In this document: piece after piece, positions 1 to 48,618 of the stretch
How positions within the stretch are numbered: position 1 is the first letter of the stretch
How the letters are laid out: each line of letters begins with the position of its first letter
Source of the DNA: Candidatus Woesearchaeota archaeon
Lineage (GTDB): Archaea > Nanobdellota > Nanobdellia > Woesearchaeales > ARS49
Length of the DNA stretch: 48,618 nucleotides
NCBI GenBank assembly: GCA_019323575.1
Contig: JAHWHB010000048.1
Span: 1-48,618 of the forward strand
Direction: 5' to 3'
Translations under genes and position numbers: made by a program
Notes under the pieces: model-generated
What the model saw: the letters and a program-made list of their open reading frames with translations, nothing else
What the model was told of the DNA's origin: nothing
The model's database searches: none

Positions 1-148
1 GGGAGTCACGCATCATCCTCCTCATGCAAGGTCCGTTTCTGTGATGGAGCCATCCATTACTGAATCTCAGATTTCTCCGAGTCGCCTTTTAATGGTGGGC
101 AGACTTTCCTCAGTTTCCCGGGAACCCCGTACCTACCCAACCCTGAGA
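1..148 (-). ncRNA. rnpB: RNase P RNA, 5' portion (continues beyond the left edge of the window)
   Basis: The minus-strand read contains the universal CR-I/P4 signature GAGGAAAGUCUGCCCACC (complement of 94-111), preceded by a GC-rich P3-like hairpin. Further 3' is CACAGAAACGGACC (CR-III-like ACAGAAA, complement of 30-43). The stretch is GC-rich and ORF-free, unlike its flanks. A TTTATAAA box lies about 25 nt upstream of the inferred 5' end. Confidence 0.65.
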
Positions 149-165
149 ATAAGCAGTTTTGAGGG

Positions 166-173
166 TTTATAAA
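166..173 (-). promoter_or_regulatory. TATA box (TTTATAAA) for the RNase P RNA gene
   Basis: Matches the archaeal TATA consensus and lies about 20-25 nt upstream (minus orientation) of the start of the GC-rich RNA. Confidence 0.5.
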
Positions 174-177
174 GCTT

Positions 178-226
178 TTGAAATGTGAAAGCACATTTCA
201 AAGCCCAGCTGAAGCCTAGCTTCAGC
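178..226. repeat. Two adjacent perfect inverted repeats (hairpins) between the methyltransferase-like gene and the RNase P promoter
   Basis: ttgaaatgtg (178-187) pairs with cacatttcaa (192-201) across a 4-nt loop. gctgaagc (208-215) pairs with gcttcagc (219-226) across a 3-nt loop. The second hairpin contains the stop codon at 222-224. No oligo-U tract follows. Confidence 0.5.
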
Positions 227-1316
227 ATGCTTTCGAGAATAAAATTATAGTCAACTCTTCAGCGCCCTGCATGACTTTGCGCTCAGAAACAACAGAGAAC
301 TTGAATTCTTGCGCTTTCTGTTTGACTAGGTCAACACCGCGCTTCATGACAAGACATATTTTGCCTGTTTTTTTGAGAATGAACTCTGCCTGGTAGAACA
401 ATTCGTGATAAACCTTCTCGATCTTATTAGGAGAAACACTCCTGCCAAGCTGAGGAGGCAACGTGATAATGAAATCAAGGAAGTTCTTGCCAAACTTGGC
501 ATCAAGCCACTTCAAATCAGTCCTGCTAAAATTAACAGACTTAACAACACCAGCAATCTTAGCATTCTTACGAGAAGCAGAAACATGCTTGAAATTATCA
601 TCCATAGCAATAATCGTGCCCTTGAAATCAGTCTCTTTGTCAACAAGTTCGTATTTTAATTTAGGAACAAAACCAAACTTTTCCTTGCAAAACTTATGCG
701 GAGAAGTATTAGTAGCAAACAAAGCAGCCTCAATCGGAATAATACCATGACGACAGAAAGGGTCAAGCAAAGAATTCTTAGATTCATAACCAGCAATGCG
801 CAGCAAAGCAGCAGCAATATTACCCTTCAAAGCATCAGTGCCAAGGAAAATACGATAATCCCTGCGGCCAAGATCAACACCAGAAAAATCAACACCAAAA
901 AAAACGTCAGAATTCTCAATAAGCAGGAAAAAAACAGTCTGAGGCCGCTTATGATCAACAACCACATTATAAATCTCAGAAAGCTTAGAATTAAGCAACT
1001 GCATAACATCAAAAGAGGTAAAATCATGACTGCCAAAACGCTCACACCTGACAACAGCAGTTTTATCAATCAAATTATCAAGATTTTTCAGAACAGACTC
1101 ATCAGGAACGCCAGAAAGTTTGAAAGTTGATAAAAGAAGAACAACCTTTGAAAAAGTACGGCCATGATAACACAAATCAACCAAATCCTGCTCAGACCTG
1201 CAAGAAAAAAATATTTTTCCAGGAGCAGTTTTAACGTTTGTTGCTGATATTAACTGCTTAATCTCAGAAGCACTAACATCCTCCAAGCCAACGTGAGTCA
1301 AAACAAGACCATTCAT
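222..1316 (-). CDS. THUMP-domain RNA methyltransferase-like protein (Trm14/UPF0020-type) with degenerate SAM and catalytic motifs
   Basis: 364 aa. THUMP-like N-terminal half, then RRDYRIF...[14 protein letters not shown]...[16 protein letters not shown] and IITLPPQLG. These occupy the places of the family motifs DPxCGSGT and (N/D)PPY. The start overlaps the gyrA stop by 4 nt. Confidence 0.7.
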
Positions 1317-3751
1317 TCTTCAGGAGCAATCTTAGCAAGACTAATAACTTTATCATTCTCCTCAAGCTTCATAACACGAACGCCCTGAGTGTTACGTCCA
1401 ATAACACTAATGCCCTTCACAGGAGTACGAATAAGAATACCAGACTGAGAAATAAGCATAAGCTCATCCTCTTCAGTAACAGAGGCAATGCCAACAACAC
1501 AGCCATTCTTATCAGTAATCTTAATGTTAATAACACCAACGCCACCGCGACTAATCAACCTGTAATCAGAAATCAAAGTACGCTTGCCAAAACCCTTCTC
1601 GGTAACAGTAACCAAAGTAAGCTTGTCATCAGCAATAGTGGCACCCACAACAGAATCATCACGCAAACGAATACCAATCACGCCAGCAGCAGTCCTGCCC
1701 ATAGCACGAACATCACCCTCATTAAACTTAACAGCCATACCATTCTTAGAAGCGATAATAATCTGCTGATTGCCGTCAGTCAACATAACAGACTTAAGCT
1801 CATCATTCTCAGCCAAATTAATAGCAATAATACCGCCCTTTCTAGGATTGCTGAACTCAGCAAGAGAGGTCTTCTTAACAGTACCATCACCAGTAACCAT
1901 AAACAAGAACTTATTCTCCTCAAACTGCTTAACAGGAATGAAAGCAGTAACTTTTTCTTTGTCGCCAAGCTGCAACAGATTAACAATAGCAGTGCCTTTT
2001 GCATAACGACCTGCTTCTGGAATCTGGTAAACCTTAATCCAGTGCACCTTTCCAAGATTCGTAAAGAACAAAATGTAATCATGAGTGTTAGCAACAAACA
2101 AATTCTCAACAAAATCTTCTTCCTTAGCCTCGGCAGCAATAATACCCTTGCCGCCACGACGCTGCTGCTTGTAAGTATCAACAGGCAAACGCTTAACGTA
2201 ACCAGCATGAGTAATAGTAATAACATCATCCTCAGGCTTAATCAAAGCCTCCTCCTCAATAACCTCAGCCTCAGCCGCCAAAACCTGAGAGCGGCGATCA
2301 TCACCATACTTCTCCTTAAGCTCAAGAAGCTCAGCCTTGATAATACCCAAAATCTTCTGCTCAGAAGCAAGAATATCCTTCAAGTCCTTAATCAACTTCA
2401 ACAAGTCAGCATGCTCAGAACGAATCTTGCCCTGCTCCAAACCAGTCAAGCGGCGCAAAGTCATATCAAGAATAGCCTGAGCCTGCTTATCAGACAACTT
2501 GTAATCAGCAATCAAAGCAGCTTTAGCCTCATCAGCAGACTTAGACTGCTTGATAAGCTGAACAACAGCATCAATATGGTCAAGAGCAATAATCAAACCC
2601 TCAAGCAAATGCGCCTTGTCCTCAGCCTGCCTCAAATCAAACTCAGTACGCTTGCGAACAACAGAGCGGCGATAATCAATAAAGTTCTGGATAATGTCCT
2701 TCAAAGAAAGCAGTTTAGGCTGGTTATCAACAAGAGCAAGCAGGTTAATACCAAAAGTCTCCTGCAACCTGCTATGAGCAAACAACTGGTTAAGAACAAC
2801 ATCAGAATTTGCTCCTGATTTCAAATCAATAACAATACGCATACCTTCCCTGTCAGACTCATCACGCAAATCAGAAATGCCCTGAACCTTCTTATCACGA
2901 ACAAGATTAGCAATAGCCAAGATAAGCTCGGCCTTGTTAACCATGTAAGGAATCTCAGAAACAATAATCCTAGTCCTGTTCTTTGCCTCCTCAATACTAG
3001 TTTTGGCACGAACAACAATCTTGCCACGACCAGTCTTGTAAGCCTGCTTAAGACCAGAAACACCCATGATGATGCCGCCAGTAGGAAAATCAGGAGCCCT
3101 AACAGTCTGCATCAAATCCAAAACATCAATCTCGGGATTATCAATCGTCTGAATAATACCATCACAAACCTCAGTCATGTTGTGAGGAGGAATATTAGTA
3201 GCCATACCAACAGCAATGCCAGAACTGCCATTAATCAACAGATTAGGAACCTTAGAAGGAAGTACAGAAGGCTCCTCCAAAGAACCATCAAAATTAGGGA
3301 CAAAATCAACAGTCTCCTTTTCAATGTCCTGCAAAATTTCCTCAGACAGCTTGTTCAATCTAGCCTCAGTATAACGCATCGCTGCAGCATTATCACCATC
3401 AATACTGCCGAAATTACCCTGACCCTGAATCAAAGGATAACGCATTGAGAAATCCTGAGCAAGACGAACCATAGCATCATAAACAGCCATATCACCATGA
3501 GGGTGATACTTACCAAGCACTTCACCAACAATCCTTGCAGACTTCTTGAAAGGCTTATTATGCAACATACCCATATCATACATCGCATAAAGAACACGCC
3601 TGTGAACAGGCTTTAAGCCGTCGCGAACATCAGGCAGAGCCCTGCCAACAATAACAGACATAGAATAATCTAAGTAAGAAGCCTTCATCTCCTGCTCGAT
3701 AACACGAGGGATAATCTTCTCTACTTTAGGTGCTTGTTTTTCGTCTTCCAT
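1313..3751 (-). CDS. gyrA: DNA gyrase subunit A
   Basis: 812 aa. Contains [25 protein letters not shown] and the active-site region [11 protein letters not shown], plus C-terminal beta-pinwheel repeats. Confidence 0.95.
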
Positions 3752-3791
3752 AAAGAAACGTTTCTCGACGATAAAACATAAGATTATAGGG

Positions 3792-3799
3792 TTTATAAA
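3792..3799 (-). promoter_or_regulatory. TATA box upstream of gyrA
   Basis: TTTATAAA about 40 nt upstream of the gyrA ATG (3751). The half-site TCGACGATA (3766-3774) lies between the TATA box and the ATG. Confidence 0.5.
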
Positions 3800-3826
3800 A
3801 GTGATTATTTTCTATATAGAAAAATA

Positions 3827-3973
3827 CTATGGATTTTGCTTTAAAACGGCTGTTTTAATCTTGAAATTTCTGCCACAATAGACACAAAGCTTAGAACGGT
3901 CCGCAAGCAAGACATTCCTAGTCTCATACAACATCTGATTACCACAATGACGGCACTTCAACAAGAACTTCAT
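3827..3973 (-). CDS. Small zinc-ribbon protein (48 aa), below the cutoff of the ORF track
   Basis: My own translation is MKFLLKCRHCGNQMLYETRNVLLADRSKLCVYCGRNFKIKTAVLKQNP (CxxC-x19-CxxC). The ATG (3973-3971) overlaps the scpB TGA (3972-3970) as ATGA, which suggests translational coupling. Confidence 0.6.
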   Translation of the reverse strand: MKFLLKCRHCGNQMLYETRNVLLADRSKLCVYCGRNFKIKTAVLKQNP

Positions 3974-5163
3974 TCCTCTTTCTCACCAGACAACAATTTC
4001 TTAATCTTATCCTCAATCTTAGCCTCAACCTCAGGAGGAACCCCCTCAGGAAACAAACCCTTGCCAGCAAACTCCTTAGGCTTCATAGCCGCAGTCTTCT
4101 CAGCAGCCTCCTTAGCAATCTTCTGCTCATAAGACAACTCTTCAGGCTCTGCAGGCGTTTCTTTGACTTCTGTCTCTACGGGCTTTTCTTCTTCAGGAGC
4201 TTCAGGCTCTTTTTCTGCTTTCTTCTTACCCCTCTTTTTCTTCTTAGGCTTTTCTTCAGCTGGCTTCTCTTCTTCAACTTCAGGCTTTTCTTCAGGTTTT
4301 TCTTCAACTTCCAGCTCTTCAGGCTTTTCTTCTTCAGGAGCTTCAGATTCTGCAGGCTCTTCAGGTTTCTCTTCAGGCTTTTCTTTTTTCTCGTGCTTCT
4401 TCTTATGCTTCACATGCTTTTTGTGAACCTTCTTCTCACCTTCAACATCATAAACCTCAAGATTGCCAAAATTCTCCATAAAAAGCTCAACACCAGTAGG
4501 CAGCATCTCCTTAACAGGCTCAAGAGCAGGATAAGTCTCAAGAGGCTCCTTAGAACTGCCCAAGACAATCTGGGGCTTTTCCAAACGCTCCTCAGTCTGC
4601 CTTCTCTGCTCAACCTCAATACTCTCTATCTCAACCTCCTTAGCCTCAATAGCCTTCTCAATCTCAACAGCACTGCCAAACTTGTTCTTAAGCTTAGAAG
4701 GATCAATATCAAAATACTCAAAAAACTTAGGAGTAAGCTTAATCAACTTAGTCCTGCCAGACTTCTCACGCGTAATAAAACCAGACTCCTCCAAAAGAGA
4801 AAGATGCTCATACGCCTTATTAGTACGAATCTTGATAACCTTAGACTGCAAAACAGGAGCCTTATACGCAACAACAGCCAAAGTCTCAAGCTGACCCTTA
4901 GGAAGCTCAGTCTTAGTAACAACCTTCTTGATAACAGGAACATACTTCTCACGAACAGTCAACTTCCACGCAGAACCATCCTGAACAAGCATAGTAGGAC
5001 TATTAGCAGAATCAAGCAAAGCCTTCCACTCAGACAGAGCAGCAAGAACCTCCTCCTCAGAACGCTTACACAAACCAGCAAGCTCTGAGAGCTCAAGCTT
5101 TCTGCCTGCAGCAAACAAAATGGCCTCAACAGTACGCTTCAGTTCCTCATCCATTTGCGACAA
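3970..5163 (-). CDS. scpB: ScpB-like segregation/condensation protein with a long acidic-lysine low-complexity tail
   Basis: 397 aa. The N-terminal ~160 aa match the ScpB double winged-helix pattern (VEAILFAAGRKLELSELA..., QLETLAVVAYKAPVLQSKVIKIRTNKAYEHLSLLEESGFI). The C-terminal ~190 aa are KPEE/EEKP-rich. Confidence 0.8.
   Translation of the reverse strand: MSQMDEELKRTVEAILFAAGRKLELSELAGLCKRSEEEVLAALSEWKALLDSANSPTMLVQDGSAWKLTVREKYVPVIKKVVTKTELPKGQLETLAVVAYKAPVLQSKVIKIRTNKAYEHLSLLEESGFITREKSGRTKLIKLTPKFFEYFDIDPSKLKNKFGSAVEIEKAIEAKEVEIESIEVEQRRQTEERLEKPQIVLGSSKEPLETYPALEPVKEMLPTGVELFMENFGNLEVYDVEGEKKVHKKHVKHKKKHEKKEKPEEKPEEPAESEAPEEEKPEELEVEEKPEEKPEVEEEKPAEEKPKKKKRGKKKAEKEPEAPEEEKPVETEVKETPAEPEELSYEQKIAKEAAEKTAAMKPKEFAGKGLFPEGVPPEVEAKIEDKIKKLLSGEKEE
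4181..4346. repeat. Exact 25-nt direct repeat inside the scpB low-complexity tail
   Basis: ggcttttcttcttcaggagcttcag occurs at 4181-4205 and again at 4322-4346. Both copies encode APEEEKP on the minus strand. Confidence 0.8.
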
Positions 5164-5707
5164 AAAGATTGCCCTCTTTTTTAATTACACCTTTTGAAAT
5201 CAAAGTATCAACAAAACTCTGCAGCGCATCAGGCTTCATACCAATCATGTTGGAGAGATCATCCATTGATTTAGGCTTCTCACAAGCAAGCTTGATGAAA
5301 TTATGCAGAATATTAATCGCATTCTTATCCAAAACCTGCTTCTGAGCCTGCAAACCCTTCAACATCATATCAGTCTGGTGCAGGCGTCCCTGCAAATCAT
5401 TAAGAAAATCCTCAAACTTAGCCATATCAAGCTCCATTTTCTCAGGAGACATAATCTCGACAGTGCTGGGCATGCTGTCAAAACAGAAATTAAGAAGCTC
5501 ATGAGCATCCTTAAAAGAAATCTGAAGCTCAACAAACTGAGAAAACAGCTTGTCAGAAGGAACCGGCTCAGCATACTTCTCAATCTGAACATCAAGACCC
5601 TCCTGCTTGATCTTCTCAACGTGCTCCTCAAGCTTTTTAGCGATAAACTCCTTAGGACCGCCAAGTATCTCAATAATACACCTTGCCACTATGTTTTGTT
5701 GCTCCAT
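5147..5707 (-). CDS. Hypothetical protein with a coiled-coil middle and a winged-helix-like C-terminus; first gene of the scpB operon
   Basis: The ORF runs 5147-5719. I favour the start at M5 (MEQQNIV, ATG at 5707) because the TATA-like ctttataa (5731-5738) lies about 27 nt upstream. The 3' end overlaps the scpB start by 17 nt. I recognise no family. Confidence 0.6.
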   Translation of the reverse strand: MEQQNIVARCIIEILGGPKEFIAKKLEEHVEKIKQEGLDVQIEKYAEPVPSDKLFSQFVELQISFKDAHELLNFCFDSMPSTVEIMSPEKMELDMAKFEDFLNDLQGRLHQTDMMLKGLQAQKQVLDKNAINILHNFIKLACEKPKSMDDLSNMIGMKPDALQSFVDTLISKGVIKKEGNLFVANG

Positions 5708-5828
5708 ACCAGCGACCAAAAGCCAGCCAATTATAAAGCTTTTCCCTCAGAAAAAAGGCGATATTTGTTATTTGAGAATAGTTACAAAAGCTTTTAAGAG
5801 TGAATAAAAAAGGAAAAAACGGGGTGAT

Positions 5829-6287
5829 ATGATGGCAATATTCGGCTTTCTAAAGAAAAAACAGGAAGAACTACCAATGCCCCCGCCGCCACCAATGCCG
5901 GCAGCACCAGAAATACAAGGGGACATAGAAGAGATAAGACCAACAGAAATAGGACCAGAGCCAGAAATACCAGAACTCCCACCAGCACTTCCCGCTCCTG
6001 AAATTTACAAAAAACCAGCAGAACCTGCATGGGAAAAAGAGGAAGAAAAAATAGAAGTAAGACCTCCATTAAAACCGACATTCGTAGCAATAGAAGACTA
6101 CAAAAGAATCATCAACGACACAAACACAATAAGAGCAAAGCTCATGGAAGCAGAAAACTTCGTAAGAAAACTAGGAGATTTGAAAAACGAAGAAGAAAGA
6201 GCGTTTGAAAAATGGAGAACACAGCTAGAAGACGTAGAGAAAAAACTAGGCTACGTAGACCAGCTAATAGCAAAAGCAGAAAGGTGA
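5829..6287 (+). CDS. Paralogue 1 of a 3-gene family: amphipathic N-terminus, Pro-rich linker, conserved coiled-coil domain
   Basis: 152 aa. MMAIFGFLKKKQEE..., then PPPPPMPAAPE...PELPPALPAPE, then PTFVAIEDYKRIINDTNTIRAKL...WRTQLEDVEKKLGYVDQLI. The SD-like ggggtga lies 4 nt upstream. Confidence 0.7.
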   Translation: MMAIFGFLKKKQEELPMPPPPPMPAAPEIQGDIEEIRPTEIGPEPEIPELPPALPAPEIYKKPAEPAWEKEEEKIEVRPPLKPTFVAIEDYKRIINDTNTIRAKLMEAENFVRKLGDLKNEEERAFEKWRTQLEDVEKKLGYVDQLIAKAER

Positions 6288-6292
6288 TTAAT

Positions 6293-6520
6293 ATGGATGA
6301 TAGAGCACCAGTATTCGTAAAAATAGATGAGTACAAAGACATAGCAGACATAATGACACTAATGCGAGAAAAACTACAACAAGCAAAATTCCTGCTTGAC
6401 AAAATAGCAGAACTCAAAGCACAAGAAGACTCAGAACTAGCAACCTGGGTCAAAGAACTAGAAGACGTAGAAACAAGAGTGACAAACATAGACAGAGCAC
6501 TCTCACAACCAAGCCTATAA
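6293..6520 (+). CDS. Paralogue 2 (domain only)
   Basis: 75 aa from the internal ATG at 6293 (SD aggtga upstream). APVFVKIDEYKDIADIMTLMREKL...WVKELEDVETRVTNIDRAL aligns residue by residue with the C-terminal domain of 5829-6287. Confidence 0.7.
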   Translation: MDDRAPVFVKIDEYKDIADIMTLMREKLQQAKFLLDKIAELKAQEDSELATWVKELEDVETRVTNIDRALSQPSL

Positions 6521-6876
6521 TGGAAGAAGAACTATTCTTTGTCGGAATACGGGACCCAGTAGAAATAAGGAAAGAACTACTGACAAGCTCAAAAAACTTA
6601 ATCGACAGTTTGAAAAGATACGAACAATACAAAGACATCAAAGAAGAAAAACTGCAAAGAATAACAGAACTAAAAAGAATATTCGACGAGATAATGGTGC
6701 TTAACAAAAAACTAAGAAACCACATGCCAAAAACACCACTAAGAGCACCAAGCACAAAAACAGAAAAGACAACAAAAGCTTCTAAATCAAAACCAACAAA
6801 GTTCGGCAAAACAAAAATAGACGTTCTAGAACAAGAACTCGCCAAAATAGAAGAAAGACTAGGCGGGTTAGAATAA
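6520..6876 (+). CDS. Paralogue 3 (divergent) with a basic Ser/Thr/Lys-rich tail
   Basis: 118 aa. ELFFVGIRDPVEIRKELL...KEEKLQRITELKRIFDEI follows the same FV-I-...-coiled-coil pattern. The start overlaps the previous stop as TAATG. Confidence 0.65.
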   Translation: MEEELFFVGIRDPVEIRKELLTSSKNLIDSLKRYEQYKDIKEEKLQRITELKRIFDEIMVLNKKLRNHMPKTPLRAPSTKTEKTTKASKSKPTKFGKTKIDVLEQELAKIEERLGGLE

Positions 6877-6882
6877 AACTAA

Positions 6883-6996
6883 TGCGGGGGGCAGGATTCG
6901 AACCTGCGAAGGCACTAAGCCAATAGCTATCACCGCAATCAGCTGCGGCAAGTTTGCGCTTGAGGCTATCCCCTTTGGCCACTCGGGAACCCCCGC
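6883..6996 (-). tRNA. tRNA-Leu(CAA) with a ~30-nt intron at the canonical 37/38 position
   Basis: Acceptor stem GCGGGGG/CCCCCGC. T-arm GCAGG-TTCGAAT-CCTGC. Anticodon stem ATAGC/GCTAT with loop CU-CAA-G, then the intron, then A. The long variable arm (TGGCTTAGTGCCTTC) is typical of Leu. No CCA is encoded. Confidence 0.85.
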
Positions 6997-7034
6997 GTAG
7001 AGAGAACAAGATTTCTGCTCTTTTTTAAATCTTA

Positions 7035-7382
7035 TCAATTCCAGCCTTTCTCAGCACAAGCAAGAATCAACTTATACAAATCAGAATCACCCTCATACTC
7101 TTGCGGAGATTTCATAAGAGCAATCTCCTTAGCAAGAATACAATCATGCCATGTCAATGAATCACTATCAACAACATACACTGTTTCCCTAGGAGTAACC
7201 TCTACTGTCTTGCCAGGCTGAACAATAACAGGAGGCTTAACAGTCCTATCTCCAATCTGAACCGGTCTAGCAAGAGTCCTAGGAACACCACCAGTAGCAT
7301 CATCCTGCATTCCAATAATAGAAAAAGTTCCAAGAGCCAGCAAGGCCACTAACAACAAAGGCCAGACGGGTTTGTTCTTCAT
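7035..7382 (-). CDS. Small secreted or membrane-anchored hypothetical protein
   Basis: 115 aa. N-terminal hydrophobic segment VWPLLLVALLALGTFSIIG. No recognisable family. Confidence 0.55.
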   Translation of the reverse strand: MKNKPVWPLLLVALLALGTFSIIGMQDDATGGVPRTLARPVQIGDRTVKPPVIVQPGKTVEVTPRETVYVVDSDSLTWHDCILAKEIALMKSPQEYEGDSDLYKLILACAEKGWN

Positions 7383-7488
7383 AACAAGAATATAGTAAAA
7401 TCAATTAAAAAAGCCTTTGCATATAAAGTACGACTTTTTAAATAAAAAGATAGAACATATATAAACAACAAAACAAAAAACAACCAAA

Positions 7489-8820
7489 ATGACAGTAGAA
7501 ATCGCAGCAGTAGGAGGCTGGGGAGAGGTAGGCAGGAACATGACTGCAGTTAAAATAGACAATGAAGCAGTCATATTCGACATGGGACTGCACCTCCCAA
7601 ACTACATAAAACTAACAGAAGAAGAAATAGGAGAATTCAGAAAACTAACAGAAGCAAGCCTGAAGAGAGCAGAAGCAGTACCACAAGACACAAAAATAAA
7701 AGACTGGAGAGACGAAGTAATAGCAATAATAATAACGCACGCCCACCTAGACCACATAGGAGCAGTACCACACCTGGCAGCAAAGTACAACGCGCCAATA
7801 ATCTGCACACCATTCTCAGCACAAATACTAAGAACAATCTGCCAAGACGAAAAAATAGACCTCCAAAACAAAATAATAGAACTAAAACCAGGACAGACAA
7901 TACCACTATCAAAAAACCTCAAACTAGAATTCTGCCACATAACACACAGCACGCCACAAACAATCATAGCAACACTACACACACCGCACGGAACAATAAT
8001 GTACGGAAACGACTACAAACTAGACTCACACCCAACAATGGGAAGCCCGGTCAACTATGACCACCTCAAAAAACTAGGAGAAAAAGGAGTGCTGGCACTA
8101 ATACAAGACTGCCTCTACTCAACTGCACCAAGAAAAACACCCAGCGAACAAGTAGCAAAAGACATGCTAAGAGACGTGCTAATAGACATAGACAGCAAAG
8201 GAAAAGGAATCATAGTCACAACATTCGCAAGCCACATAGCACGACTAAAAACAATAGCGGAATACGGAAAAATGCTAGGAAGAAAAACAATAATCATGGG
8301 AAGAAGCATGGCAAAGTACAGCTACGCAGCAAAAGACTCAGGACTAATAGACCTTTCAAAACAAGCACAAATACTCAAATACGCACGCCAGATAAGAAGA
8401 AAGCTCAAAGAGGTACAAAACAAGAAAGAAAAATACCTCTTAGTAGTCTCAGGCCACCAAGGAGAACCAAAAAGCACACTAAGCAAAATGGCAGACGGAG
8501 TCTACAAATGGAAATTCGCAAACGACCACGTAATATTCAGCTCACAAATAATACCAGCAGAAATAAACATACAACAAAGAGCAATACTAGACAAAAAACT
8601 AACAAAACAAGGAGCAAGACTCTTCAAAGACATACACGTATCAGGACACAACTCAAAAGAAGACCTAAGAGAAATCATCAAAATACTAAAACCAAAATAT
8701 CTCTTACCAACACACGGAGAACCAGAAAAAACAGACGCATTCAAAAAAATGGCAAAAGAAGAAGGATACACAGACAAAACAATACACATACTAACAAACG
8801 GGCAGAGAATAACATTGTAA
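7489..8820 (+). CDS. rnj: Archaeal RNase J (metallo-beta-lactamase / beta-CASP ribonuclease)
   Basis: 443 aa. Contains IIITHAHLDHIGAVPHL and a later HVSGH motif, which is the beta-CASP layout. The TATA box atatataaa (7457-7465) lies about 28 nt upstream, so the mRNA is probably leaderless. Confidence 0.85.
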   Translation: MTVEIAAVGGWGEVGRNMTAVKIDNEAVIFDMGLHLPNYIKLTEEEIGEFRKLTEASLKRAEAVPQDTKIKDWRDEVIAIIITHAHLDHIGAVPHLAAKYNAPIICTPFSAQILRTICQDEKIDLQNKIIELKPGQTIPLSKNLKLEFCHITHSTPQTIIATLHTPHGTIMYGNDYKLDSHPTMGSPVNYDHLKKLGEKGVLALIQDCLYSTAPRKTPSEQVAKDMLRDVLIDIDSKGKGIIVTTFASHIARLKTIAEYGKMLGRKTIIMGRSMAKYSYAAKDSGLIDLSKQAQILKYARQIRRKLKEVQNKKEKYLLVVSGHQGEPKSTLSKMADGVYKWKFANDHVIFSSQIIPAEINIQQRAILDKKLTKQGARLFKDIHVSGHNSKEDLREIIKILKPKYLLPTHGEPEKTDAFKKMAKEEGYTDKTIHILTNGQRITL

Positions 8821-8866
8821 CTCCAGTATAGTAAAATATATAAACAACTGATATTAAAAAATAATA

Positions 8867-9628
8867 ATGGGGGGAGAAAAAATGAGGCTTGTACTAGCAG
8901 ATCCAACATTAATAAAAGACAGCATATCAGTAATATCAGAACTAGTCAATGAAGCAAGATTCAAAATCACACGCGACGGGCTAGAAATGATAGCAATGGA
9001 CCCGGCAAACGTCGCAATGGTCATCTTCAAACTATTATCAAGCAGCTTCACAGAATACGAAGTGGAAAAGGAACAAGAAATAGCAATAAACCTGGCAAAC
9101 TTCAAACAAATACTAAGAAGAGTAGGAGCAAGCGACATACTAACACTAGAAGTAACAGGAGAAAACAAACTACAAATACTCCTAAAAGGAGGCACAACAA
9201 GAACATTCTCACTACCACTAATAGAACTCGAAGAAAAAGAACAAAGAATACCAAACCTAACATTCCCAATAACAATAGGAACAAACAGCATGGTGCTCAA
9301 CGACGCAATAGCAGACGCAGACATAGTAGCAGAAAGCGTCACCTTTGCAGCAGAACCAGAAAAACTAACAATATCAGCAGAGGGAGACCTAAGCAAAGCA
9401 CACATAGAAATCAAACAGGGAGAAGACACAAAAATCAAAAGCACCAGTACTGCAAAAATCAAAGCAAAATACTCAATAGAGTATTTGAAAAAAATGATAA
9501 ATGCAGGCAAGCTCGCAGACGAAGTAAACATATTCTTTAACCAAGACTACCCGCTAAAGCTGGAATACAAAGTAGTAGACAAACTACTACTAAGCTTCAT
9601 CCTAGCACCAAGAGTAGAGAACGATTAA
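8867..9628 (+). CDS. pcn: PCNA sliding clamp
   Basis: 253 aa. Typical PCNA length and pattern (RLVLADPTLIKDSISVISELVNEARFKITRDGLEMIAMDPANVAMV). The TATA box atatataaa (8836-8844) lies 27 nt upstream. An alternative start at M6 (8882) is possible. Confidence 0.9.
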   Translation: MGGEKMRLVLADPTLIKDSISVISELVNEARFKITRDGLEMIAMDPANVAMVIFKLLSSSFTEYEVEKEQEIAINLANFKQILRRVGASDILTLEVTGENKLQILLKGGTTRTFSLPLIELEEKEQRIPNLTFPITIGTNSMVLNDAIADADIVAESVTFAAEPEKLTISAEGDLSKAHIEIKQGEDTKIKSTSTAKIKAKYSIEYLKKMINAGKLADEVNIFFNQDYPLKLEYKVVDKLLLSFILAPRVEND

Positions 9629-9668
9629 GCCAAAAAGCTTATAAAGGAAGTTACCACTTCACAGTGGT

Positions 9669-10511
9669 ATGAAATATCTTAAGCTGTTAAGACCAAAGCA
9701 ATGGTACAAAAACCTGCTAGTATTCCTGCCACTAATATTCTCAGGAAACCTGCTGAACACAACAGCAATAAAACTAAGCATAACAGCATTCATCAGCTTC
9801 TGCGCACTATCAAGCGCAACATACGTAATAAACGATTATGCAGACAGGAAAAAAGACAGACTACACCCAGAAAAACACAACAGACCAATAGCATCAGGAA
9901 AAGTCGGAAAAATAGAAGCACTACTAATCATAATCCTGCTCACAACAATAGGATTCGGCACAGCATTACTACTGCCGACAAACTTCCTCTATGCAGCACT
10001 AGGCTACTTCATACTATCACAACTATACACAGCATGGCTAAAACATGAAGCATTTGCAGACATACTAACAATATCAGTAAATTTTGTCATAAGAGCAGTA
10101 GCAGGAGCACTCGCAATAACAGTATGGGTAAGCCCGTGGCTAATACTAGGAGTATTCTTCCTAGCACTATTCCTAGTACTAGGAAAAAGAAGAAGCGAAA
10201 TAATGCTTTTAAAAGAAAAAACACACCTAAGAAAAACACTAAAAGCATACACACCAGAACTAACAAGCAGGCTAAGCGCACTAGCAACAACAACACTAGT
10301 CATAACATACACACTATACGTGTTCTTCGGACAACACCAGCTATTATACCTAACACTCCCGCCAGCACTCTACGCAGTATTCAGATACGAAAACATAATC
10401 AGCACAGGAAACAAAATAGCAAGAGAACCAGAAAAAGTATTCACAGACATCAGAATGATGGCAGCAATGATAATCTGGGGAGTGCTGACAATAACAATAC
10501 TATATCTGTAA
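9669..10511 (+). CDS. UbiA-family prenyltransferase (decaprenyl-phosphate phosphoribosyltransferase-like)
   Basis: 280 aa, multi-TM. Contains KQWYKNLLVFLPLIFSG and the Asp-rich motif NDYADRKKD. Confidence 0.8.
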   Translation: MKYLKLLRPKQWYKNLLVFLPLIFSGNLLNTTAIKLSITAFISFCALSSATYVINDYADRKKDRLHPEKHNRPIASGKVGKIEALLIIILLTTIGFGTALLLPTNFLYAALGYFILSQLYTAWLKHEAFADILTISVNFVIRAVAGALAITVWVSPWLILGVFFLALFLVLGKRRSEIMLLKEKTHLRKTLKAYTPELTSRLSALATTTLVITYTLYVFFGQHQLLYLTLPPALYAVFRYENIISTGNKIAREPEKVFTDIRMMAAMIIWGVLTITILYL

Positions 10512-10512
10512 A

Positions 10513-10953
10513 TTACTTTTTACCAAAATAAAACATCTTCTGAATGTCAACATCACTCGGATTAAACTTACCCTGACGAGGATGATCCTCCTTCACCTCA
10601 GTCTTCAAAGGCTCCTGACGCTCCTTGGGCTTAGGCGGAGCCTGCTCAGACAATTTTCTCAGCTCAGACTTCAAAGACTCCAACTCCTGAGCCAAAGAAT
10701 TCAAAGCAGAACGCAAAACCTGAAACTCCTCAACATACTTCTTATTATTCTGCTCCAACAACAACTCAAAACGACGCTCAGCCAAACCATTAGACTTTTG
10801 AACAACAGGAGCAGCTTCCTCAACAGCACCCTGCTGCTTTTCCTCAAAAACCTGCTCTGCCTGCTGAAACGCATCCTCACTAGAACCAGCAAAATTATGC
10901 TTTCGCAAATCACTAGCCAAACTATTTATCCTCTGCAGTTTAAAAACATCCAT
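10513..10953 (-). CDS. Hypothetical coiled-coil protein
   Basis: 146 aa. Central heptad-like region (LRSALNSLAQELESLKSELRKL). Last gene of a 3-gene minus-strand operon; overlaps the previous gene by 14 nt. Confidence 0.6.
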   Translation of the reverse strand: MDVFKLQRINSLASDLRKHNFAGSSEDAFQQAEQVFEEKQQGAVEEAAPVVQKSNGLAERRFELLLEQNNKKYVEEFQVLRSALNSLAQELESLKSELRKLSEQAPPKPKERQEPLKTEVKEDHPRQGKFNPSDVDIQKMFYFGKK

Positions 10954-11212
10954 TTTGTCCGTCCTCCTTCACAAGATATCCGTCTTTAACGACGAAACGC
11001 CTGCCAGAAGCAGGCAGGGGCTGACGGCCAACACGAGGCAAAGGATCACGACGAATACCAGAAAGCATACCAACACACTTGTCGCAATACAATTTATTGT
11101 GATCGCGCTTGGCTATACAAAACTCGCACAAGCGTTTACCGCACCACATGCAACCGCCAACATGGTCCTTTCTATGTTTATCACACCTAATCATGTTTAA
11201 ACTGGGAGCCAA
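10940..11212 (-). CDS. Small B-box-like zinc-finger protein
   Basis: 90 aa, or 84 aa if it starts at MIRCDKH. Eight ordered ligands: C-x2-H-x7-C-x2-C-x4-C-x2-C-x10-C-x2-C. Confidence 0.65.
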   Translation of the reverse strand: MAPSLNMIRCDKHRKDHVGGCMWCGKRLCEFCIAKRDHNKLYCDKCVGMLSGIRRDPLPRVGRQPLPASGRRFVVKDGYLVKEDGQNGCF

Positions 11213-11930
11213 AATTCTCCTTCACGAACTGAGCCATCATAACATTGCCAGCAAGATTATAAGATTTGAAAGCAGTAGCAAACAAGCCCTCCCTCAAACA
11301 CATATCCCCAAGAGAAGACAAACGCTCAGAATCACCAGCAAGCTCATAAGCCTTGGCAGCATAACCAATCTGCCTCTCTCTCAAAGCCTTATCACCAACC
11401 TCGGCAAGCTTCTGCTTATTGTTAACAGCACTAAAAACCTCAATCGCGTGGTCATACTTCTCCTTTCTCAAACAGTCCTCTCCAACTCTAACAAGCCTTT
11501 CCACGTCATTGATAGCACGAAAAGCACGAATAGCATCGCCTGTGCGACCTTCTTCCAAACACTTATTGCCAACCTTCAAAAGCATTTCAGTATTGTCTGC
11601 AAGCCTGTAACACTCAACAGCATTAGAGAACAAGCCAACACGCTCATAATCCTTGCCAAGAGCAGTCAACTTAACACGATTACCAGCAAGAATAAAAGCC
11701 TTCATAGCTTCAGGAAGCCTGCCCTTCCTCACATACTCCTCACCGAAAGCATTCAAAACAGAAATTCGCGTTTCCTCATCAAACATTGAAAGATTAACAT
11801 TATCCAATCCCTTCTCAATCAAAGCAGGAAGAATACGACGGAAATTAGACAATTGAGCCTCCCGCTTCTTAATCTCATTAACATTCTCAGCTACGTTTGA
11901 AACGACCTTTTGAAGAATCTTATCATCCAT
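11187..11930 (-). CDS. Alpha-helical repeat protein (six ~29-aa repeats)
   Basis: 247 aa. The repeat L..(V/L)G(D/E/N).CL(R/E)....(A)I.A(F/Y)..(A/V)....(R/K) occurs six times, e.g. LLKVGNKCLEEGRTGDAIRAFRAINDVER, LVRVGEDCLRKEKYDHAIEVFSAVNNKQK and LAEVGDKALRERQIGYAAKAYELAGDSER. Confidence 0.7.
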   Translation of the reverse strand: MDDKILQKVVSNVAENVNEIKKREAQLSNFRRILPALIEKGLDNVNLSMFDEETRISVLNAFGEEYVRKGRLPEAMKAFILAGNRVKLTALGKDYERVGLFSNAVECYRLADNTEMLLKVGNKCLEEGRTGDAIRAFRAINDVERLVRVGEDCLRKEKYDHAIEVFSAVNNKQKLAEVGDKALRERQIGYAAKAYELAGDSERLSSLGDMCLREGLFATAFKSYNLAGNVMMAQFVKENFGSQFKHD

Positions 11931-12066
11931 ATCACAACACCTCTTTAAGCACTCACAAGTGTAAACAAAAACAGAGAAAGCGAATATATAAATGTTACTA
12001 TTTAGTATACTGGTATTTTTAACAAAGTGTATAAATTTTTATGCAATAAAACATTACCAAGCAAAA

Positions 12067-12378
12067 ATGAACCTAATATTAACAATAATCACAGCATGGC
12101 TGGCGTGCCAGCTGGTAAAAATAATCATAAGCAGAAAAACAAAAGCGTTCTGGCAGTTAGGAGGAATGCCAAGCAGCCATGCCGCACTGGTAGGAGCACT
12201 AGCAACAGCAATAACAATACAAGAAGGATATAATTCCACCGCGGCAGTCATATCTTACGTCTTAGCAGCGATAGTAATACACGACGCACTACACATAAGA
12301 AAACATCACAATCTAACAGAAATAACAGCAGGGCTCATAATAGGATTAATCACAGCAGTCATACTGCAGGCACTGTAG
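12067..12378 (+). CDS. Divergent PAP2 / DUF212 (acid phosphatase-vanadium haloperoxidase-related) membrane protein
   Basis: Contains GGMPSSHAALVGALATAI and a later HDALHIRKH. The start is set at the internal ATG 12067 (MNLILTI...) because a TATA-like atatataaa lies at about 11983-11991. Confidence 0.7.
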   Translation: MNLILTIITAWLACQLVKIIISRKTKAFWQLGGMPSSHAALVGALATAITIQEGYNSTAAVISYVLAAIVIHDALHIRKHHNLTEITAGLIIGLITAVILQAL

Positions 12379-12769
12379 AAAACAAGCTCAAAAGACCCCT
12401 TTTCAAAGCGGACTTCTCAGTAATCTGATTATGCGTATAAGGATACAACATCCACTTCTCATTAGCCGCAGGATTCACAAAATAAATACACAAACCAGGA
12501 AGCTTAGCAAGCGTGCCCCAATTAGAAACAACAAAGTCAACATTCTTCCTAGTATTAAGAACAACAAGACCGGCGCTGCCAGAAACCTTTTCAACAATAC
12601 CAGAAACATCCGCAAGTTCGGGACGAACAAAGAAAAAAACATCGCCAGAAGACTTATGCACGACAAAATCACCATTCAAATCCTCAAAACCAGAAATGGA
12701 TTTCTCAAGAATATCGCGGGACTTCAAAAAAATCTGAACCCACTCCTTCAGCTCTGTAGTCGAATCCAT
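12359..12769 (-). CDS. Hypothetical protein
   Basis: 136 aa with ordinary globular composition. Convergent with, and overlapping, the end of the DUF212 gene. No family recognised. Confidence 0.55.
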   Translation of the reverse strand: MDSTTELKEWVQIFLKSRDILEKSISGFEDLNGDFVVHKSSGDVFFFVRPELADVSGIVEKVSGSAGLVVLNTRKNVDFVVSNWGTLAKLPGLCIYFVNPAANEKWMLYPYTHNQITEKSALKRGLLSLFSTVPAV

Positions 12770-12828
12770 AAAAAACAGAACTTAACAAACAATTCTTAAA
12801 CTTTTATACTTCCAAACACGTGACAACA

Positions 12829-13110
12829 TCAAGCAGTTTCCTGCGGAACTTCCTCTTCAGAATAGCTAGGCACAGCAGCACGGCTAATAACCATAATGTC
12901 GCCAACAGCCTTAACAAGCTGGTGAGGAACAATAACACCCTTGGCACTGCCCAGAACCTTAGACAAGAAAGAATTCTTAGTGGCACGAACACGCCAGCCA
13001 TGCACCTTAGACTGAGTCAAAATAGCCTCTTCAACATCACCAAAATAATCACCAAGATCAGTAAAAACCTTCATATCATACGTTTCCTGTATCTTTTTCA
13101 TTCTAAGCAT
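12829..13110 (-). CDS. PRC-barrel domain protein
   Basis: 93 aa. MKVFTDLGDYFGDVEEAIL...VHGWRV...GVIVPHQLVKAVGDIMVI fits the PRC-barrel pattern. A strong SD (aggaggg) lies 7 nt upstream on the minus strand. Confidence 0.65.
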   Translation of the reverse strand: MLRMKKIQETYDMKVFTDLGDYFGDVEEAILTQSKVHGWRVRATKNSFLSKVLGSAKGVIVPHQLVKAVGDIMVISRAAVPSYSEEEVPQETA

Positions 13111-13209
13111 ATTAGTTCCCTCCTTTCGACACTATTTTTGAAGAGTTAAACTATATAAATATTATGGTAAAGCACAGCATTAATAAATAAAAAGAGCTAC
13201 AAAAACAAA

Positions 13210-13878
13210 ATGAAACAATTACAAATCATAGGAACATCACACATTTCTCCAGAAAGCGTAAAAAACGTAGAGAAAACAATACTTGACAAAAAACCAGGAA
13301 TAGTAGCAATAGAACTCGATGCAAAAAGACTCTATGCCCTGCTGCACAAACAAAAAGCAAGACTAAGCATAAGAGACATAAAAAGAGTAGGAGTAAAAGG
13401 ATGGCTGTTCGCACTAATAGGCACGTGGACAGAAAAAAAACTAGGAGCCAAAACAGGAGTGATGCCCGGCTCAGAAATGCTCACAGCAATAAAAGCAGCA
13501 AAAGAGGTAGAGGCAAAAATAGCACTCATAGACCAAGACATCGACATAACACTCCTAAAATTCTCAAAAGCACTCACGTGGAAAGAAAAATGGAATTTTG
13601 TAGTAGACTTAGCCAAAGGACTAATATTCAGAAAAGGAATACAATTCGACCTGGCAAAAGTACCAACACAAAAAGTCATAAAAAAACTAATGAAAGATGT
13701 TAAAAAAAGATATCCAAGCATATACAAAGTACTAGTAGAAGAAAGAAACAAACACATGGCAAAAAGCCTGGCACACTTAATCACACACCACCCAGAAGAC
13801 AAAATAATAGCAGTAGTCGGCGCAGGACACGAACAAGAAATAAGAAAACTCTTGAAAAAGTATTTAAAGCCAGAATAG
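13210..13878 (+). CDS. TraB/PrgY family protein
   Basis: 222 aa. Contains IIGTSHISPESV near the N-terminus and AVVGAGHEQEI near the C-terminus, the two family signatures. Confidence 0.8.
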   Translation: MKQLQIIGTSHISPESVKNVEKTILDKKPGIVAIELDAKRLYALLHKQKARLSIRDIKRVGVKGWLFALIGTWTEKKLGAKTGVMPGSEMLTAIKAAKEVEAKIALIDQDIDITLLKFSKALTWKEKWNFVVDLAKGLIFRKGIQFDLAKVPTQKVIKKLMKDVKKRYPSIYKVLVEERNKHMAKSLAHLITHHPEDKIIAVVGAGHEQEIRKLLKKYLKPE

Positions 13879-13899
13879 AGTATAATAAAAAAAAAAGAG

Positions 13900-14646
13900 A
13901 TGAGCCTTCGAAATTACCTGGACAAAGTAAAAAGATACTTCAAATTTTCAAAAGAAGAATGGATAGCATTCTTCCTGGCAGCACTAGGCCTGGCACTAAT
14001 CTATTCCTGGACAGAATGGGGAACAGACACATTCGACCTAAACCAAGGACTAAAAAGCTACGCAATAAGCCTAATATTCATACTAATAACATTATTCGTG
14101 CACCACGCAGGACAAAGACTAATGGCGCTCTACATAGGACTAAGAGCGGAACAAAAACTATGGTGGTATGGAATCCTAATCGGACTAATGCTGACAATAC
14201 TCAGCAACGGCAAAATCAAATTCCTAGCGGCAACAGGCACAATAGCATACATGCTCCCAGCACACAGAATAGGAGCATTCAGATACGGGCCAGGAGTAGG
14301 CACACTAGCAAGAATCGCGCTAGCAGGACCAGTAGCAAACATATTCTTCTCAGCAATAATCAAAACACTAGAATGGACAGGAATAGTACACCCATACATA
14401 GGACAAAAACTATTCGTATTAAACCTAACATTCGCCTTCTGGAATTTAATACCAATACCACCACTAGACGGCTCGAAATTATTCTACTACTCAAGACTAT
14501 GGTACATCTTTTTATTCGGCTCATTCGCAGGATACGTGTTCCTAGTCTACGCATTCGCAATATACTCATACATATTCGCACTACTAATAGGAGCAGCAGC
14601 ATGGTTCATGTACTTGGTAATATTCGAAAGAAAATGGTGGAGCTAA
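13900..14646 (+). CDS. Site-2-protease (M50)-like membrane protein lacking the HExxH motif
   Basis: 248 aa, multi-TM. NLIPIPPLDGSKLF matches the M50 NxxPxxxLDG motif. The position of HExxH reads VHHAGQRL. Confidence 0.65.
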   Translation: MSLRNYLDKVKRYFKFSKEEWIAFFLAALGLALIYSWTEWGTDTFDLNQGLKSYAISLIFILITLFVHHAGQRLMALYIGLRAEQKLWWYGILIGLMLTILSNGKIKFLAATGTIAYMLPAHRIGAFRYGPGVGTLARIALAGPVANIFFSAIIKTLEWTGIVHPYIGQKLFVLNLTFAFWNLIPIPPLDGSKLFYYSRLWYIFLFGSFAGYVFLVYAFAIYSYIFALLIGAAAWFMYLVIFERKWWS

Positions 14647-14647
14647 A

Positions 14648-14977
14648 ATGGGATTATTTGACATAGATATGATGTTTGACTGGCCTGAAATAATCGCACT
14701 ACTAGTACTAATAATAGGATTTGTAATGGGAATAGCCGCGCAAAACCTAATAGCAATATACTCGACATGCTTCATCGCAGGACTAATATTCGGAAGACTA
14801 TGGCACAAACTCAAAAAAAGCGAAAGCATACCATTATTCCTCGCAATAATGGCATTCTTCCTAGGATTTGTACTAGGAGGAATATGGACAAACCTAAGAG
14901 CAATAACACTGCTCCTGCTAGCAGGAATACTCGCAGGCTACTGGGTACACGAGAAAAAAGTGATCAGAACAATCTAA
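14648..14977 (+). CDS. Small membrane protein (about 3 TM)
   Basis: 109 aa, hydrophobic. Starts 1 nt after the M50-like gene, so probably in the same operon. Confidence 0.55.
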   Translation: MGLFDIDMMFDWPEIIALLVLIIGFVMGIAAQNLIAIYSTCFIAGLIFGRLWHKLKKSESIPLFLAIMAFFLGFVLGGIWTNLRAITLLLLAGILAGYWVHEKKVIRTI

Positions 14978-15019
14978 ATTCTAGCAAAACATAAATACAC
15001 AATCAAACACCAAAAACAC

Positions 15020-17218
15020 ATGCTAAGGGGGTTCACACCAAGACTATACCAGGAAACAATACTAGCCACAGCAGCAATCAAAAACACACTAGTAGTGCTC
15101 CCAACAGGAATGGGCAAAACAGGGATAGCACTGCTGCTGGCAGCACAAAGACTAAACCAGCACTCACAATCAAAAATACTAATCCTGGCACCAACAAAAC
15201 CACTAGCAGAACAACACCTCCAAACATTCAAAGAAGCAATAGATTTTCCAGAAGAAAAATTCGCACTATTCACAGGAGAGATACCTCCAAAAAAAAGAGA
15301 ACAACTCTGGCAAACAGCACAAATCATATTCTCAACACCACAAGGACTAGAAAACGACATAATAGGAAACAAAATAGACATAACAAAAGTAAGCCTCCTG
15401 GTATTTGACGAAGCACACAGAGCAACAGGAGACTACAGCTACGTATTCATAGCAAAACAATACCACAGAAAAGCGGAGTGGCCCAGAGTACTAGCACTTA
15501 CAGCAAGCCCGGGAAGCGACACAACAAAAATAGAAGAAGTATGCAACAACTTAGGCATAGAAGCAGTAGAAATCAGAACAGAAAAAGACCCAGACGTACA
15601 ACCATACGTACAACCAATAGAAATAGAATGGAAAAAAGTAGAACTCCCAGAAGAATTCAAAAAAATACAAAACCTTCTGCAAAACTGCATAAAAGCAAAA
15701 ATCCAACAGCTCAAAAAATACGGAGTAAAAACAAACTACCTCACAAAAAAAGAACTGCTGCAAATACAGGCACAATTACAAGCAAAACTCAGAACAGAAA
15801 AAGACTATGAAGCAATGAAAGCAATAAGCCTGCTCGCAGAAATAATCAAAGCACAACACGCAGTGGAGCTGCTGGAAACACAGAGCATCGCATCACTAAA
15901 CAAATACCTGACAAATTTGTTTGAACAGGCAGAAAGCAGCAAAATAAAAGCAGTAAAAAACCTAACAGCAGACTTATCATTCAAAAGCGCATACATACTT
16001 GCGCAAAAACTACTCGAAAAAAACATAGAACACCCAAAAATAAAGGAAACGGTAGAGTTCATAACAAAAGAAATACAAGAAAACAAACTCATCAAAATAA
16101 TACTTTTCACCCAGTACAGAGACACCGCAGTAAAACTATCAGAAGAACTAAACAAACAACAAGGAGCAATAGCAAAAATCTTCGTAGGACAAGCAAAAAA
16201 AGGAGAAACAGGACTAAGCCAGAAACAACAAGCAGAGATGCTGGACATGTTCAGAGACGGAATGTTCAACATACTCATAGCAACAAGCGTGGCAGAAGAA
16301 GGACTAGACATACCAAAAGTCGACCTGGTAGTATTCTACGAACCAATACCAAGCGCGATAAGACACATACAAAGAAGAGGAAGAACAGGAAGACAAGAAA
16401 AAGGAAGAGCAACAATATTCCTCACAAAAGGAACAAGAGACGAAGCATATTCGTGGAGCGCAAAACACAAAGAAAACAGAATGATAGGAGTGCTGGAAAA
16501 AATGAGAAAAGACATCACACTAAAACTAGCACCAAAACAACCAACACTAACAAACTATGACAATAATGTAAAGATATTCGCTGACTACAGAGAAAAAACA
16601 ACGGGCACAGTAAAAGAACTGGTAGAGAAGGGAGTAACAGTAAAACTCGAAATGCTCCAATCAGCAGACTACATACTAAGCGCGAGAACAGGAGTAGAAC
16701 TAAAAACAACAGAAGACTTCGTAAACAGCATAATAGACGGCAGGCTGCTGGAACAATTAAAAGAACTAAAAAGAAACTATGAAAAACCCCTAATTATAAT
16801 ACAAGGAACACAAGACCTGTACTCAGTAAGAAACGTACACGCAAACGCGATAAGAGGAATGCTGGCAACAATAGCAATAAGCTACGGCATACCAATAATA
16901 TCAACAAAAGACGAAAAAGACAGCGCAGCACTGTTAATATCAATAGCAAAAAGAGAACAAGAAGAAAACAAAAAAGAATTCTCGCCCCACGCAGACAAAA
17001 AACCAATGACGATAAAAGAACAACAAGAATACATTGTAAGCGCGCTGCCGAACGTCGGGCCAAACCTGGCAAAAGAACTCCTAAAACACTTCAGCTCAGT
17101 GCAAGCAGTATTCATGGCATCAGAAGACGGACTTAAAAAAGTAGAAGGCGTAGGAGAAAAAATAGCAAAAGTAATAAAAGAACTAACAACACAACCATAT
17201 GAAAATGAAAGGAGATAA
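15020..17218 (+). CDS. hef: Hef (FANCM-like helicase fused to XPF/ERCC4 nuclease and HhH2)
   Basis: 732 aa. Walker A LPTGMGKT, VFDEAHRA, HIQRRGRTGR. The C-terminal ERCC4 domain has ADYREK...SADYIL...VELKTTEDFVNSIIDGRLLEQ, followed by an HhH region. Confidence 0.9.
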   Translation: MLRGFTPRLYQETILATAAIKNTLVVLPTGMGKTGIALLLAAQRLNQHSQSKILILAPTKPLAEQHLQTFKEAIDFPEEKFALFTGEIPPKKREQLWQTAQIIFSTPQGLENDIIGNKIDITKVSLLVFDEAHRATGDYSYVFIAKQYHRKAEWPRVLALTASPGSDTTKIEEVCNNLGIEAVEIRTEKDPDVQPYVQPIEIEWKKVELPEEFKKIQNLLQNCIKAKIQQLKKYGVKTNYLTKKELLQIQAQLQAKLRTEKDYEAMKAISLLAEIIKAQHAVELLETQSIASLNKYLTNLFEQAESSKIKAVKNLTADLSFKSAYILAQKLLEKNIEHPKIKETVEFITKEIQENKLIKIILFTQYRDTAVKLSEELNKQQGAIAKIFVGQAKKGETGLSQKQQAEMLDMFRDGMFNILIATSVAEEGLDIPKVDLVVFYEPIPSAIRHIQRRGRTGRQEKGRATIFLTKGTRDEAYSWSAKHKENRMIGVLEKMRKDITLKLAPKQPTLTNYDNNVKIFADYREKTTGTVKELVEKGVTVKLEMLQSADYILSARTGVELKTTEDFVNSIIDGRLLEQLKELKRNYEKPLIIIQGTQDLYSVRNVHANAIRGMLATIAISYGIPIISTKDEKDSAALLISIAKREQEENKKEFSPHADKKPMTIKEQQEYIVSALPNVGPNLAKELLKHFSSVQAVFMASEDGLKKVEGVGEKIAKVIKELTTQPYENERR

Positions 17219-17672
17219 AATAAAAATTGCGTTCTTAATTTTAATCATATTATTGGCAGGATGCAAGCAAATTGAAGACCAGACAACAGCTGAACCGCCT
17301 TTACAGGTTGTTGAAAAGAAAGAAGTTCAACCACCTCAAAAAAAGGTATTATTAGATCGATGTGAATTTAAGGAGGGTTTGGATTGCTCATATGTTGCAA
17401 GAAAAAAGACGGGATTTGAAATGGCCATAAAAAATATTCTCAATAGGCCTATGTTAAATATGACCATTTACATAGTACCAAAAGAAGGCATAAAAGGAAA
17501 ATGCCAAGAATTAAAATTTCCCGCATTGTATCCTGAACAGGCAGATTTTCGTGAAGTATCCTGCGAGGGAATTGAAAAGGAAAAATTTGAAGCAACGCTC
17601 ATGGCAGTATATTCCCTAAAAAATGAAGATACTGCCCACAGCATACGAGGAGAACTTATTCTTAACACGTAA
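17199..17672 (+). CDS. Putative secreted lipoprotein (compositional island gene 1)
   Basis: 157 aa. Signal/lipobox IAFLILIILLAGC. The start overlaps the hef 3' end by 20 nt. Base composition departs from the rest of the window. Confidence 0.6.
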   Translation: MKMKGDKIKIAFLILIILLAGCKQIEDQTTAEPPLQVVEKKEVQPPQKKVLLDRCEFKEGLDCSYVARKKTGFEMAIKNILNRPMLNMTIYIVPKEGIKGKCQELKFPALYPEQADFREVSCEGIEKEKFEATLMAVYSLKNEDTAHSIRGELILNT

Positions 17673-18060
17673 GCCGATTAACAGGCGGTTTTTCACCGCT
17701 CTCAACCAGTTCAATACAATAATCGCCGTCAGGATAAGACGATTTTACAAGTTTATCACAGATGGATTTATCACCACTCTCCCGCGCCACCGCAATATAG
17801 CAATGGTTTCGAGCAGAAGGATTCTCAAAAAAATCGCAATAAGATAATTCTTTTTTGCTCTGAGCAAAGTAAAAATAACAGTCTTCCTTTATTCCAAGAT
17901 CATTAAACTCTTTGCAGACCACAGGATTCTCGGTTTCACACAGAATTTTATATAAGCAGTTATCCTGCAAACCGGCACTCTCAATATCTTTGCATTTGAC
18001 GGTAAGTGAACCAGAGCAACTGCAAATTATAAGCAACACCAAAACAAAAAATTTTTTCAT
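17662..18060 (-). CDS. Putative secreted Cys-repeat protein (compositional island gene 2)
   Basis: 132 aa. N-terminal FFVLVLLIICSCSGS. Carries a repeated module (D/N)xC-x5-(A/C)-x7-8-C. Starts 4 nt after the htpX stop. Its 3' end overlaps gene 1 by 11 nt. Confidence 0.6.
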   Translation of the reverse strand: MKKFFVLVLLIICSCSGSLTVKCKDIESAGLQDNCLYKILCETENPVVCKEFNDLGIKEDCYFYFAQSKKELSYCDFFENPSARNHCYIAVARESGDKSICDKLVKSSYPDGDYCIELVESGEKPPVNRLTC

Positions 18061-18064
18061 TGAA

Positions 18065-18925
18065 TTAAAACCTCATTCTGGACAAACGATCTATACGAGA
18101 TTTTGTAGGGGGATGGGTGCTAAACAAAGCAATAAAGCCCTTAGCAGTAAAAGGATTAACAATAAACATAGAACTTGTAGAAGGATTACCAAAACGCAAA
18201 GGAGCAGCATGACAACCATTCTCAAGCTTATGCAAAGCAGAAGCAAGAGGATGACCCGCGCCAACAAGCTTAGCACCAGACTCATCAGCAAGATACTCCC
18301 TAGAACGAGAGATGGCAAACTGAATCAGCAAAGCAATTATAGGAGTGACAATCACCATCAAAATAAACGCAATAGGATGAATACCCCTCTCCCTACTATT
18401 ACCCATACCAGTAAACAAAGCAATACGCGAAACAGTAGAAAGAACAGCCGCAAGAGTCGCAGCAAGAGTAGCAACAAGCATATCCCTGTTTTTAATGTGA
18501 GACAACTCGTGAGCAAGAACTCCCTTCAGCTCATTATCATCCAACAACTTCATAATCCCCTCAGTACACGCGACAACCGCCTTCTTGTAAGTAGGACCAG
18601 TAGCAAAAGCATTAGGGGTCTCAGTAGGAATAATGTAAACAGCGGGCTTTGGAATACCAGCCTTCTTAGCAAGCTCCTCGACCATCTTATGCAAATGAGG
18701 ATAATCCTTCTTTAAAGCAGGCTTGGCACGATACATAGCCAAAACAAGCTTATGAGACCAGAAAAACATGCCAAAATTCAACAAAACAGCAAAAACAAGA
18801 CCAATAATCAAACCAGAATTACCCCCAAGCAAGTAGCCTATACCAAGAACTAAGCCAGAGAGCACCCCAAGCAACAAAACAGTCTTAATCTGATTCCACA
18901 TAACAAAAAACACTAAAAACGGCAT
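18065..18925 (-). CDS. htpX: HtpX-family M48 membrane protease
   Basis: 286 aa. Zinc motif HELSHIKNRD and TM segments flanking the catalytic domain. Confidence 0.9.
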   Translation of the reverse strand: MPFLVFFVMWNQIKTVLLLGVLSGLVLGIGYLLGGNSGLIIGLVFAVLLNFGMFFWSHKLVLAMYRAKPALKKDYPHLHKMVEELAKKAGIPKPAVYIIPTETPNAFATGPTYKKAVVACTEGIMKLLDDNELKGVLAHELSHIKNRDMLVATLAATLAAVLSTVSRIALFTGMGNSRERGIHPIAFILMVIVTPIIALLIQFAISRSREYLADESGAKLVGAGHPLASALHKLENGCHAAPLRFGNPSTSSMFIVNPFTAKGFIALFSTHPPTKSRIDRLSRMRF

Positions 18926-18986
18926 TTATAAAGTTTATGACTCTGATTTCATAAAGTTTAAAAGACAAAGCAAAAAAGAAAGGGAT

Positions 18987-19637
18987 ATGAAAAAAATAAT
19001 ACTATTATTACTAATAATAAGCATGGCAGCATGCCAGCCAAAACCAACAATAACAGAGCCAAACATAACAGACGTAACAAGACAGATAGTTCTAGAACAA
19101 TTCGCACTGCTGGACAACGAGTACAAGACAGACTGGCACGAAGAAAAAATACCAGACAACATGATAGAACTAGAAGCAATAGAACCATGGACAGCAAGAA
19201 TGATATTCCTAAAAGACAGAATACAATCAAAAAATGACACAACCGCAGAAAAACTAATAGATGCAAGAATAGACATGCTAAAATCACAATTAGCATATTA
19301 TTTAATGCTTAAGACAGGCAAAGAAGGACAAGTCAACATAACAGAAAACACAGACTGCAAAAACGTAAAAATCATAGCAAAGGCACTGGGACTATACAAC
19401 ACAGCACACACCAACTGGTACAACTTCACAATACACATGGACGCAGTACTGCAGGACGAAGAAATGAGAGAGTTAATCGGAGCAGACGACAGAAGACCAA
19501 AATTCTACAAAAGCTATTTCGGAAACGCAAAAAAATACATAGAAGCAGTCCAACAAAAAGTATACAAAGACTGCGAAGTAGAAATCGTCATGCAAGATAA
19601 GATAATAGACCTTCAACCTGACGAAGTTCTGTCTTAA
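18987..19637 (+). CDS. Putative lipoprotein, unknown function
   Basis: 216 aa. N-terminal KKIILLLLIISMAAC (lipobox-like). Confidence 0.6.
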   Translation: MKKIILLLLIISMAACQPKPTITEPNITDVTRQIVLEQFALLDNEYKTDWHEEKIPDNMIELEAIEPWTARMIFLKDRIQSKNDTTAEKLIDARIDMLKSQLAYYLMLKTGKEGQVNITENTDCKNVKIIAKALGLYNTAHTNWYNFTIHMDAVLQDEEMRELIGADDRRPKFYKSYFGNAKKYIEAVQQKVYKDCEVEIVMQDKIIDLQPDEVLS

Positions 19638-19932
19638 ACAAAAACTCCCTCAAACGATTATCAACCTTAACACCATGCTTTTGAAGGTGAACAAACAACT
19701 CATGATACAACTTCTTACCCTCCTCGTCAAGATCAGTCAGAATAACAACCTCCTTAGCCTTTGAAGCAACCTCCTCAACAACAGCAAACAAAGGCTTCTT
19801 CAAAGACATAACATTAGTAATACCAAGAGCATTAAGAGCACGAACATCCTTAATCCCCTCAACAATAACAAGAAGATCCCTCTTCTTAATATCATCCAGC
19901 AACAGCCTAATCTGCTCAGACTCCTCATCCAT
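19588..19932 (-). CDS. Small Toprim-domain protein
   Basis: 114 aa from the ATG at 19932 (MDEESEQ...). Contains LLVIVEGIKDVRAL and VVILTDLDEEGKKL, the Toprim E and DxD motifs. I reject the upstream 41 codons of the track ORF because they are hydrophobic junk running across the promoter. Confidence 0.7.
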   Translation of the reverse strand: MDEESEQIRLLLDDIKKRDLLVIVEGIKDVRALNALGITNVMSLKKPLFAVVEEVASKAKEVVILTDLDEEGKKLYHELFVHLQKHGVKVDNRLREFLFKTELRQVEGLLSYLA

Positions 19933-19955
19933 CACTGGACAACCAATAAGACAAG

Positions 19956-19964
19956 ATATATAAA
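19956..19964. promoter_or_regulatory. Single near-palindromic TATA element shared by the divergent Toprim and primase genes
   Basis: atatataaa lies 25 nt from the primase ATG (19990) and 23 nt from the Toprim ATG (19932). The intergenic gap is only 57 bp, so both mRNAs would be leaderless. Confidence 0.5.
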
Positions 19965-19989
19965 TTAACACGATATCAAAAACAAGGGG

Positions 19990-21312
19990 ATGGCAGAATA
20001 CAAAAAAATACATATCAGCACCCTGCTGAAGTACTATAAAAGAGCAGAAATACAAGAAGCAATAGTCAAAGCAGCAGAAGACAAAGAAGTAGCAGTAAGC
20101 TACGGCGGGACCGGATACGGCAAAAGACCAGATGTACTCAAATACCCAAAAGACATCCTAGAAGCAGTAAAACAAGGAGCAACAAGCTTCCACTGCAGCG
20201 AAGAACTCTGGAACAACCCACTACAAATAACCACAGGAGCAAAACCAGAAGAGCTGAACAACATAAGAAAAGGATGGGATCTAATACTAGACATAGACTG
20301 CCCAGAACTAGAATATTCAAAACTCGCAGCGGACTTTCTAATACAAGCACTACAACACCACGGAGTCAAGAACATCTCAGTAAAATTCTCAGGCAACCAC
20401 GGATTCCACATAGGAATACCCTTCTCATCATTCCCAGAAACAGTCAACGGCAAACCAATAAAAGACCTATTCCCAGAAGGACCAAGAAAAATAGCAATCT
20501 ACCTGCAAGAAATGATAAAAGAACCACTAGCACAAAAACTAATGCAGTACAGCCCGGCAGAAATCGCGGAAAAAATAAAGAAAACAGTCGGCGAGATAGT
20601 CAAAAACGGAAAACTAGAGCCATTCTCAATACTATCGATAGACACAATACTAATAGCAGGAAGACACCTCTACAGAATGCCATATTCACTAAATGAAAAA
20701 TCAGGACTGGCAAGTGTTGTCATAAAGCCCGAGGAAATATTAACGTTCGACAAAAAACAAGCACTACCAGAGAAAACAACACCAAAACTATCATTCCTAG
20801 ACAAAAAAACACCAGGAGAGGCAAAAAAACTCATAATACAAGCATTCGACTACAAAACAAGCCAGGAAACACCACAAGAACTCAAAGAACTAGCAGAAAA
20901 AAAAGAATACGAGCCAATAACAGAAGCAGTACCAGAACAATACTTCCCGCCATGCATACAACTAGCAGCGCAAGGACTGCAAGACGGAAGAAAAAGAGCA
21001 CTATTCATACTGATAAACTTCCTAACAAGCTGCGGGTGGAGCTATGAAATGACAGAAAAATACCTGCAAGAATGGAACAAGAAAAACGCAGAACCGCTGA
21101 GAGAAGTACTAGTACAAGGACAACTAAGATACCATAAATCAATGAAAAAGAAAGTACTCCCGCCAAACTGCGACAATAAAGCATACATGGTTGATTTAGG
21201 CATATGCAAACCAGACAGTTTCTGCTCCAAAATAAAAAACCCAGTAAACTATGCTGTTGCAAAACAGAGAATGATGGCGAGAATGAAGGAAAAAGGCAAG
21301 AAAAACAAATAA
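19990..21312 (+). CDS. Fused archaeo-eukaryotic primase: PriS catalytic domain plus PriL Fe-S C-terminal domain in one polypeptide
   Basis: 440 aa. AEP motifs DLILDIDC, FSGNHGFHI and RMPYSLNEKSGL. The C-terminal half has YFPPCIQLAAQGLQDGRKRALFILINFL plus Cys in PPNC, GIC and SFC (PriL-CTD 4Fe-4S pattern). Confidence 0.8.
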   Translation: MAEYKKIHISTLLKYYKRAEIQEAIVKAAEDKEVAVSYGGTGYGKRPDVLKYPKDILEAVKQGATSFHCSEELWNNPLQITTGAKPEELNNIRKGWDLILDIDCPELEYSKLAADFLIQALQHHGVKNISVKFSGNHGFHIGIPFSSFPETVNGKPIKDLFPEGPRKIAIYLQEMIKEPLAQKLMQYSPAEIAEKIKKTVGEIVKNGKLEPFSILSIDTILIAGRHLYRMPYSLNEKSGLASVVIKPEEILTFDKKQALPEKTTPKLSFLDKKTPGEAKKLIIQAFDYKTSQETPQELKELAEKKEYEPITEAVPEQYFPPCIQLAAQGLQDGRKRALFILINFLTSCGWSYEMTEKYLQEWNKKNAEPLREVLVQGQLRYHKSMKKKVLPPNCDNKAYMVDLGICKPDSFCSKIKNPVNYAVAKQRMMARMKEKGKKNK

Positions 21313-21337
21313 CAGACACCAACCCAAAACAGATACC

Positions 21338-21345
21338 TTTATAAA
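21338..21345 (+). promoter_or_regulatory. TATA box for the ribosomal-protein operon leader
   Basis: cc-TTTATAAA-caac lies 160 nt upstream of the L3 ATG. Confidence 0.5.
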
Positions 21346-21365
21346 CAACCCCTATTGACGACAGA

Positions 21366-21504
21366 ATACTGACGAGCCTGAGAAGGAAATCCCAGTACAG
21401 TCGGTGCAAGTGCACTACTTCTAACTGGGTTCCGCAAAAGGTATGTGTCGGCCCTAACACGGTAAAGGGCATCGTGTTAAACAAACATAAACTCAGAGGA
21501 GTCT
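21366..21504 (+). ncRNA. GC-rich, probably structured 5' leader (or small RNA) upstream of rpl3; family unassigned
   Basis: There is no ORF, and the stretch is clearly more GC-rich than other intergenic regions here. One long helix is ggaaatcccagt (21394-21405) paired with actgggttcc (21433-21442). It closes on an AGTGCACT palindromic apex and is flanked by a gagaa/gcaaa internal loop. A second hairpin is gccc...gggc (21460-21479). Confidence 0.35.
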
Positions 21505-22470
21505 ATGCCAACCAAGAGAACACCAAGAAAAGGAAGCATGCAATACTGGCCGCGAAGACGCGCGGCAGACATAGTTGCAAGAATCAGAAACTGGCAAACA
21601 CCAAAAGAAGCAAAACTCTCAGGGTTTGCAGGATACAAAGTCGGAATGACACACGTGATAATATCCGACAACAAATCAACATCAATAACAAAAGGAATGG
21701 ACGTCCAAGTCCCCGTAACAATTCTCGAATGCCCACCATTAAAAATCGCATCAATCCTTCTCTACAAAAAAGACGCGTACGGAACACACTGCACCGGACA
21801 GATAAACGCGGAAAAACTCGACAAAGAAACAGCAAGAAAAATACCACTACAAAAAAAAGCAGCAAAGAAACCAGAAACAAAAGACATACAAGAAGTAAGA
21901 ATACTAGCATACACACAGCCAAAACTAACAACAATCGGAAAGAAAAAACCAGAATTCTTTGAAATCGGAATCGGAGGAAAACCCGAAGAAAAACTAACAT
22001 ACGCACAAGGACTGCTGGGAAAAGAAATCAAGATAACAGACGTATTCAGCGAAGGACAAACAGTAGACATAACCTCAATCACAAAAGGAAAAGGAACCCA
22101 AGGACCAGTAAAAAGATTTGGACTAAACCTAAGATCTCACAAAAGCGAAAAAACAAAGAGAGGACCAGGAAGCCTAGGACCCTGGCACGGACCAAGAACA
22201 TACAGAGCACCACACGCAGGACAGATGGGCTACCACCAAAGAACAGACAGAAACAAACAAATCATGAAAATCGATGAAGATACAGCAAAAATCAACGCAA
22301 AAGGCGGATTTTTAAGATATGGCCTTGTAAAAAACCAGTACATACTAATCAAAGGCAGCGTAGGAGGGGCACACAAAAGACTCATCACACTAACACTGCC
22401 AAGACACTCAACACAGAAAACAAAGGAAGCGTCACAGATAATATACACGAGCATCAGCTCCAGACAATAA
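21505..22470 (+). CDS. rpl3: 50S ribosomal protein L3 (uL3)
   Basis: GYKVGMTHV and TKGKGTQGPVKRFG. First gene of the conserved archaeal L3-L4-L23-L2 cluster. Confidence 0.95.
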   Translation: MPTKRTPRKGSMQYWPRRRAADIVARIRNWQTPKEAKLSGFAGYKVGMTHVIISDNKSTSITKGMDVQVPVTILECPPLKIASILLYKKDAYGTHCTGQINAEKLDKETARKIPLQKKAAKKPETKDIQEVRILAYTQPKLTTIGKKKPEFFEIGIGGKPEEKLTYAQGLLGKEIKITDVFSEGQTVDITSITKGKGTQGPVKRFGLNLRSHKSEKTKRGPGSLGPWHGPRTYRAPHAGQMGYHQRTDRNKQIMKIDEDTAKINAKGGFLRYGLVKNQYILIKGSVGGAHKRLITLTLPRHSTQKTKEASQIIYTSISSRQ

Positions 22471-22472
22471 AA

Positions 22473-23276
22473 ATGGAACTAAAAATAATCGACAAAACGA
22501 ACAAGGAAGCAGGAAAACAAAAACTACCTGCACAATTCCAAGAAGAAATCAGACCAGACCTAATCAAAAGAGCAGCAGAGGCAGTACAAAGCCACAAAAG
22601 ACAATCATACGGAGCTGATCCGCGAGCAGGAAAGAAACAAGCAGCAAAACTAAGCAGGAGAAGAAGAAAATACAAAGGCGCATACGGAAAAGGAATCAGC
22701 AGAATGCCGAGAAAAACACTCACAAGAAGAGGAATGCAAATGATATGGGTGGGAGCATTCGCACCAGGAAACGTAGGAGGAAGAAGAGCATTCCCACCAA
22801 CATCACAACACAATCTAGCACAAAAAATCAACGACAAAGAAAGAAAAAAAGCAATCAGAAGCGCACTTGCAGCAACCCTTGACAAAGAAACCGTAAAACA
22901 AAGAGGACACAAAGCACCACAAAATTACCCATTCATAATCTCGACAGACATTGAAAAAATTGAGAAAACAAGCGAACTGCTCAAAATACTAGAAACAATA
23001 GGACTCAAAGAAGAGCTACAAAGAAACAAAAGAAAAGTAAGAGCAGGAAAGGGAACAATGAGAGGAAGAAAATACAAAAGAGCGAAAGGGCCCCTCATAG
23101 TAGTAAGCGAAAACTGCAGCGCACTAAAAGCGGCAAAAAGCATACCAGGAATAGACGCAACAGAAATAACCAAAATCAACGCAGAACTACTGGCTCCAGG
23201 CACACACGCAGGACGATTAACACTATTCACACAAGCAGCAATACAAAAACTAGACAAGGAGAAGCTGTTCATATAA
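22473..23276 (+). CDS. rpl4: 50S ribosomal protein L4 (uL4)
   Basis: 267 aa. [13 protein letters not shown] motif and cluster position. Confidence 0.95.
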
Positions 23277-23277
23277 A

Positions 23278-23538
23278 ATGGAATCACAAAAAGTAATCAA
23301 ACATCCGTTAGCAACCGAAAAAAGCATCAGGCTAATGGAAGCAGAAAACAAGCTCGTATTTGTAGTAGACAAAAGAGCAAACAAACAAGACATAAAGAAA
23401 GCAATAGAAGAACTCTTCAAAGCAAAAGTAACAGCAGTAAACACTCACAACACCGTAACAGGAGAAAAAAGAGCATACGTCACACTATCAAAAGAAACAC
23501 CTGCAATAGACATTGCAACAACACTGGGGATAATGTAA
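23278..23538 (+). CDS. rpl23: 50S ribosomal protein L23 (uL23)
   Basis: 86 aa. [25 protein letters not shown]. Confidence 0.95.
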
Positions 23539-23539
23539 G

Positions 23540-24247
23540 ATGGGCAAATCACTAATACAACAAGCGAGAGGAAAAGGCGGACCAACATACCGCTCAAAAG
23601 GATTTGCATACGCAGGAGAATCAAAACTAAGAACAGACACCTCCCAACTTGTAAAAGGAAAAGTAACAAACATAATCAAATGCCAAGGACACACTGCACC
23701 ATTAATGGAAGTAAAATACGACGACGGAATACGCTGTTTGATGCCAGCTCCTGAATTCATAAGAATAGGAGATGAAGTACAATCAGGACCAGGAGGAGAG
23801 ATAAACCCCGGCAACACACTCAAACTCAAAGAAATACCAGAAGGAACCCCGGTATACAACATAGAATCACAACCAGGAGACGGAGGAAAATTCTGCAAAA
23901 CCGGAGGATCAGTAGCCAGAATACTCGCAAAAACAGAAAGCTACGCCACATTACGATTACCAAGCAAACAAGAAAAACTGTTCAACCTAGAATGCAGAGC
24001 CTGCATAGGAATCATAGCAGGAGCGGGAAGACTGGAAAAACCAATGCTCAAAGCAGGCACAAAACATTTCAGAAAACGCATGACAAACAAGAGATGGCCA
24101 AACCCATCAGCAGCAGCACAAAACGCAGTCGACCATCCATTTGGAAACAAGAGAACAAGCAGAAAAGCAAAGAACAAACCAGTAGGCCACCACGCGCCGC
24201 CAGGAAGAAAGGCAGGAAAGCTATGGCCAAAACCAAGAGGATCGTAA
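23540..24247 (+). CDS. rpl2: 50S ribosomal protein L2 (uL2)
   Basis: 235 aa. GKSLIQQARGKGGPTYRS and NAVDHPFG...PPGRK. Confidence 0.95.
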   Translation: MGKSLIQQARGKGGPTYRSKGFAYAGESKLRTDTSQLVKGKVTNIIKCQGHTAPLMEVKYDDGIRCLMPAPEFIRIGDEVQSGPGGEINPGNTLKLKEIPEGTPVYNIESQPGDGGKFCKTGGSVARILAKTESYATLRLPSKQEKLFNLECRACIGIIAGAGRLEKPMLKAGTKHFRKRMTNKRWPNPSAAAQNAVDHPFGNKRTSRKAKNKPVGHHAPPGRKAGKLWPKPRGS

Positions 24248-24248
24248 A

Positions 24249-24629
24249 ATGGCAAAAGAGTTCCTATACTACGGAAAAAATTCACAAGAAATAGCAAAAA
24301 TGAGCCTTGAAGAGTTCGCAAAACTAGTACCGTCCAGAGAACGAAGAAAAATCAAACGAGGATTCACAGAAATAGAAAAGAAACTGCTTGCGGACATAAA
24401 ATCAAACCCAAAAGACATCAAAACACACGCACGAGACATGATAATCATTCCAGAAATGCTAGGAAAAACGATCAAAGTATACTCAGGAAAAGAATGGGTT
24501 CCAGTAATAATCACTCCAGAACTCTTAGGACACAGATTAGGAGAGTTCGCACTAACAAGAAGACAAGTCAGGCACAGCGCGCCAGGAATCGGAGCAACAA
24601 GAAGCAGCGCGTCGCTATCGGTGAGATAA
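24249..24629 (+). CDS. rps19: 30S ribosomal protein S19 (uS19)
   Basis: 126 aa. GKTIKVYSGKEWVPVIITPELLGHRLGEFALTR. Confidence 0.95.
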   Translation: MAKEFLYYGKNSQEIAKMSLEEFAKLVPSRERRKIKRGFTEIEKKLLADIKSNPKDIKTHARDMIIIPEMLGKTIKVYSGKEWVPVIITPELLGHRLGEFALTRRQVRHSAPGIGATRSSASLSVR

Positions 24630-25061
24630 ATGGCATACCAATATTCAACACAAATAACAGAAAACAATGCAAAAGCGGTAGGTTTGAGCATACCAATCTC
24701 ATTAAAAGCAGGCACAATGATATGCCAATCAATAAGAGGAAAAAACATACAAAAAGCCAAAAAAATGCTAGAAGAGACAATAAAGCTGAAAACACCTGTG
24801 CCATACACAAGATACAACAAAGACGTAGGACACAAACGCGGAATAGCAGCAGGAAGGTACCCAGTAAACGCATCAAAACAAATACTAAAACTGCTCAAAA
24901 ACGCAGAAGCAAACGCCCAATTCAAAGGATTAAGCACAGGCAACCTCATAGTAAAACACGCAAGCACTCAAAAAGGACCAACATCATACCATTACGGAAG
25001 ACAAAGAACAAGAGCAAAACGAGTGCATATCGAATTAGTCCTGGAAGAGGTAAAGAAATGA
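24630..25061 (+). CDS. rpl22: 50S ribosomal protein L22 (uL22)
   Basis: 143 aa. AKAVGLSIPISLKAGTMICQSIRGKNIQKAKKML. Confidence 0.95.
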   Translation: MAYQYSTQITENNAKAVGLSIPISLKAGTMICQSIRGKNIQKAKKMLEETIKLKTPVPYTRYNKDVGHKRGIAAGRYPVNASKQILKLLKNAEANAQFKGLSTGNLIVKHASTQKGPTSYHYGRQRTRAKRVHIELVLEEVKK

Positions 25062-25672
25062 TAGAACGCAAATTTATTGCGGAAAAACTGAAAGAACAAC
25101 AAATACAAGAGTTCATATCAGAGACTCTAAAAAACGTAGGCCACAGCCACACAAAACTAATGCGAACACCTCTCGGAGAAAAAATACTAATCTACGCAAG
25201 CAGGCCAGGACTAGTTGTAGGCAGAAAAGGAGAAAACATCAAGAAATTAACAAACACACTCAAAAAGAAATTCAATCTAGAAAATCCGCAAATAGAAATC
25301 GCAGAAGTGGAAAACCCGAATCTGGATGCACAAATAGTAGCAGAAAGAATAGCAAGCACAATAGAAAGATTCGGAATCAACAAGTTCAAAGCAATAGGAC
25401 ACAAAACGATGCAGGATGTAATGAACGCAGGCGCATACGGCGTAGAAATCACAATATCAGGAAAAGTACCAAGCCAAAGAGCAAAAAGCTGGAGATTCTA
25501 CAGCGGGTACCTCAAAAAATGCGGGCACATATCAGACGAGGAAGTCAAAAGAGCACACGCATACTGCATAATGAAAACAGGAGAAATAGGAGTAAAAGTC
25601 GCAATCATGGGACCACACATAAAACTACCCGACGACATAGAAATCAAAGAAGTTGCTGAGGAAAGCAAATGA
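25058..25672 (+). CDS. rps3: 30S ribosomal protein S3 (uS3)
   Basis: 204 aa from the internal ATG at 25058 (ATGA overlap with the L22 stop). KH motif GLVVGRKGENIKKL. The upstream part of track ORF 24494-25672 is out-of-frame read-through of S19/L22. Confidence 0.93.
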   Translation: MIERKFIAEKLKEQQIQEFISETLKNVGHSHTKLMRTPLGEKILIYASRPGLVVGRKGENIKKLTNTLKKKFNLENPQIEIAEVENPNLDAQIVAERIASTIERFGINKFKAIGHKTMQDVMNAGAYGVEITISGKVPSQRAKSWRFYSGYLKKCGHISDEEVKRAHAYCIMKTGEIGVKVAIMGPHIKLPDDIEIKEVAEESK

Positions 25673-25869
25673 AAATCAAAGAATTAAGAGGAATGGGCAA
25701 AGAAGAACTCAAACAAAAAATGCAGGAACTATACAAAGAAATCATGAAAGACAACGCCCAAGTAGCCATAGGCACAATTCCAAAAAATCCAGGAAAACTC
25801 AAACTTGCAAAAAAAACCATTGCGAGAATCAAAACAATTCTCGCACAGGAGGTGCAGAAAAAGGTATGA
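25669..25869 (+). CDS. rpl29: 50S ribosomal protein L29 (uL29)
   Basis: 66 aa. MKIKELRGMGKEELKQKMQELYKE. Confidence 0.93.
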   Translation: MKIKELRGMGKEELKQKMQELYKEIMKDNAQVAIGTIPKNPGKLKLAKKTIARIKTILAQEVQKKV

Positions 25870-26171
25870 CAGTATGCGTCACATGCGGTTTGCCAAAAGA
25901 TTTGTGCGTTTGCGAAAGCATTGCAAAGGAAAGCCAAAAAATAATCGTGCGCACTGAGGCAAAAAAATTCAACAAGATGTACACAATTATTGAAGGGATT
26001 GATGAAAAAGAAATCGATCTCGATCAGCTCGCAAAAAAGCTGAAAGCAAAGTTTGCCTGCGGAGGCACAATCAAGGAAAACAGGATCGAACTCCAAGGCG
26101 ATCACAAACAAAAAGTCAAGCAAGCCCTCATTGAGGCAGGGTTTGCACAAGAAACAATCATCGTCAAATAA
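25866..26171 (+). CDS. sui1: Translation initiation factor aIF1 / SUI1
   Basis: 101 aa from the ATG at 25866 (ATGA overlap with the L29 stop). IIVRTEAKKFNKMYTIIEGID...FACGGTIKENRIELQGDHKQKVKQAL. Confidence 0.9.
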   Translation: MTVCVTCGLPKDLCVCESIAKESQKIIVRTEAKKFNKMYTIIEGIDEKEIDLDQLAKKLKAKFACGGTIKENRIELQGDHKQKVKQALIEAGFAQETIIVK

Positions 26172-26183
26172 ACAAGGTGGAAA

Positions 26184-26519
26184 ATGCAAAGCATAAGAAC
26201 AAGAGGAAGGACATTCACCGGGACCGTAGTAGATGCAAAAATGCAGAAAACAGCAACAGTAGAATGGCCCAGAAGAAAGTTCATAAGAAAATACGAAAGA
26301 TACGAAACCTCAAAAACAAGCGTCAAAGCACACAATCCGGAAAACATAGACGCAAAAGAAGGAGACATAGTAAAAGTGATGGAAACAAGACCACTCAGCA
26401 AGACAAAACAATTCATAATCATAGAAAAAATCGGACACGAAAAACTGTTCGAAACAAAAGAAGAACTGAAAGAAGAATCAAAAGTAGTCAAGAGAGAGAA
26501 AGAAGATGAAAGGGCTTAA
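26184..26519 (+). CDS. rps17: 30S ribosomal protein S17 (uS17)
   Basis: 111 aa. GTVVDAKMQKTATVEW...EGDIVKVMETRPLSKTKQF, plus a K/E-rich tail. Confidence 0.95.
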   Translation: MQSIRTRGRTFTGTVVDAKMQKTATVEWPRRKFIRKYERYETSKTSVKAHNPENIDAKEGDIVKVMETRPLSKTKQFIIIEKIGHEKLFETKEELKEESKVVKREKEDERA

Positions 26520-26907
26520 AGCAAGCATAACAAGAGGACTCCCGCACACCGCGAACATAAACGCGTGCGACAACAGCGGAGCAAGAATACTGCGCATAAT
26601 CAGCGTGAAAACCGCAAAGACCGTAAAAGGAAGAAAACCAACCGCGGCAATCGGCGATTACGTAATGTGTTCAGTAGTCCAAGGAAAACCAGAAATGAGA
26701 AAACAAGTGGTCCCGGCAGTAATAGTAAGGCAGAGAATGCCATACAAACGCCCAGACGGCACAAGAATAAAGTTTGAAGATAATGCCGCAGTTGTCATCA
26801 AAGACGAACTCGGAAACCCAAAAGGAACAATGATCAAAGGACCAATAGCCAAAGAGGCAGCGGACAGGTGGCCTCTAGTAGCTAAAATTGCGAGCACGAT
26901 AATATGA
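26506..26907 (+). CDS. rpl14: 50S ribosomal protein L14 (uL14)
   Basis: 133 aa. ACDNSGARILRIISV. Confidence 0.95.
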   Translation: MKGLKASITRGLPHTANINACDNSGARILRIISVKTAKTVKGRKPTAAIGDYVMCSVVQGKPEMRKQVVPAVIVRQRMPYKRPDGTRIKFEDNAAVVIKDELGNPKGTMIKGPIAKEAADRWPLVAKIASTII

Positions 26908-27272
26908 AATGGAACACAACCTGGAAAGGAAGCAAGAAACCAACAAAACAGCGCAACTACGTAAAAAAAGCGCCAATCCACATAAGAAATACGCTGTTGG
27001 GAAGCCACCTATCAAAAGACCTAATAAAAAAACTCAAAACAAGATCATTAAGAGCAAGAAAAGGAGACAAAGTCAAAGTAATCAGAGGCCAACACAAAGG
27101 AAAAACAGGAACAATAGACAGAGTAAACACAAAACGAGCAAAAATATACGTAACAGGAGTAGAATTCACGAAAAAAGACGGAAGCAAAGCAATGTACCCA
27201 GTACACCCGTCAAACCTAATCATCACAGAGATACAATCAGACAAAAGAAGACTGCAAGGTGAAAAGAAATGA
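26904..27272 (+). CDS. rpl24: 50S ribosomal protein L24 (uL24)
   Basis: 122 aa. KOW motif KGDKVKVIRGQHKGKTGTIDRV. Confidence 0.95.
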   Translation: MKWNTTWKGSKKPTKQRNYVKKAPIHIRNTLLGSHLSKDLIKKLKTRSLRARKGDKVKVIRGQHKGKTGTIDRVNTKRAKIYVTGVEFTKKDGSKAMYPVHPSNLIITEIQSDKRRLQGEKK

Positions 27273-27943
27273 GTCATTTGAAAACATACGCGGCGCCAAA
27301 AAGCTGGAACATCCTGAGAAAAACACACAAGTGGATACTAAGACCACAACCAGGAGCACACCCACTAGAAATAACAATACCAGTAGGCCTGCTATTAAGA
27401 GAAAAAGACTTCGGAAAAACAAGAAGAGAGATAAAACAAATTCTAAACGACAAAGCAGTCACAATCGACGGAAAAATCGTAAAAGACCTGCACTACGGAG
27501 TAGGATTCATGGACGTCATAACAGTAAAACCAAACACAATACTCAGATGCAGCATAGACCAAAAAGGAAGACTTGAATTCATAGAAATATCAAAAGAAGA
27601 AGCCAACAAAAAACTATGCAAAATCATAGGAAAGAAAACAGCCAGAGGAAACAAAATACAGTACAGCCTCTCTGACGGAAGAAATATACTGGCAGAAAAA
27701 AGCCAATACAAAACAGGAGATGCACTCTTAATCGAAGTGCCAAGCCAGAAAATACTGGAACACATACCATTAGAAAAAGGAATTTCTGTATTTTTAACAG
27801 GCGGAAGCAACATCAGAACAATAGGAACAATCCAAGAAATCAAAGGAAACAAAATCACACTCACAAAAGACAAAGAAACAATTGAATCCGACAAAAAATT
27901 CGCACTAGCAATAGGAAAAGAAAAACCGGCAATAAAACTATGA
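27269..27943 (+). CDS. rps4e: 30S ribosomal protein S4e (eS4)
   Basis: 224 aa. MSHLKTYAAPKSWNILRKTHKWILRPQPGAHP. Confidence 0.95.
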   Translation: MSHLKTYAAPKSWNILRKTHKWILRPQPGAHPLEITIPVGLLLREKDFGKTRREIKQILNDKAVTIDGKIVKDLHYGVGFMDVITVKPNTILRCSIDQKGRLEFIEISKEEANKKLCKIIGKKTARGNKIQYSLSDGRNILAEKSQYKTGDALLIEVPSQKILEHIPLEKGISVFLTGGSNIRTIGTIQEIKGNKITLTKDKETIESDKKFALAIGKEKPAIKL

Positions 27944-28455
27944 ACCAAATGCAAACCCCGCGGATAGAGAAAATCACGCTCAACGTAGGAGCAGGAAAAG
28001 ACCAAACCAGACTAGAAAAAGGAGTTGCAGTACTAAAAATGATAACAGGAATAGAGCCGATGAAAACAGTCACAAGCAAAAGAATACCAACCTGGGGATT
28101 AAGACCAGGACTGCCAATAGGATGCAAACTAACACTAAGAAAAACGAAAGCATCAGAAGTGCTAAAAAGACTACTAGAGGCGAAAAACAACAAATTACAA
28201 CCATCACAATTCGATGAAGCAGGAAACATAAGCTTCGGAATACACGAATACATCGACATACCAGGAGTAACCTACGACCCAAAAATAGGAGTACTGGGCC
28301 TGCAGGTATGCGTAACACTAGAAAGACCCGGATACAGAATAAAAAGAAGAAGACTTGAAACAAAAAAAATATGCAAAAAACAAATGATAAGCAAAGAAGA
28401 AGCAATGAGTTTCATGCAAAAACAATTCAACGTAACAATAGGTGATCAATCATGA
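27940..28455 (+). CDS. rpl5: 50S ribosomal protein L5 (uL5)
   Basis: 171 aa. [13 protein letters not shown] and [11 protein letters not shown]. Confidence 0.95.
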
Positions 28456-28682
28456 CAACAAGCGATTGGAAAAAAGTATTCAAACAACTCAAGGCAAAAC
28501 CCGTCAAGCTAAAGAAATACATAAAACACAACGCTCCAAAAGAAAGAAAGACAGGACAGGCACTAAAAAGGTGCATAAGGTGCGGAAGATTCGGAGGACA
28601 CATCTCAAAATACAGACTAGAACTATGCAGGTGCTGTTTCAGAGAGATTGCAACCAACATAGGATTCAAAAAATACAGTTGA
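28452..28682 (+). CDS. rps14: 30S ribosomal protein S14 (uS14, zinc type) with an N-terminal extension
   Basis: 76 aa. [26 protein letters not shown]. Confidence 0.9.
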
Positions 28683-28691
28683 GGAAAAAAA

Positions 28692-29081
28692 ATGTTAAAT
28701 GACCCATTAGCAAACGTAATGTCGGCAATAATAACGCATGAAAAACGCGGAAAGAAAGAATTCATAGTCCATCCAGTCAGCAAAACAATCAGAAGAATAC
28801 TCACAATAATGCAGGAGCGCGGATATGTAGGCGCGCTTGAAGAAGTCAGCGAAGGAAGAGGCGGATTTGCAAAACTGAATCTCCTTGGAAACGTCAACAA
28901 GTGCGGAGTAATCAAGCCAAGATTCGCAGTAAAAACATTCGAATTCCAGAAATTCGAAAAAAGATACCTGCCTGCGAACGGAGTGGGAATCCTGCTGGTA
29001 AGCACACCAAAAGGAATAATGACACACGACCAGGCAAGAGAAAAAGGAACAGGAGGAAGGCTAATCGCCTACTGTTACTAA
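28692..29081 (+). CDS. rps8: 30S ribosomal protein S8 (uS8)
   Basis: 129 aa. MLNDPLANVMSAIITHEKRGKKE. Confidence 0.95.
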   Translation: MLNDPLANVMSAIITHEKRGKKEFIVHPVSKTIRRILTIMQERGYVGALEEVSEGRGGFAKLNLLGNVNKCGVIKPRFAVKTFEFQKFEKRYLPANGVGILLVSTPKGIMTHDQAREKGTGGRLIAYCY

Positions 29082-29632
29082 TGAAAGAATCGATACAAGA
29101 AGAAATACAAACGCCGAATGAAGTAACGGCAACAGCAAAAGACAACACAATAACAATCAAAGGACCAAAAGGAGAAGTGCAAAGAACACTCAAAGAACCA
29201 AGCATAAAACTCAAAACAGAAAACAACACAATAAAAATAACATGCAAAAAAGGAACAAAAAGACAGAAGAGAGTAATCAACTCATTTGCAGCACATATTG
29301 AAAACATGATAAAAGGAGTACAGGAACCATACAAATACGTATTAAAGATATGCAGCGGCCATTTCCCAATGAACGTATCAGTAAACGGAGACAAACTAAT
29401 CATAAAGAACTTTTTAGGAGAAAAAAGCCCTAGAACACTCACACTCAAGAAAGGAGCAGATGTAAAAATAGACGGAGAAATAATAACAGTAGAAAGCCCG
29501 AACAAAGAGCTAGCCGGACAGGTGGCAAGCGACATTGAACTCCTAACAGCAAAAACAAACAGGGACCTGCGAGTATTCCAAGATGGAATATACCTGGTAG
29601 AAAAAGCAGGAAACAAAGTAATAGAAACATGA
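29081..29632 (+). CDS. rpl6: 50S ribosomal protein L6 (uL6)
   Basis: 183 aa from the ATG at 29081 (TAATG overlap with the S8 stop). ITIKGPKGEVQRTL. The upstream part of track ORF 28901-29632 is rejected. Confidence 0.93.
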   Translation: MKESIQEEIQTPNEVTATAKDNTITIKGPKGEVQRTLKEPSIKLKTENNTIKITCKKGTKRQKRVINSFAAHIENMIKGVQEPYKYVLKICSGHFPMNVSVNGDKLIIKNFLGEKSPRTLTLKKGADVKIDGEIITVESPNKELAGQVASDIELLTAKTNRDLRVFQDGIYLVEKAGNKVIET

Positions 29633-30180
29633 TAACCAAAAAAACACTCGAACTGAGAAAGGAAATCAGCAAAAGAAGACCAAAATTCATACAACAAGAT
29701 ACACAAAAACGCAAAGAGATCAAAAAAGTATGGAGAAAGCCGAAAGGCATGCACAGCAAGATACGCCTAAAAATATGGGGAAGGCCGGCAGCTGTAAATG
29801 AAGGATACAGAGGACCAAAAATCACAAGAGGGGCTCATTCAACCGGATTAATGCCAATAACAATATACAACGTAAAGCAGCTTGAAGGCTTAGACCCAAA
29901 AACACAAGGAGTAATAACAGGCCACATAGGCGACAAAAAGAAAATAGCACTGATAAACAAGTGCAAAGAAAAAGGGCTCACAATACTAAACATCAAAAAC
30001 GCTGAAGAGAAAATAAAACAGATAACCGACAAAATCGCGGCTAGAAAAGAATCAAAGAAAGAAGTCAAAAAGACAAAAGAAGAAAAAACAAAGGCAAAAG
30101 CAGAACCAAAGAAAGAAGAGCCAAAAACAAAAGAACAAGAGAGAAGAGAGGCAGAAAAAATACTAACGAAGAAGGATTAA
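29629..30180 (+). CDS. rpl32e: 50S ribosomal protein L32e (eL32) with a ~55-aa K/E-rich C-terminal extension
   Basis: 183 aa. RRPKFIQQD...WRKPKGMHSKIR. The tail reads KESKKEVKKTKEEKTKAKAEPKKEEPKTKEQERREAEK. Confidence 0.93.
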   Translation: MITKKTLELRKEISKRRPKFIQQDTQKRKEIKKVWRKPKGMHSKIRLKIWGRPAAVNEGYRGPKITRGAHSTGLMPITIYNVKQLEGLDPKTQGVITGHIGDKKKIALINKCKEKGLTILNIKNAEEKIKQITDKIAARKESKKEVKKTKEEKTKAKAEPKKEEPKTKEQERREAEKILTKKD

Positions 30181-30181
30181 A

Positions 30182-30625
30182 ATGGAACTACAAAAAAGAC
30201 TAGCAGCGGACATACTCAAATGCGGACCAAAACGCATAAGGTTTGACCCGGAAAAACTCTCTGAAATAAAGGAAGCCATAACAAAATTCGACGTCCAAAG
30301 ACTCATAAAAAAAGGAACAATAACAAAATTACAATCAAAAGGAGTAAGCAGGGCAAGAGCCAAAAAAATCCAGGTACAGAAGAGAAAGAAAAGAAGAAAA
30401 GGATACGGCTCAAGAAAAGGAACAGCGAAAGCACGCAGAAACCCAAAAACAACATGGATAAACGCAGTAAGAGCGCAAAGAGAACTCCTCAAAAAACTCC
30501 GTGCAAAAAACCTAATAGAAAAATCAGCATTCAGAACCTTGTATACAAAAGTAAAAGGCGGATTTTTCAGAAGCACAAAACACATCAAGATATACATAGA
30601 AGAACAGGACATGATTAAAAAATGA
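30182..30625 (+). CDS. rpl19e: 50S ribosomal protein L19e (eL19)
   Basis: 147 aa. LQKRLAADILKCGPKRIRFDP. Confidence 0.95.
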   Translation: MELQKRLAADILKCGPKRIRFDPEKLSEIKEAITKFDVQRLIKKGTITKLQSKGVSRARAKKIQVQKRKKRRKGYGSRKGTAKARRNPKTTWINAVRAQRELLKKLRAKNLIEKSAFRTLYTKVKGGFFRSTKHIKIYIEEQDMIKK

Positions 30626-31191
30626 AAAAAACAACATCAGTACCATACAGAAGAAAACGCGAAGGAAGAACAGACTACAAGAAAAGAATGAAACTCCTAC
30701 TAGGCAGCAAACCAAGGCTAACAGTAAGAAAAAGCCTGAAACACATAGTATTGCAACTGATCGAGTTCCAGCCAAATGGAGACAAAATAATAATATCTGC
30801 AAGCTCAAAAGAATTACAAAAAAAAGGATGGAAAGGAAGCACAGGAAACACAAGCGCAGCATACCTGACAGGACTGCTCCTGGCAAAAAAAGCAAAGAAA
30901 AAAATCGAATGCGTGCTGGACCTGGGACAATACACAAGCGTGAAAGGAACAATACTATACGCAGCAGCAAAAGGTGCAAAAGACGGCGGAATGACAATAT
31001 CAATATCAGATGAAGTAATCCCAGACGAGAAAAGAATAAGAGGAGAACACATCGCAAATTACGCAAAAAAACTAAAAGAAAACAAAGAGAAATACGAAAA
31101 ACAATTTTCAAAATACCTAAAACAAAATTTCGATCCGGAAACGCTTCCGCAACACTTTGACACAATCAAGAAAGCAATAGGTGGACAATGA
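30622..31191 (+). CDS. rpl18: 50S ribosomal protein L18 (uL18)
   Basis: 189 aa. PYRRKREGRTDYKKRMKLL. Confidence 0.95.
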   Translation: MKKTTSVPYRRKREGRTDYKKRMKLLLGSKPRLTVRKSLKHIVLQLIEFQPNGDKIIISASSKELQKKGWKGSTGNTSAAYLTGLLLAKKAKKKIECVLDLGQYTSVKGTILYAAAKGAKDGGMTISISDEVIPDEKRIRGEHIANYAKKLKENKEKYEKQFSKYLKQNFDPETLPQHFDTIKKAIGGQ

Positions 31192-31988
31192 ACAAGGAAA
31201 CAAAACCAGCAGAAGAAGAAGAAAAACTTGAAGTTGAAAAAGACGTAATAACAGAAATCCCAGAAATAGAAGCAGAAACAAAACCAAAAATAAAGATAGA
31301 CATAGAAGGATGGACGCCAAAAACGGGACTGGGCAAGAAAGTCAAAAACGGAGAGATAACAGAAATAGACCAAATACTTGACAAAGGGCTCCCAATACTT
31401 GAAGAACAAATAGTAGACATTCTAATGCCAGCTGTACAATCAGAACTGCTAATGATAGGACAAAGCAAAGGAAAATTCGGAGGAGGATCACGAAGAATCT
31501 TCAAACAAACGCAGAAAAAAACACCTGAAGGAAACAAACCAAGCTTTGCCTGCATGGCAGTAGTAGGAAACGAAGACGGATACGTCGGAGTAGGTTACGG
31601 AAAAAGCAAAGACACAGTGCCAGCAAGAGAAAAAGCAATCAGAAACGCAAAACTCAACATATTCAAAATAAGAAGAGGAGCAGGAAGCTGGGAAGACGCA
31701 ACAAGCGAGCCGCACAGCATACCCTGGACAGTAGAAGGAAGATGCGGCTCAGTCAGAATCAAACTAATGCCCGCACCAAAAGGAAAAGGACTAGTCATAG
31801 AGAAAGAATGCGGAAAAATACTCAAGCTGGCAGGAATAGAAAGCGTATACAGCAAAACATTCGGACAGACAAGAGCAAAAGTAAACATGATAGAAGCATG
31901 CATGAAGGCGCTCAAACAACTAAACGCATTCAGACCAAGACCAGAACACACCAAAAACGTATACATGATTGAAGGAAGGAAACAATGA
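31188..31988 (+). CDS. rps5: 30S ribosomal protein S5 (uS5) with an acidic N-terminal extension
   Basis: 266 aa. VVGNEDGYVGVGYGKSKDTVPAREKAIRNAK. Confidence 0.95.
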   Translation: MNKETKPAEEEEKLEVEKDVITEIPEIEAETKPKIKIDIEGWTPKTGLGKKVKNGEITEIDQILDKGLPILEEQIVDILMPAVQSELLMIGQSKGKFGGGSRRIFKQTQKKTPEGNKPSFACMAVVGNEDGYVGVGYGKSKDTVPAREKAIRNAKLNIFKIRRGAGSWEDATSEPHSIPWTVEGRCGSVRIKLMPAPKGKGLVIEKECGKILKLAGIESVYSKTFGQTRAKVNMIEACMKALKQLNAFRPRPEHTKNVYMIEGRKQ

Positions 31989-32326
31989 AAATAGCAATAA
32001 TAAGAGTAAGAGGACAAGTAAGAATACCCGGACCAGTAACACACGCTTTCAAACTACTTGGGCTAAACAAGAAAAACCATTGCACAATCTTAGAAGAAAC
32101 ACCACAACTAAAAGGAACCCTACAAGTAATAGAACCATTCGCAACATGGGGGCCAGTGGATGAGAAAACACTCGCAGAATTACAGAAAAAGAAAGGAAAA
32201 ATAATCAGACTAAACCCTCCAAGAAAAGGATACGGAAGAAAAGGAGTAAAAATACCCTTCAAGCTGGGAGGAGCATACGGAAACAGAGCAGAAAAAATCA
32301 ACGATTTAATCATGAGGATGTTATAA
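31985..32326 (+). CDS. rpl30: 50S ribosomal protein L30 (uL30)
   Basis: 113 aa. IAIIRVRGQVRIPGPVTHAFKLLGLNKKNHC. Confidence 0.93.
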   Translation: MKIAIIRVRGQVRIPGPVTHAFKLLGLNKKNHCTILEETPQLKGTLQVIEPFATWGPVDEKTLAELQKKKGKIIRLNPPRKGYGRKGVKIPFKLGGAYGNRAEKINDLIMRML

Positions 32327-32328
32327 AA

Positions 32329-32757
32329 ATGACAGTCAAAAGAAGAAAAAAACACACACGAGCGCACAACACGCACGGGTGGGGCAGAAACAAACACCGC
32401 AAGTCAGGCTCAAGAGGCGGCTACGGAATGGCAGGAACAGGAAAAAAAGCAGAAACACTAAAAACAAAAATCTGGCGCGAAGACTACTTCGGAAAACACG
32501 GATTCGTATGTAAAACATCCAAACAAGAAAAAGCAATCACGCTAAAAGACATAGAAGACAAAACACCACTATGGCTAAAACAAAAGAAAATAAAAGAAGA
32601 AGCAGGAAGCATAGTAATCGACCTTAAAATTCTAGGATACAATAAACTATTAGGAACCGGAAAGCTCACAAGAAAAACAAAAATAATTGTACCAAAGGCA
32701 GTGCCACGTGCTGCAGAGAAAATAAAAGCAGCAGGTGGCGAACTGGTGACAAAATGA
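32329..32757 (+). CDS. rpl15: 50S ribosomal protein L15 (uL15)
   Basis: 142 aa. HGWGRNKHRKSGSRGGYGMAG. Confidence 0.95.
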   Translation: MTVKRRKKHTRAHNTHGWGRNKHRKSGSRGGYGMAGTGKKAETLKTKIWREDYFGKHGFVCKTSKQEKAITLKDIEDKTPLWLKQKKIKEEAGSIVIDLKILGYNKLLGTGKLTRKTKIIVPKAVPRAAEKIKAAGGELVTK

Positions 32758-34145
32758 GCTTATGGGAAAAAATACTATTAAACCTACCTGAAGTCAGCCA
32801 CCCAACACAAAGGAAGCTGTCATTCAAAGAAAAACTCAAATGGACAGGCATAATACTGGTATTATTCTTCATACTCGGACTAGTGCCATTATTCGGACTA
32901 GGACAAAACGCACTGCAAAGATTCGAGCTACTATCAATCATCCTAGGAGCAAGCTTTGGAAGCATAATCTCACTAGGAATCGGACCAATAGTCACAGCAA
33001 GCATAGTATTGCAGCTATTAAACGGAAGCGGACTAGTCAAATTTGACTTATCAACAAAAGAAGGAAAACAAAGATTCCAAGGACTACAAAAAATACTATC
33101 AGTATTCTTCATCGTCTTTGAATCAGCAATCTACGTATTCATGGGAGGACTAGCACCCCCAGAAGCACTCGGCGGAACAATGCTATACTTCCAACTAGAA
33201 CTTCTTTTGATATTCCAACTAATACTAGGCGGACTACTAATCATGTTCATGGACGAAGTAACAACAAAATGGGGATTCGGCTCAGGAGTAAGCCTGTTCA
33301 TCGCAGCAGGAGTCTCACAGTCACTTTTCATCAGAATACTATCGCCACTACCATCACCAACAAACCCAAGCATAGCAACAGGAGCAATACCCGCACTATT
33401 CCAAAGCCTAGCAGCAGGAGACCCACAAACAGCAATGCTCATGATGGCAGGCATACTATCAACAGCAATAGTATTCGTAATGGCAGTCTACTCACAAGCA
33501 ATGAAAGTAGAAATCCCACTATCCTTCGGAAGAATACGAGGCCACGGCATCAGATGGCCACTACACTTCATCTACACATCAAACATCCCCGTAATTTTGA
33601 TTAGCGCTCTATTAGCAAACGTACAACTATGGGCGAGACTACTACAAAACTGGGGATTCCCACTACTAGGAACATTCTCAGGAAACTCACCAGCAACAGG
33701 GTTTGTAGCATGGGTAACACCACCAGACCTAGTAGGAAGCCTGATAAGAGGAGGACTCACATTCGGAACAGTACTACAAGGACTAGCATACATGCTCTTC
33801 ATGATAGTAGGAGCAGTCATATTCTCCTGGTTCTGGGTGCAAACATCAGGAATGGACGCAAGAAGCCAGGCAAAACAAATAATGTCATCAGGACTACAAA
33901 TCCCAGGATTCAGAAAAGACGAAAGAGTACTAGAAAGACTACTGCAAAGATATATCGGACCATTAACAATAATGGGAGCAATAGCAGTAGGAATACTGGC
34001 AGCACTGGCAGACATCAGCGGAGCACTAACACACGGAACAAGCCTATTGCTATCAGTAATGATAATCTACAGATTATATGAAGACATAGCCAGACAACAC
34101 TTGATGGACATGAACCCAATGCTAAGAAAGTTCATGGGAGGATAA
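32754..34145 (+). CDS. secY: Preprotein translocase subunit SecY
   Basis: 463 aa, 10-TM pattern. Lies directly after L15, as in all archaea. Confidence 0.95.
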   Translation: MSLWEKILLNLPEVSHPTQRKLSFKEKLKWTGIILVLFFILGLVPLFGLGQNALQRFELLSIILGASFGSIISLGIGPIVTASIVLQLLNGSGLVKFDLSTKEGKQRFQGLQKILSVFFIVFESAIYVFMGGLAPPEALGGTMLYFQLELLLIFQLILGGLLIMFMDEVTTKWGFGSGVSLFIAAGVSQSLFIRILSPLPSPTNPSIATGAIPALFQSLAAGDPQTAMLMMAGILSTAIVFVMAVYSQAMKVEIPLSFGRIRGHGIRWPLHFIYTSNIPVILISALLANVQLWARLLQNWGFPLLGTFSGNSPATGFVAWVTPPDLVGSLIRGGLTFGTVLQGLAYMLFMIVGAVIFSWFWVQTSGMDARSQAKQIMSSGLQIPGFRKDERVLERLLQRYIGPLTIMGAIAVGILAALADISGALTHGTSLLLSVMIIYRLYEDIARQHLMDMNPMLRKFMGG

Positions 34146-34883
34146 ATGGCATTTTTTACATCATTTTTTGACACAACATTCGGATTCCTTCTAAACTGGA
34201 ACCCAATATACGCAATAACAGTCATCTCATTCATAATTTCTCTGTTGATAGTCATAATCTACAAGTACATGACAAACCAAAAAGAGATGAAAGAACTCAA
34301 AGAAAAACAAAAAGAATACCAGAAAAAAATGAAGGAGACAAAAGACACAGAGAAACTCATGAAAATACAAAAAGAAGCAATGGCATTAAACATGAAATAC
34401 ATGGGAAAAAGCATGAAGCCTACTCTGATCACATTCATTCCGATATTACTAATCTTTGGCTGGATGAACGCGCACTTCGCATACATGCCGTTAATGCCAG
34501 GCCAAGAATTCAACATCACAGCCCAAATGGAAAAAGGAATCACAGGAAGCATAACAATAAACGTACCAGAAGGACTAGAAATAATAGGAGAAAATACAAA
34601 AGAAATAACAGAAAGAGAAGCAACATTTACTTTAAAGGGAAAGGAAGGGGAGTATTACACAACACTAGCAAGCAACAACGAAGAAGTAGACAAACAAATA
34701 CTAATCACAACAGAGCCAAAATACGCACCAGTAACAGAAAGCTACAAAAGCGACGTGTTCAAAACAGTAAAACTAGAAAACAAACCCCTAAAAGTATGGT
34801 GGAAACTAGGCTGGATATGGGTCTACATAATAACAGCAATAGTATTCAGCATGCTATTAAGAAAATTAATGAAAGTATATTAA
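34146..34883 (+). CDS. DUF106 / archaeal YidC-Oxa1-EMC3-like insertase with a large loop insertion
   Basis: 245 aa. TM1, then a KEMKELKEKQKEYQKKMKE coiled coil, then TM2 (PTLITFIPILLIFGWMNAHF), then a ~110-aa hydrophilic insert, then the last TM (WIWVYIITAIVFSMLL). Sits in the conserved position after secY. Confidence 0.75.
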   Translation: MAFFTSFFDTTFGFLLNWNPIYAITVISFIISLLIVIIYKYMTNQKEMKELKEKQKEYQKKMKETKDTEKLMKIQKEAMALNMKYMGKSMKPTLITFIPILLIFGWMNAHFAYMPLMPGQEFNITAQMEKGITGSITINVPEGLEIIGENTKEITEREATFTLKGKEGEYYTTLASNNEEVDKQILITTEPKYAPVTESYKSDVFKTVKLENKPLKVWWKLGWIWVYIITAIVFSMLLRKLMKVY

Positions 34884-34908
34884 TTTCCATATAAAAAATA
34901 ATTCATTC

Positions 34909-34920
34909 TTATCGACGATA
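34909..34920. promoter_or_regulatory. Palindrome TTATCGACGATA, copy 1 (upstream of the tbp TATA boxes)
   Basis: Exact 12-mer whose core TATCGaCGATA is an 11-bp palindrome. It lies 11 nt upstream of atatataaa (34932-34940). An identical copy is at 35576-35587. Confidence 0.5.
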
Positions 34921-34993
34921 TAGCTACTTTGATATATAAATCAAAAAGTATTTAAACCAAACTCATTTTTAAAGCCAAATAGGGGGTATTAAC

Positions 34994-35557
34994 ATGGCAA
35001 AGAAGAAAGAAACTTCTCAACGAGAAATAAAAGTGGTGAACATAGTAGTAAGCGCATCACTGGGACACGACATACCATTAGAAAAAATGGCAGCAACACT
35101 ATCAAACACAGAATACAACCCAGAACAATTCCCAGGACTAGTAATAAGAATAAAAGAACCAAAAACATCAGCTTTAATCTTCAGCTCAGGCAAAATAGTA
35201 TGCACAGGAGCAAGAAGCATGGACAAAGTCCACGAAAGCATCAGAAAAATCATAAAATCACTAGAAAAGATAAATGTAAAGATTAAGATTGAGCCACAGG
35301 TCAATATACAGAATATCGTTGCAGCAGGCTCAGTAGGAATGGACTTGAACCTGAACATCCTAGCAATGAAACTAGACAACACAGAATACGAGCCAGAACA
35401 ATTCCCAGGACTAGTGTACAAGCTACCTGAGCAGAAAGCAACATTCCTATTGTTCTCAAACGGAAAAATAGTCTGCACAGGAACAAAAAGCGAAGAAGAA
35501 GTAAACAGAGCACTAGACAAGCTCATAGAAAACCTGAAGAAAGTAAAACAGAAGTAA
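34994..35557 (+). CDS. tbp: TATA-box binding protein
   Basis: 187 aa. Two direct repeats, each with NxEYxPEQFPGLV(I/Y) and FSSGKIVCTGA / FSNGKIVCTGT. Confidence 0.95.
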   Translation: MAKKKETSQREIKVVNIVVSASLGHDIPLEKMAATLSNTEYNPEQFPGLVIRIKEPKTSALIFSSGKIVCTGARSMDKVHESIRKIIKSLEKINVKIKIEPQVNIQNIVAAGSVGMDLNLNILAMKLDNTEYEPEQFPGLVYKLPEQKATFLLFSNGKIVCTGTKSEEEVNRALDKLIENLKKVKQK

Positions 35558-35562
35558 AAATA

Positions 35563-35569
35563 TTTTTTT
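35563..35569 (+). terminator. Oligo-T tract after tbp
   Basis: A run of T7 begins 6 nt after the tbp stop. Archaeal termination typically uses oligo-T. Confidence 0.4.
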
Positions 35570-35575
35570 CTTTAT

Positions 35576-35587
35576 TTATCGACGATA
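35576..35587. promoter_or_regulatory. Palindrome TTATCGACGATA, copy 2 (mcm promoter)
   Basis: Exact repeat of 34909-34920. It sits 2 nt before the ORB-like box. Confidence 0.5.
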
Positions 35588-35589
35588 AT

Positions 35590-35609
35590 CTCCACAGGAA
35601 ACGCTGGGG
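35590..35609 (+). promoter_or_regulatory. ORB-like Orc1/Cdc6 box abutting the mcm TATA box
   Basis: CTCCACAGGAAA-CGCT-GGGG. It has the same dyad core and G-string as the boxes at 47479-47561, and is followed at once by TTTATAA (35610-35616). Confidence 0.5.
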
Positions 35610-35616
35610 TTTATAA
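35610..35616 (+). promoter_or_regulatory. TATA box of mcm
   Basis: ggTTTATAAc lies 55 nt upstream of the ATG. The SD gggggag lies 3 nt before the ATG. Confidence 0.5.
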
Positions 35617-35670
35617 CTAGAGCACCACAAACCTTTTTAAGCGGCCCTCAATCACTAACATGGGGGAGAA

Positions 35671-37680
35671 ATGGACGCTACCACTCTAATCACAAAAGCA
35701 CAAGAATTTCTGGAAAAAACATACTACGACCAGCTACTAGAAAGAGTAAGAAAAGGAGAAAAAAGCCTGACAGTAGAATTCGGACAGCTAGCACAATTCA
35801 ACCCAGAAATAGCAGACCTACTACTAGACCAGCCAGACGAAGTCCTAAAAGCAGCAGAAATAGCAGTAGAACAACTAAACATAGGACAAACAGTAAAAGG
35901 CTTTGTACTCAGATTCAGAGCCCTGCCAGAAAGCGCAAAAGTAATGATAAGAAACATCAGAAGCAAACACATAAACAAGCTGCTGGGCTTTGAAGGGGTA
36001 GTAAGAAACAAAAGCGAAGTAAGACCGCAGGTAGCAGCAGCAAAATTCGAATGCCCCAGCTGCGGAAACACACACTCAATTCTACAGTTAGACAACAAAT
36101 TCCAAGAACCTACAAGATGCAGCTGCGGAAGAAAAGGCAAGTTCAAACTAGTAAGCAAAGAACTAGTAGACGCGCAAATGATGGTGCTGGAAGAAGTACC
36201 AGAACAACTAGAAGGCGGAGAACAACCAAAAAGAATGAACGTACTATTGAAGAACGATTTGGTTTCACCACTAACAGAAAAAAGAACAAACCCAGGAGCA
36301 AGAGTGGCAGTCACAGGCCAAGTAAAAGAAGTCCCAATATTCCTAAGATCAGGAGGGCAAAGCACAAAATTCGACCTGTTCATAGAATCAAACCACCTGG
36401 AAGCAGTAGAAGAAGACTACAGCGAGATTAACATTTCCCCTGAGGAACTTAAAGAAATCAAAGACCTCGCAGCAGATCCACACCTATTCAAAAAAATAAT
36501 TAACTCAATGGCACCAAGCATCTACGGCCACGAAAAAATCAAAGAAGCACTCGCACTCCAACTCGCAGGAGGAGTCAGAAAGAAAAGAGACGACGGAATC
36601 ATAACAAGAGGAGACATCCACATGCTCCTAGTAGGAGACCCGGGAGCAGCAAAATCACAATTACTCAAAAGAATGCAATTCGTAGCACCAAAAGGAAGAT
36701 ACGTAACAGGAAAAGGAGCCAGCGGAGCAGGACTAAGCGCAGCAGTAGTAAAAGACGAATTCCTACAAGGCTGGAGCCTAGAAGCAGGAGCACTAGTACT
36801 AGCAAACAAAGGAATATGCTGCATAGACGAAATGGACAAAATGACAAAAGAAGACGGCTGGGCAATGCACGAAGCACTAGAACAACAAAGCGTCACAATA
36901 AGCAAAGCAAACATACAAGCAAGCCTGAGATGCGAAACAACAGTACTAGCAGCAGCAAACCCAAAATTCGGCAGATTTGACCCATACGACACAATAGCCA
37001 ACCAGATAAACCTAGCACCAACGCTAATCAACAGATTTGATTTGATATTTCCGATCAAAGACCTACCAGACCAAACAAAAGACGAAAGAATGGCAAAATT
37101 CATACTGGAACTGCACAAAAACAACGTAGAAAAACCAGAAATAAACACAAAACTACTAAGAAAATACTTCGCGTACTCAAGACAAAACATCTTCCCAAAA
37201 CTAACAGACGCAGCAGTAGAAGAACTAAGAGAATACTACCTAAAAATGAGAGCCTCAGCAAGCGGAGAGGTAAAAGCAATACCAATCTCAGCAAGACAAC
37301 TAGAAGGACTAGTAAGACTAGCAGAAGCCTGCGCAAGACTAAGACTAAGCGACAAAGTACTAAAAAAAGACGCCAAAAAAGCAATAGAACTGCTAGACTA
37401 CTGCCTCAGACAGGTAGCATTAGATGAAAAAACAGGCACGTTCGACATAGACAGAATAGCAACAGACATGCCTGCAAGCAGCAGAAACAAACTAATCATA
37501 GTCAAAGAACTAATCCAAGAACTAGAAGGAAAAGTCGGAAAAACAATACCGATAGAAGACCTGGTAAAAGCAGCAGCAGAAAAAGACATCAACGAAACAG
37601 AAGCAGAAGAAATAATACAAAAACTAAAAAGAGCAGGAGACATATTCGAACCAAGAAGAGGATTCATAAGCAGAATCTAA
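35671..37680 (+). CDS. mcm: MCM replicative helicase
   Basis: 669 aa. Zn finger CPSCGN...CSCG, Walker A GDPGAAKS, Walker B CCIDEMDK, and NRFDLIF (arginine finger region). No intein. Confidence 0.95.
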   Translation: MDATTLITKAQEFLEKTYYDQLLERVRKGEKSLTVEFGQLAQFNPEIADLLLDQPDEVLKAAEIAVEQLNIGQTVKGFVLRFRALPESAKVMIRNIRSKHINKLLGFEGVVRNKSEVRPQVAAAKFECPSCGNTHSILQLDNKFQEPTRCSCGRKGKFKLVSKELVDAQMMVLEEVPEQLEGGEQPKRMNVLLKNDLVSPLTEKRTNPGARVAVTGQVKEVPIFLRSGGQSTKFDLFIESNHLEAVEEDYSEINISPEELKEIKDLAADPHLFKKIINSMAPSIYGHEKIKEALALQLAGGVRKKRDDGIITRGDIHMLLVGDPGAAKSQLLKRMQFVAPKGRYVTGKGASGAGLSAAVVKDEFLQGWSLEAGALVLANKGICCIDEMDKMTKEDGWAMHEALEQQSVTISKANIQASLRCETTVLAAANPKFGRFDPYDTIANQINLAPTLINRFDLIFPIKDLPDQTKDERMAKFILELHKNNVEKPEINTKLLRKYFAYSRQNIFPKLTDAAVEELREYYLKMRASASGEVKAIPISARQLEGLVRLAEACARLRLSDKVLKKDAKKAIELLDYCLRQVALDEKTGTFDIDRIATDMPASSRNKLIIVKELIQELEGKVGKTIPIEDLVKAAAEKDINETEAEEIIQKLKRAGDIFEPRRGFISRI

Positions 37681-38778
37681 TTATTGCTGAGGCAAAGAAG
37701 CCTGAATACTAGAAAGCTGGGCAAGAGACAAGCAAGAATTCTTCATATAAGGATTAGAAATATCAGCACAAACAGAAAAATCATTCTTATAAGCAAAAGC
37801 AATAAAACAAGAATCACGAACATCAGAATCAACAATCTTAGGACACGGCTCCTTCCTTCCAGAGACCTCAGAGGCAGCATTCAAACAACCATCAATCAAA
37901 ACACGCTGAGCCATAGACTCGCAAACCTCCATCGCCCCAATAATGTTAGTAGGCGCCATCTCAACAGCACGCTGGCGAATCTCATCAGGACCAACAGGAC
38001 GAGGAGAACAATCAAGAACACAAGAAGAGGCATCCTCACCAGACTCACAAACACCATTACCGCAACAAGGCACCAAAGCAGTATGCACACACTCACCATT
38101 CACACAAGCATCAGAAGTGCAAAAATTCAAATCATCACAACCGCCAGGACAGGTCAACCCCAAAGCACGAGCCTCCTCAACAGCCCTCTCCTTCAAAGCC
38201 TCAACCGGCTCTTCCTTCACAACCCGCTCAACAACATCAAAAGAGGCAGACTGGGAAGAAGACTTCCCCTTATACGACAAAGTCACCTGCAAAGTATACA
38301 TGCCAAGCGGAACATCAGAAGGCAAAGCTATAGTTGCAGGAACACTAGTACGGGCAGTCAAAGAAAAACTCTCAGTCTTAGAAGCAACCTTGCCGGAAGG
38401 ACCAGAAACAACAAAATCAATCAAACCAGAAACACTCCTGCCGGAAGGATTCTGAACATCAACATTAACAACCAAATCCTGGCCAGGAGAGACCTTAGTG
38501 CTAAACAAGCTCAAAGAAAAACCCAAAACAGCAGCAGGGGGCTGCATCAACTTCAAAACAATCAAAACGCCGCCTGCCAAAACAAGCAAAACAAGAAAAG
38601 CGACAATAAGAATCCGGGTATTAATGAAACGCTTAGTAGGCGCGCCAGCCACACTCATAGCAGCATCAACATCAACAGAAGAATAACCAGCATTCAACAA
38701 AGTAGTACGAATAGTCTCTGCTTCATACCCCTGCTGAAGAAGCCTCCTAATATACTCAACTAAGCTTTCCTGCACCAT
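37681..38778 (-). CDS. Single-pass membrane protein with an Ig-like ectodomain and a Cys-rich repeat region
   Basis: 365 aa. Cytoplasmic N-domain LVEYIRRLLQQGYEAETIRTTLLNAGY. TM segment ILIVAFLVLLVLAGGVLIVL. A beta-rich segment follows, then CPGGCDD...CCGNGVCE and three (D/N)xC-x5-A-x8-C modules. The 359-aa ORF on the opposite strand is low-complexity and is rejected. Confidence 0.7.
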   Translation of the reverse strand: MVQESLVEYIRRLLQQGYEAETIRTTLLNAGYSSVDVDAAMSVAGAPTKRFINTRILIVAFLVLLVLAGGVLIVLKLMQPPAAVLGFSLSLFSTKVSPGQDLVVNVDVQNPSGRSVSGLIDFVVSGPSGKVASKTESFSLTARTSVPATIALPSDVPLGMYTLQVTLSYKGKSSSQSASFDVVERVVKEEPVEALKERAVEEARALGLTCPGGCDDLNFCTSDACVNGECVHTALVPCCGNGVCESGEDASSCVLDCSPRPVGPDEIRQRAVEMAPTNIIGAMEVCESMAQRVLIDGCLNAASEVSGRKEPCPKIVDSDVRDSCFIAFAYKNDFSVCADISNPYMKNSCLSLAQLSSIQASLPQQ

Positions 38779-38868
38779 CTTTTTAACATAAAATCACAAC
38801 AATCGTATTTAAATCTTCTCTTGAAGAATATAAATAAATAAAAACAGGAAAGAAAAAAACAAAAAGGG

Positions 38869-39372
38869 GTGGAAAGAGAAACAGCAAAACACGTCTGGAT
38901 ATCAGAACTACTTAGCGGAAGCCCCCTACAACAACCAGACGAAGCAAGCACAATAATACTACCAAACGGAACAACAGCAGGAAGAGTAAGAATATACGCC
39001 ACCGCTGTATCAACAGAAGAACTAATCATTGATGACGGCACAGGAAGCATACTAGTAAGAACATTTGAGAAGCCATTCAACGTACAGATAGGAGACTTTG
39101 TACTGGTAATAGGAAGACCAAGAATATACAACGAACAATGCTACATACTGGGAGAAATAGTCAAGAAAACAGACATAAAGTGGCTTAAAATAAAAGAAAA
39201 AACTAATCCAAAAGAACAAGACCCAATAGCAATAATAAAAGCACTAGACAAAGGAGAAGGGGCAGACTACAACGAGATAGCAGAAAAAATAGGAGAAGAC
39301 AAAATAACACACCTTCTGGCAATCGGAGAGGCATTTGAGACTAGACCAGGCAAAATCAAAATTCTAGAATAA
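38869..39372 (+). CDS. RPA32/Stn1-like protein: OB fold plus C-terminal winged helix; non-ATG (GTG) start
   Basis: 167 aa. GRVRIYATAVSTEELIIDDGTGSILVRTFE...IGDFVLVIGRP is typical of the RPA2/Stn1 OB fold. The C-terminal IIKALDKGEGADYNEIAEKIG...ETRPGKIKIL looks like a wHTH. The frame has no in-frame ATG. GTG 38869 lies about 30 nt after the TATA-like aatataaata. Confidence 0.55.
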   Translation: MERETAKHVWISELLSGSPLQQPDEASTIILPNGTTAGRVRIYATAVSTEELIIDDGTGSILVRTFEKPFNVQIGDFVLVIGRPRIYNEQCYILGEIVKKTDIKWLKIKEKTNPKEQDPIAIIKALDKGEGADYNEIAEKIGEDKITHLLAIGEAFETRPGKIKILE

Positions 39373-40227
39373 AGCAGGAGTGACAAAAACCTCAAGCAAA
39401 CCCGCAATAAACAAAATAAGCACTGCAAGAAGCAACAAATCAGAGACATCCAACAAAACCCTCTCAAACTTGCCAGTGCCAAAATCATGCTTGGCAATAG
39501 CAACAGACAAAATACCACCAGCAACACCAGCAATAATATAAGCAAAAATTTCAGGAACACCGTGAACAGCATAACGCAAAATACTCAGAGAACCAACATA
39601 AAAATAAGCAGCAGCCTTACTAAAACCAGCAGCGCCCGCGTATTTTGCCATGTGCGAACGAATAAAATTGCCGGCAGCAGCACCAATAACGCTTGCATTC
39701 CAAGTCAAAATAAAAATTGCGCCTGCACCATACAAGAAACTAAACAAAATACAGAAAATCAAAACCTTAATGTTATTCAAAAAAATCTTGCTCAACAAAG
39801 CAGTCTGAGTAATCTTGCCAGTAACGTGCTGGTTCAGATTAGAAATGGTCTGCGACTGAACCCTAAACAAGCCAGAGGCAACATCGGACGGAAGAGCAAC
39901 ATACCAAAAAGTAAAAGCAAAAGCCACACCAACAAACAAAACAAGATAGAAAAACAGCATAGGAGAGTGCTCCCGCAACATTGACTTGCCATCTGAAACC
40001 AAATCCTTGTGCTCCTCAAAACGCAAAGTATGGAACATCAGTGGAACAGCAGCAATAGTGGCCAAAAACACCATCACCATACTGCTCTGCTCCTCAAAAA
40101 TCCACATGGAGAGAAAAATAGCTAAAGTAGCATAGGCGAAACCAAGCATAAATACCGCCAAGGGATGCCTCTCAGCCTTAGGCGGGGACAATATTGATTC
40201 TAACACCATCTTTTCACATGAAAACAC
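39364..40227 (-). CDS. SpoIIM/DUF95-family membrane protein
   Basis: 287 aa, about 6 TM. The overall pattern resembles the stage II sporulation protein M family. Its 3' end overlaps the convergent OB-fold gene by 9 nt. Confidence 0.6.
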   Translation of the reverse strand: MFSCEKMVLESILSPPKAERHPLAVFMLGFAYATLAIFLSMWIFEEQSSMVMVFLATIAAVPLMFHTLRFEEHKDLVSDGKSMLREHSPMLFFYLVLFVGVAFAFTFWYVALPSDVASGLFRVQSQTISNLNQHVTGKITQTALLSKIFLNNIKVLIFCILFSFLYGAGAIFILTWNASVIGAAAGNFIRSHMAKYAGAAGFSKAAAYFYVGSLSILRYAVHGVPEIFAYIIAGVAGGILSVAIAKHDFGTGKFERVLLDVSDLLLLAVLILFIAGLLEVFVTPALF

Positions 40228-40292
40228 GCAAAGGGCTTTATATATTTTTGGTTGCCAAAATATTTAAATACTATCTGAGGAAATATCGTCGT

Positions 40293-40703
40293 ATGGAATA
40301 CGAGCTATTGCTGAAACGGGCACGCGAAAGGCTTCCGCAAAGCGTATTCGAAAAAGAACGCTTTGAAATACCAAAAGCAAGGGGCCACCTAGAAGGCAAC
40401 AAAACAGTAATCACAAACTTCTCACAAATAGCAAGCGTGCTACGCAGGCCGCCAGAACATCTTCTCAAATACGTACTAAAAGAACTAGCAACGCCAGGAG
40501 AGATATCAAGATCAGGGTTGCTAGTATTAGGAACAAAACTCGCAGCAAGCAGAATAAACGACAAAATAAAACAATACGCACACGAATTCGTGCTATGCCC
40601 TGACTGCGGAAAACCAGACACAGAAATAAAAAGAGAAGGAGATTTTTGCTTTTTGAAATGTTCAGCCTGCGGAGGTAAACACCCAGTAAAATCAAAAATA
40701 TGA
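40293..40703 (+). CDS. eif2b: Translation initiation factor aIF2 beta
   Basis: 136 aa from the ATG at 40293 (MEYELLLKRA...). KTVITNFSQIASVLRRPPEHLLKYVLKELATPG and the zinc ribbon CPDCGKPDT...CSACG. The TATA box tatttaaata (40261-40270) lies about 28 nt upstream. Confidence 0.9.
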   Translation: MEYELLLKRARERLPQSVFEKERFEIPKARGHLEGNKTVITNFSQIASVLRRPPEHLLKYVLKELATPGEISRSGLLVLGTKLAASRINDKIKQYAHEFVLCPDCGKPDTEIKREGDFCFLKCSACGGKHPVKSKI

Positions 40704-40999
40704 TGCTCGTAAAAATACATAAAAAAGAAGAAAAAACAATCATAGCAGTCTGCGACAAAGACCTAATCGGAAAAATACTTGAAGAAAACGGAAAACAACT
40801 CGACTTAAGGGCGGAATTCTACAAAGGCGAAGAAAAAACAACAGAAGAAATAGGAGACCTGATAAGAAACGCAGACGGAGTAAACCTGGTAGGACAAGAA
40901 GCAATAAAACTAGGATTGCAGGAAGGAGTAATAGAAGAAGAAAACATAATAAAAATACAAGGCATACCACACGCACAAGCAATACTCATGCAGGAATAA
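40700..40999 (+). CDS. DUF424-family protein (usual neighbour of aIF2-beta)
   Basis: 99 aa. IAVCDKDLIGKILEE...LDL...FYKGEE. Overlaps the eif2b stop by 4 nt. Confidence 0.7.
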   Translation: MMLVKIHKKEEKTIIAVCDKDLIGKILEENGKQLDLRAEFYKGEEKTTEEIGDLIRNADGVNLVGQEAIKLGLQEGVIEEENIIKIQGIPHAQAILMQE

Positions 41000-41410
41000 T
41001 CAAAACAAACGCTTATTCTCCAAAAAATTCTTTAACGGCAAAAACAAAGGCGAAGGAATCTCATCCTTCGAGAACCAGCCAAAATCAGACGTCTTATCCG
41101 CCTCACAAATCTTAGCCTCACCACCAGCATACTCCGCCTCAACAAAAATAGTAATGTAATGCGTGCCGTCTTCAGGACACACATCATTAGTCGCACCAAC
41201 AACACGAGAATTCTTAATATCAACATTGACCTCCTCCTTAGCCTCACGAGCAGCAGTCTCCTCAGGAGACTCGCCAAACTCAAGATGACCGCCAGGAAGA
41301 CTCCACGTATGAGCACCATGCGCGCCAATCCTTCTTTGCAACAAAATCTTACCACCCTTCTTAACAAAAACACCAACACCAACTCCAGGCCTTTTCATCA
41401 TCCAAACCAC
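41000..41410 (-). CDS. Nudix hydrolase
   Basis: 136 aa. Nudix box GGHLEFGESPEETAAREAKEEVNV. The start overlaps the DP2 3' end by 13 nt. Confidence 0.85.
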   Translation of the reverse strand: MVWMMKRPGVGVGVFVKKGGKILLQRRIGAHGAHTWSLPGGHLEFGESPEETAAREAKEEVNVDIKNSRVVGATNDVCPEDGTHYITIFVEAEYAGGEAKICEADKTSDFGWFSKDEIPSPLFLPLKNFLENKRLF

Positions 41411-44400
41411 TCCCCCAAGCCAACCTGCTTATCAGGCTCCTTTCCAAAAACACTCTCCAAACGAACACGCAACAACTCAATAGTCTGATTCAAATAAGGA
41501 GAAACATTATACTTCTTGGCAAGAGAAATCATAGGGCCAATATACTTAGAAACAAAACCCTCGCTCACGGTAAAAATAATCTTGCCATTGCACTTGGTGC
41601 ATTTGCCAACAAGAGGAGGACGACGGAACTTTGTATTGCAGGAAACACAGCGGAACTCCTGCATAGAAAACTTCCTCAAATTACCCTTAGCATCCTTAAT
41701 AAAATGCTTCTCAATAACCAAACGAGCGACATCAGAAGCATCAACACTCCTCAACTTCTCAGCAAGGTCCATCTGGCCCCTAAGCTTCTCCTCCATAGAA
41801 GGAAGAGTCTTATACGCACTACAACGAACAGTATGATTGATATTAGAAACATCATGAGTAAACAACATACCCTCGTACTGCTCAGGAGTATTCAAACGAG
41901 GCTTAATCTGAGCGACCTTAACATCCCAAGGCATCTTATACTCAAGACTCGCTTTGTATAATTCCAAAGGATACCTAGAAACAACATCAATATCAAAAGC
42001 CATATCGTCAACCTCTGCAGGAGTCAAAATACTAGTCAAAACAAGAGGAGTATCCATCGTAGAACCGCGAGAAGAAGGCAGGTACTTCTTGCTAAAATTC
42101 AAAAAAGCATCCATCAACAAAACAACACAAGCCTCATCACCATCACAATCCCTTCTAGTAGCGGCGTGCAACAAAGGATGAGCAAACAAGCCCTGAGTCT
42201 TACTAAAACCAATAATCCTGCCAACAATACCCGCGCTGGTATGCGGGGCAAGAACAACAACAAGATTGCCAATCAAATCAGGAGCAGAAGAGATATTATA
42301 GAAACGAGGAAGACCATACAACAACTCCAGCTCATCATCAACAAAGCGAGAAACATTCATAAGAACGGAATCAGCACCATCATCAGGACTCTCAGTACAA
42401 CTCGGCAAAATAATATCCTGAGGCTTAAGCTCAACAACCTGATTAACATCAACAAGAGCCCCGCCATAAATATCCTTCTCATAACCCAACTCCTTCAAAA
42501 CATCAACACCAACATTAATCTCAACAGGCTTAAAATGAGTAATAGGAAGCTGAGTCATATCATAACGAGTGGTGCCGTCCTTGTAAACATGAACATCATA
42601 ACGAGCACGCAACACTCCTTTAGCAAGATGCTCAGGAATATGCTCAGAATTACTAGTGCCACGAACACCCTTAATCAACTCAGGATACTGAGCAACACCA
42701 AGCTGCTTGACAACAGCATCAAAATAGTGCTTAATAGGAATAGAACGGGCAGAACAAGCATCAGCAGGACCATGACGAGAGCACTCAGCAGAATCCTGCA
42801 AACCACAAACAGCACACTTCCACTTCTGAACAGTAGAAGAACCACAAACCTCGCAAGAATTCAAAACAGTCTCAGCATTACACTTCTCACAGTAAAAGAA
42901 CGGAAAATCGGCAAAAACCTTACCGGCCTGCAACGTGCTCTGGAAACTCCTCAAACGCCCGCCTTCCTCCCCAACAGGAAACAAAACATGAGGGCTGCCA
43001 GTAAGCTCGCGCTGCTTAGCCTTCTCAGGACGGCCCATCCTGGCACCAATAAAAGTGCCACACTTATCCCTAACAGCAAAAGGAGAAAACTCATTGATAA
43101 CGTCCAAAACCTTCTTACCCTCAGAAATGTGCTTCTTTAAATCACTAGGCTTCCCCTCCAACAAATCAAACATGGCAGAAACAACAACAGCAAAATCACG
43201 CTCGACAACCACATACTCATTATTAACAAGAATGTGAGGCAAACCAATAAGCTCCAAATAACGCTTAGCATTATCAAGAGGAAGAACAATCTTATCAACG
43301 CCCTTCTCAGAAGCATGAACCTTAGCATGATCAAACCAATTCAAAAGCTCAGAAAAATCAACCAAAGACAACAAATTCCAATAAAAAGTATAAGCAGGAT
43401 GAACAGGGGTCTTAGTAGAAAGAGCAATAGACACAGCTTCCTTACCAGAAGGAATCTTTCTCAAAGGATTCTTCAAAAACTCAGAAAAACGAGAATCAGA
43501 AACCTCCTGAGCCCACCACTCAGGACAATAACCAGCAGGAGCAAGAGTGTGCGCGCGATTAAAAAAGTCACCATATGAAACCAATACATCACCCAAAAAC
43601 AAGATTTCCTTAATAAAAGGCTGAACCCGCTTTGCATCATCCAAAGAATTAACCTGAACAACAGAACCATCAGCCAACTTTACAATAGGACCATCAATAA
43701 AATCGCAAGCAGTCATACTGGCAGCCTTGCCCGGCCTCTCAGTCTTTAACTGAGTGCCGGTAGCAATATACTGATTCAAAATAAACATGGTGGCAGGATG
43801 AATAGCCTGAGCACTAAAACCACTGGTGCGACAACGACCATACCTCAAACGAAAACCACCAGGAGACAAAGGATAACCAAGAACAGGCCTGCCGGCAACC
43901 AAATCAGAAATATAAGTATAATCAGGAGAAATCTTGTGCTGAGAAGCAACCTTCTCTTTTCCTGCTTTAGCAGTCTTCTGAATTTTCAAGAAATCCTCCA
44001 AAAACTTCCAGGAATCCAATTTGAAATCCTTACCCCAAACACCAAGCTGCTTCCAAAGCTTAGGAGCCTTCAAAGGAATACAAGAAGAAAGAACCAGACA
44101 AAAACCAGACCTGATAAAATTAGTAGGAACACGCGGCAGGTCCTTATAATTGCTAACCTCAATACGCTCACTGGGATCCCCATTAACCTCTACAGGCAAA
44201 TGCTTCAACAAAAACGAAAGCTCAGCCTCGCTCGGATAATACTGCAAATTAGTAACACGCTCATGATAATCCTGAAGCTCAGTAGAAGCACGCTTAATCT
44301 CATCAGGCTGGGCATCATAAACACCAAAACCAAGACACTGCCTCACATAATCAGCAATAATCACACTAACAGCAGCAGCCGTGCCACCAGCATTCCTGAT

Positions 44401-44859
44401 AGGACCTGCAAAATTCACACAAACGTACTCACCACCATCCATCCGCTTCTTAACCTCAACATTAACAATACCGTCCAAAGGAGAGCTGACAACACCCACA
44501 GTAACATAAGCGAAACCAGTACGAACACCAACCTCCATAGCCTGCTGCCTGCTGGAAAACTTGCAAAACCTCTCCAAAGCAACCTCCTCAGCAATCTTCA
44601 AAGCAACACGCCAGTCAAGAGAGCCAAACTCCTTCTCCAACTCCATAATCCGCTCGACAACACCAGAGCCAACGATCTGAGGGGCAACAACAGAAATCAA
44701 GCCAACAACACGCTGAGCCATATTATCAGCAAGAGAAACCTCAACAGAAGAAACAGGATCAAAACCCTTGGCACGAGCCTTAGAAGCGGCAGAGTGCAAC
44801 CTAGCAACCTCAGACTTCAAACCATCAAAATACTTGTTCATCAAAGGGGACGCAATCAT
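41398..44859 (-). CDS. dp2: DNA polymerase D large subunit (DP2), with a canonical C-terminal PIP box
   Basis: 1153 aa. Full-length match to the DP2 architecture, including Cys clusters (CEKCNAETVLNSCEVCG, CAVCG, CVSCNTKF...CTKCNG). The C-terminus is KQVGLGEWFG, i.e. QxxLxxWF (41404-41427). Confidence 0.95.
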   Translation of the reverse strand: MIASPLMNKYFDGLKSEVARLHSAASKARAKGFDPVSSVEVSLADNMAQRVVGLISVVAPQIVGSGVVERIMELEKEFGSLDWRVALKIAEEVALERFCKFSSRQQAMEVGVRTGFAYVTVGVVSSPLDGIVNVEVKKRMDGGEYVCVNFAGPIRNAGGTAAAVSVIIADYVRQCLGFGVYDAQPDEIKRASTELQDYHERVTNLQYYPSEAELSFLLKHLPVEVNGDPSERIEVSNYKDLPRVPTNFIRSGFCLVLSSCIPLKAPKLWKQLGVWGKDFKLDSWKFLEDFLKIQKTAKAGKEKVASQHKISPDYTYISDLVAGRPVLGYPLSPGGFRLRYGRCRTSGFSAQAIHPATMFILNQYIATGTQLKTERPGKAASMTACDFIDGPIVKLADGSVVQVNSLDDAKRVQPFIKEILFLGDVLVSYGDFFNRAHTLAPAGYCPEWWAQEVSDSRFSEFLKNPLRKIPSGKEAVSIALSTKTPVHPAYTFYWNLLSLVDFSELLNWFDHAKVHASEKGVDKIVLPLDNAKRYLELIGLPHILVNNEYVVVERDFAVVVSAMFDLLEGKPSDLKKHISEGKKVLDVINEFSPFAVRDKCGTFIGARMGRPEKAKQRELTGSPHVLFPVGEEGGRLRSFQSTLQAGKVFADFPFFYCEKCNAETVLNSCEVCGSSTVQKWKCAVCGLQDSAECSRHGPADACSARSIPIKHYFDAVVKQLGVAQYPELIKGVRGTSNSEHIPEHLAKGVLRARYDVHVYKDGTTRYDMTQLPITHFKPVEINVGVDVLKELGYEKDIYGGALVDVNQVVELKPQDIILPSCTESPDDGADSVLMNVSRFVDDELELLYGLPRFYNISSAPDLIGNLVVVLAPHTSAGIVGRIIGFSKTQGLFAHPLLHAATRRDCDGDEACVVLLMDAFLNFSKKYLPSSRGSTMDTPLVLTSILTPAEVDDMAFDIDVVSRYPLELYKASLEYKMPWDVKVAQIKPRLNTPEQYEGMLFTHDVSNINHTVRCSAYKTLPSMEEKLRGQMDLAEKLRSVDASDVARLVIEKHFIKDAKGNLRKFSMQEFRCVSCNTKFRRPPLVGKCTKCNGKIIFTVSEGFVSKYIGPMISLAKKYNVSPYLNQTIELLRVRLESVFGKEPDKQVGLGEWFG

Positions 44860-44860
44860 A

Positions 44861-46288
44861 TCAAAACCTCAACATCAAAACCTGCCTAGTATTCAGATTA
44901 ACAACAGGAACAACACCCGGCTCTGGATCGTGACCAAACTTTTCCTGATAATTAGTCCTTGACTGAAAACAACTGCCACAAACAAGAGTGGTGCCGCGAT
45001 AATGCAAAAAACCTGCCTTATGAATATGACCAGAAAAAAACAAATCAGGAATCTTATCAATAACAAGAGGATCAGAACGCGATTCAGGAATATACAAAGT
45101 ACTGGTGTGCTGAGGGGCAAGATGCCTGCGCTGCAACAAAAACCTCATAATCAAAGGGGCTCTGTCAGAAATATGCTTGCCGCTGTTCTTAATACTAGGA
45201 ACAATCTCACCATAATCATCAAAGCTGAAACCGTGATACATCAAAACATCAAAACCAGGAAAATCAGCAGAAGAATGAATATTAACAAGAGAAGGATTAC
45301 AAACAACAGTCACATTAGGAAGCTCCCAAATAGCCTTAGCATAATCCTTTGAAAGCAAAGGCTGAGGCTCACTAATCCTGCCAGCATCATGATTCCCAGC
45401 ACAGAGAATAACATTAATGGAACCAGGAATACGAGAAAACAAACGAGCACACTCATTATACTGCTCCCTAATATCAGAAATCTCCAGCTCCTTTTCCTGA
45501 TTAGGATAAATCCCAACACCATCAACAAGGTCGCCAGGAATAAAAACATACTTCAATTTAGAAGCAATAACCTTCTCCTCAGGAGCGCCATACTCCCCAT
45601 TAACCCAAGAAAGAAAATTCTCAAACTTCTCACGCTCAAAAAGAGAGGAACCCACATGAATACAGGAAAGAACAGCAGCATAAACCTCATCAGGAGAACG
45701 CTTAGCCTCGGCAATAGGAATGTCAGGAAAAACAAAAGAATTAGCAAAAACAATATTATCACCAAGAGTGCCGGAAACGCCCAACACCTCATCCATAACA
45801 ACATCAGAAGCAAGAGAGTGCAATTCGGGCCTATTTTTAGAAAACAAAACAGGAATACTGCCAGAGGCATCCTCCAAGGTCAAAAGAACGTGCTCGTTCT
45901 TAGTAATACGTTTGTCAGAAACAATGCCAATAATAGAAATAGACTCCCTGTCCTTCTTAGAACGCAAACGAGAGATAGAAGTAAGATTCTGCAGTTCCTG
46001 ACGAGACTGCAAAAACTTCTCAAGCGCGCGATACCGCGCGTTAAAATAATCAACAAAATCCTGAACAGAACGCTTCCTGGGCTTATCATCATACTCAGAA
46101 ACAACACGCACAGGCGATATCTCAGGATTTTCAAACAAGTCAGAAGGCAAAACCCCCTTAGAAAGAGAATCATGCCACTTCTCAGCAACACCAGGCAGAC
46201 TCAACTTAGAAATAATCTCGCGACTAACAAGAACATTATGCTTCAACAAAGCACCAATAACCTCCTTCTTAACAGCTAAGAGCTCCAT
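44861..46288 (-). CDS. dp1: DNA polymerase D small subunit (DP1, Mre11-like phosphoesterase exonuclease)
   Basis: 475 aa. An OB region, then the calcineurin-like motifs FIPGDLVDG, CAGNHD and FFSGHIH. Confidence 0.93.
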   Translation of the reverse strand: MELLAVKKEVIGALLKHNVLVSREIISKLSLPGVAEKWHDSLSKGVLPSDLFENPEISPVRVVSEYDDKPRKRSVQDFVDYFNARYRALEKFLQSRQELQNLTSISRLRSKKDRESISIIGIVSDKRITKNEHVLLTLEDASGSIPVLFSKNRPELHSLASDVVMDEVLGVSGTLGDNIVFANSFVFPDIPIAEAKRSPDEVYAAVLSCIHVGSSLFEREKFENFLSWVNGEYGAPEEKVIASKLKYVFIPGDLVDGVGIYPNQEKELEISDIREQYNECARLFSRIPGSINVILCAGNHDAGRISEPQPLLSKDYAKAIWELPNVTVVCNPSLVNIHSSADFPGFDVLMYHGFSFDDYGEIVPSIKNSGKHISDRAPLIMRFLLQRRHLAPQHTSTLYIPESRSDPLVIDKIPDLFFSGHIHKAGFLHYRGTTLVCGSCFQSRTNYQEKFGHDPEPGVVPVVNLNTRQVLMLRF

Positions 46289-47493
46289 ACCAAATTAAGT
46301 TCCTCAGACAAAATACCCTTAATCCTCTGGATGAGCGCATCGTTAATCCCGATGCTAATCTCGCGAGTGCGGCCATACCTTCCCTTACTGATAACCTTAG
46401 CGTTAATAATGCCAAGCATGTCAAGTTCAGCAATAATATCACTAATACGGCGCTGGGTCAAAGGACGAAGACCAACCTGACTGCAATAACGCTCGTACAA
46501 CGAGTAAATCTCTCCTGTAAAAACACCCTGCTTTTGCCCGCAAGCGTCCAAAATAGAGAACAAAGTAATCTGGTATTGTTTAGGCTGGGTAGCAACAACA
46601 TCAAGAATACGATCCCGCTCAATCTTGTCTTCAGCCAAGTCAAGATGAGCAATACAAACCTTTTTTTCATTCTGACGCTCAGCGAGCTCACCAGCAACAC
46701 GCAACAACTCCAAAGCACGACGCGCATCACCATGCTCACGAGCAGCAAAAGCAGCACACTTCTCGAGAACACCCTCCTCCAAAGTGCCAGGAAAAAAAGC
46801 AAGAAGAGCACGCTGGTGCAAAATGTTCTGAATCTGCTCAGCATTGTACGGAGGGAAAATAAGCTCCTCCTCACTCAAAGAACTCTTAACACGAGGGTCA
46901 AGAGTATCAGTAAAAACAAGATCATTAGAAATACCAACAAGAGTGATCTGGGAATTCTTAAGCTCAGAGTTAATCCTCGTCAGATTGTATAGAAGCTCGT
47001 CGCCAGACTTGCCAACAAGCTGGTCGATCTCATCAAGAATCAACAAAAGAATATGCTTATCAGCATCAAGAGTGTTAAAGAAAAGATGATAAACCTCGTC
47101 GGTAGGAAGACCAGTAGGGGGAATATTTTTACCGTACTCCCTAAGAAGCTGGGCAACAATCCTATACTCAGTATCAGCCAATTTTTTCAACTTACAATTA
47201 AGATAAATAACCTTAATCGGAAGCTGTTTTTGCTTGGAGATTTCAGTAAGCTGCTGAGTGGTATACTTAACAGTCAGAGTCTTACCCGTGCCTGTTTTAC
47301 CATAAATAAAAACATTAGACGGCTTTTCTCCTCTCAAAACAGGAGCAAGAATATTAGCAAGCTGTTGAATCTGCTCATCCCTATGAGAGATTTGAGCAGG
47401 AGAATAATTAGACTGCAAAACAACCTTATTCTTAAAAATCGGTTTTTTCTCGAGATACTTCTCAAAAAAACCCACCAACCCCTTTTCTTTCAT
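46276..47493 (-). CDS. orc1: Orc1/Cdc6 replication initiator
   Basis: 405 aa from the ATG at 47493 (MKEKGLVGFFEKYL...). Walker A GKTGTGKT, Walker B LLILDEID, and a C-terminal winged helix. The TATA box (tttatata on the minus strand, 47517-47524) lies 27 nt upstream. I reject the 85 upstream codons of the track ORF because they translate the AT-rich origin. Confidence 0.9.
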   Translation of the reverse strand: MKEKGLVGFFEKYLEKKPIFKNKVVLQSNYSPAQISHRDEQIQQLANILAPVLRGEKPSNVFIYGKTGTGKTLTVKYTTQQLTEISKQKQLPIKVIYLNCKLKKLADTEYRIVAQLLREYGKNIPPTGLPTDEVYHLFFNTLDADKHILLLILDEIDQLVGKSGDELLYNLTRINSELKNSQITLVGISNDLVFTDTLDPRVKSSLSEEELIFPPYNAEQIQNILHQRALLAFFPGTLEEGVLEKCAAFAAREHGDARRALELLRVAGELAERQNEKKVCIAHLDLAEDKIERDRILDVVATQPKQYQITLFSILDACGQKQGVFTGEIYSLYERYCSQVGLRPLTQRRISDIIAELDMLGIINAKVISKGRYGRTREISIGINDALIQRIKGILSEELNLVWSS

Positions 47494-47499
47494 GTGGAA
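47479..47499 (-). promoter_or_regulatory. ORB-like box 1 (overlaps the orc1 start codon)
   Basis: The plus strand reads CCCC-ttttc-TTTCATGTGGAA. This matches box 2 at 11 of 12 dyad positions with identical 5-nt spacing to the C/G string. Confidence 0.55.
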
Positions 47500-47516
47500 A
47501 AAGGCAAGGGAGTTAG

Positions 47517-47524
47517 TATATAAA
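47517..47524 (-). promoter_or_regulatory. TATA box of orc1/cdc6
   Basis: Reads tttatata on the minus strand, 27 nt upstream of the ATG at 47493 (leaderless). Confidence 0.5.
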
Positions 47525-47539
47525 TGTTTGTAATCACCA

Positions 47540-47561
47540 CCCCCTAACATTTCCTGTGGAA
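47540..47561 (-). promoter_or_regulatory. ORB-like box 2
   Basis: The minus strand reads TTCCACAGGAAA-tgtta-GGGGG. The dyad differs only in its two central bases from the archaeal mini-ORB core TTCCAGTGGAAA, and a G-string follows. Confidence 0.6.
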
Positions 47562-47625
47562 CCGGCAAGTGTTGTGTTGTTGTTTTTATGAGTGAAAAAG
47601 AGAAAAAAAGACGAAAAACAACACC

Positions 47626-47671
47626 TTTATAATATTTTTCTATATAAATAATAAATAATAATATAAAAAAA
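47626..47671. other. A/T-only stretch, candidate DNA unwinding element
   Basis: 45 of 46 nt are A or T (tttataatatttttctatataaataataaataataatataaaaaaa). It is bracketed by ORB boxes of opposite orientation. A 10-bp inverted repeat (47578-47587 / 47614-47623) lies just to its left. Confidence 0.5.
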
Positions 47672-47697
47672 CAAACCACAATACATACATATGGGAT

Positions 47698-47719
47698 TTG
47701 CACAAGAAGCAGAGGGGGG
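47698..47719 (+). promoter_or_regulatory. ORB-like box 3 (degenerate, inverted relative to boxes 1 and 2)
   Basis: TTGCACAAGAAG-caga-GGGGGG. It matches 9 of 12 positions of the box 2 dyad with the same spacing to the G-string. The half-palindrome CGTCGATAT follows at 47726-47734. Confidence 0.4.
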
Positions 47720-47772
47720 TATTGCCGTCGATATTTAGTTTTTGCCACTCCCTAATAGCAAAAACAGAAAGG

Positions 47773-47780
47773 TTTATATA
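47773..47780 (+). promoter_or_regulatory. TATA box of the trmB-like gene
   Basis: ggTTTATATAgggg lies about 56 nt upstream of the ATG at 47836. Confidence 0.45.
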
Positions 47781-47802
47781 GGGGTTATACCTACGCAAGA
47801 GT

Positions 47803-47824
47803 AATAACAACACATTGTGTTATT
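47803..47824. promoter_or_regulatory. Inverted repeat AATAACA-N8-TGTTATT near the predicted trmB-like transcription start
   Basis: 7-bp arms at 47803-47809 and 47818-47824, about 25-45 nt downstream of the TATA box. Candidate auto-operator. Confidence 0.3.
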
Positions 47825-47835
47825 GAGGATGAAAA

Positions 47836-48618
47836 ATGATTGTTCAAAAGGATTTTTTAAACAGGCTTAAGGATTTTGGTTTGAACAGCTACGAAGCAAA
47901 ACTGTGGACCGCACTTCTATCGAGAGGAGTGGCAACCGCAGGAGAACTTTCTGACATCGCTAACGTGCCAAGAAGCAGAAGCTACGACGTACTAGAAAGC
48001 TTAGAAAGAAAAGGATTTGTAATAATGAAACTAGGCAAGCCAATTAAATATATAGCTGTGCCTCCAGCAGAAGTCCTCGAGAGAGTCAAGAAAACAATCC
48101 AAGAAGACGCAACAAAACAAGTACAGTTACTTGATACACTAAGAAAAAGTGAAGTTCTAGGAGAACTAAACACACTCCACAAACAAGGAATAGAACTTGT
48201 AGAACCTGCAGAACTAACAGGAGCAGTAAAAGGCAGAGTAAACCTGTATAACCATCTTGCATCCTCAATAAAAAATGCAGAAAAAACAATCAATATCATA
48301 ACAACCGCACCTGGTTTGACACGCAAATCAGAGACGCTAAAAAACGCTTTCCAAAAAGCGAAAGAAAAAGGAGTGAGAATAAGAATAATATCGCCTGCAC
48401 AACCAAACCAGGCAAAAACACTAAGCTCCGTAGCACAAGTAAGGCAGACAGAAGCAATACCAGCAAGATTCTGCGTAATAGACGGAAAACAAATAACATT
48501 CATGATACTAGACGACGCAGACATACATCCAAACTACGACTTCGGAGTATGGGTTAACGCTGCAGGCTTTGCAAAAAGCTTTGACAACATATTCAACTTA
48601 ATCTGGGACAAACACTAA
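47836..48618 (+). CDS. TrmB-family transcriptional regulator
   Basis: 260 aa. N-terminal wHTH LKDFGLNSYEAKLWTALLSRGVATAGELSDIANVPRSRSYDVLESLERKGFV, a coiled-coil linker and a C-terminal effector-like domain. The stop is at the last base of the window. Confidence 0.8.
   Translation: MIVQKDFLNRLKDFGLNSYEAKLWTALLSRGVATAGELSDIANVPRSRSYDVLESLERKGFVIMKLGKPIKYIAVPPAEVLERVKKTIQEDATKQVQLLDTLRKSEVLGELNTLHKQGIELVEPAELTGAVKGRVNLYNHLASSIKNAEKTINIITTAPGLTRKSETLKNAFQKAKEKGVRIRIISPAQPNQAKTLSSVAQVRQTEAIPARFCVIDGKQITFMILDDADIHPNYDFGVWVNAAGFAKSFDNIFNLIWDKH

Follow-up and report, generated by a model that had tools for sequence, protein, structure and literature searches.

Uniform strand bias and mirror-image codon usage across a candidate replication origin in a Woesearchaeota-type archaeon

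The 48,618-nt stretch of DNA analysed here (the window) comes from a tiny, symbiotic-type DPANN archaeon of the Woesearchaeota type. One of its strands is rich in A and poor in T, whichever way the genes run. The bias belongs to the strand and not to the gene, and it behaves as mutational pressure. It also passes unreversed across what looks like a textbook archaeal origin, which hints at an unusual, possibly one-directional copying of the chromosome. Most probably, the bias arises from strand-specific mutation linked to replication, with forks passing the origin region one way.

Base composition and codon dialects

The given strand contains 41.2 % A, 22.5 % C, 18.3 % T and 17.9 % G (20046, 10939, 8915 and 8718 bases), which corresponds to an AT skew of +0.384 and a GC skew of −0.113. 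Under a binomial model, the excess of A over T amounts to 65 SD and that of C over G to 16 SD, and A exceeds T in all 2-kb bins of the window. An earlier note on this DNA had counted the bases of four 60-nt lines by hand, and all four counts are exact. Its description of the strand as A+C-rich holds for the window as a whole. At four-fold degenerate sites, however, the asymmetry concerns only A and T: A:T is about 17:1 with G≈C, and the T-rich strand carries T.73, C.12, G.11 and A.04. At these sites, plus-strand genes have C.131 vs G.111, and minus-strand genes, complemented to the given strand, have G.124 vs C.081. Because a consistent excess of C over G is thus absent from the four-fold sites of genes in both orientations, the window-wide excess can be regarded as a secondary effect of two-fold codons avoiding T (in favour of C) and A (in favour of G).

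Skew was determined gene by gene for 41 open reading frames, almost all of them supported by Pfam. On the sense strand, pooled third positions are A.60, C.23, G.12 and T.05 in plus genes and T.55, G.28, C.11 and A.06 in minus genes. The pooled third-position AT skew (AT3) is +0.84 and −0.80, respectively; single plus genes range from +0.34 (the SUI1 gene in the ribosomal-protein operon) to +0.95, and single minus genes from −0.52 to −0.92. The strand term of the AT skew falls from 0.82 at codon position 3 to 0.19 at position 1 and 0.04 at position 2, and the coding-orientation term at position 3 is merely 0.02. The one-strand excess of A in genes of both orientations is confirmed and stronger than had been stated, and ordinary purine loading of the coding strand was rightly set aside.

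The proposal of two mirror-image dialects is borne out by codon usage (plus genes: GCA.81, GTA.66, AAA.86, GAC.85; minus genes: GCT.73, GTT.84, AAG.83, GAT.82). Plus and minus genes correlate at −0.40 when the same codons are compared and at +0.90 once the third base is complemented. The minus-strand genes for the RlmL-like methyltransferase, GyrA and ScpB have GC3 values of +0.21 to +0.80. The dialect is nearly as strong in ribosomal-protein genes as elsewhere (four-fold A.69, T.05; NNC/(NNC+NNT) =.84). The predicted surplus of spurious reading frames is also real: per 10 kb, the window has 30.6 frames of at least 100 aa, whereas relatives without skew but with the same GC content have 13.8-15.1; stop trinucleotides have a frequency of 0.046-0.047 per strand, compared with 0.062 expected under symmetric composition.

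Features of the window, with sense-strand third-position skews
Feature	Position	Strand	Remarks
Whole window	1..48618	.	A-rich/T-poor plus strand, T-rich/A-poor minus strand; polarity uniform in either gene orientation
RlmL-like methyltransferase, GyrA, ScpB	222..5163	−	T/G-ending dialect; AT3 −0.65, −0.82, −0.52
RNase J, PCNA, UbiA, TraB, Hef, fused PriS-PriL	7489..21312	+	A/C dialect; AT3 +0.67 to +0.95
TPR gene	11187-11930	−	T/G dialect, among plus genes; AT3 −0.71
HtpX gene	18065-18925	−	T/G dialect, among plus genes; AT3 −0.85
Ribosomal-protein operon, L3 to SecY	21505..34145	+	A/C-ending dialect; Pfam; AT3 mostly +0.63 to +0.95
Second full ORB, CTCCACAGGAAACGCTGGGGT	35590..35610	+	isolated, TBP-MCM spacer
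PolD DP2, PolD DP1, Orc1/Cdc6	41398..47493	−	T/G dialect; AT3 −0.92, −0.89, −0.77
Candidate oriC	47487..47720	.	adjoins cdc6; ORB–unwinding element–inverted ORB; blocks conserved
Mini-ORB over Cdc6 ATG	47487-47501	−	candidate oriC
Cdc6 TATA box	47516-47529	−	candidate oriC
Full ORB with G-string, GTTCCACAGGAAATGTTAGGGGGTGG	47537-47562	−	candidate oriC
Unwinding region, 80 % A+T	47575-47696		candidate oriC
Invariant core TATATAGAAA of unwinding region	47637-47646	−	candidate oriC
Inverted ORB-like element TTTGCACAAGAAGCAGAGGGGGGT	47697-47720	+	candidate oriC
TrmB-family regulator	47836..48618	+	cut by window end; A-rich polarity kept; AT3 +0.58, GC3 −0.33

The mutational character of the bias is seen in several ways. 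The size of the skew follows the freedom of the codon position (3 ≫ 1 > 2). Inversion of the Hjc gene between species flips its bias: sense AT3 is +0.58 to +0.67 in L007, L011 and L014, which carry the gene on the A-rich strand, and −0.27 to −0.56 in L009, L010, L012, L015 and contigs B and C, which carry it the other way round. Amino-acid composition follows synonymous skew across orthologues, with a rho of 0.83 for DP2 (n=69), 0.71-0.79 for DP1, 0.87 for RNase Z and 0.70-0.75 for FEN1. A recently inserted homing-endonuclease gene of the LAGLIDADG type has an AT3 of 0.11, compared with 0.5-0.9 in its neighbours. Substitution flux between L011 and L014 consists mainly of transitions (CT 83, AG 52, AT 10, of 181), and the four-fold composition requires C>T, A>G and R>Y biases on one strand. 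True non-coding DNA has an AT skew of only 0.14-0.19 vs 0.88 at four-fold sites, which is attributed to a putative dense promoter and terminator constraint in the roughly 0.7 kb of spacer.

The candidate origin and the extent of one polarity

The cluster of origin recognition boxes (ORBs) reported at 47.5-47.7 kb is present and has a conserved origin architecture beside cdc6. Its blocks are retained in an alignment of eight members of a clade in which synonymous sites are saturated. The genes for PolD DP2, PolD DP1 and Orc1/Cdc6 form a replication module adjoining this candidate origin, and the replisome genes near the locus include those for MCM, PolD, PCNA, fused primase, a DnaG-like Toprim protein, FEN1, RFC, Hjc and Hef. 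The ORB between the TBP and MCM genes may be a Cdc6-binding or regulatory site. In distant relatives, a core of the CTCCACAGGAAACGCTGGGGT type is found again some 11 kb downstream of Cdc6, presumably at the same position upstream of MCM.

A skew switch is absent at the TBP-MCM ORB and, in the window species and its relatives, at the candidate oriC. As the earlier note had observed, the TrmB gene, on the far side of the candidate origin from cdc6, keeps the polarity of the window. In the window species, polarity is constant over 68 kb, and within this distance no gradient of skew away from the origin was seen. In L007, no switch occurs from about −20 to +6 kb around cdc6. Contig B has 41 kb of one polarity with the origin inside; contig A (875 kb, Ga0247727_10000001) keeps its polarity at two loci across 105 kb, contig C at three across 98 kb, and contig D at two across 102 kb. 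The bias is common to related Woesearchaeota, where it is graded in strength across dozens of species. Relatives whose contigs span the origin keep this polarity for a further 20-35 kb beyond it. In 16 of 35 related lineages, the strand term is clear and agrees in sign to the left and to the right of cdc6, and no reversal of a clear term occurs there; left and right strand terms correlate at r = 0.85. Weak GC3 sign changes at cdc6 occur in three distant lineages (L047, L034, L059). The suggestion that the polarity fits forks leaving the ORB cluster is not supported by the continued polarity beyond it. In 15 of the 16 clear lineages, the sense strand of cdc6 is rich in G+T; in contig D, L046, L017, L062 and L072, it is rich in A+C instead. 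Such differing polarity relative to cdc6 is awkward if the origin itself sets the direction.

Explanations of the bias

To our knowledge, replication is the only genome-scale process that tells the two strands apart independently of transcription. We therefore infer that forks, averaged over evolution, cross the whole region, candidate origin included, in one direction. The two explanations offered earlier, unidirectional replication and an origin elsewhere, are both live. A rough probability of 0.45 is given to replication of this small chromosome that starts at the cdc6-linked origin and runs, in effect, in one direction to a terminus next to the origin. The bias itself is an exceptionally strong mutational pressure tied to the strand: on the minus strand of the window, all other bases tend to decay towards T, and the complement therefore fills with A. 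Genes merely record the strand they occupy, with four-fold sites reaching about 73 % T or A. Two-fold codons on the A-rich strand move from T to C and from G to A, with the mirror image on the other strand, and weaker shifts reach codon positions 1 and 2 and therefore protein composition. If the T/G-rich strand is a leading strand in the classical sense, forks would travel from right to left in the window, and this strand would be the lagging-strand template, exposed as single-stranded DNA; fork direction and leading/lagging assignment are both read from the skew. The exposed strand would take C→T, A→G and purine→pyrimidine changes, all ending at T, which resemble deamination and depurination or oxidation. 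Under this classical reading, the genes that the earlier note placed head-on to replication would indeed be so. However, the sequence immediately left of the window has a second ribosomal operon (S13-RpoN) in the opposite orientation, and coding bases are divided 54:46 between the strands, so fork direction cannot be read from gene orientation. We know of no mechanism by which an archaeal ORB origin fires in one direction, and the two inverted ORBs look, from their arrangement, made for bidirectional loading, which speaks against the unidirectional reading.

It is quite possible, though we favour it less, that replication is bidirectional from an origin elsewhere. A single, very long replichore would then take in the window with its flanks, and its strand-specific mutation bias would happen to be extreme. 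The cdc6 ORB cluster would then be dormant, rarely used, or concerned only with transcription of cdc6 and trmB; the promoter-like ORB upstream of MCM likewise suggests that ORBs may be regulatory sites. In agreement with this, no lineage whose skew is measurable has a switch at cdc6, and the lineage-variable polarity relative to cdc6 would fit forks passing passively. Sampling reached up to about 105 kb per genome, about 7-12 % of roughly 1 Mb in each lineage, and a switch beyond this share would mean an ordinary two-replichore genome with a different origin. Moreover, some archaea (Haloferax, Thermococcus) can do without their cdc6-linked origins. On the other hand, all ORB–unwinding element–ORB origins beside orc1/cdc6 that have been mapped experimentally in archaea are, as far as we know, active. 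The oriC architecture persists despite saturated synonymous sites, about 100 kb of sequence showed no further candidate for an origin, and cdc6 is co-oriented with the fork of the classical reading in 15/16 lineages, which agrees better with a direction linked to the origin than with a random position.

Non-canonical replication appears improbable. It would be either of a strand-displacement or rolling-circle-like kind, with one parental strand single-stranded for long as in vertebrate mitochondria or single-stranded DNA replicons, or initiated by recombination with a strong directional preference. The magnitude at four-fold sites is organelle-like and not bacterial, polarity is uniform across the origin, and T is the sink of every substitution path, as would be expected from prolonged single-strand damage. 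A strand-displacement mechanism would, however, predict a skew gradient, so its absence over 68 kb counts against it, as do the complete conventional replisome encoded nearby, lagging-strand processing included, and the depletion of A most of all on the T-rich strand, where the mitochondrial pattern has C.

Still more doubtful is a cause other than replication, such as strand-specific selection (on codon usage or mRNA properties) or a DNA-level process in coding sequence (a modification or repair system that marks one strand). Such a cause would suit the far weaker skew of spacers and the best origin candidate lacking a switch. Codon preference flips with gene orientation and with gene inversion, and thus neither translation nor mRNA-level selection explains the bias; highly expressed ribosomal genes are not spared, protein composition shifts along with the codons, and no mechanism is known to us that would distinguish one strand over >100 kb independently of replication and transcription. 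An artefact of assembly, binning or sequencing chemistry is effectively refuted: the contig is metagenome-assembled and several assemblies break at the same points near TrmB, but sequence 99.85-100 % identical was recovered from several samples by independent assemblers and projects (Logan SRR and DRR, an NCBI MAG, a JGI contig), all reading frames are intact with good Pfam matches, and the trait is graded across dozens of related species.

Comparison with known systems

In canonical archaeal origins (Pyrococcus, Sulfolobus oriC1), orc1/cdc6 stands beside inverted ORBs that flank an A+T-rich unwinding element, and in Pyrococcus the PolD genes come after orc1/cdc6. The candidate oriC resembles them in its cdc6-DP1-DP2 order, full ORB with G-string, inverted ORB, 80 % A+T spacer and mini-ORB at the cdc6 start, all conserved in the clade. 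In Pyrococcus and other Euryarchaeota, however, the skew changes sign at oriC, whereas here it is unchanged.

Vertebrate mitochondrial DNA shares the uniform polarity, a comparable four-fold magnitude and one G+T-rich strand, which arises there through damage while single-stranded. It replicates by strand displacement and shows a positional gradient, mainly transitions, and C as the most depleted base on the exposed strand. In the archaeon, it is A that is depleted most, and the composition calls for a purine→pyrimidine transversion bias as well; the skew shows no gradient within 68 kb, and the genes for a full coupled replisome are present.

In Borrelia burgdorferi and other spirochaetes, synonymous codons are set mainly by the replication strand, with leading and lagging dialects. 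G+T-rich and A+C-rich complementary strands and a shifted amino-acid composition are common to both systems. The Borrelia skew reverses at a central origin and most genes are co-oriented with replication, whereas here the skew keeps its sign at the candidate origin and genes are divided 54:46. With about 17:1 at four-fold sites, the A/T asymmetry of the window exceeds that known from Borrelia several-fold.

No earlier archaeal report of such a strand bias was found in the literature, and the nearest precedent, concerning G and C only, comes from CPR bacteria. Whole-chromosome strand polarity has been reported for the cellular genome of Ch65 (Ca. Chazhemtobacterium aquaticus), and strand disparity for CPR bacteria of the order UBA1400 (Ch65, Collierbacteria, Beckwithbacteria) (PMC7143001), singled out as the parity outlier among 17,873 genomes (PMC11514846). 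Ch65 is a bacterium with G vs C at 15 % against 30 % and A≈T (PMC7143001), whereas the archaeal window has A vs T at 41 % against 18 %, four-fold G≈C and a far stronger synonymous-site bias. The Ch65 disparity was seen in a closed genome, that of Woesearchaeota in sampled stretches of 68-105 kb. Both are ultra-small, probably symbiotic prokaryotes with genomes of about 1 Mb, a very long-range strand difference independent of gene-strand distribution, and ribosomal genes on the C-rich strand. As in UBA1400, the trait is common to related lineages in graded form. Unidirectional replication has been proposed for Ch65 as it is here, and an adjacent origin and terminus have likewise been proposed for the UBA1400 bacteria.

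Strand asymmetry and mirrored codon usage

Among sequence-based clues to the mode of chromosome replication, the difference in composition between the strands is the main one. The given strand of the window contains 41.2 % A, 22.5 % C, 17.9 % G and 18.3 % T, with an AT skew of +0.384 and a GC skew of −0.113. A exceeds T in each 2-kb bin, and the excess over the whole window amounts to 65 binomial SD. Four base counts that the earlier note had made by hand were all exact on recount. The strand bias is real, very strong and biologically meaningful, and we know of no cellular genome, described or found reported, in which it is stronger.

The skews of individual genes were determined for a set of 41 genes, nearly all of them Pfam-supported, on a gene map that was likewise derived from Pfam. 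The skew at third codon positions (AT3), read on the sense strand, ranges from +0.34 to +0.95 in plus-strand genes and from −0.52 to −0.92 in minus-strand genes, with pooled values of +0.84 and −0.80, respectively. AT skew was divided into a strand term, tied to the physical strand, and a coding term, tied to gene orientation; these are 0.82 and 0.02 at codon position 3, and 0.04 and 0.05 at position 2. The coding term is confined to position 1, where it reaches 0.34 for AT skew (strand term 0.19) and 0.28 for GC skew, and the AT strand term scales inversely with the constraint on the codon position. Synonymous-site skew therefore follows the physical strand and not gene orientation, and four-fold sites concur (plus genes: A.712, C.131, G.111, T.046; minus genes: T.754, C.124, G.081, A.041). 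The description of the strand as A+C-rich is correct for the window totals, in which A exceeds T and C exceeds G. At four-fold sites, however, G≈C, and the asymmetry is fundamentally one of A versus T, at about 17:1; C exceeds G in the window because two-fold codons can avoid T only via C and can avoid A only via G.

The two mirror-image codon dialects proposed from the raw sequence are borne out by the correlation of codon usage between orientations, which is −0.40 as it stands and +0.90 once the third base is complemented. The sense third positions of minus-strand genes (T.55, A.06) agree with the earlier view that this is not purine loading of coding strands, and they rule out Szybalski's rule, by which the sense strand is purine-rich in both orientations. 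Two opposite codon usages in one genome can mislead binning, the detection of horizontal transfer and the prediction of expression wherever these are based on codon usage.

The expected inflation of shadow ORFs is also present. In the window, ORFs of ≥100 aa number 30.6 per 10 kb, versus about 14–15 in unskewed relatives of equal GC, and certain alternative frames are nearly without stops. The bias doubles the number of long shadow ORFs, and automatic gene callers and ORF-based annotation would likely over-predict or mis-start genes in such genomes. The S3 ORF is overextended upstream, and antisense ORFs of about 260–360 aa lie opposite DP2, DP1 and GyrA. Scans of the window for tRNA genes and Rfam families gave no matches.

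The gene content has some features of its own. The primase is a PriS-PriL fusion of the kind found in Nanoarchaeum. The genes of DNA gyrase (GyrA) and topoisomerase VI (Top6A, Top6B; loci L087/L187, left of the window) lie no more than about 15 kb apart. One syntenic slot is filled by ThyX in the window species and on contig A, and by ThyA on contig C, which is a non-orthologous displacement inside one clade. On contigs B, C and D, RNase Z and Hjc flank a histone-fold gene, which is located some 3 kb away from the origin.

Mapped features (positions refer to the window unless a locus of the window species or of a relative is named)
Feature	Position	Strand	Remark
RlmL-like methyltransferase, GyrA, ScpB, TPR protein, HtpX, SpoIIM-like, NUDIX, PolD DP2, PolD DP1, Orc1/Cdc6		−	Pfam
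RNase J, PCNA, UbiA, Hef, fused PriS-PriL primase, L3-to-SecY ribosomal operon, TBP, MCM, aIF2-beta		+	Pfam
TrmB regulator, truncated at window end		+	Pfam
GyrA	1313-3751	−
Single 440-aa ORF matching both PriS and PriL families	19990-21312	+	Fused primase
S3 ORF	24494-25672		Overextended ~200 codons across L22, other frame
Isolated full ORB with G-string, CTCCACAGGAAACGCTGGGGT	35590-35610	+	TBP-MCM spacer, directly upstream of mcm
Cluster of assembly differences (34 bp)	47426-47459		Cdc6 N-terminus
Mini-ORB over Cdc6 ATG	47487-47501
Full ORB with G-string	47537-47562	−
80 % A+T stretch	47575-47696		Invariant core TATATAGAAA
Inverted ORB-like element with G-string	47697-47720	+
ThyX (Thy1 family), window species	L187 6042-7742
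ThyX (Thy1 family), contig A	L183 6028-7731
ThyA (Thymidylat_synt family), contig C	L184 6862-7734
Histone-fold gene, contigs B, C, D	L180 6790-7008, L181 6739-6957, L186 6169-6390
LAGLIDADG homing-endonuclease gene	L087 18438-19139 / L187 11857-12600		~7.9 kb left of window start

Polarity on both sides of the cdc6 origin candidate

The 342-bp spacer between Cdc6 and TrmB has the canonical layout of an archaeal oriC, with inverted ORBs around an A+T-rich unwinding element (47487–47720). These blocks are kept in eight clade members, in which the flanking genes are only ~72–80 % identical at the DNA level. The order cdc6-DP1-DP2 is the same as in the origin region of Pyrococcus. At position 47554, inside the full ORB, the window has C, which gives a better dyad (TTCC...GGAA), and six of six other assemblies have T. 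The isolated ORB in front of mcm might bind Orc1 and serve in regulation, or be the remnant of a second origin. The ORB core TCCACAGGAAA occurs again ~11 kb downstream of Cdc6 in the distant relatives L025, L055 and L059, presumably at the same position as the mcm-upstream element.

This spacer is the sole origin candidate identified, and no reversal or inflection of skew occurs at it, either in the window, where TrmB has an AT3 of +0.58, or in the relatives spanning the locus. The suggestion that the polarity emanates from the ORB cluster did not hold, as the polarity is the same on both sides. In the window species, the window and the ~20 kb to its left, which carry the S13-RpoN operon and Topo VI, ThyX, SHMT, DnaG-like and HerA-like genes, form 68 kb of one polarity. 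AT3 is 0.67–0.89 at the far end, 58–67 kb from the origin, versus 0.77–0.92 beside it. Over these 68 kb, there is no leading-strand excess of genes, highly expressed ones included; coding bases are split 54:46 between the strands, each of which carries one of the two ribosomal operons. In the closest origin-spanning relative (L007 with JGI contig L095), 21 of 21 ORFs of ≥120 aa within ~20 kb beyond the origin have AT3 values of −0.24 to −0.96 on the cdc6-sense strand. Long contigs of other relatives are uniform as well: contig B (251 kb) over 41 kb with the origin inside, contig C (229 kb) in three loci over 98 kb, and contig A (875 kb) in two loci over 105 kb. The more distant contig D (585 kb) is uniform in two loci over 102 kb, with a weaker skew and the opposite relation to cdc6 orientation. 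All sampled spans of 68–105 kb thus have a single polarity, and AT3 is somewhat lower 50–70 kb out on contigs A and C.

Contig A is syntenic with the window, so that the three markers used, Pelota, Cdc6 and Top6A, all fall within ~70 kb of the origin. Synteny places Cdc6 at about 88–92 kb on this contig (JGI Ga0247727_10000001, loci L175 and L183). It is absent among the best 120 Cdc6 homologues; divergence or disruption of the gene may be the cause, or the index may have missed it.

Species-representative genomes scanned with Cdc6 gave 80 loci, all from DPANN MAGs labelled Woesearchaeota or Nanoarchaeota, with some labelled Methanosarcinales. Raw left and right skews at cdc6 are confounded by gene orientation. 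For this reason, third positions and four-fold sites were analysed, and a weighted least-squares fit with a left strand term, a right strand term and a coding term was made for each of the 35 Cdc6-centred loci at which it was feasible. The strand term (S) exceeds 0.1 in absolute value, with like sign on both sides of cdc6, at 16 of the 35 loci; none has opposite signs, and the left and right terms are correlated at r = 0.85. Weak sign changes at cdc6, in GC3 only, are found in just three distant lineages (L047, L034 and L059). The trait is graded: the Keto3 strand term is 0.25–0.66 in the clade of the window, 0.15–0.42 in another group, in which G>C makes a genuine contribution, and about zero in many other lineages.

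Mutational character and possible modes of replication

The bias behaves like a mutational pressure on the physical strand. The orientation of Hjc differs by inversion among members of the clade, and its dialect changes accordingly: sense AT3 lies between +0.58 and +0.67 where the gene is on the A-rich strand, and between −0.27 and −0.56 where it is on the T-rich one. Ribosomal-protein genes mirror by strand nearly as fully as the others (NNC fraction 0.84 vs 0.26; four-fold sites A.69 on one strand, T.70 on the other), so translational selection barely resists the bias and is ruled out as its cause. Across orthologues, synonymous skew predicts the skew at positions 1+2 and amino-acid composition, with rho values, uncorrected for phylogeny or GC content, of 0.83 for DP2 (n=69), 0.71–0.79 for DP1, 0.87 for RNase Z and 0.70–0.75 for FEN1. 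The DP2 of the window has an I/V ratio of 0.50 and a K/R ratio of 1.4, versus 0.8–1.8 and 2.0–2.9 in relatives of opposite polarity. Such opposite pushes on the amino-acid composition of orthologues are a hazard for DPANN phylogenetics. A counter-point is the ORF-free spacer (~0.7 kb in the window), the AT skew of which is only 0.14–0.19. The low value may reflect constraint from promoters and terminators, as ORFs cover >98 % of the genome; spacer dominated by such elements is unfit as a neutral standard.

Between the S13-RpoN operon and Topo VI lies a gene for a LAGLIDADG homing endonuclease, with an AT3 of about 0.11 among neighbours at 0.5–0.9. Contigs A and C lack this gene at the corresponding position. 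It appears to have been inserted recently and to be still out of equilibrium with the strand bias, for which it could serve as a clock.

On the T-rich strand, the four-fold sites contain T.73, C.12, G.11 and A.04, so A is the most depleted base. The ratios of pyrimidine to purine (5.7:1), T to C (6.2) and G to A (2.4) require C>T, A>G and purine>pyrimidine biases on one strand, with T as the common sink, and the pyrimidine:purine ratio calls for a transversion bias. Classical cytosine deamination alone is excluded by G≈C at four-fold sites together with the purine:pyrimidine imbalance, and further paths are needed. In the only suitably close pair of relatives, L011 and L014 (93 % identical), the 181 third-position differences include 83 CT, 52 AG and 10 AT. 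They are mainly transitions; direct A↔T changes are rare and therefore do not make the imbalance. Polarised on L007, T>C and G>A changes seem to be in excess, the direction in which a T-rich outgroup pushes parsimony.

Replication is the only known process that tells the strands apart over such distances without regard to transcription. The simplest reading is therefore that forks traverse the whole region, origin included, in a single direction. The direction of the forks, the assignment of leading and lagging strands and the chemical nature of the lesions are what we infer. Replication might be effectively unidirectional, starting at the cdc6 origin and ending next to it, and we give this reading a probability of roughly 0.45. 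It would account for all 16 same-sign lineages by one property and would explain why cdc6 is co-oriented with the fork, in the classical reading, in 15 of the 16. A bolder and tentative proposal is that the polarity is uniform around the entire chromosome. Chargaff's second parity rule would then be violated ~2:1 across whole genomes of this clade (A≈41 %, T≈18 % on one strand), and the cause could be one-way replication of a chromosome with a canonical Orc1/ORB origin or a mode that leaves one strand single-stranded.

An ordinary bidirectional origin situated elsewhere, with the ORB cluster dormant or regulatory, is somewhat less likely than the unidirectional reading. Lineages of opposite polarity favour it, as does the isolated full ORB upstream of MCM, which suggests that ORBs are used in regulation; the co-orientation of cdc6 in 15 of the 16 lineages speaks more for a direction linked to the origin. 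Some non-canonical mode in which single-stranded DNA is long-lived, as in the second variant of the whole-chromosome proposal, is improbable as an explanation of its own. Non-replicative causes are less probable still, given the distances over which the strands are distinguished.

An assembly artefact can practically be dismissed, since the window proteins recur identically in independent assemblies (Logan SRR and DRR runs, NCBI GCA_019323295.1 and JGI 3300009509), the contigs of which are 99.85–100 % identical to the window in DNA. The same range of identity is found among strains of this species in over six samples, with only 19 variable sites in all, too few for a SNP spectrum to tell mutation from selection. 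Contig JAHWHL010000063.1 of the NCBI MAG shows 12 differences from the window, seven of them packed into 34 bp at the N-terminus of Cdc6. The latter contig stops exactly at the last base of the window (48618, inside TrmB), and five Logan contigs from different runs all stop at 47997, also inside TrmB; relatives assemble through. In the window species, assembly therefore seems to break systematically a short way to the right of the origin, at a repeat or a strain-variable region.

Comparison with known systems

Archaeal skews are usually weak, and here a strong one disregards a textbook origin. A full-text literature search found no archaeal precedent for such strand asymmetry. A review of metagenome-assembled genomes tested 224 archaeal RefSeq genomes and found a peaked skew pattern in just 18 (PMC7111523), and skew is nowhere mentioned in a 2026 preprint on 208 complete Nanobdellota genomes, all rotated to ORC1 (bioRxiv 10.64898/2026.05.13.725050). 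A survey of 17,873 complete genomes, 313 of them archaeal, names as the one obvious parity outlier Ch65 (Ca. Chazhemtobacterium aquaticus, a CPR bacterium of the order UBA1400), on the strength of panels that lack an A-versus-T plot (PMC11514846).

The canonical archaeal oriC shares with the window the adjacency of orc1/cdc6 and the inverted ORBs flanking an A+T-rich element, and differs in that no skew inflection is seen here. The two-replichore skew of Borrelia, of bacteria in general and of euryarchaea is similar in that synonymous skew is set by the physical strand; here, however, there is neither a reversal at the origin candidate nor a co-orientation of genes. The asymmetry of mitochondrial heavy and light strands is alike in magnitude and uniform polarity. 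In mitochondria, however, C is most depleted on the exposed strand and the pattern is transition-driven, whereas in the window species A is most depleted and a transversion bias is involved. Mitochondrial skew also forms a gradient with distance from the origin; no trend appears in the window species over 68 kb, which is a short range for such a comparison.

The closest parallel is Ch65 and its relatives, the closed genomes of which have a monotonic cumulative GC skew and for which unidirectional replication with adjacent origin and terminus has been proposed (PMC7143001). The likeness lies in the scale, in the independence from gene-strand distribution and in the occurrence in related lineages. 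The two differ in domain and in strength, in that only spans of 68–105 kb were sampled here, and in the bases concerned: the disparity there is G versus C with A≈T, and here it is A versus T with G≈C at four-fold sites. If genome-wide, the asymmetry would imply a replication mode undocumented for archaeal chromosomes and would tie DPANN to CPR, ultra-small symbionts that are unrelated to each other, by a common oddity. If the whole-chromosome reading is true, the clade would supply the first case of this kind in Archaea and an A/T counterpart, apparently of independent origin, to the G/C disparity of CPR bacteria.

What the first reader, a model, noticed from the sequence alone, without database searches (positions are those of the whole stretch)
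5829..6876. Three tandem paralogous small coiled-coil proteins of unrecognised family; the first has a membrane-targeting-like N-terminus and a proline-rich linker
The C-terminal 70 aa of gene 1 are PTFVAIEDYKRIINDTNTIRAKL...WRTQLEDVEKKLGYVDQLI. These align position for position with the whole of gene 2 (PVFVKIDEYKDIADIMTLMREKL...WVKELEDVETRVTNIDRAL). They align more loosely with the N-terminal 60 aa of gene 3 (LFFVGIRDPVEIRKELL...).

The genes are separated by 5 nt and by a TAATG overlap, so they are almost certainly co-expressed.

Gene 1 starts MMAIFGFLKKKQ, an amphipathic-helix look similar to the membrane-targeting sequences of SepF or PspA-type proteins. A PPPPP/PEPE linker follows. Gene 3 ends in a basic S/T/K tail.

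The architecture suggests a membrane-tethered hetero-oligomeric scaffold. The cluster is transcribed divergently from the ScpB operon. I cannot assign it to any described family.
Basis: partly seen in the sequence, partly recalled or inferred. Interest (0 to 1): 0.6.

Follow-up and report, generated by a model that had tools for sequence, protein, structure and literature searches.

The report
Conserved DPANN coiled-coil gene trio
Three tightly coupled small genes of a tiny Woesearchaeota-type (DPANN) archaeon encode long single-helix proteins of an undescribed family; relatives occur in almost every genome of the phylum and the two Nanoarchaeum equitans counterparts were detected as proteins, but what the module does is still unknown.

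Summary
The three genes are real: g1 5829-6287, g2 6293-6520, g3 6520-6876. They are coupled by a 5-nt gap and a TAATG overlap. The last 70 residues of g1 and all of g2 are true paralogues (33% identity without gaps; hhalign 98.8%). Gene 3 is not demonstrably related.

AlphaFold gives single long helices. Pfam, NCBIfam, PDB sequences and Foldseek give nothing.

The order g1-g2-g3 holds in 87 of 89 related loci. The shared domain occurs in 282 of 301 genomes sampled from the phylum.

New here:
- Fifteen genomes from other orders, Nanoarchaeum equitans included, carry a two-gene form: a long anchor-linker-helix protein followed, in 14 of them, by a g3-like gene. So g2 is an order-specific extra copy.
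- The N. equitans counterparts, NEQ121 and NEQ123, were detected by mass spectrometry (PMC3149612).

The N-terminal hydrophobic-plus-polylysine motif followed by polyproline is present in 115 of 132 long forms. It is a block-type motif, not a textbook amphipathic helix.

Best reading, inferred and not shown: a coiled-coil assembly hung on the inner membrane face, possibly in division or chromosome handling.

The scan has reported this operon before in at least six other genomes.

The parts
5792..5799 (+). TATA-like A/T box (TTTTAAGA) about 30 nt upstream of the g1 start, in the 109-nt divergent spacer shared with the ScpB-side operon
   Evidence: Read directly. Inference only; no promoter test was made.
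5829..6287 (+). g1: 152-aa protein made of an N-terminal motif, a Pro/Glu-rich linker and a C-terminal coiled-coil domain (stop codon included)
   Evidence: ORF. 79 homologues, all unnamed or 'hypothetical'. Alignment A1.
5829..5864 (+). g1 residues 1-12, MMAIFGFLKKKQ: a short hydrophobic block followed by a polylysine block; candidate membrane-binding motif or short linear motif
   Evidence: A pattern of this type is found in 115 of 132 long-form family members and in most of the 15 other-order genomes. The hydrophobic moment is not above shuffles.
5871..5900 (+). g1 residues 15-24, LPMPPPPPMP: conserved polyproline stretch directly after the basic block
   Evidence: A PPP-type motif lies within the first 45 residues in 126 of 132 long forms. 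Alignment A1.
5865..6065 (+). g1 residues 13-79: Pro/acidic-rich linker, probably disordered (not modelled here), carrying the conserved short motifs GDIExIR and LPELPPALPAP
   Evidence: Alignment A1. Across the family the linker is 42-204 residues long, with median Pro fraction 0.23 and median acidic fraction 0.21.
6066..6284 (+). g1 residues 80-152: the shared ~70-residue domain ('DOM'), beginning PxFVxIxDY
   Evidence: BLASTP against g2, E 1e-12. hhalign 98.8%.
6283..6287 (+). GGTGA, a Shine-Dalgarno-like site for g2 that overlaps the end of g1, 5 nt before the g2 ATG
   Evidence: Sequence. The median g1-g2 gap is 6 nt in 87 loci.
6293..6520 (+). g2: 75-aa free-standing copy of DOM; one continuous heptad register with polar core residues K42 and E45 and core residue W52
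   Evidence: 119 homologues. Alignment A2. The AlphaFold2 model is one helix at 7-71, pLDDT 88. Heptad analysis.
6518..6522 (+). TAATG stop/start overlap between g2 and g3
   Evidence: Sequence. The median g2-g3 gap is 0 nt, and overlaps of -4 and -1 are common.
6520..6876 (+). g3: 118-aa protein with an N-terminal LFFVGI motif, a long helix (13-67), a Lys/Ser/Thr/Pro-rich linker (68-98; 9 basic and 1 acidic residue in 67-97) and a conserved C-terminal helix (99-117)
   Evidence: 98 homologues. Alignment A3. AlphaFold2 model. Linker charge.

Best explanation
This is a phylum-wide, vertically inherited module of cytoplasmic coiled-coil proteins of an undescribed family. At least its two N. equitans counterparts are made as proteins.

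Shown:
- g1 consists of an N-terminal hydrophobic-plus-polylysine motif, a polyproline stretch, a variable Pro/acidic linker and a roughly nine-heptad helix (DOM).
- g2 is a free-standing paralogous DOM helix.
- g3 is a long-helix protein not related by sequence, with a lysine-rich linker and a short terminal helix.
- The three genes are translationally coupled, and their order is kept across the window's order.
- Fifteen genomes from other orders of the phylum, N. equitans included, carry a single long g1-like gene; a g3-like gene lies directly downstream in 14 of them.

Inferred:
- The DOM helices of g1 and g2, probably together with g3, assemble into a hetero-oligomeric coiled coil.
- The g1 N-terminus hangs this assembly on the inner face of the membrane, through a flexible arm of about 40 to 200 residues.
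- The conserved short motifs in the arm, and the basic linker of g3, recruit other partners: proteins, or DNA or anionic lipid.

My preferred role is a tether or scaffold in cell division or chromosome handling. It would work like the SepF, CdpC or ZipA type of 'membrane motif - disordered linker - binding domain' proteins without being related to them.
For: Real, conserved genes:
- 79, 119 and 98 homologues for g1, g2 and g3.
- The DOM profile finds 3129 clusters at E<=1e-3 among 1.84 billion representatives. The best 150 listed have only two architectures: about 75 aa, or a longer protein with DOM at its C-terminus.
- DOM is found in 282 of 301 genomes and 212 of 224 genera of the phylum.
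- The order g1-g2-g3 on one strand holds in 87 of 89 loci, with median gaps of 6 and 0 nt.

Ancestral pair:
- 15 genomes from 15 other families each have one long form; most of them start with the same type of N-terminal motif.
- A g3-like gene lies directly downstream in 14 of the 15.

Protein-level evidence:
- The N. equitans homologues NEQ121 and NEQ123 gave adjusted spectral counts of 79/80 and 51/80, co-culture / purified cells.
- Their rebalanced counts are 507/209 and 237/152, in the range of the neighbouring housekeeping proteins.
- Neither has an arCOG, a signal peptide or a transmembrane segment in that table (PMC3149612, Table S1).

Coiled coil:
- AlphaFold2 gives one helix at 7-71 for g2 (pLDDT 88) and helices at 13-67 and 99-117 for g3.
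- g2 keeps a single heptad phase throughout. The invariant K42 (a position), E45 (d) and W52 (d) lie in the core, which suggests a specific packing partner.

Membrane motif:
- The hydrophobic-plus-polybasic N-terminus is present in 115 of 132 long forms, and most exceptions look like truncated gene calls.
- The SepF of the same genome starts MDFFSKLKEKI. The N-terminal 12 residues of archaeal SepF are the proposed membrane-binding domain (PMC8178401).
- The design 'amphipathic helix - long disordered linker - binding domain' has just been shown for the FtsZ1 anchor CdpC of haloarchaea (bioRxiv 10.64898/2026.07.16.738847).

Context:
- The genome is 839 kb and 97% complete, with three FtsZ/tubulin genes and one SepF.
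- ScpB, gyrA, PCNA and RNase J are neighbours within the order.
Against: - No experiment or prediction here shows membrane binding. The helical hydrophobic moment of the window's residues 2-12 is 0.16, and 82% of shuffles reach it. The same genome's SepF N-terminus gives 0.54. The motif is therefore a hydrophobic block plus a basic block, not a classical amphipathic helix, and it could equally be a protein-binding short motif.
- No contact between the three proteins has been shown.
- The neighbourhood outside the trio is not conserved across orders. In three other-order genomes it is a TFE-alpha-like gene and AlaRS. In N. equitans it is a MinD/ParA-like gene and a metallo-beta-lactamase-fold gene. 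The ScpB link therefore carries little weight.
- A canonical SepF already exists in the genome, so a second FtsZ anchor is not required.
Confidence: 0.42

Rival explanations
1. A soluble coiled-coil adaptor. The N-terminal MGLFxFLKKK-PPPP segment is a short linear motif that docks onto a protein partner, not onto the membrane. The helices form a cytosolic homo- or hetero-oligomer that bridges partners bound to the linker motifs.
For: - The hydrophobic moment of the N-terminus is not above shuffles.
- The motif is always followed by a conserved polyproline stretch, in 126 of 132 long forms. Several further conserved short motifs (GDIExIR, LPELPPALPAP, VFDRTI) sit in the linker. This is typical of disordered interaction hubs.
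- NEQ121 and NEQ123 carry no membrane flag in the proteome table.
Against: - A short hydrophobic block followed by three to five lysines at the very N-terminus is a common peripheral membrane-binding design. The E. coli MinE targeting sequence, recalled from memory, has the same block layout and an equally low moment.
- No polyproline-reading domain was looked for in these genomes.
Confidence: 0.2
2. A lineage-specific FtsZ tether. g1 would be the Nanobdellota counterpart of the second archaeal Z-ring anchor (as CdpC is for FtsZ1 in haloarchaea), with DOM or the g1-g2-g3 bundle binding one of the three FtsZ paralogues.
For: - The three-part layout matches SepF and CdpC.
- The genome has three FtsZ/tubulin genes but only one SepF-type protein.
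- The module is nearly universal in a phylum that, on published accounts, divides by FtsZ.
Against: - There is no sequence or fold relation to SepF or CdpC. g1 has no Cys or His, so it cannot have CdpC-type zinc fingers.
- No ftsZ gene lies beside the module in any locus examined.
- No binding test was possible.
Confidence: 0.12
3. A nucleoid-membrane tether or condensin accessory. The lysine-rich linker of g3 binds DNA, and the g1 arm fixes the complex at the membrane. It would act together with the divergently transcribed ScpB / MJ0538-like operon.
For: - The g3 linker has 9 basic and 1 acidic residue in 31, and is K/S/T/P-rich like histone-tail DNA binders.
- The ScpB and MJ0538-like genes are divergent neighbours in most Woesearchaeales loci.
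- gyrA, PCNA and RFC lie nearby.
Against: - The ScpB synteny stops at the order boundary and is already missing in some trio loci.
- A basic low-complexity stretch would equally bind RNA or anionic lipid.
- There is no recognisable DNA-binding fold.
Confidence: 0.12
4. A diverged member of a known helical machine: ESCRT-III/PspA-type membrane remodellers, or the E/H peripheral stalk of the A-type ATP synthase.
For: - The N-terminus resembles the MGLFGK-type starts of some eukaryotic ESCRT-III proteins (from memory).
- The proteins are long single helices, like stalk subunits.
Against: - The own genome has no Snf7 match, no MIT domain and no ATP-synt_ab A/B subunit. It is 97% complete and still keeps the trio.
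- No Pfam match to either family appears even at E<=1 in 59 family members.
Confidence: 0.03

Closest known systems
SepF (PF04472), the FtsZ membrane anchor of archaea and bacteria
   Same: Layout: an N-terminal membrane-binding segment of about 12 residues, a flexible linker, and a C-terminal binding or oligomerising domain (PMC8178401). The SepF of the same genome starts with a similar F/L/K-rich segment.
   Different: The SepF core is a compact alpha/beta domain. g1 ends in a single 65-residue coiled-coil helix and gives no PF04472 hit. The genome has its own SepF elsewhere. There is no evidence of FtsZ binding.
CdpC (HVO_0399), the FtsZ1 membrane anchor of haloarchaea (bioRxiv 10.64898/2026.07.16.738847)
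   Same: [quoted passage not shown] Fast-evolving sequence with a conserved architecture.
   Different: CdpC needs a zinc finger in both terminal domains. g1 has no Cys or His. CdpC is a single gene, not a trio of helices. No homology was detected.
MinE membrane-targeting sequence (E. coli MinE residues 2-12, recalled from memory)
   Same: The same block design at the extreme N-terminus: a few Leu/Phe residues, then Arg/Lys. The helical hydrophobic moment is equally low.
   Different: The resemblance covers about 10 residues only. There is no MinE fold, and MinE is not known in archaea. This is a lead, not a test.
ZapB-type small coiled-coil divisome accessory proteins (bacteria; from memory)
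   Same: A protein of about 75-80 residues that is essentially one coiled-coil helix, like g2.
   Different: There is no sequence relation. ZapB is not part of a three-gene operon, and its partners (ZapA, MatP) were not looked for here. The analogy rests on shape only.

Membership tests
SepF (PF04472) | SepF/DUF552 alpha-beta core domain | tested here: not met
   No PF04472 hit for g1, g2 or g3 at E<=10, or for 32 DOM family members at E<=1. The AlphaFold2 model is a single helix. The same search finds the genome's true SepF on another contig.
SepF (PF04472) | N-terminal membrane-targeting segment followed by a flexible linker | tested here: inconclusive
   A conserved hydrophobic-plus-polybasic N-terminus and a Pro-rich linker are present. 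The hydrophobic moment is not above shuffles, and there was no binding test.
SepF (PF04472) | Binds the FtsZ C-terminal peptide | not testable with these tools
CdpC (haloarchaeal FtsZ1 anchor) | Zinc fingers in the N- and C-terminal domains, indispensable for function | tested here: not met
   g1 contains no Cys and no His. None is conserved in alignment A1.
ESCRT-III / Snf7 (PF03357) with Vps4 | Snf7-type helical hairpin core, and a MIT-domain AAA ATPase partner in the genome | tested here: not met
   No PF03357 match in the proteins or in the whole genome at E<=1. No MIT domain in the genome.
A-type ATP synthase peripheral stalk (subunits E and H) | Co-occurrence with the catalytic A/B subunits | tested here: not met
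   No PF00006 match in the 97%-complete genome, while all 14 control genomes match.
The undescribed 'DOM' family itself (g1 C-domain and g2; NEQ121 of N. equitans) | A helix of about 70 residues starting PxFVxIxxY, with invariant E45 and W52 and conserved K42 (g2 numbering) | tested here: met
   Alignments A2 and A4. hhalign of g1 against g2 gives 98.8%. NEQ121 matches the profile at E 1.4e-9 on a whole-genome search.
The g3 family (NEQ123 of N. equitans) | An N-terminal hydrophobic V/I motif with a conserved Arg, a long helix, a basic linker, and a C-terminal LExELxxIExxL helix, encoded directly downstream of a DOM gene | tested here: met
   Alignment A3. g3-like genes lie downstream of the long form in 14 of 15 other-order genomes; two of these matches are weaker than the rest. 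NEQ123 scores E 9e-6 with an iterated profile at genome scale, with high compositional bias. A third, marginal match scores E 0.006.

The most novel reading that the evidence does not exclude
The g1-g3 pair (with g2 in Woesearchaeales) is a Nanobdellota-specific cytoskeletal or divisome element. It would be the membrane tether that positions one of the FtsZ paralogues, or the nucleoid, in these ultra-small symbionts, and would have evolved independently of SepF, CdpC and the bacterial anchors.
Probability: 0.15. Interest if true: 0.75.

Novelty: new variant of a known kind. Interest (0 to 1): 0.5.

Why it matters
Nanobdellota genomes are stripped to 0.5-1.5 Mb, yet almost all of those sampled keep this module, and N. 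equitans makes both proteins at levels similar to housekeeping enzymes. That marks it as core cell biology of DPANN archaea that no database names.

If it is a membrane tether for the division ring or the chromosome, it would add an independently evolved solution to a problem currently known from SepF, CdpC, FtsA and ZipA. It would also give a handle on how sub-micron symbiotic cells organise their interior.

The link to NEQ121 and NEQ123 makes the question testable in a cultured system.

Tried and rejected
- Complex prediction of g1 (78-152) + g2 + g3, with g3 as the scored partner: score 0.18 against a mark of 0.32. No verdict, so no evidence either way.
- Foldseek of the g2 model against PDB: no match. 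This is expected for a single helix.
- Profile searches of PDB sequences with DOM and g3: only coiled-coil noise, with E>=0.01.
- Pfam on all 59 aligned members at E<=1: only sub-threshold coiled-coil families. Med9 hit 18 of 32 members, best E 3.5e-4 and well under the cut-off. NCBIfam: nothing.
- ESM Atlas look-alikes: only unnamed Nanobdellota clusters.
- g3 as a third paralogue: rejected as unproven.
- ESCRT-III/Vps4 reading: rejected, no Snf7 and no MIT.
- ATP-synthase stalk reading: rejected, no A/B subunits.
- The upstream wH/coiled-coil neighbours of different orders as one conserved partner: BLASTP finds no relation between the window's 190-aa protein, the TFE-like proteins and NEQ120.
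- Simple 'g2 is a recent copy of Woesearchaeal g1'. The ML tree (73 columns) groups g1 with 12 other-order long forms, against g2 (99/98). The timing of the duplication therefore stays open. Three long-branch sequences fall among g2 and are unreliable.
- Literature search for NEQ121 and NEQ123 in main texts: nothing.
- Presence outside the phylum could not be tested, because no genome handle for another phylum was available.
Full report
**The observation**

The window holds three co-directional ORFs: g1 at 5829-6287 (152 aa), g2 at 6293-6520 (75 aa) and g3 at 6520-6876 (118 aa).
- The g1 stop (TGA, 6285-6287) is 5 nt from the g2 ATG. GGTGA at 6283-6287 is in Shine-Dalgarno position.
- The g2 stop and the g3 start overlap as TAATG.
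- g1 residues 83-149 align without a gap to g2 residues 6-72: 33% identity, E 1e-12.
- Profiles of the two families match at 98.8% probability, E 5e-17.

The third paralogy is not supported.
- BLASTP gives E 0.1 and 3.1. hhalign gives 3% and 0.2%.
That is no better than other heptad-compatible offsets, against +104 for the g1-g2 control.
- The basic stretch of g3 is internal. A conserved C-terminal helix follows it.

**What the proteins look like**

- AlphaFold2 with family alignments gives g2 as one helix, residues 7-71, pLDDT 88.
- It gives g3 as helices at 13-67 and 99-117, joined by a low-confidence segment (lowest pLDDT at 80-95).
- g2 keeps one heptad phase from end to end. The invariant E45 and W52 and the nearly invariant K42 sit in core positions. 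A conserved PVFVKI cap starts the helix.
- g1 adds three things in front of this domain: an N-terminal segment (consensus MGLFxFLKKK), a polyproline run (ELPLPPPP), and a linker rich in Pro and acidic residues. The linker carries the conserved short motifs GDIExIR, LPELPPALPAP and VFDRTI.
- Across 132 long-form relatives, 115 have the N-terminal pattern and most of the rest look like truncated gene calls. 126 have the polyproline motif. The linker varies from 42 to 204 residues.
- The N-terminal segment is a hydrophobic block followed by a basic block, not a clean amphipathic helix. Its helical moment is 0.16 in the window's protein, and 82% of shuffles reach that value. The SepF N-terminus of the same genome gives 0.54.
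- The MinE targeting sequence, recalled from memory, has the same block design and an equally low moment. The moment therefore does not decide the question.

**No known family**

- Pfam, NCBIfam and PDB sequence searches, with single proteins and with profiles, give only sub-threshold coiled-coil noise. Foldseek finds no match.
- The ESM Atlas shows only unnamed Nanobdellota clusters.

**Distribution**

- The three proteins have 79, 119 and 98 homologues. All are unnamed or 'hypothetical', apart from a few evidently automatic names (e.g. phasin, Gam). Where the organism is named it is Woesearchaeota or Nanoarchaeia.
- A profile of the shared domain (DOM) finds 3129 clusters at E<=1e-3 and 961 at E<=1e-10 among 1.84 billion representatives. 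Among the best 150 listed there are only two forms: about 75 aa, or 100-290 aa with DOM at the C-terminus.
- In 301 genomes sampled over the phylum, all at least 90% complete, 282 have DOM (212 of 224 genera).
- In 89 loci of the window's order, 87 have g1, g2 and g3 in this order on one strand, with median gaps of 6 and 0 nt. One exception is cut by a contig end. The other lacks a detectable g1 domain.
- Families of the order that showed only one DOM match still have g1, but with a strongly diverged C-domain (E 1e-7 to 1e-4).

**An older two-gene core**

- Fifteen genomes from fifteen other families of the class each carry a single long-form DOM protein; most of them start with the same type of N-terminus. 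A g3-like gene follows directly in 14 of them.
- One of these genomes is a single contig of 490,885 bp. Its proteins are NEQ121 and NEQ123 of Nanoarchaeum equitans.
- NEQ121 matches the DOM profile at E 1.4e-9.
- NEQ123 matches an iterated g3 profile at E 9e-6 at genome scale, with high compositional bias.
- The ancestral module is therefore g1 plus g3. g2 is an extra free-standing DOM found in the window's order.
- A maximum-likelihood tree of DOM (73 columns) puts the g1 domains in one clan (95/83). It groups them with 12 other-order long forms, against g2 (99/98). g1 is thus the orthologue of the single long form. Whether g2 arose at the base of the order and then diverged asymmetrically, or is older, is not resolved. 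Three long-branch sequences fall among g2 and are unreliable.

**Expression**

- In the whole-cell proteome of the N. equitans-Ignicoccus hospitalis system (PMC3149612, Table S1), NEQ121 has adjusted spectral counts of 79 (co-culture) and 80 (purified N. equitans), with rebalanced counts of 507 and 209.
- NEQ123 has 51 and 80, with rebalanced counts of 237 and 152.
- In purified cells, neighbours score 111 (fibrillarin), 144 (archaeosine tRNA-ribosyltransferase) and 845 (MinD-like NEQ119).
- Neither protein has an arCOG, a signal peptide or a transmembrane flag in that table.
- Both N. equitans proteins are therefore made in a cultured relative.

**Context**

- Within the order the trio faces a divergent ScpB / MJ0538-like operon and is followed by RNase J and PCNA.
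- Some trio loci have pyrimidine-synthesis genes upstream instead.
- Three genomes of other orders have a TFE-alpha-like gene upstream and alanyl-tRNA synthetase downstream.
- N. equitans has an unknown secreted protein and a MinD/ParA-like ATPase upstream, and a metallo-beta-lactamase-fold gene downstream.
- No neighbour is universal, so synteny gives no firm functional link.
- The window's genome (839 kb, 97% complete) has three FtsZ/tubulin genes and one SepF. It has no Snf7, no MIT domain and no ATP synthase A/B subunits. That removes the ESCRT-III and ATPase-stalk readings.

**Interpretation**

The best-supported reading is a hetero-oligomeric coiled-coil assembly. It would be built from the g1 and g2 DOM helices, probably with g3, and held at the inner face of the membrane by the g1 N-terminus on a flexible proline-rich arm. 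The linker motifs and the lysine-rich g3 linker would serve as docking sites.
- This works like the 'membrane motif - disordered linker - binding domain' tethers SepF (PMC8178401) and CdpC (bioRxiv 10.64898/2026.07.16.738847).
- Membership in either family was tested and not met: no SepF core, no zinc fingers.
- Membrane binding, mutual binding and the cellular role are all inferred. The one complex prediction gave no verdict.
- I put about 0.4 on the tethered-scaffold mechanism. Within it I put roughly equal small weights on an FtsZ-related and a nucleoid-related role.

**Relation to earlier notes of this scan**

The same operon was reported in at least six other genomes: e1-3309978, e1-908580, e1-1383827, e1-948354, e1-700866 and e1-1417748, plus the first-reader note e1-2859342. 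All reached the same general reading. None of the notes returned mentions the following, which I therefore count as new here:
- the two-gene ancestral form across the phylum;
- the identification of NEQ121 and NEQ123;
- the mass-spectrometry evidence;
- the heptad and core-residue analysis;
- the rejection of the ATPase-stalk and ESCRT readings;
- the finding that the N-terminus is not a textbook amphipathic helix.

Noticed in passing
window 6883-6996 (-): An intron-containing tRNA with a long variable arm converges on the end of g3. Rfam tRNA scores 42.1 bits, E 7e-8, with a 33-nt insertion in the anticodon region. ARAGORN and the gathering-threshold Rfam scan both missed it.
   Followed up: partly
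window 5147-5719 (-) and 3970-5163 (-): The 190-aa protein upstream of ScpB gives no Pfam hit at E<=0.01, only weak winged-helix hits at its C-terminus. Its orthologues in L001 and L002 are recorded as PF27325 (MJ0538). ScpB itself (PF04079 over residues 11-154) carries a tail of roughly 190 residues rich in Lys/Pro/Glu.
   Followed up: partly
whole genome G000: The 839-kb, 97%-complete genome has three FtsZ/tubulin-type genes (contigs C69, C61, C55), one SepF (C16) and three CbiA/MinD-type ATPases. It has no match to Snf7, MIT or the ATP synthase A/B family.
   Followed up: no
L093 5738-6496 (-), L094 7329-8057 (+), L095 7716-8303 (+): In three genomes of other orders the divergent upstream neighbour of the g1-g3 pair is a 196-252-aa protein with a TFIIE-alpha winged-helix domain (one of them also shows a weak coiled-coil match), and alanyl-tRNA synthetase lies downstream. 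This is a recurrent but order-limited context.
   Followed up: no
L096 (N. equitans) 5069-5800 (-) and 5844-6608 (-): Upstream of NEQ121 lie NEQ120 and NEQ119. NEQ120 is an unknown protein flagged with a signal peptide and a transmembrane segment in PMC3149612. NEQ119 is a MinD/ParA-type ATPase that is abundant in the proteome, with a rebalanced count of 845 in purified cells.
   Followed up: no
window 5865-6065 (g1 linker): Short motifs conserved inside an otherwise variable Pro-rich linker: GDIExIR about 10-25 residues after the polyproline run, then LPELPPALPAP, and in most relatives VFDRTI. They look like docking motifs for unknown partners.
   Followed up: partly
L118 13305-13568 (+): A PRC-barrel gene (PF05239) lies about 5 kb downstream of the trio, next to RFC. 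PRC-barrel proteins are archaeal division factors in haloarchaea.
   Followed up: no

What the first reader, a model, noticed from the sequence alone, without database searches (positions are those of the whole stretch)
47479..47835. Candidate replication origin: oppositely oriented ORB-like boxes flanking a 46-nt A/T block between orc1/cdc6 and a TrmB-like gene, with no local reversal of the strand bias
Two well-matched boxes share one orientation. Box 1 is CCCC-N5-TTTCATGTGGAA at 47479-47499 and overlaps the orc1 ATG. Box 2 is CCCCC-N5-TTTCCTGTGGAA at 47540-47561.

A degenerate box lies in the opposite orientation (TTGCACAAGAAG-N4-GGGGGG at 47698-47719). Between them are a 10-bp inverted repeat (47578-47587 / 47614-47623) and a stretch in which 45 of 46 nt are A or T (47626-47671).

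The dyad TTCCACAGGAAA is almost the mini-ORB core known from Pyrococcus, Sulfolobus and Halobacterium origins (TTCCAGTGGAAA). Box 1 over the start codon suggests autoregulation of orc1.

One point is puzzling. Only the first ~100 nt of the trmB-like gene to the right show reversed bias (T at or above A, G above C). The rest returns to the A+C-rich pattern. The extreme skew of the window therefore does not switch here, at least not within the 780 bp available.
Basis: partly seen in the sequence, partly recalled or inferred. Interest (0 to 1): 0.65.

Follow-up and report, generated by a model that had tools for sequence, protein, structure and literature searches.

The report
Woesearchaeal replication origin without skew switch
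This is a textbook-looking archaeal replication origin (three Orc1-binding boxes around an easily melted A/T block, next to the orc1 gene) in a tiny DPANN archaeon, but the genome's extraordinarily strong A-over-T strand bias runs straight through it without reversing, so either the site does not fire in the usual two-way manner or replication starts elsewhere.

Summary
Boxes 1 and 2 (47479-47499 and 47540-47561, minus strand) and box 3 (47698-47719, plus strand) match the published ORB consensus, G-string included. They flank the most A/T-rich and least stable stretch of the window.

In 80 related Woesearchaeota loci the ORB pattern is 50 times denser within 600 bp upstream of orc1 than elsewhere. 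The layout of inverted ORBs, A/T block and orc1 promoter is conserved. The encoded initiator is of the Sulfolobus Orc1-1 type, and the gene order matches Pyrococcus (oriC, cdc6, PolD DP1, DP2). Box 1 covers the start of a leaderless orc1 mRNA, which fits autoregulation.

So this is a canonical oriC1-type module and a new member of a known kind.

The puzzle is also real, and larger than reported. At four-fold degenerate sites the plus strand has about 12-16 A per T whichever way genes point, while G and C are about equal. The sign is the same on both sides of the origin:
- from about 57 kb left to 1.9 kb right in this species;
- from -20 to +72 kb in two long contigs of relatives.

Distant relatives lack the bias. 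Origin firing is untested. Unidirectional replication and a remote origin both remain open.

The parts
47479..47499 (-). ORB box 1 (TTCCACATGAAAgaaaaGGGG). It overlaps the orc1 transcription start and ATG, and its 3' part encodes the first codons of Orc1 (M-K-E-K-G).
   Evidence: sequence; 1 mismatch to the pattern; TCCAxxxG conserved at this position in all 10 clade members.
47540..47561 (-). ORB box 2 (TTCCACAGGAAAtgttaGGGGG). It lies 15 nt upstream of the orc1 BRE/TATA and is the DUE-proximal ORB on the orc1 side.
   Evidence: 0 mismatches; orthologous box in every clade member and in most distant relatives, at -65 to -120 from orc1.
47698..47719 (+). ORB box 3 in inverted orientation (TTGCACAAGAAGcagaGGGGGG). 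Its core is degenerate in this species; relatives carry TTGCAyNGGAAA-N4-GGGG at the same place.
   Evidence: 3 mismatches; conserved CCCC-N-TTTCCnnTGCAA in relatives; inner spacing to box 2 is 139 nt here and 144-160 nt in the clade.
47626..47671 (.). A/T block (45/46 A/T), the candidate duplex unwinding element between the inverted ORBs.
   Evidence: the most A/T-rich 46-mer in the window, and the 60-bp window at 47627-47686 is the least stable duplex (z = 4.69).
47637..47646 (-). Invariant motif inside the DUE, TATATAGAAA as read on the minus strand. Its function is unknown. Candidate roles are a TBP/TATA-like site or a binding site for a nucleoid protein.
   Evidence: invariant columns; present upstream of orc1 in 12/12 clade members, always in the orc1 orientation, and 57 times denser there than in the rest of 1.17 Mb; palindromic copy at 3809-3826.
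47517..47524 (-). orc1 TATA box (TTTATATA). Its centre is about 27 nt upstream of the ATG, which implies a leaderless mRNA.
   Evidence: AAAnnTTTATATA invariant. Homologues align from Orc1 residue 1.
46276..47493 (-). orc1/cdc6 initiator gene (405 aa) of the Orc1-1 type.
   Evidence: Cdc6_C, Cdc6_lid and AAA domains; NF001625, 526 bits against a cut-off of 501; 2QBY_A Sulfolobus Orc1-1, E = 8e-108, with TQRR, GRYGxT and TGL conserved.
41398..46288 (-). PolD small (DP1, 44861-46288) and large (DP2, 41398-44859) subunit genes. They overlap or abut orc1, so they are probably one operon under the ORB-flanked promoter.
   Evidence: Pfam PolC_DP2, Metallophos/DNA_pol_E_B. The gene order matches Pyrococcus oriC-cdc6-dp1-dp2 (PMC1904270, PMC4010727).
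47773..47780 (+). TATA box of the divergent trmBL2-like gene. A conserved 5' UTR element, GAGTAACAACA, follows it.
47836..48618 (+). Divergent TrmBL2-like HTH gene (260 aa). It is a frequent neighbour of this origin in Woesearchaeota.
   Evidence: TrmB HTH; full-length match to TrmBL2 5BQT/5BPD, E = 5e-19; below the equivalog cut-off; divergently adjacent to orc1 in 28 of 63 loci.
35590..35610 (+). Single additional ORB (CTCCACAGGAAACGCTGGGGT), 22 nt upstream of the TATA-like element of the mcm gene. It is probably an Orc1 operator rather than a second origin.
   Evidence: 2 mismatches; context; MCM and TBP identities; relatives carry an ORB upstream of mcm or of the adjacent tbp.

Best explanation
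The 47479-47719 interval is the oriC1-type replication origin module of a Woesearchaeota (DPANN) chromosome, and it doubles as the control region of the orc1-polD operon.

Shown here:
- Three ORB elements with dyad core and G-string, in two orientations.
- They flank the least stable A/T block of the window.
- They lie next to an Orc1-1-type initiator gene.
- The arrangement is conserved in related genomes.

Inferred from Sulfolobus, Aeropyrum and Pyrococcus:
- One Orc1 monomer binds each ORB with defined polarity. The winged helix contacts the TTCCA...GAAA dyad and the AAA+ ISM contacts the G-string side.
- The two inward-facing ORBs (boxes 2 and 3, about 139 bp apart) recruit MCM onto the A/T block, where the duplex opens.
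- Box 1 on the transcription start and box 2 just upstream of BRE/TATA let bound Orc1 throttle transcription of the leaderless orc1-DP1-DP2 operon. A single ORB does the same at the mcm promoter.

Unresolved: how forks leave this site. The extreme A/T strand bias does not reverse here. If the bias is replication-driven, then the origin fires in one direction only, or it fires rarely.
For: - Motif match and chance expectation; consensus from PMC1868953.
- DUE as the window's stability minimum.
- Fifty-fold enrichment of ORBs upstream of orc1 across 81 loci, with a stereotyped layout ('+' box at -65 to -120, '-' box at -230 to -500).
- Position-specific conservation of boxes 1-3, of both TATA boxes and of a DUE-internal motif, against a background of 57% identity.
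- Woesearchaeal consensus T-TCCA-y-A-n-GAAA-y-n-A-A-GGGG-T from 70 sites, with extra conservation at positions the search did not constrain.
- Orc1-1-type initiator with conserved DNA-contact segments. Contact residues are from PMC3089459.
- Pyrococcus-like synteny oriC-cdc6-dp1-dp2; PMC1904270.
- Inverted ORB2/ORB3 around the DUE are individually required in Sulfolobus: PMC12141716.
- Box 3, the DUE and the ORB-ORB spacing are retained throughout the skewed clade, although orc1 autoregulation alone would not need them.
Against: - There is no strand-bias inflection at the site in this species or in any of eleven related loci. The bias is strong enough that a bidirectional origin should leave an obvious switch.
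- Box 3 is degenerate in this species (3 mismatches).
- No binding, unwinding, marker-frequency or ARS data exist.
- Every ORB also sits close to a promoter, so a purely regulatory role cannot be excluded.
Confidence: 0.6

Rival explanations
1. The region is only an Orc1 operator, or a dormant origin. The ORBs serve as binding sites through which Orc1 regulates the orc1-polD operon, the trmBL2-like gene and mcm, as a replication regulon. Chromosome replication starts at another, unsampled site and forks sweep through this locus in one direction.
For: - The strand bias keeps one sign from -20 kb to +72 kb around orc1 and across the locus in all clade members.
- Each ORB lies next to a core promoter: box 1 on the transcription start, box 2 15 nt from BRE/TATA, box 3 about 54 nt from the trmB TATA, and the mcm box 22 nt from its TATA.
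- Single ORBs recur at tbp and mcm promoters in relatives.
- Dormant cdc6-linked origins, and Orc1/Cdc6 proteins acting as regulators, are documented (PMC4595724, PMC5333045, PMC9738581).
Against: - The complete ORB-DUE-ORB geometry and a DUE-internal motif are conserved in the skewed clade.
- No second orc1/cdc6 gene or ORB cluster was found in about 150 kb sampled from clade genomes.
- The oriC1/Orc1-1 origin is the ancestral, generally active origin in archaea (PMC4010727).
- Sampling only about 92 kb of an 875-kb contig cannot exclude or confirm a remote origin.
Confidence: 0.27
2. The resemblance is chance within an ordinary A/T-rich divergent promoter region. On this view the boxes are not protein-binding sites.
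For: - The 12-mer core alone is not enriched in the window.
- A/T-rich intergenic regions with TATA boxes are common (one search lists several).
Against: - The full pattern gives 5 hits against 0.33 expected, with 3 clustered here.
- Across relatives the pattern is 50 times denser upstream of orc1.
- The boxes form invariant islands in an otherwise 57%-identical alignment.
Confidence: 0.03

Closest known systems
Pyrococcus abyssi/furiosus oriC (Thermococcales single origin)
   Same: - Origin directly upstream of cdc6/orc1, followed by the PolD DP1 and DP2 genes.
- ORBs with TTCC...GAA cores in inverted orientation around A/T-rich DNA (PMC1904270, PMC4010727).
   Different: - Pyrococcus has many 13-bp mini-ORBs plus two 34-bp ORBs, and a second ORB cluster inside dp1. 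Here there are only three ORBs, and none in dp1.
- In Pyrococcus oriC was first predicted from compositional skew and replication is bidirectional (PMC4010727). Here the bias does not switch.
Sulfolobus oriC1 (ORB1, ORB2-DUE/ucm-ORB3, Orc1-1)
   Same: - Three ORBs, two of them inverted around an A/T-rich DUE (about 130-bp module there, about 180 bp outer span here).
- The initiator is the closest solved homologue (2QBY_A).
- A short conserved motif lies inside the DUE between the ORBs (ucm there, TATATAGAAA here; PMC12141716).
   Different: - The DUE motif differs in sequence: ucm is ATTATACAAAC.
- No UBP homologue was looked for.
- Sulfolobus has three origins, and marker-frequency peaks show bidirectional firing.
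- The neighbouring gene here is TrmBL2-like.
Haloferax volcanii oriC1 and other haloarchaeal oriC1
   Same: - orc1 with a divergent neighbour gene.
- ORBs about 89% identical to the same consensus, with a G-string.
- A DP1 gene nearby (PMC1868953).
   Different: - Halophile ORBs carry an extended second G-string.
- The intergenic region is 1.4 kb with two DUEs.
- GC-skew analysis helped predict the origins there.
CPR bacteria of order UBA1400 (Microgenomates Ch65, Collierbacteria, Beckwithbacteria) with whole-chromosome strand disparity
   Same: - An ultra-small symbiont-type lineage.
- A very large, clade-specific base disparity between the two strands that is independent of gene orientation and does not reverse where expected. 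Unidirectional replication has been proposed (PMC7143001).
   Different: - They are bacteria with a DnaA system.
- Their disparity is G against C, with A and T about equal. Here it is A against T, with G and C about equal at four-fold sites.
- It was shown there on closed genomes. Here only about 92 kb of an 875-kb contig could be sampled.

Membership tests
Archaeal oriC1-type origin (Orc1-1 / ORB / DUE) | Lies immediately next to an orc1/cdc6 initiator gene | tested here: met
   orc1 occupies 46276-47493, and box 1 overlaps its ATG.
Archaeal oriC1-type origin (Orc1-1 / ORB / DUE) | Repeated ORB elements matching the consensus dyad core plus G-string | tested here: met
   Boxes 1-3 compared with GTTCCAGTGGAAAC-AAA----GGGGG (PMC1868953).
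Archaeal oriC1-type origin (Orc1-1 / ORB / DUE) | At least two ORBs in inverted orientation flanking an A/T-rich unwinding element | tested here: met
   Box 2 (minus strand) and box 3 (plus strand) flank 47626-47671, which is the window's stability minimum. Which end of an ORB faces the DUE in the model origins was not checked.
Archaeal oriC1-type origin (Orc1-1 / ORB / DUE) | Architecture conserved at orthologous loci | tested here: met
   covering 80 GTDB loci and 10 close relatives aligned.
Archaeal oriC1-type origin (Orc1-1 / ORB / DUE) | Cognate initiator of Orc1-1 type with the winged-helix and ISM DNA-contact segments | tested here: met
   2QBY_A at E = 8e-108, with TQRR, GRYGxT and TGL aligned and conserved. 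Residues are from PMC3089459.
Archaeal oriC1-type origin (Orc1-1 / ORB / DUE) | Orc1 binds the boxes, and replication initiates there (footprint, 2D gel, marker frequency, ARS) | not testable with these tools
   No reads, coverage data or wet-lab data are available.
Archaeal oriC1-type origin (Orc1-1 / ORB / DUE) | Strand-composition switch at the origin. This is the usual in-silico criterion, and not all archaeal origins show it. | tested here: not met
   The sign is the same on both sides. Distant relatives have no usable skew.
Orc1-autoregulated promoter | Initiator binding site overlapping the core promoter or transcription start of its own gene | tested here: met
   Box 1 covers the ATG and inferred start, with the TATA box centred about 27 nt upstream. 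Box 2 lies 15 nt upstream of BRE/TATA. Both are conserved.
Orc1-autoregulated promoter | Orc1 occupancy changes orc1 transcription | not testable with these tools
   Requires in vitro transcription or expression data.
ucm/UBP-type DUE element (Sulfolobales) | Short conserved motif inside the DUE between the inverted ORBs that also occurs at other intergenic sites | tested here: met
   TATATAGAAA at 47637-47646, in 12/12 clade members. A second copy lies at 3809-3826.
ucm/UBP-type DUE element (Sulfolobales) | Motif sequence equals the ucm (ATTATACAAAC), and a UBP homologue is encoded | tested here: not met
   The sequence differs. A UBP homologue was not searched for. The resemblance is positional only.
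Chromosome-wide strand-asymmetric (unidirectionally replicated) genomes | Skew of one sign along an entire closed chromosome | tested here: inconclusive
   The sign is uniform over all sampled DNA: about 59 kb in this species, and two 21-kb samples spanning about 92 kb in each of two long contigs. About 90% of the 875-kb contig could not be fetched.

The most novel reading that the evidence does not exclude
In this Woesearchaeota clade the canonical Orc1/ORB origin is active but replication from it is asymmetric. It would be unidirectional theta replication, or a strand-displacement-like mode, so that one strand plays the same role around the whole chromosome. That would produce a chromosome-wide A-over-T disparity (four-fold-site AT skew about 0.85-0.9) with no switch at the origin. 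It would be an archaeal counterpart of the CPR UBA1400 genomes and of mitochondrial heavy/light strands, but with a pure A/T signature.
Probability: 0.25. Interest if true: 0.9.

Novelty: new member of a known kind. Interest (0 to 1): 0.6.

Why it matters
No DPANN replication origin has been characterised experimentally. This locus gives a compact and strongly conserved ORB-DUE-ORB module of about 240 bp, a clade-wide ORB consensus and a cognate Orc1-1-type initiator, all of which could be tested directly in vitro.

The more important point is the contrast. A textbook origin sits inside DNA whose synonymous sites carry 12-16 A per T on one strand, irrespective of gene direction, and the bias does not flip at the origin.

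If the bias reflects fork direction, this clade offers a natural test of whether an archaeal Orc1/MCM origin can fire in one direction only. If it does not, a new strand-specific mutational process has to be explained. Either answer bears on how replication works in ultra-small symbiotic archaea, and on using skew to locate origins or check assemblies of such genomes.

Tried and rejected
1. Gene start. An exact look-up of the 405-aa Orc1 found nothing, because gene callers used the upstream ATG at 47550 (424 aa). I kept ATG 47493 because 80 homologues align from residue 1 and the invariant TATA box is centred about 27 nt upstream. In some relatives a 60-130-nt leader separates box 1 from the ATG.

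2. The 10-bp inverted repeat is exact but not conserved, so it was dropped as a functional part.

3. RNA and bacterial-signal scans found nothing. Rfam gave no family anywhere in the window. The sigma-70 and terminator scan gave no hits and does not apply to archaea anyway.

4. A full-text search for the ORB string returned only unrelated primers.

5. I tested whether trmB's weakly skewed 5' end marks a short rightward replication zone. The attenuation is mirrored at the 5' end of orc1 and is a general 5'-end effect. Rejected as a switch.

6. I had inferred fork direction from 'G+T-rich means leading strand'. I abandoned this because G and C are about equal at four-fold sites, and the third-position GC skew is a by-product of the A/T bias acting on two-fold codons.

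7. Walking outward with PAN and Topo VI-A orthologues reached -20 kb and +72 kb and found no switch.

8. I looked for dispersed repeats that could be used to sample the rest of the 875-kb contig. None were found.

9. I tested for an ORB directly upstream of mcm in distant relatives. It is absent within 260 nt in 16 of 17. In several relatives it sits upstream of the adjacent tbp instead.

10. Skew in distant relatives is too weak to test for an inflection.
Full report
**What the window is**

The right end of the window encodes, on the minus strand, a NUDIX protein (41000-41410), PolD DP2 (41398-44859), PolD DP1 (44861-46288) and Orc1/Cdc6 (46276-47493). A 342-bp intergenic region follows, and then a divergent TrmB-family gene (47836-48618) whose stop codon is the last base of the window.

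The closest genomes are Woesearchaeota/Nanoarchaeota MAGs, with Orc1 82-87% identical in the nearest ten and 61-70% identical in about seventy others.

Orc1 passes the NCBIfam ORC1 equivalog cut-off. Its best solved homologue is Sulfolobus Orc1-1 (2QBY_A, E = 8e-108), followed by Aeropyrum ORC1 (2V1U). The recognition-helix TQRR, the GRYGxT wing and the TGL ISM segment are all conserved (contact residues from PMC3089459).

The neighbouring protein matches TrmBL2, a Thermococcales chromatin protein, over its full length at E = 5e-19. It falls below the equivalog cut-off.

**Checking the observation**

Read on the minus strand, box 1 is TTCCACATGAAAgaaaaGGGG and box 2 is TTCCACAGGAAAtgttaGGGGG. 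Box 3 on the plus strand is TTGCACAAGAAGcagaGGGGGG.

With up to 3 mismatches the full pattern occurs 5 times in the window against 0.33 expected. No shuffle out of 100 reached 5, and three of the hits lie here. The dyad core alone is not enriched.

The A/T block is 45/46 A/T. It is the most extreme 46-mer in the window and holds the least stable 60-bp duplex (z = 4.7).

The 10-bp inverted repeat is exact but low-complexity and not conserved.

**Comparative evidence**

I scanned the window and 80 related loci for TCCAnnnGAAA-N3-6-GGGG, allowing one mismatch in the core. There were 70 hits in the 44 kb lying -600 to +30 from orc1 starts, and 36 hits in the other 1.13 Mb. That is 1.59 against 0.032 per kb.

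The layout is stereotyped. One box reads toward orc1 at -65 to -120, and an inverted box lies at -230 to -500.

The 70 sites give the consensus T-TCCA-y-A-n-GAAA-y-n-A-A-GGGG-T. There is additional conservation at positions my pattern did not constrain. This is essentially the published consensus GTTCCAGTGGAAAC-AAA----GGGGG (PMC1868953).

I aligned the intergenic region of ten close relatives, which are 57% identical overall. Invariant islands fall exactly at:
- box 3;
- a motif inside the A/T block (TATATAGAAA);
- box 2;
- the orc1 BRE/TATA;
- box 1;
- the trmB TATA and its 5' UTR.

The inner spacing of the inverted ORBs is 139 nt here and 144-160 nt in the clade. The distance from box 2 to the orc1 ATG, by contrast, varies from 67 to 183 nt.

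The gene order origin-cdc6-DP1-DP2 is that of Pyrococcus (PMC1904270, PMC4010727). The ORB-DUE-ORB core is that of Sulfolobus oriC1, where each inverted ORB is individually required for firing (PMC12141716).

**Promoter overlap**

The orc1 TATA box (TTTATATA, 47517-47524, minus strand) is centred about 27 nt from the ATG. The mRNA is therefore probably leaderless, and box 1 covers its start.

The first five codons (M-K-E-K-G) are encoded by the ORB itself.

In six relatives (L012, L013, L014, L016, L019 and L102) a 22-130-nt leader with a GGTGAT Shine-Dalgarno sequence has been inserted. Box 1 stays at the transcription start rather than moving with the ATG. That argues it is a DNA element and not a coding constraint.

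Box 2 ends 15 nt from the BRE/TATA. Autoregulation of an orc1-DP1-DP2 operon is a sound inference but is not shown.

A fourth ORB (35590-35610, 2 mismatches) lies 22 nt upstream of the TATA-like element of mcm. Relatives carry an ORB upstream of mcm or of the adjacent tbp. This suggests a small Orc1 regulon.

**The strand bias**

The window as a whole is A 41%, T 18%, G 18%, C 23%.

At four-fold degenerate sites, expressed on the plus strand, the counts are:

| Genes on | A | T | G | C | AT skew |
|---|---|---|---|---|---|
| plus strand | 2293 | 183 | 343 | 435 | +0.85 |
| minus strand | 1843 | 113 | 310 | 226 | +0.88 |

Genes on one strand therefore end their codons in A, and genes on the other strand end them in T.

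G and C are balanced apart from a small coding-strand effect. The negative third-position GC skew is a by-product of the A/T bias acting on two-fold codons. For that reason I do not infer fork direction from the sign.

The bias continues in every direction that could be sampled:
- 1.1 kb beyond trmB (L002);
- about 10 kb beyond the left end of the window (L091);
- 10 kb on both sides of orc1 in the close relatives;
- from -20 kb to +72 kb in two long contigs, sampled as two 21-kb stretches in each. The 875,259-nt JGI contig was sampled at 18.4-39.5 and 89.6-110.7 kb, and the 229-kb NCBI contig at 130.9-152.0 and 201.1-222.3 kb.

A LAGLIDADG gene in L091 is unskewed, as expected for recently acquired DNA under a mutational bias.

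Woesearchaeota with 61-70% Orc1 identity show essentially no such bias, so it is specific to this clade.

The weak skew in the first 100 nt of trmB is an attenuation. It is mirrored at the 5' end of orc1 and, more weakly, at gene starts in general.

No second orc1 gene or ORB cluster occurs in about 150 kb sampled from clade genomes.

**Interpretation**

That the boxes are genuine Orc1-binding ORBs is very likely (about 0.9). That the module is, or descends from, the chromosomal origin follows from homology of sequence, architecture, initiator type and synteny.

Whether it fires, and how, is open. A bidirectional origin in a genome with this bias should leave an unmistakable switch, and there is none. 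Three readings remain:
- The origin fires asymmetrically, so that the whole chromosome has one strand identity. The precedent is CPR order UBA1400, where closed genomes show a linear cumulative GC skew and unidirectional replication was proposed (PMC7143001).
- The origin is dormant or purely regulatory, and forks from a remote origin sweep through it.
- The bias is not tied to fork direction.

With about 10% of an 875-kb contig sampled, a remote origin would be missed about 80% of the time, so the data do not discriminate. Conservation of box 3, the DUE motif and the ORB spacing within the skewed clade argues mildly against a dead origin.

I found no report of this bias in Woesearchaeota in the searchable literature. 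One DPANN genome is reported to have an ordinary bidirectional skew pattern (PMC7111523).

**Verdict**

The finding is a correct identification of a canonical archaeal origin module in a lineage where none has been studied. It is a new member of a known kind.

Its unusual value lies in the contradiction with the surrounding strand bias. That contradiction is confirmed, quantified, shown to be clade-wide and left unexplained.

Noticed in passing
window 1-48618, plus L091, L099, L102, L104 and L106: There is an extreme strand asymmetry that is purely A against T at synonymous sites. Four-fold-site AT skew on the plus strand is +0.85 for plus-strand genes and +0.88 for minus-strand genes, while G and C are about equal. 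It is specific to this clade and absent in Woesearchaeota with 61-70% Orc1 identity. No switch was seen in any DNA sampled. I found no literature report of it.
   Followed up: partly
window 35590-35610 (and L029, L032, L055, L058, L059, L063): A single full ORB sits at the mcm promoter. In several relatives it lies upstream of the adjacent tbp gene instead. This suggests that Orc1 regulates tbp and mcm as well as its own operon.
   Followed up: partly
window 3809-3826: A palindromic copy (TTTTCTATATAGAAAAA) of the invariant DUE-internal motif lies in another very A/T-rich intergenic region, upstream of the gyrase-A-like gene. The same 15-mer links the origin and an intergenic site in the 875-kb relative (L099 and L104). 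It may be a binding site for a nucleoid or TATA-binding factor.
   Followed up: partly
window about 47592, about 47997 and 48618; table: Assemblies break here repeatedly. All ten Logan contigs for this species that were read (eight shown) end at the same point 162 nt into trmB, a JGI contig starts just left of the A/T block, and an NCBI contig ends at the trmB stop, as the window does. Of 80 GTDB contigs, 23 end within 1 kb upstream of orc1 and about 3 end within 1 kb downstream. The likely causes are the extreme A/T content or k-mers shared between strains.
   Followed up: no
L012, L013, L014, L016, L019, L102 (alignment A1, columns 405-530): A subclade has a 22-130-nt insertion between box 1 and the orc1 ATG. 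The insertion carries an inverted repeat (for example GCAAGAAAGCC...GGCTTTCTT) and a GGTGAT Shine-Dalgarno sequence. This converts a leaderless orc1 mRNA into one with a structured leader.
   Followed up: no
L031, L044, L049, L060, L067, L068, L071, L082, L088, at about -5.8 kb from orc1: Distant relatives that lack an ORB next to orc1 carry a perfect ORB (GTTCCAyAGGAAATnAAGGGGTC) abutting tetranucleotide tandem repeats. In the four loci checked (L060, L068, L082, L088) it lies inside a 205-230-aa ORF, and flanking sequence encodes an HTH-like segment. This recalls the intragenic ORB cluster in Pyrococcus dp1.
   Followed up: partly
L091 18438-19139; window 12820-13149, 17199-17672, 24494-25672, 28442-28702: A few ORFs lack the strand bias. 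The LAGLIDADG endonuclease gene has a four-fold AT skew of +0.14 on the locus strand, against about -0.8 for its neighbours. These are candidates for recent acquisition or for mis-called ORFs, and they are useful internal controls showing that the bias is mutational.
   Followed up: no
window 47836-48618: The origin-adjacent gene is a full-length TrmBL2-like protein; TrmBL2 is a chromatin protein in Thermococcales. It is the divergent neighbour of orc1 in 28 of 63 related loci. Its own skew is weaker than that of its neighbours (four-fold AT skew +0.54), and its first 33 codons are near parity.
   Followed up: partly
window 1-48618: No Rfam family reaches its gathering score anywhere in 48.6 kb, including tRNA families.
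   Followed up: no
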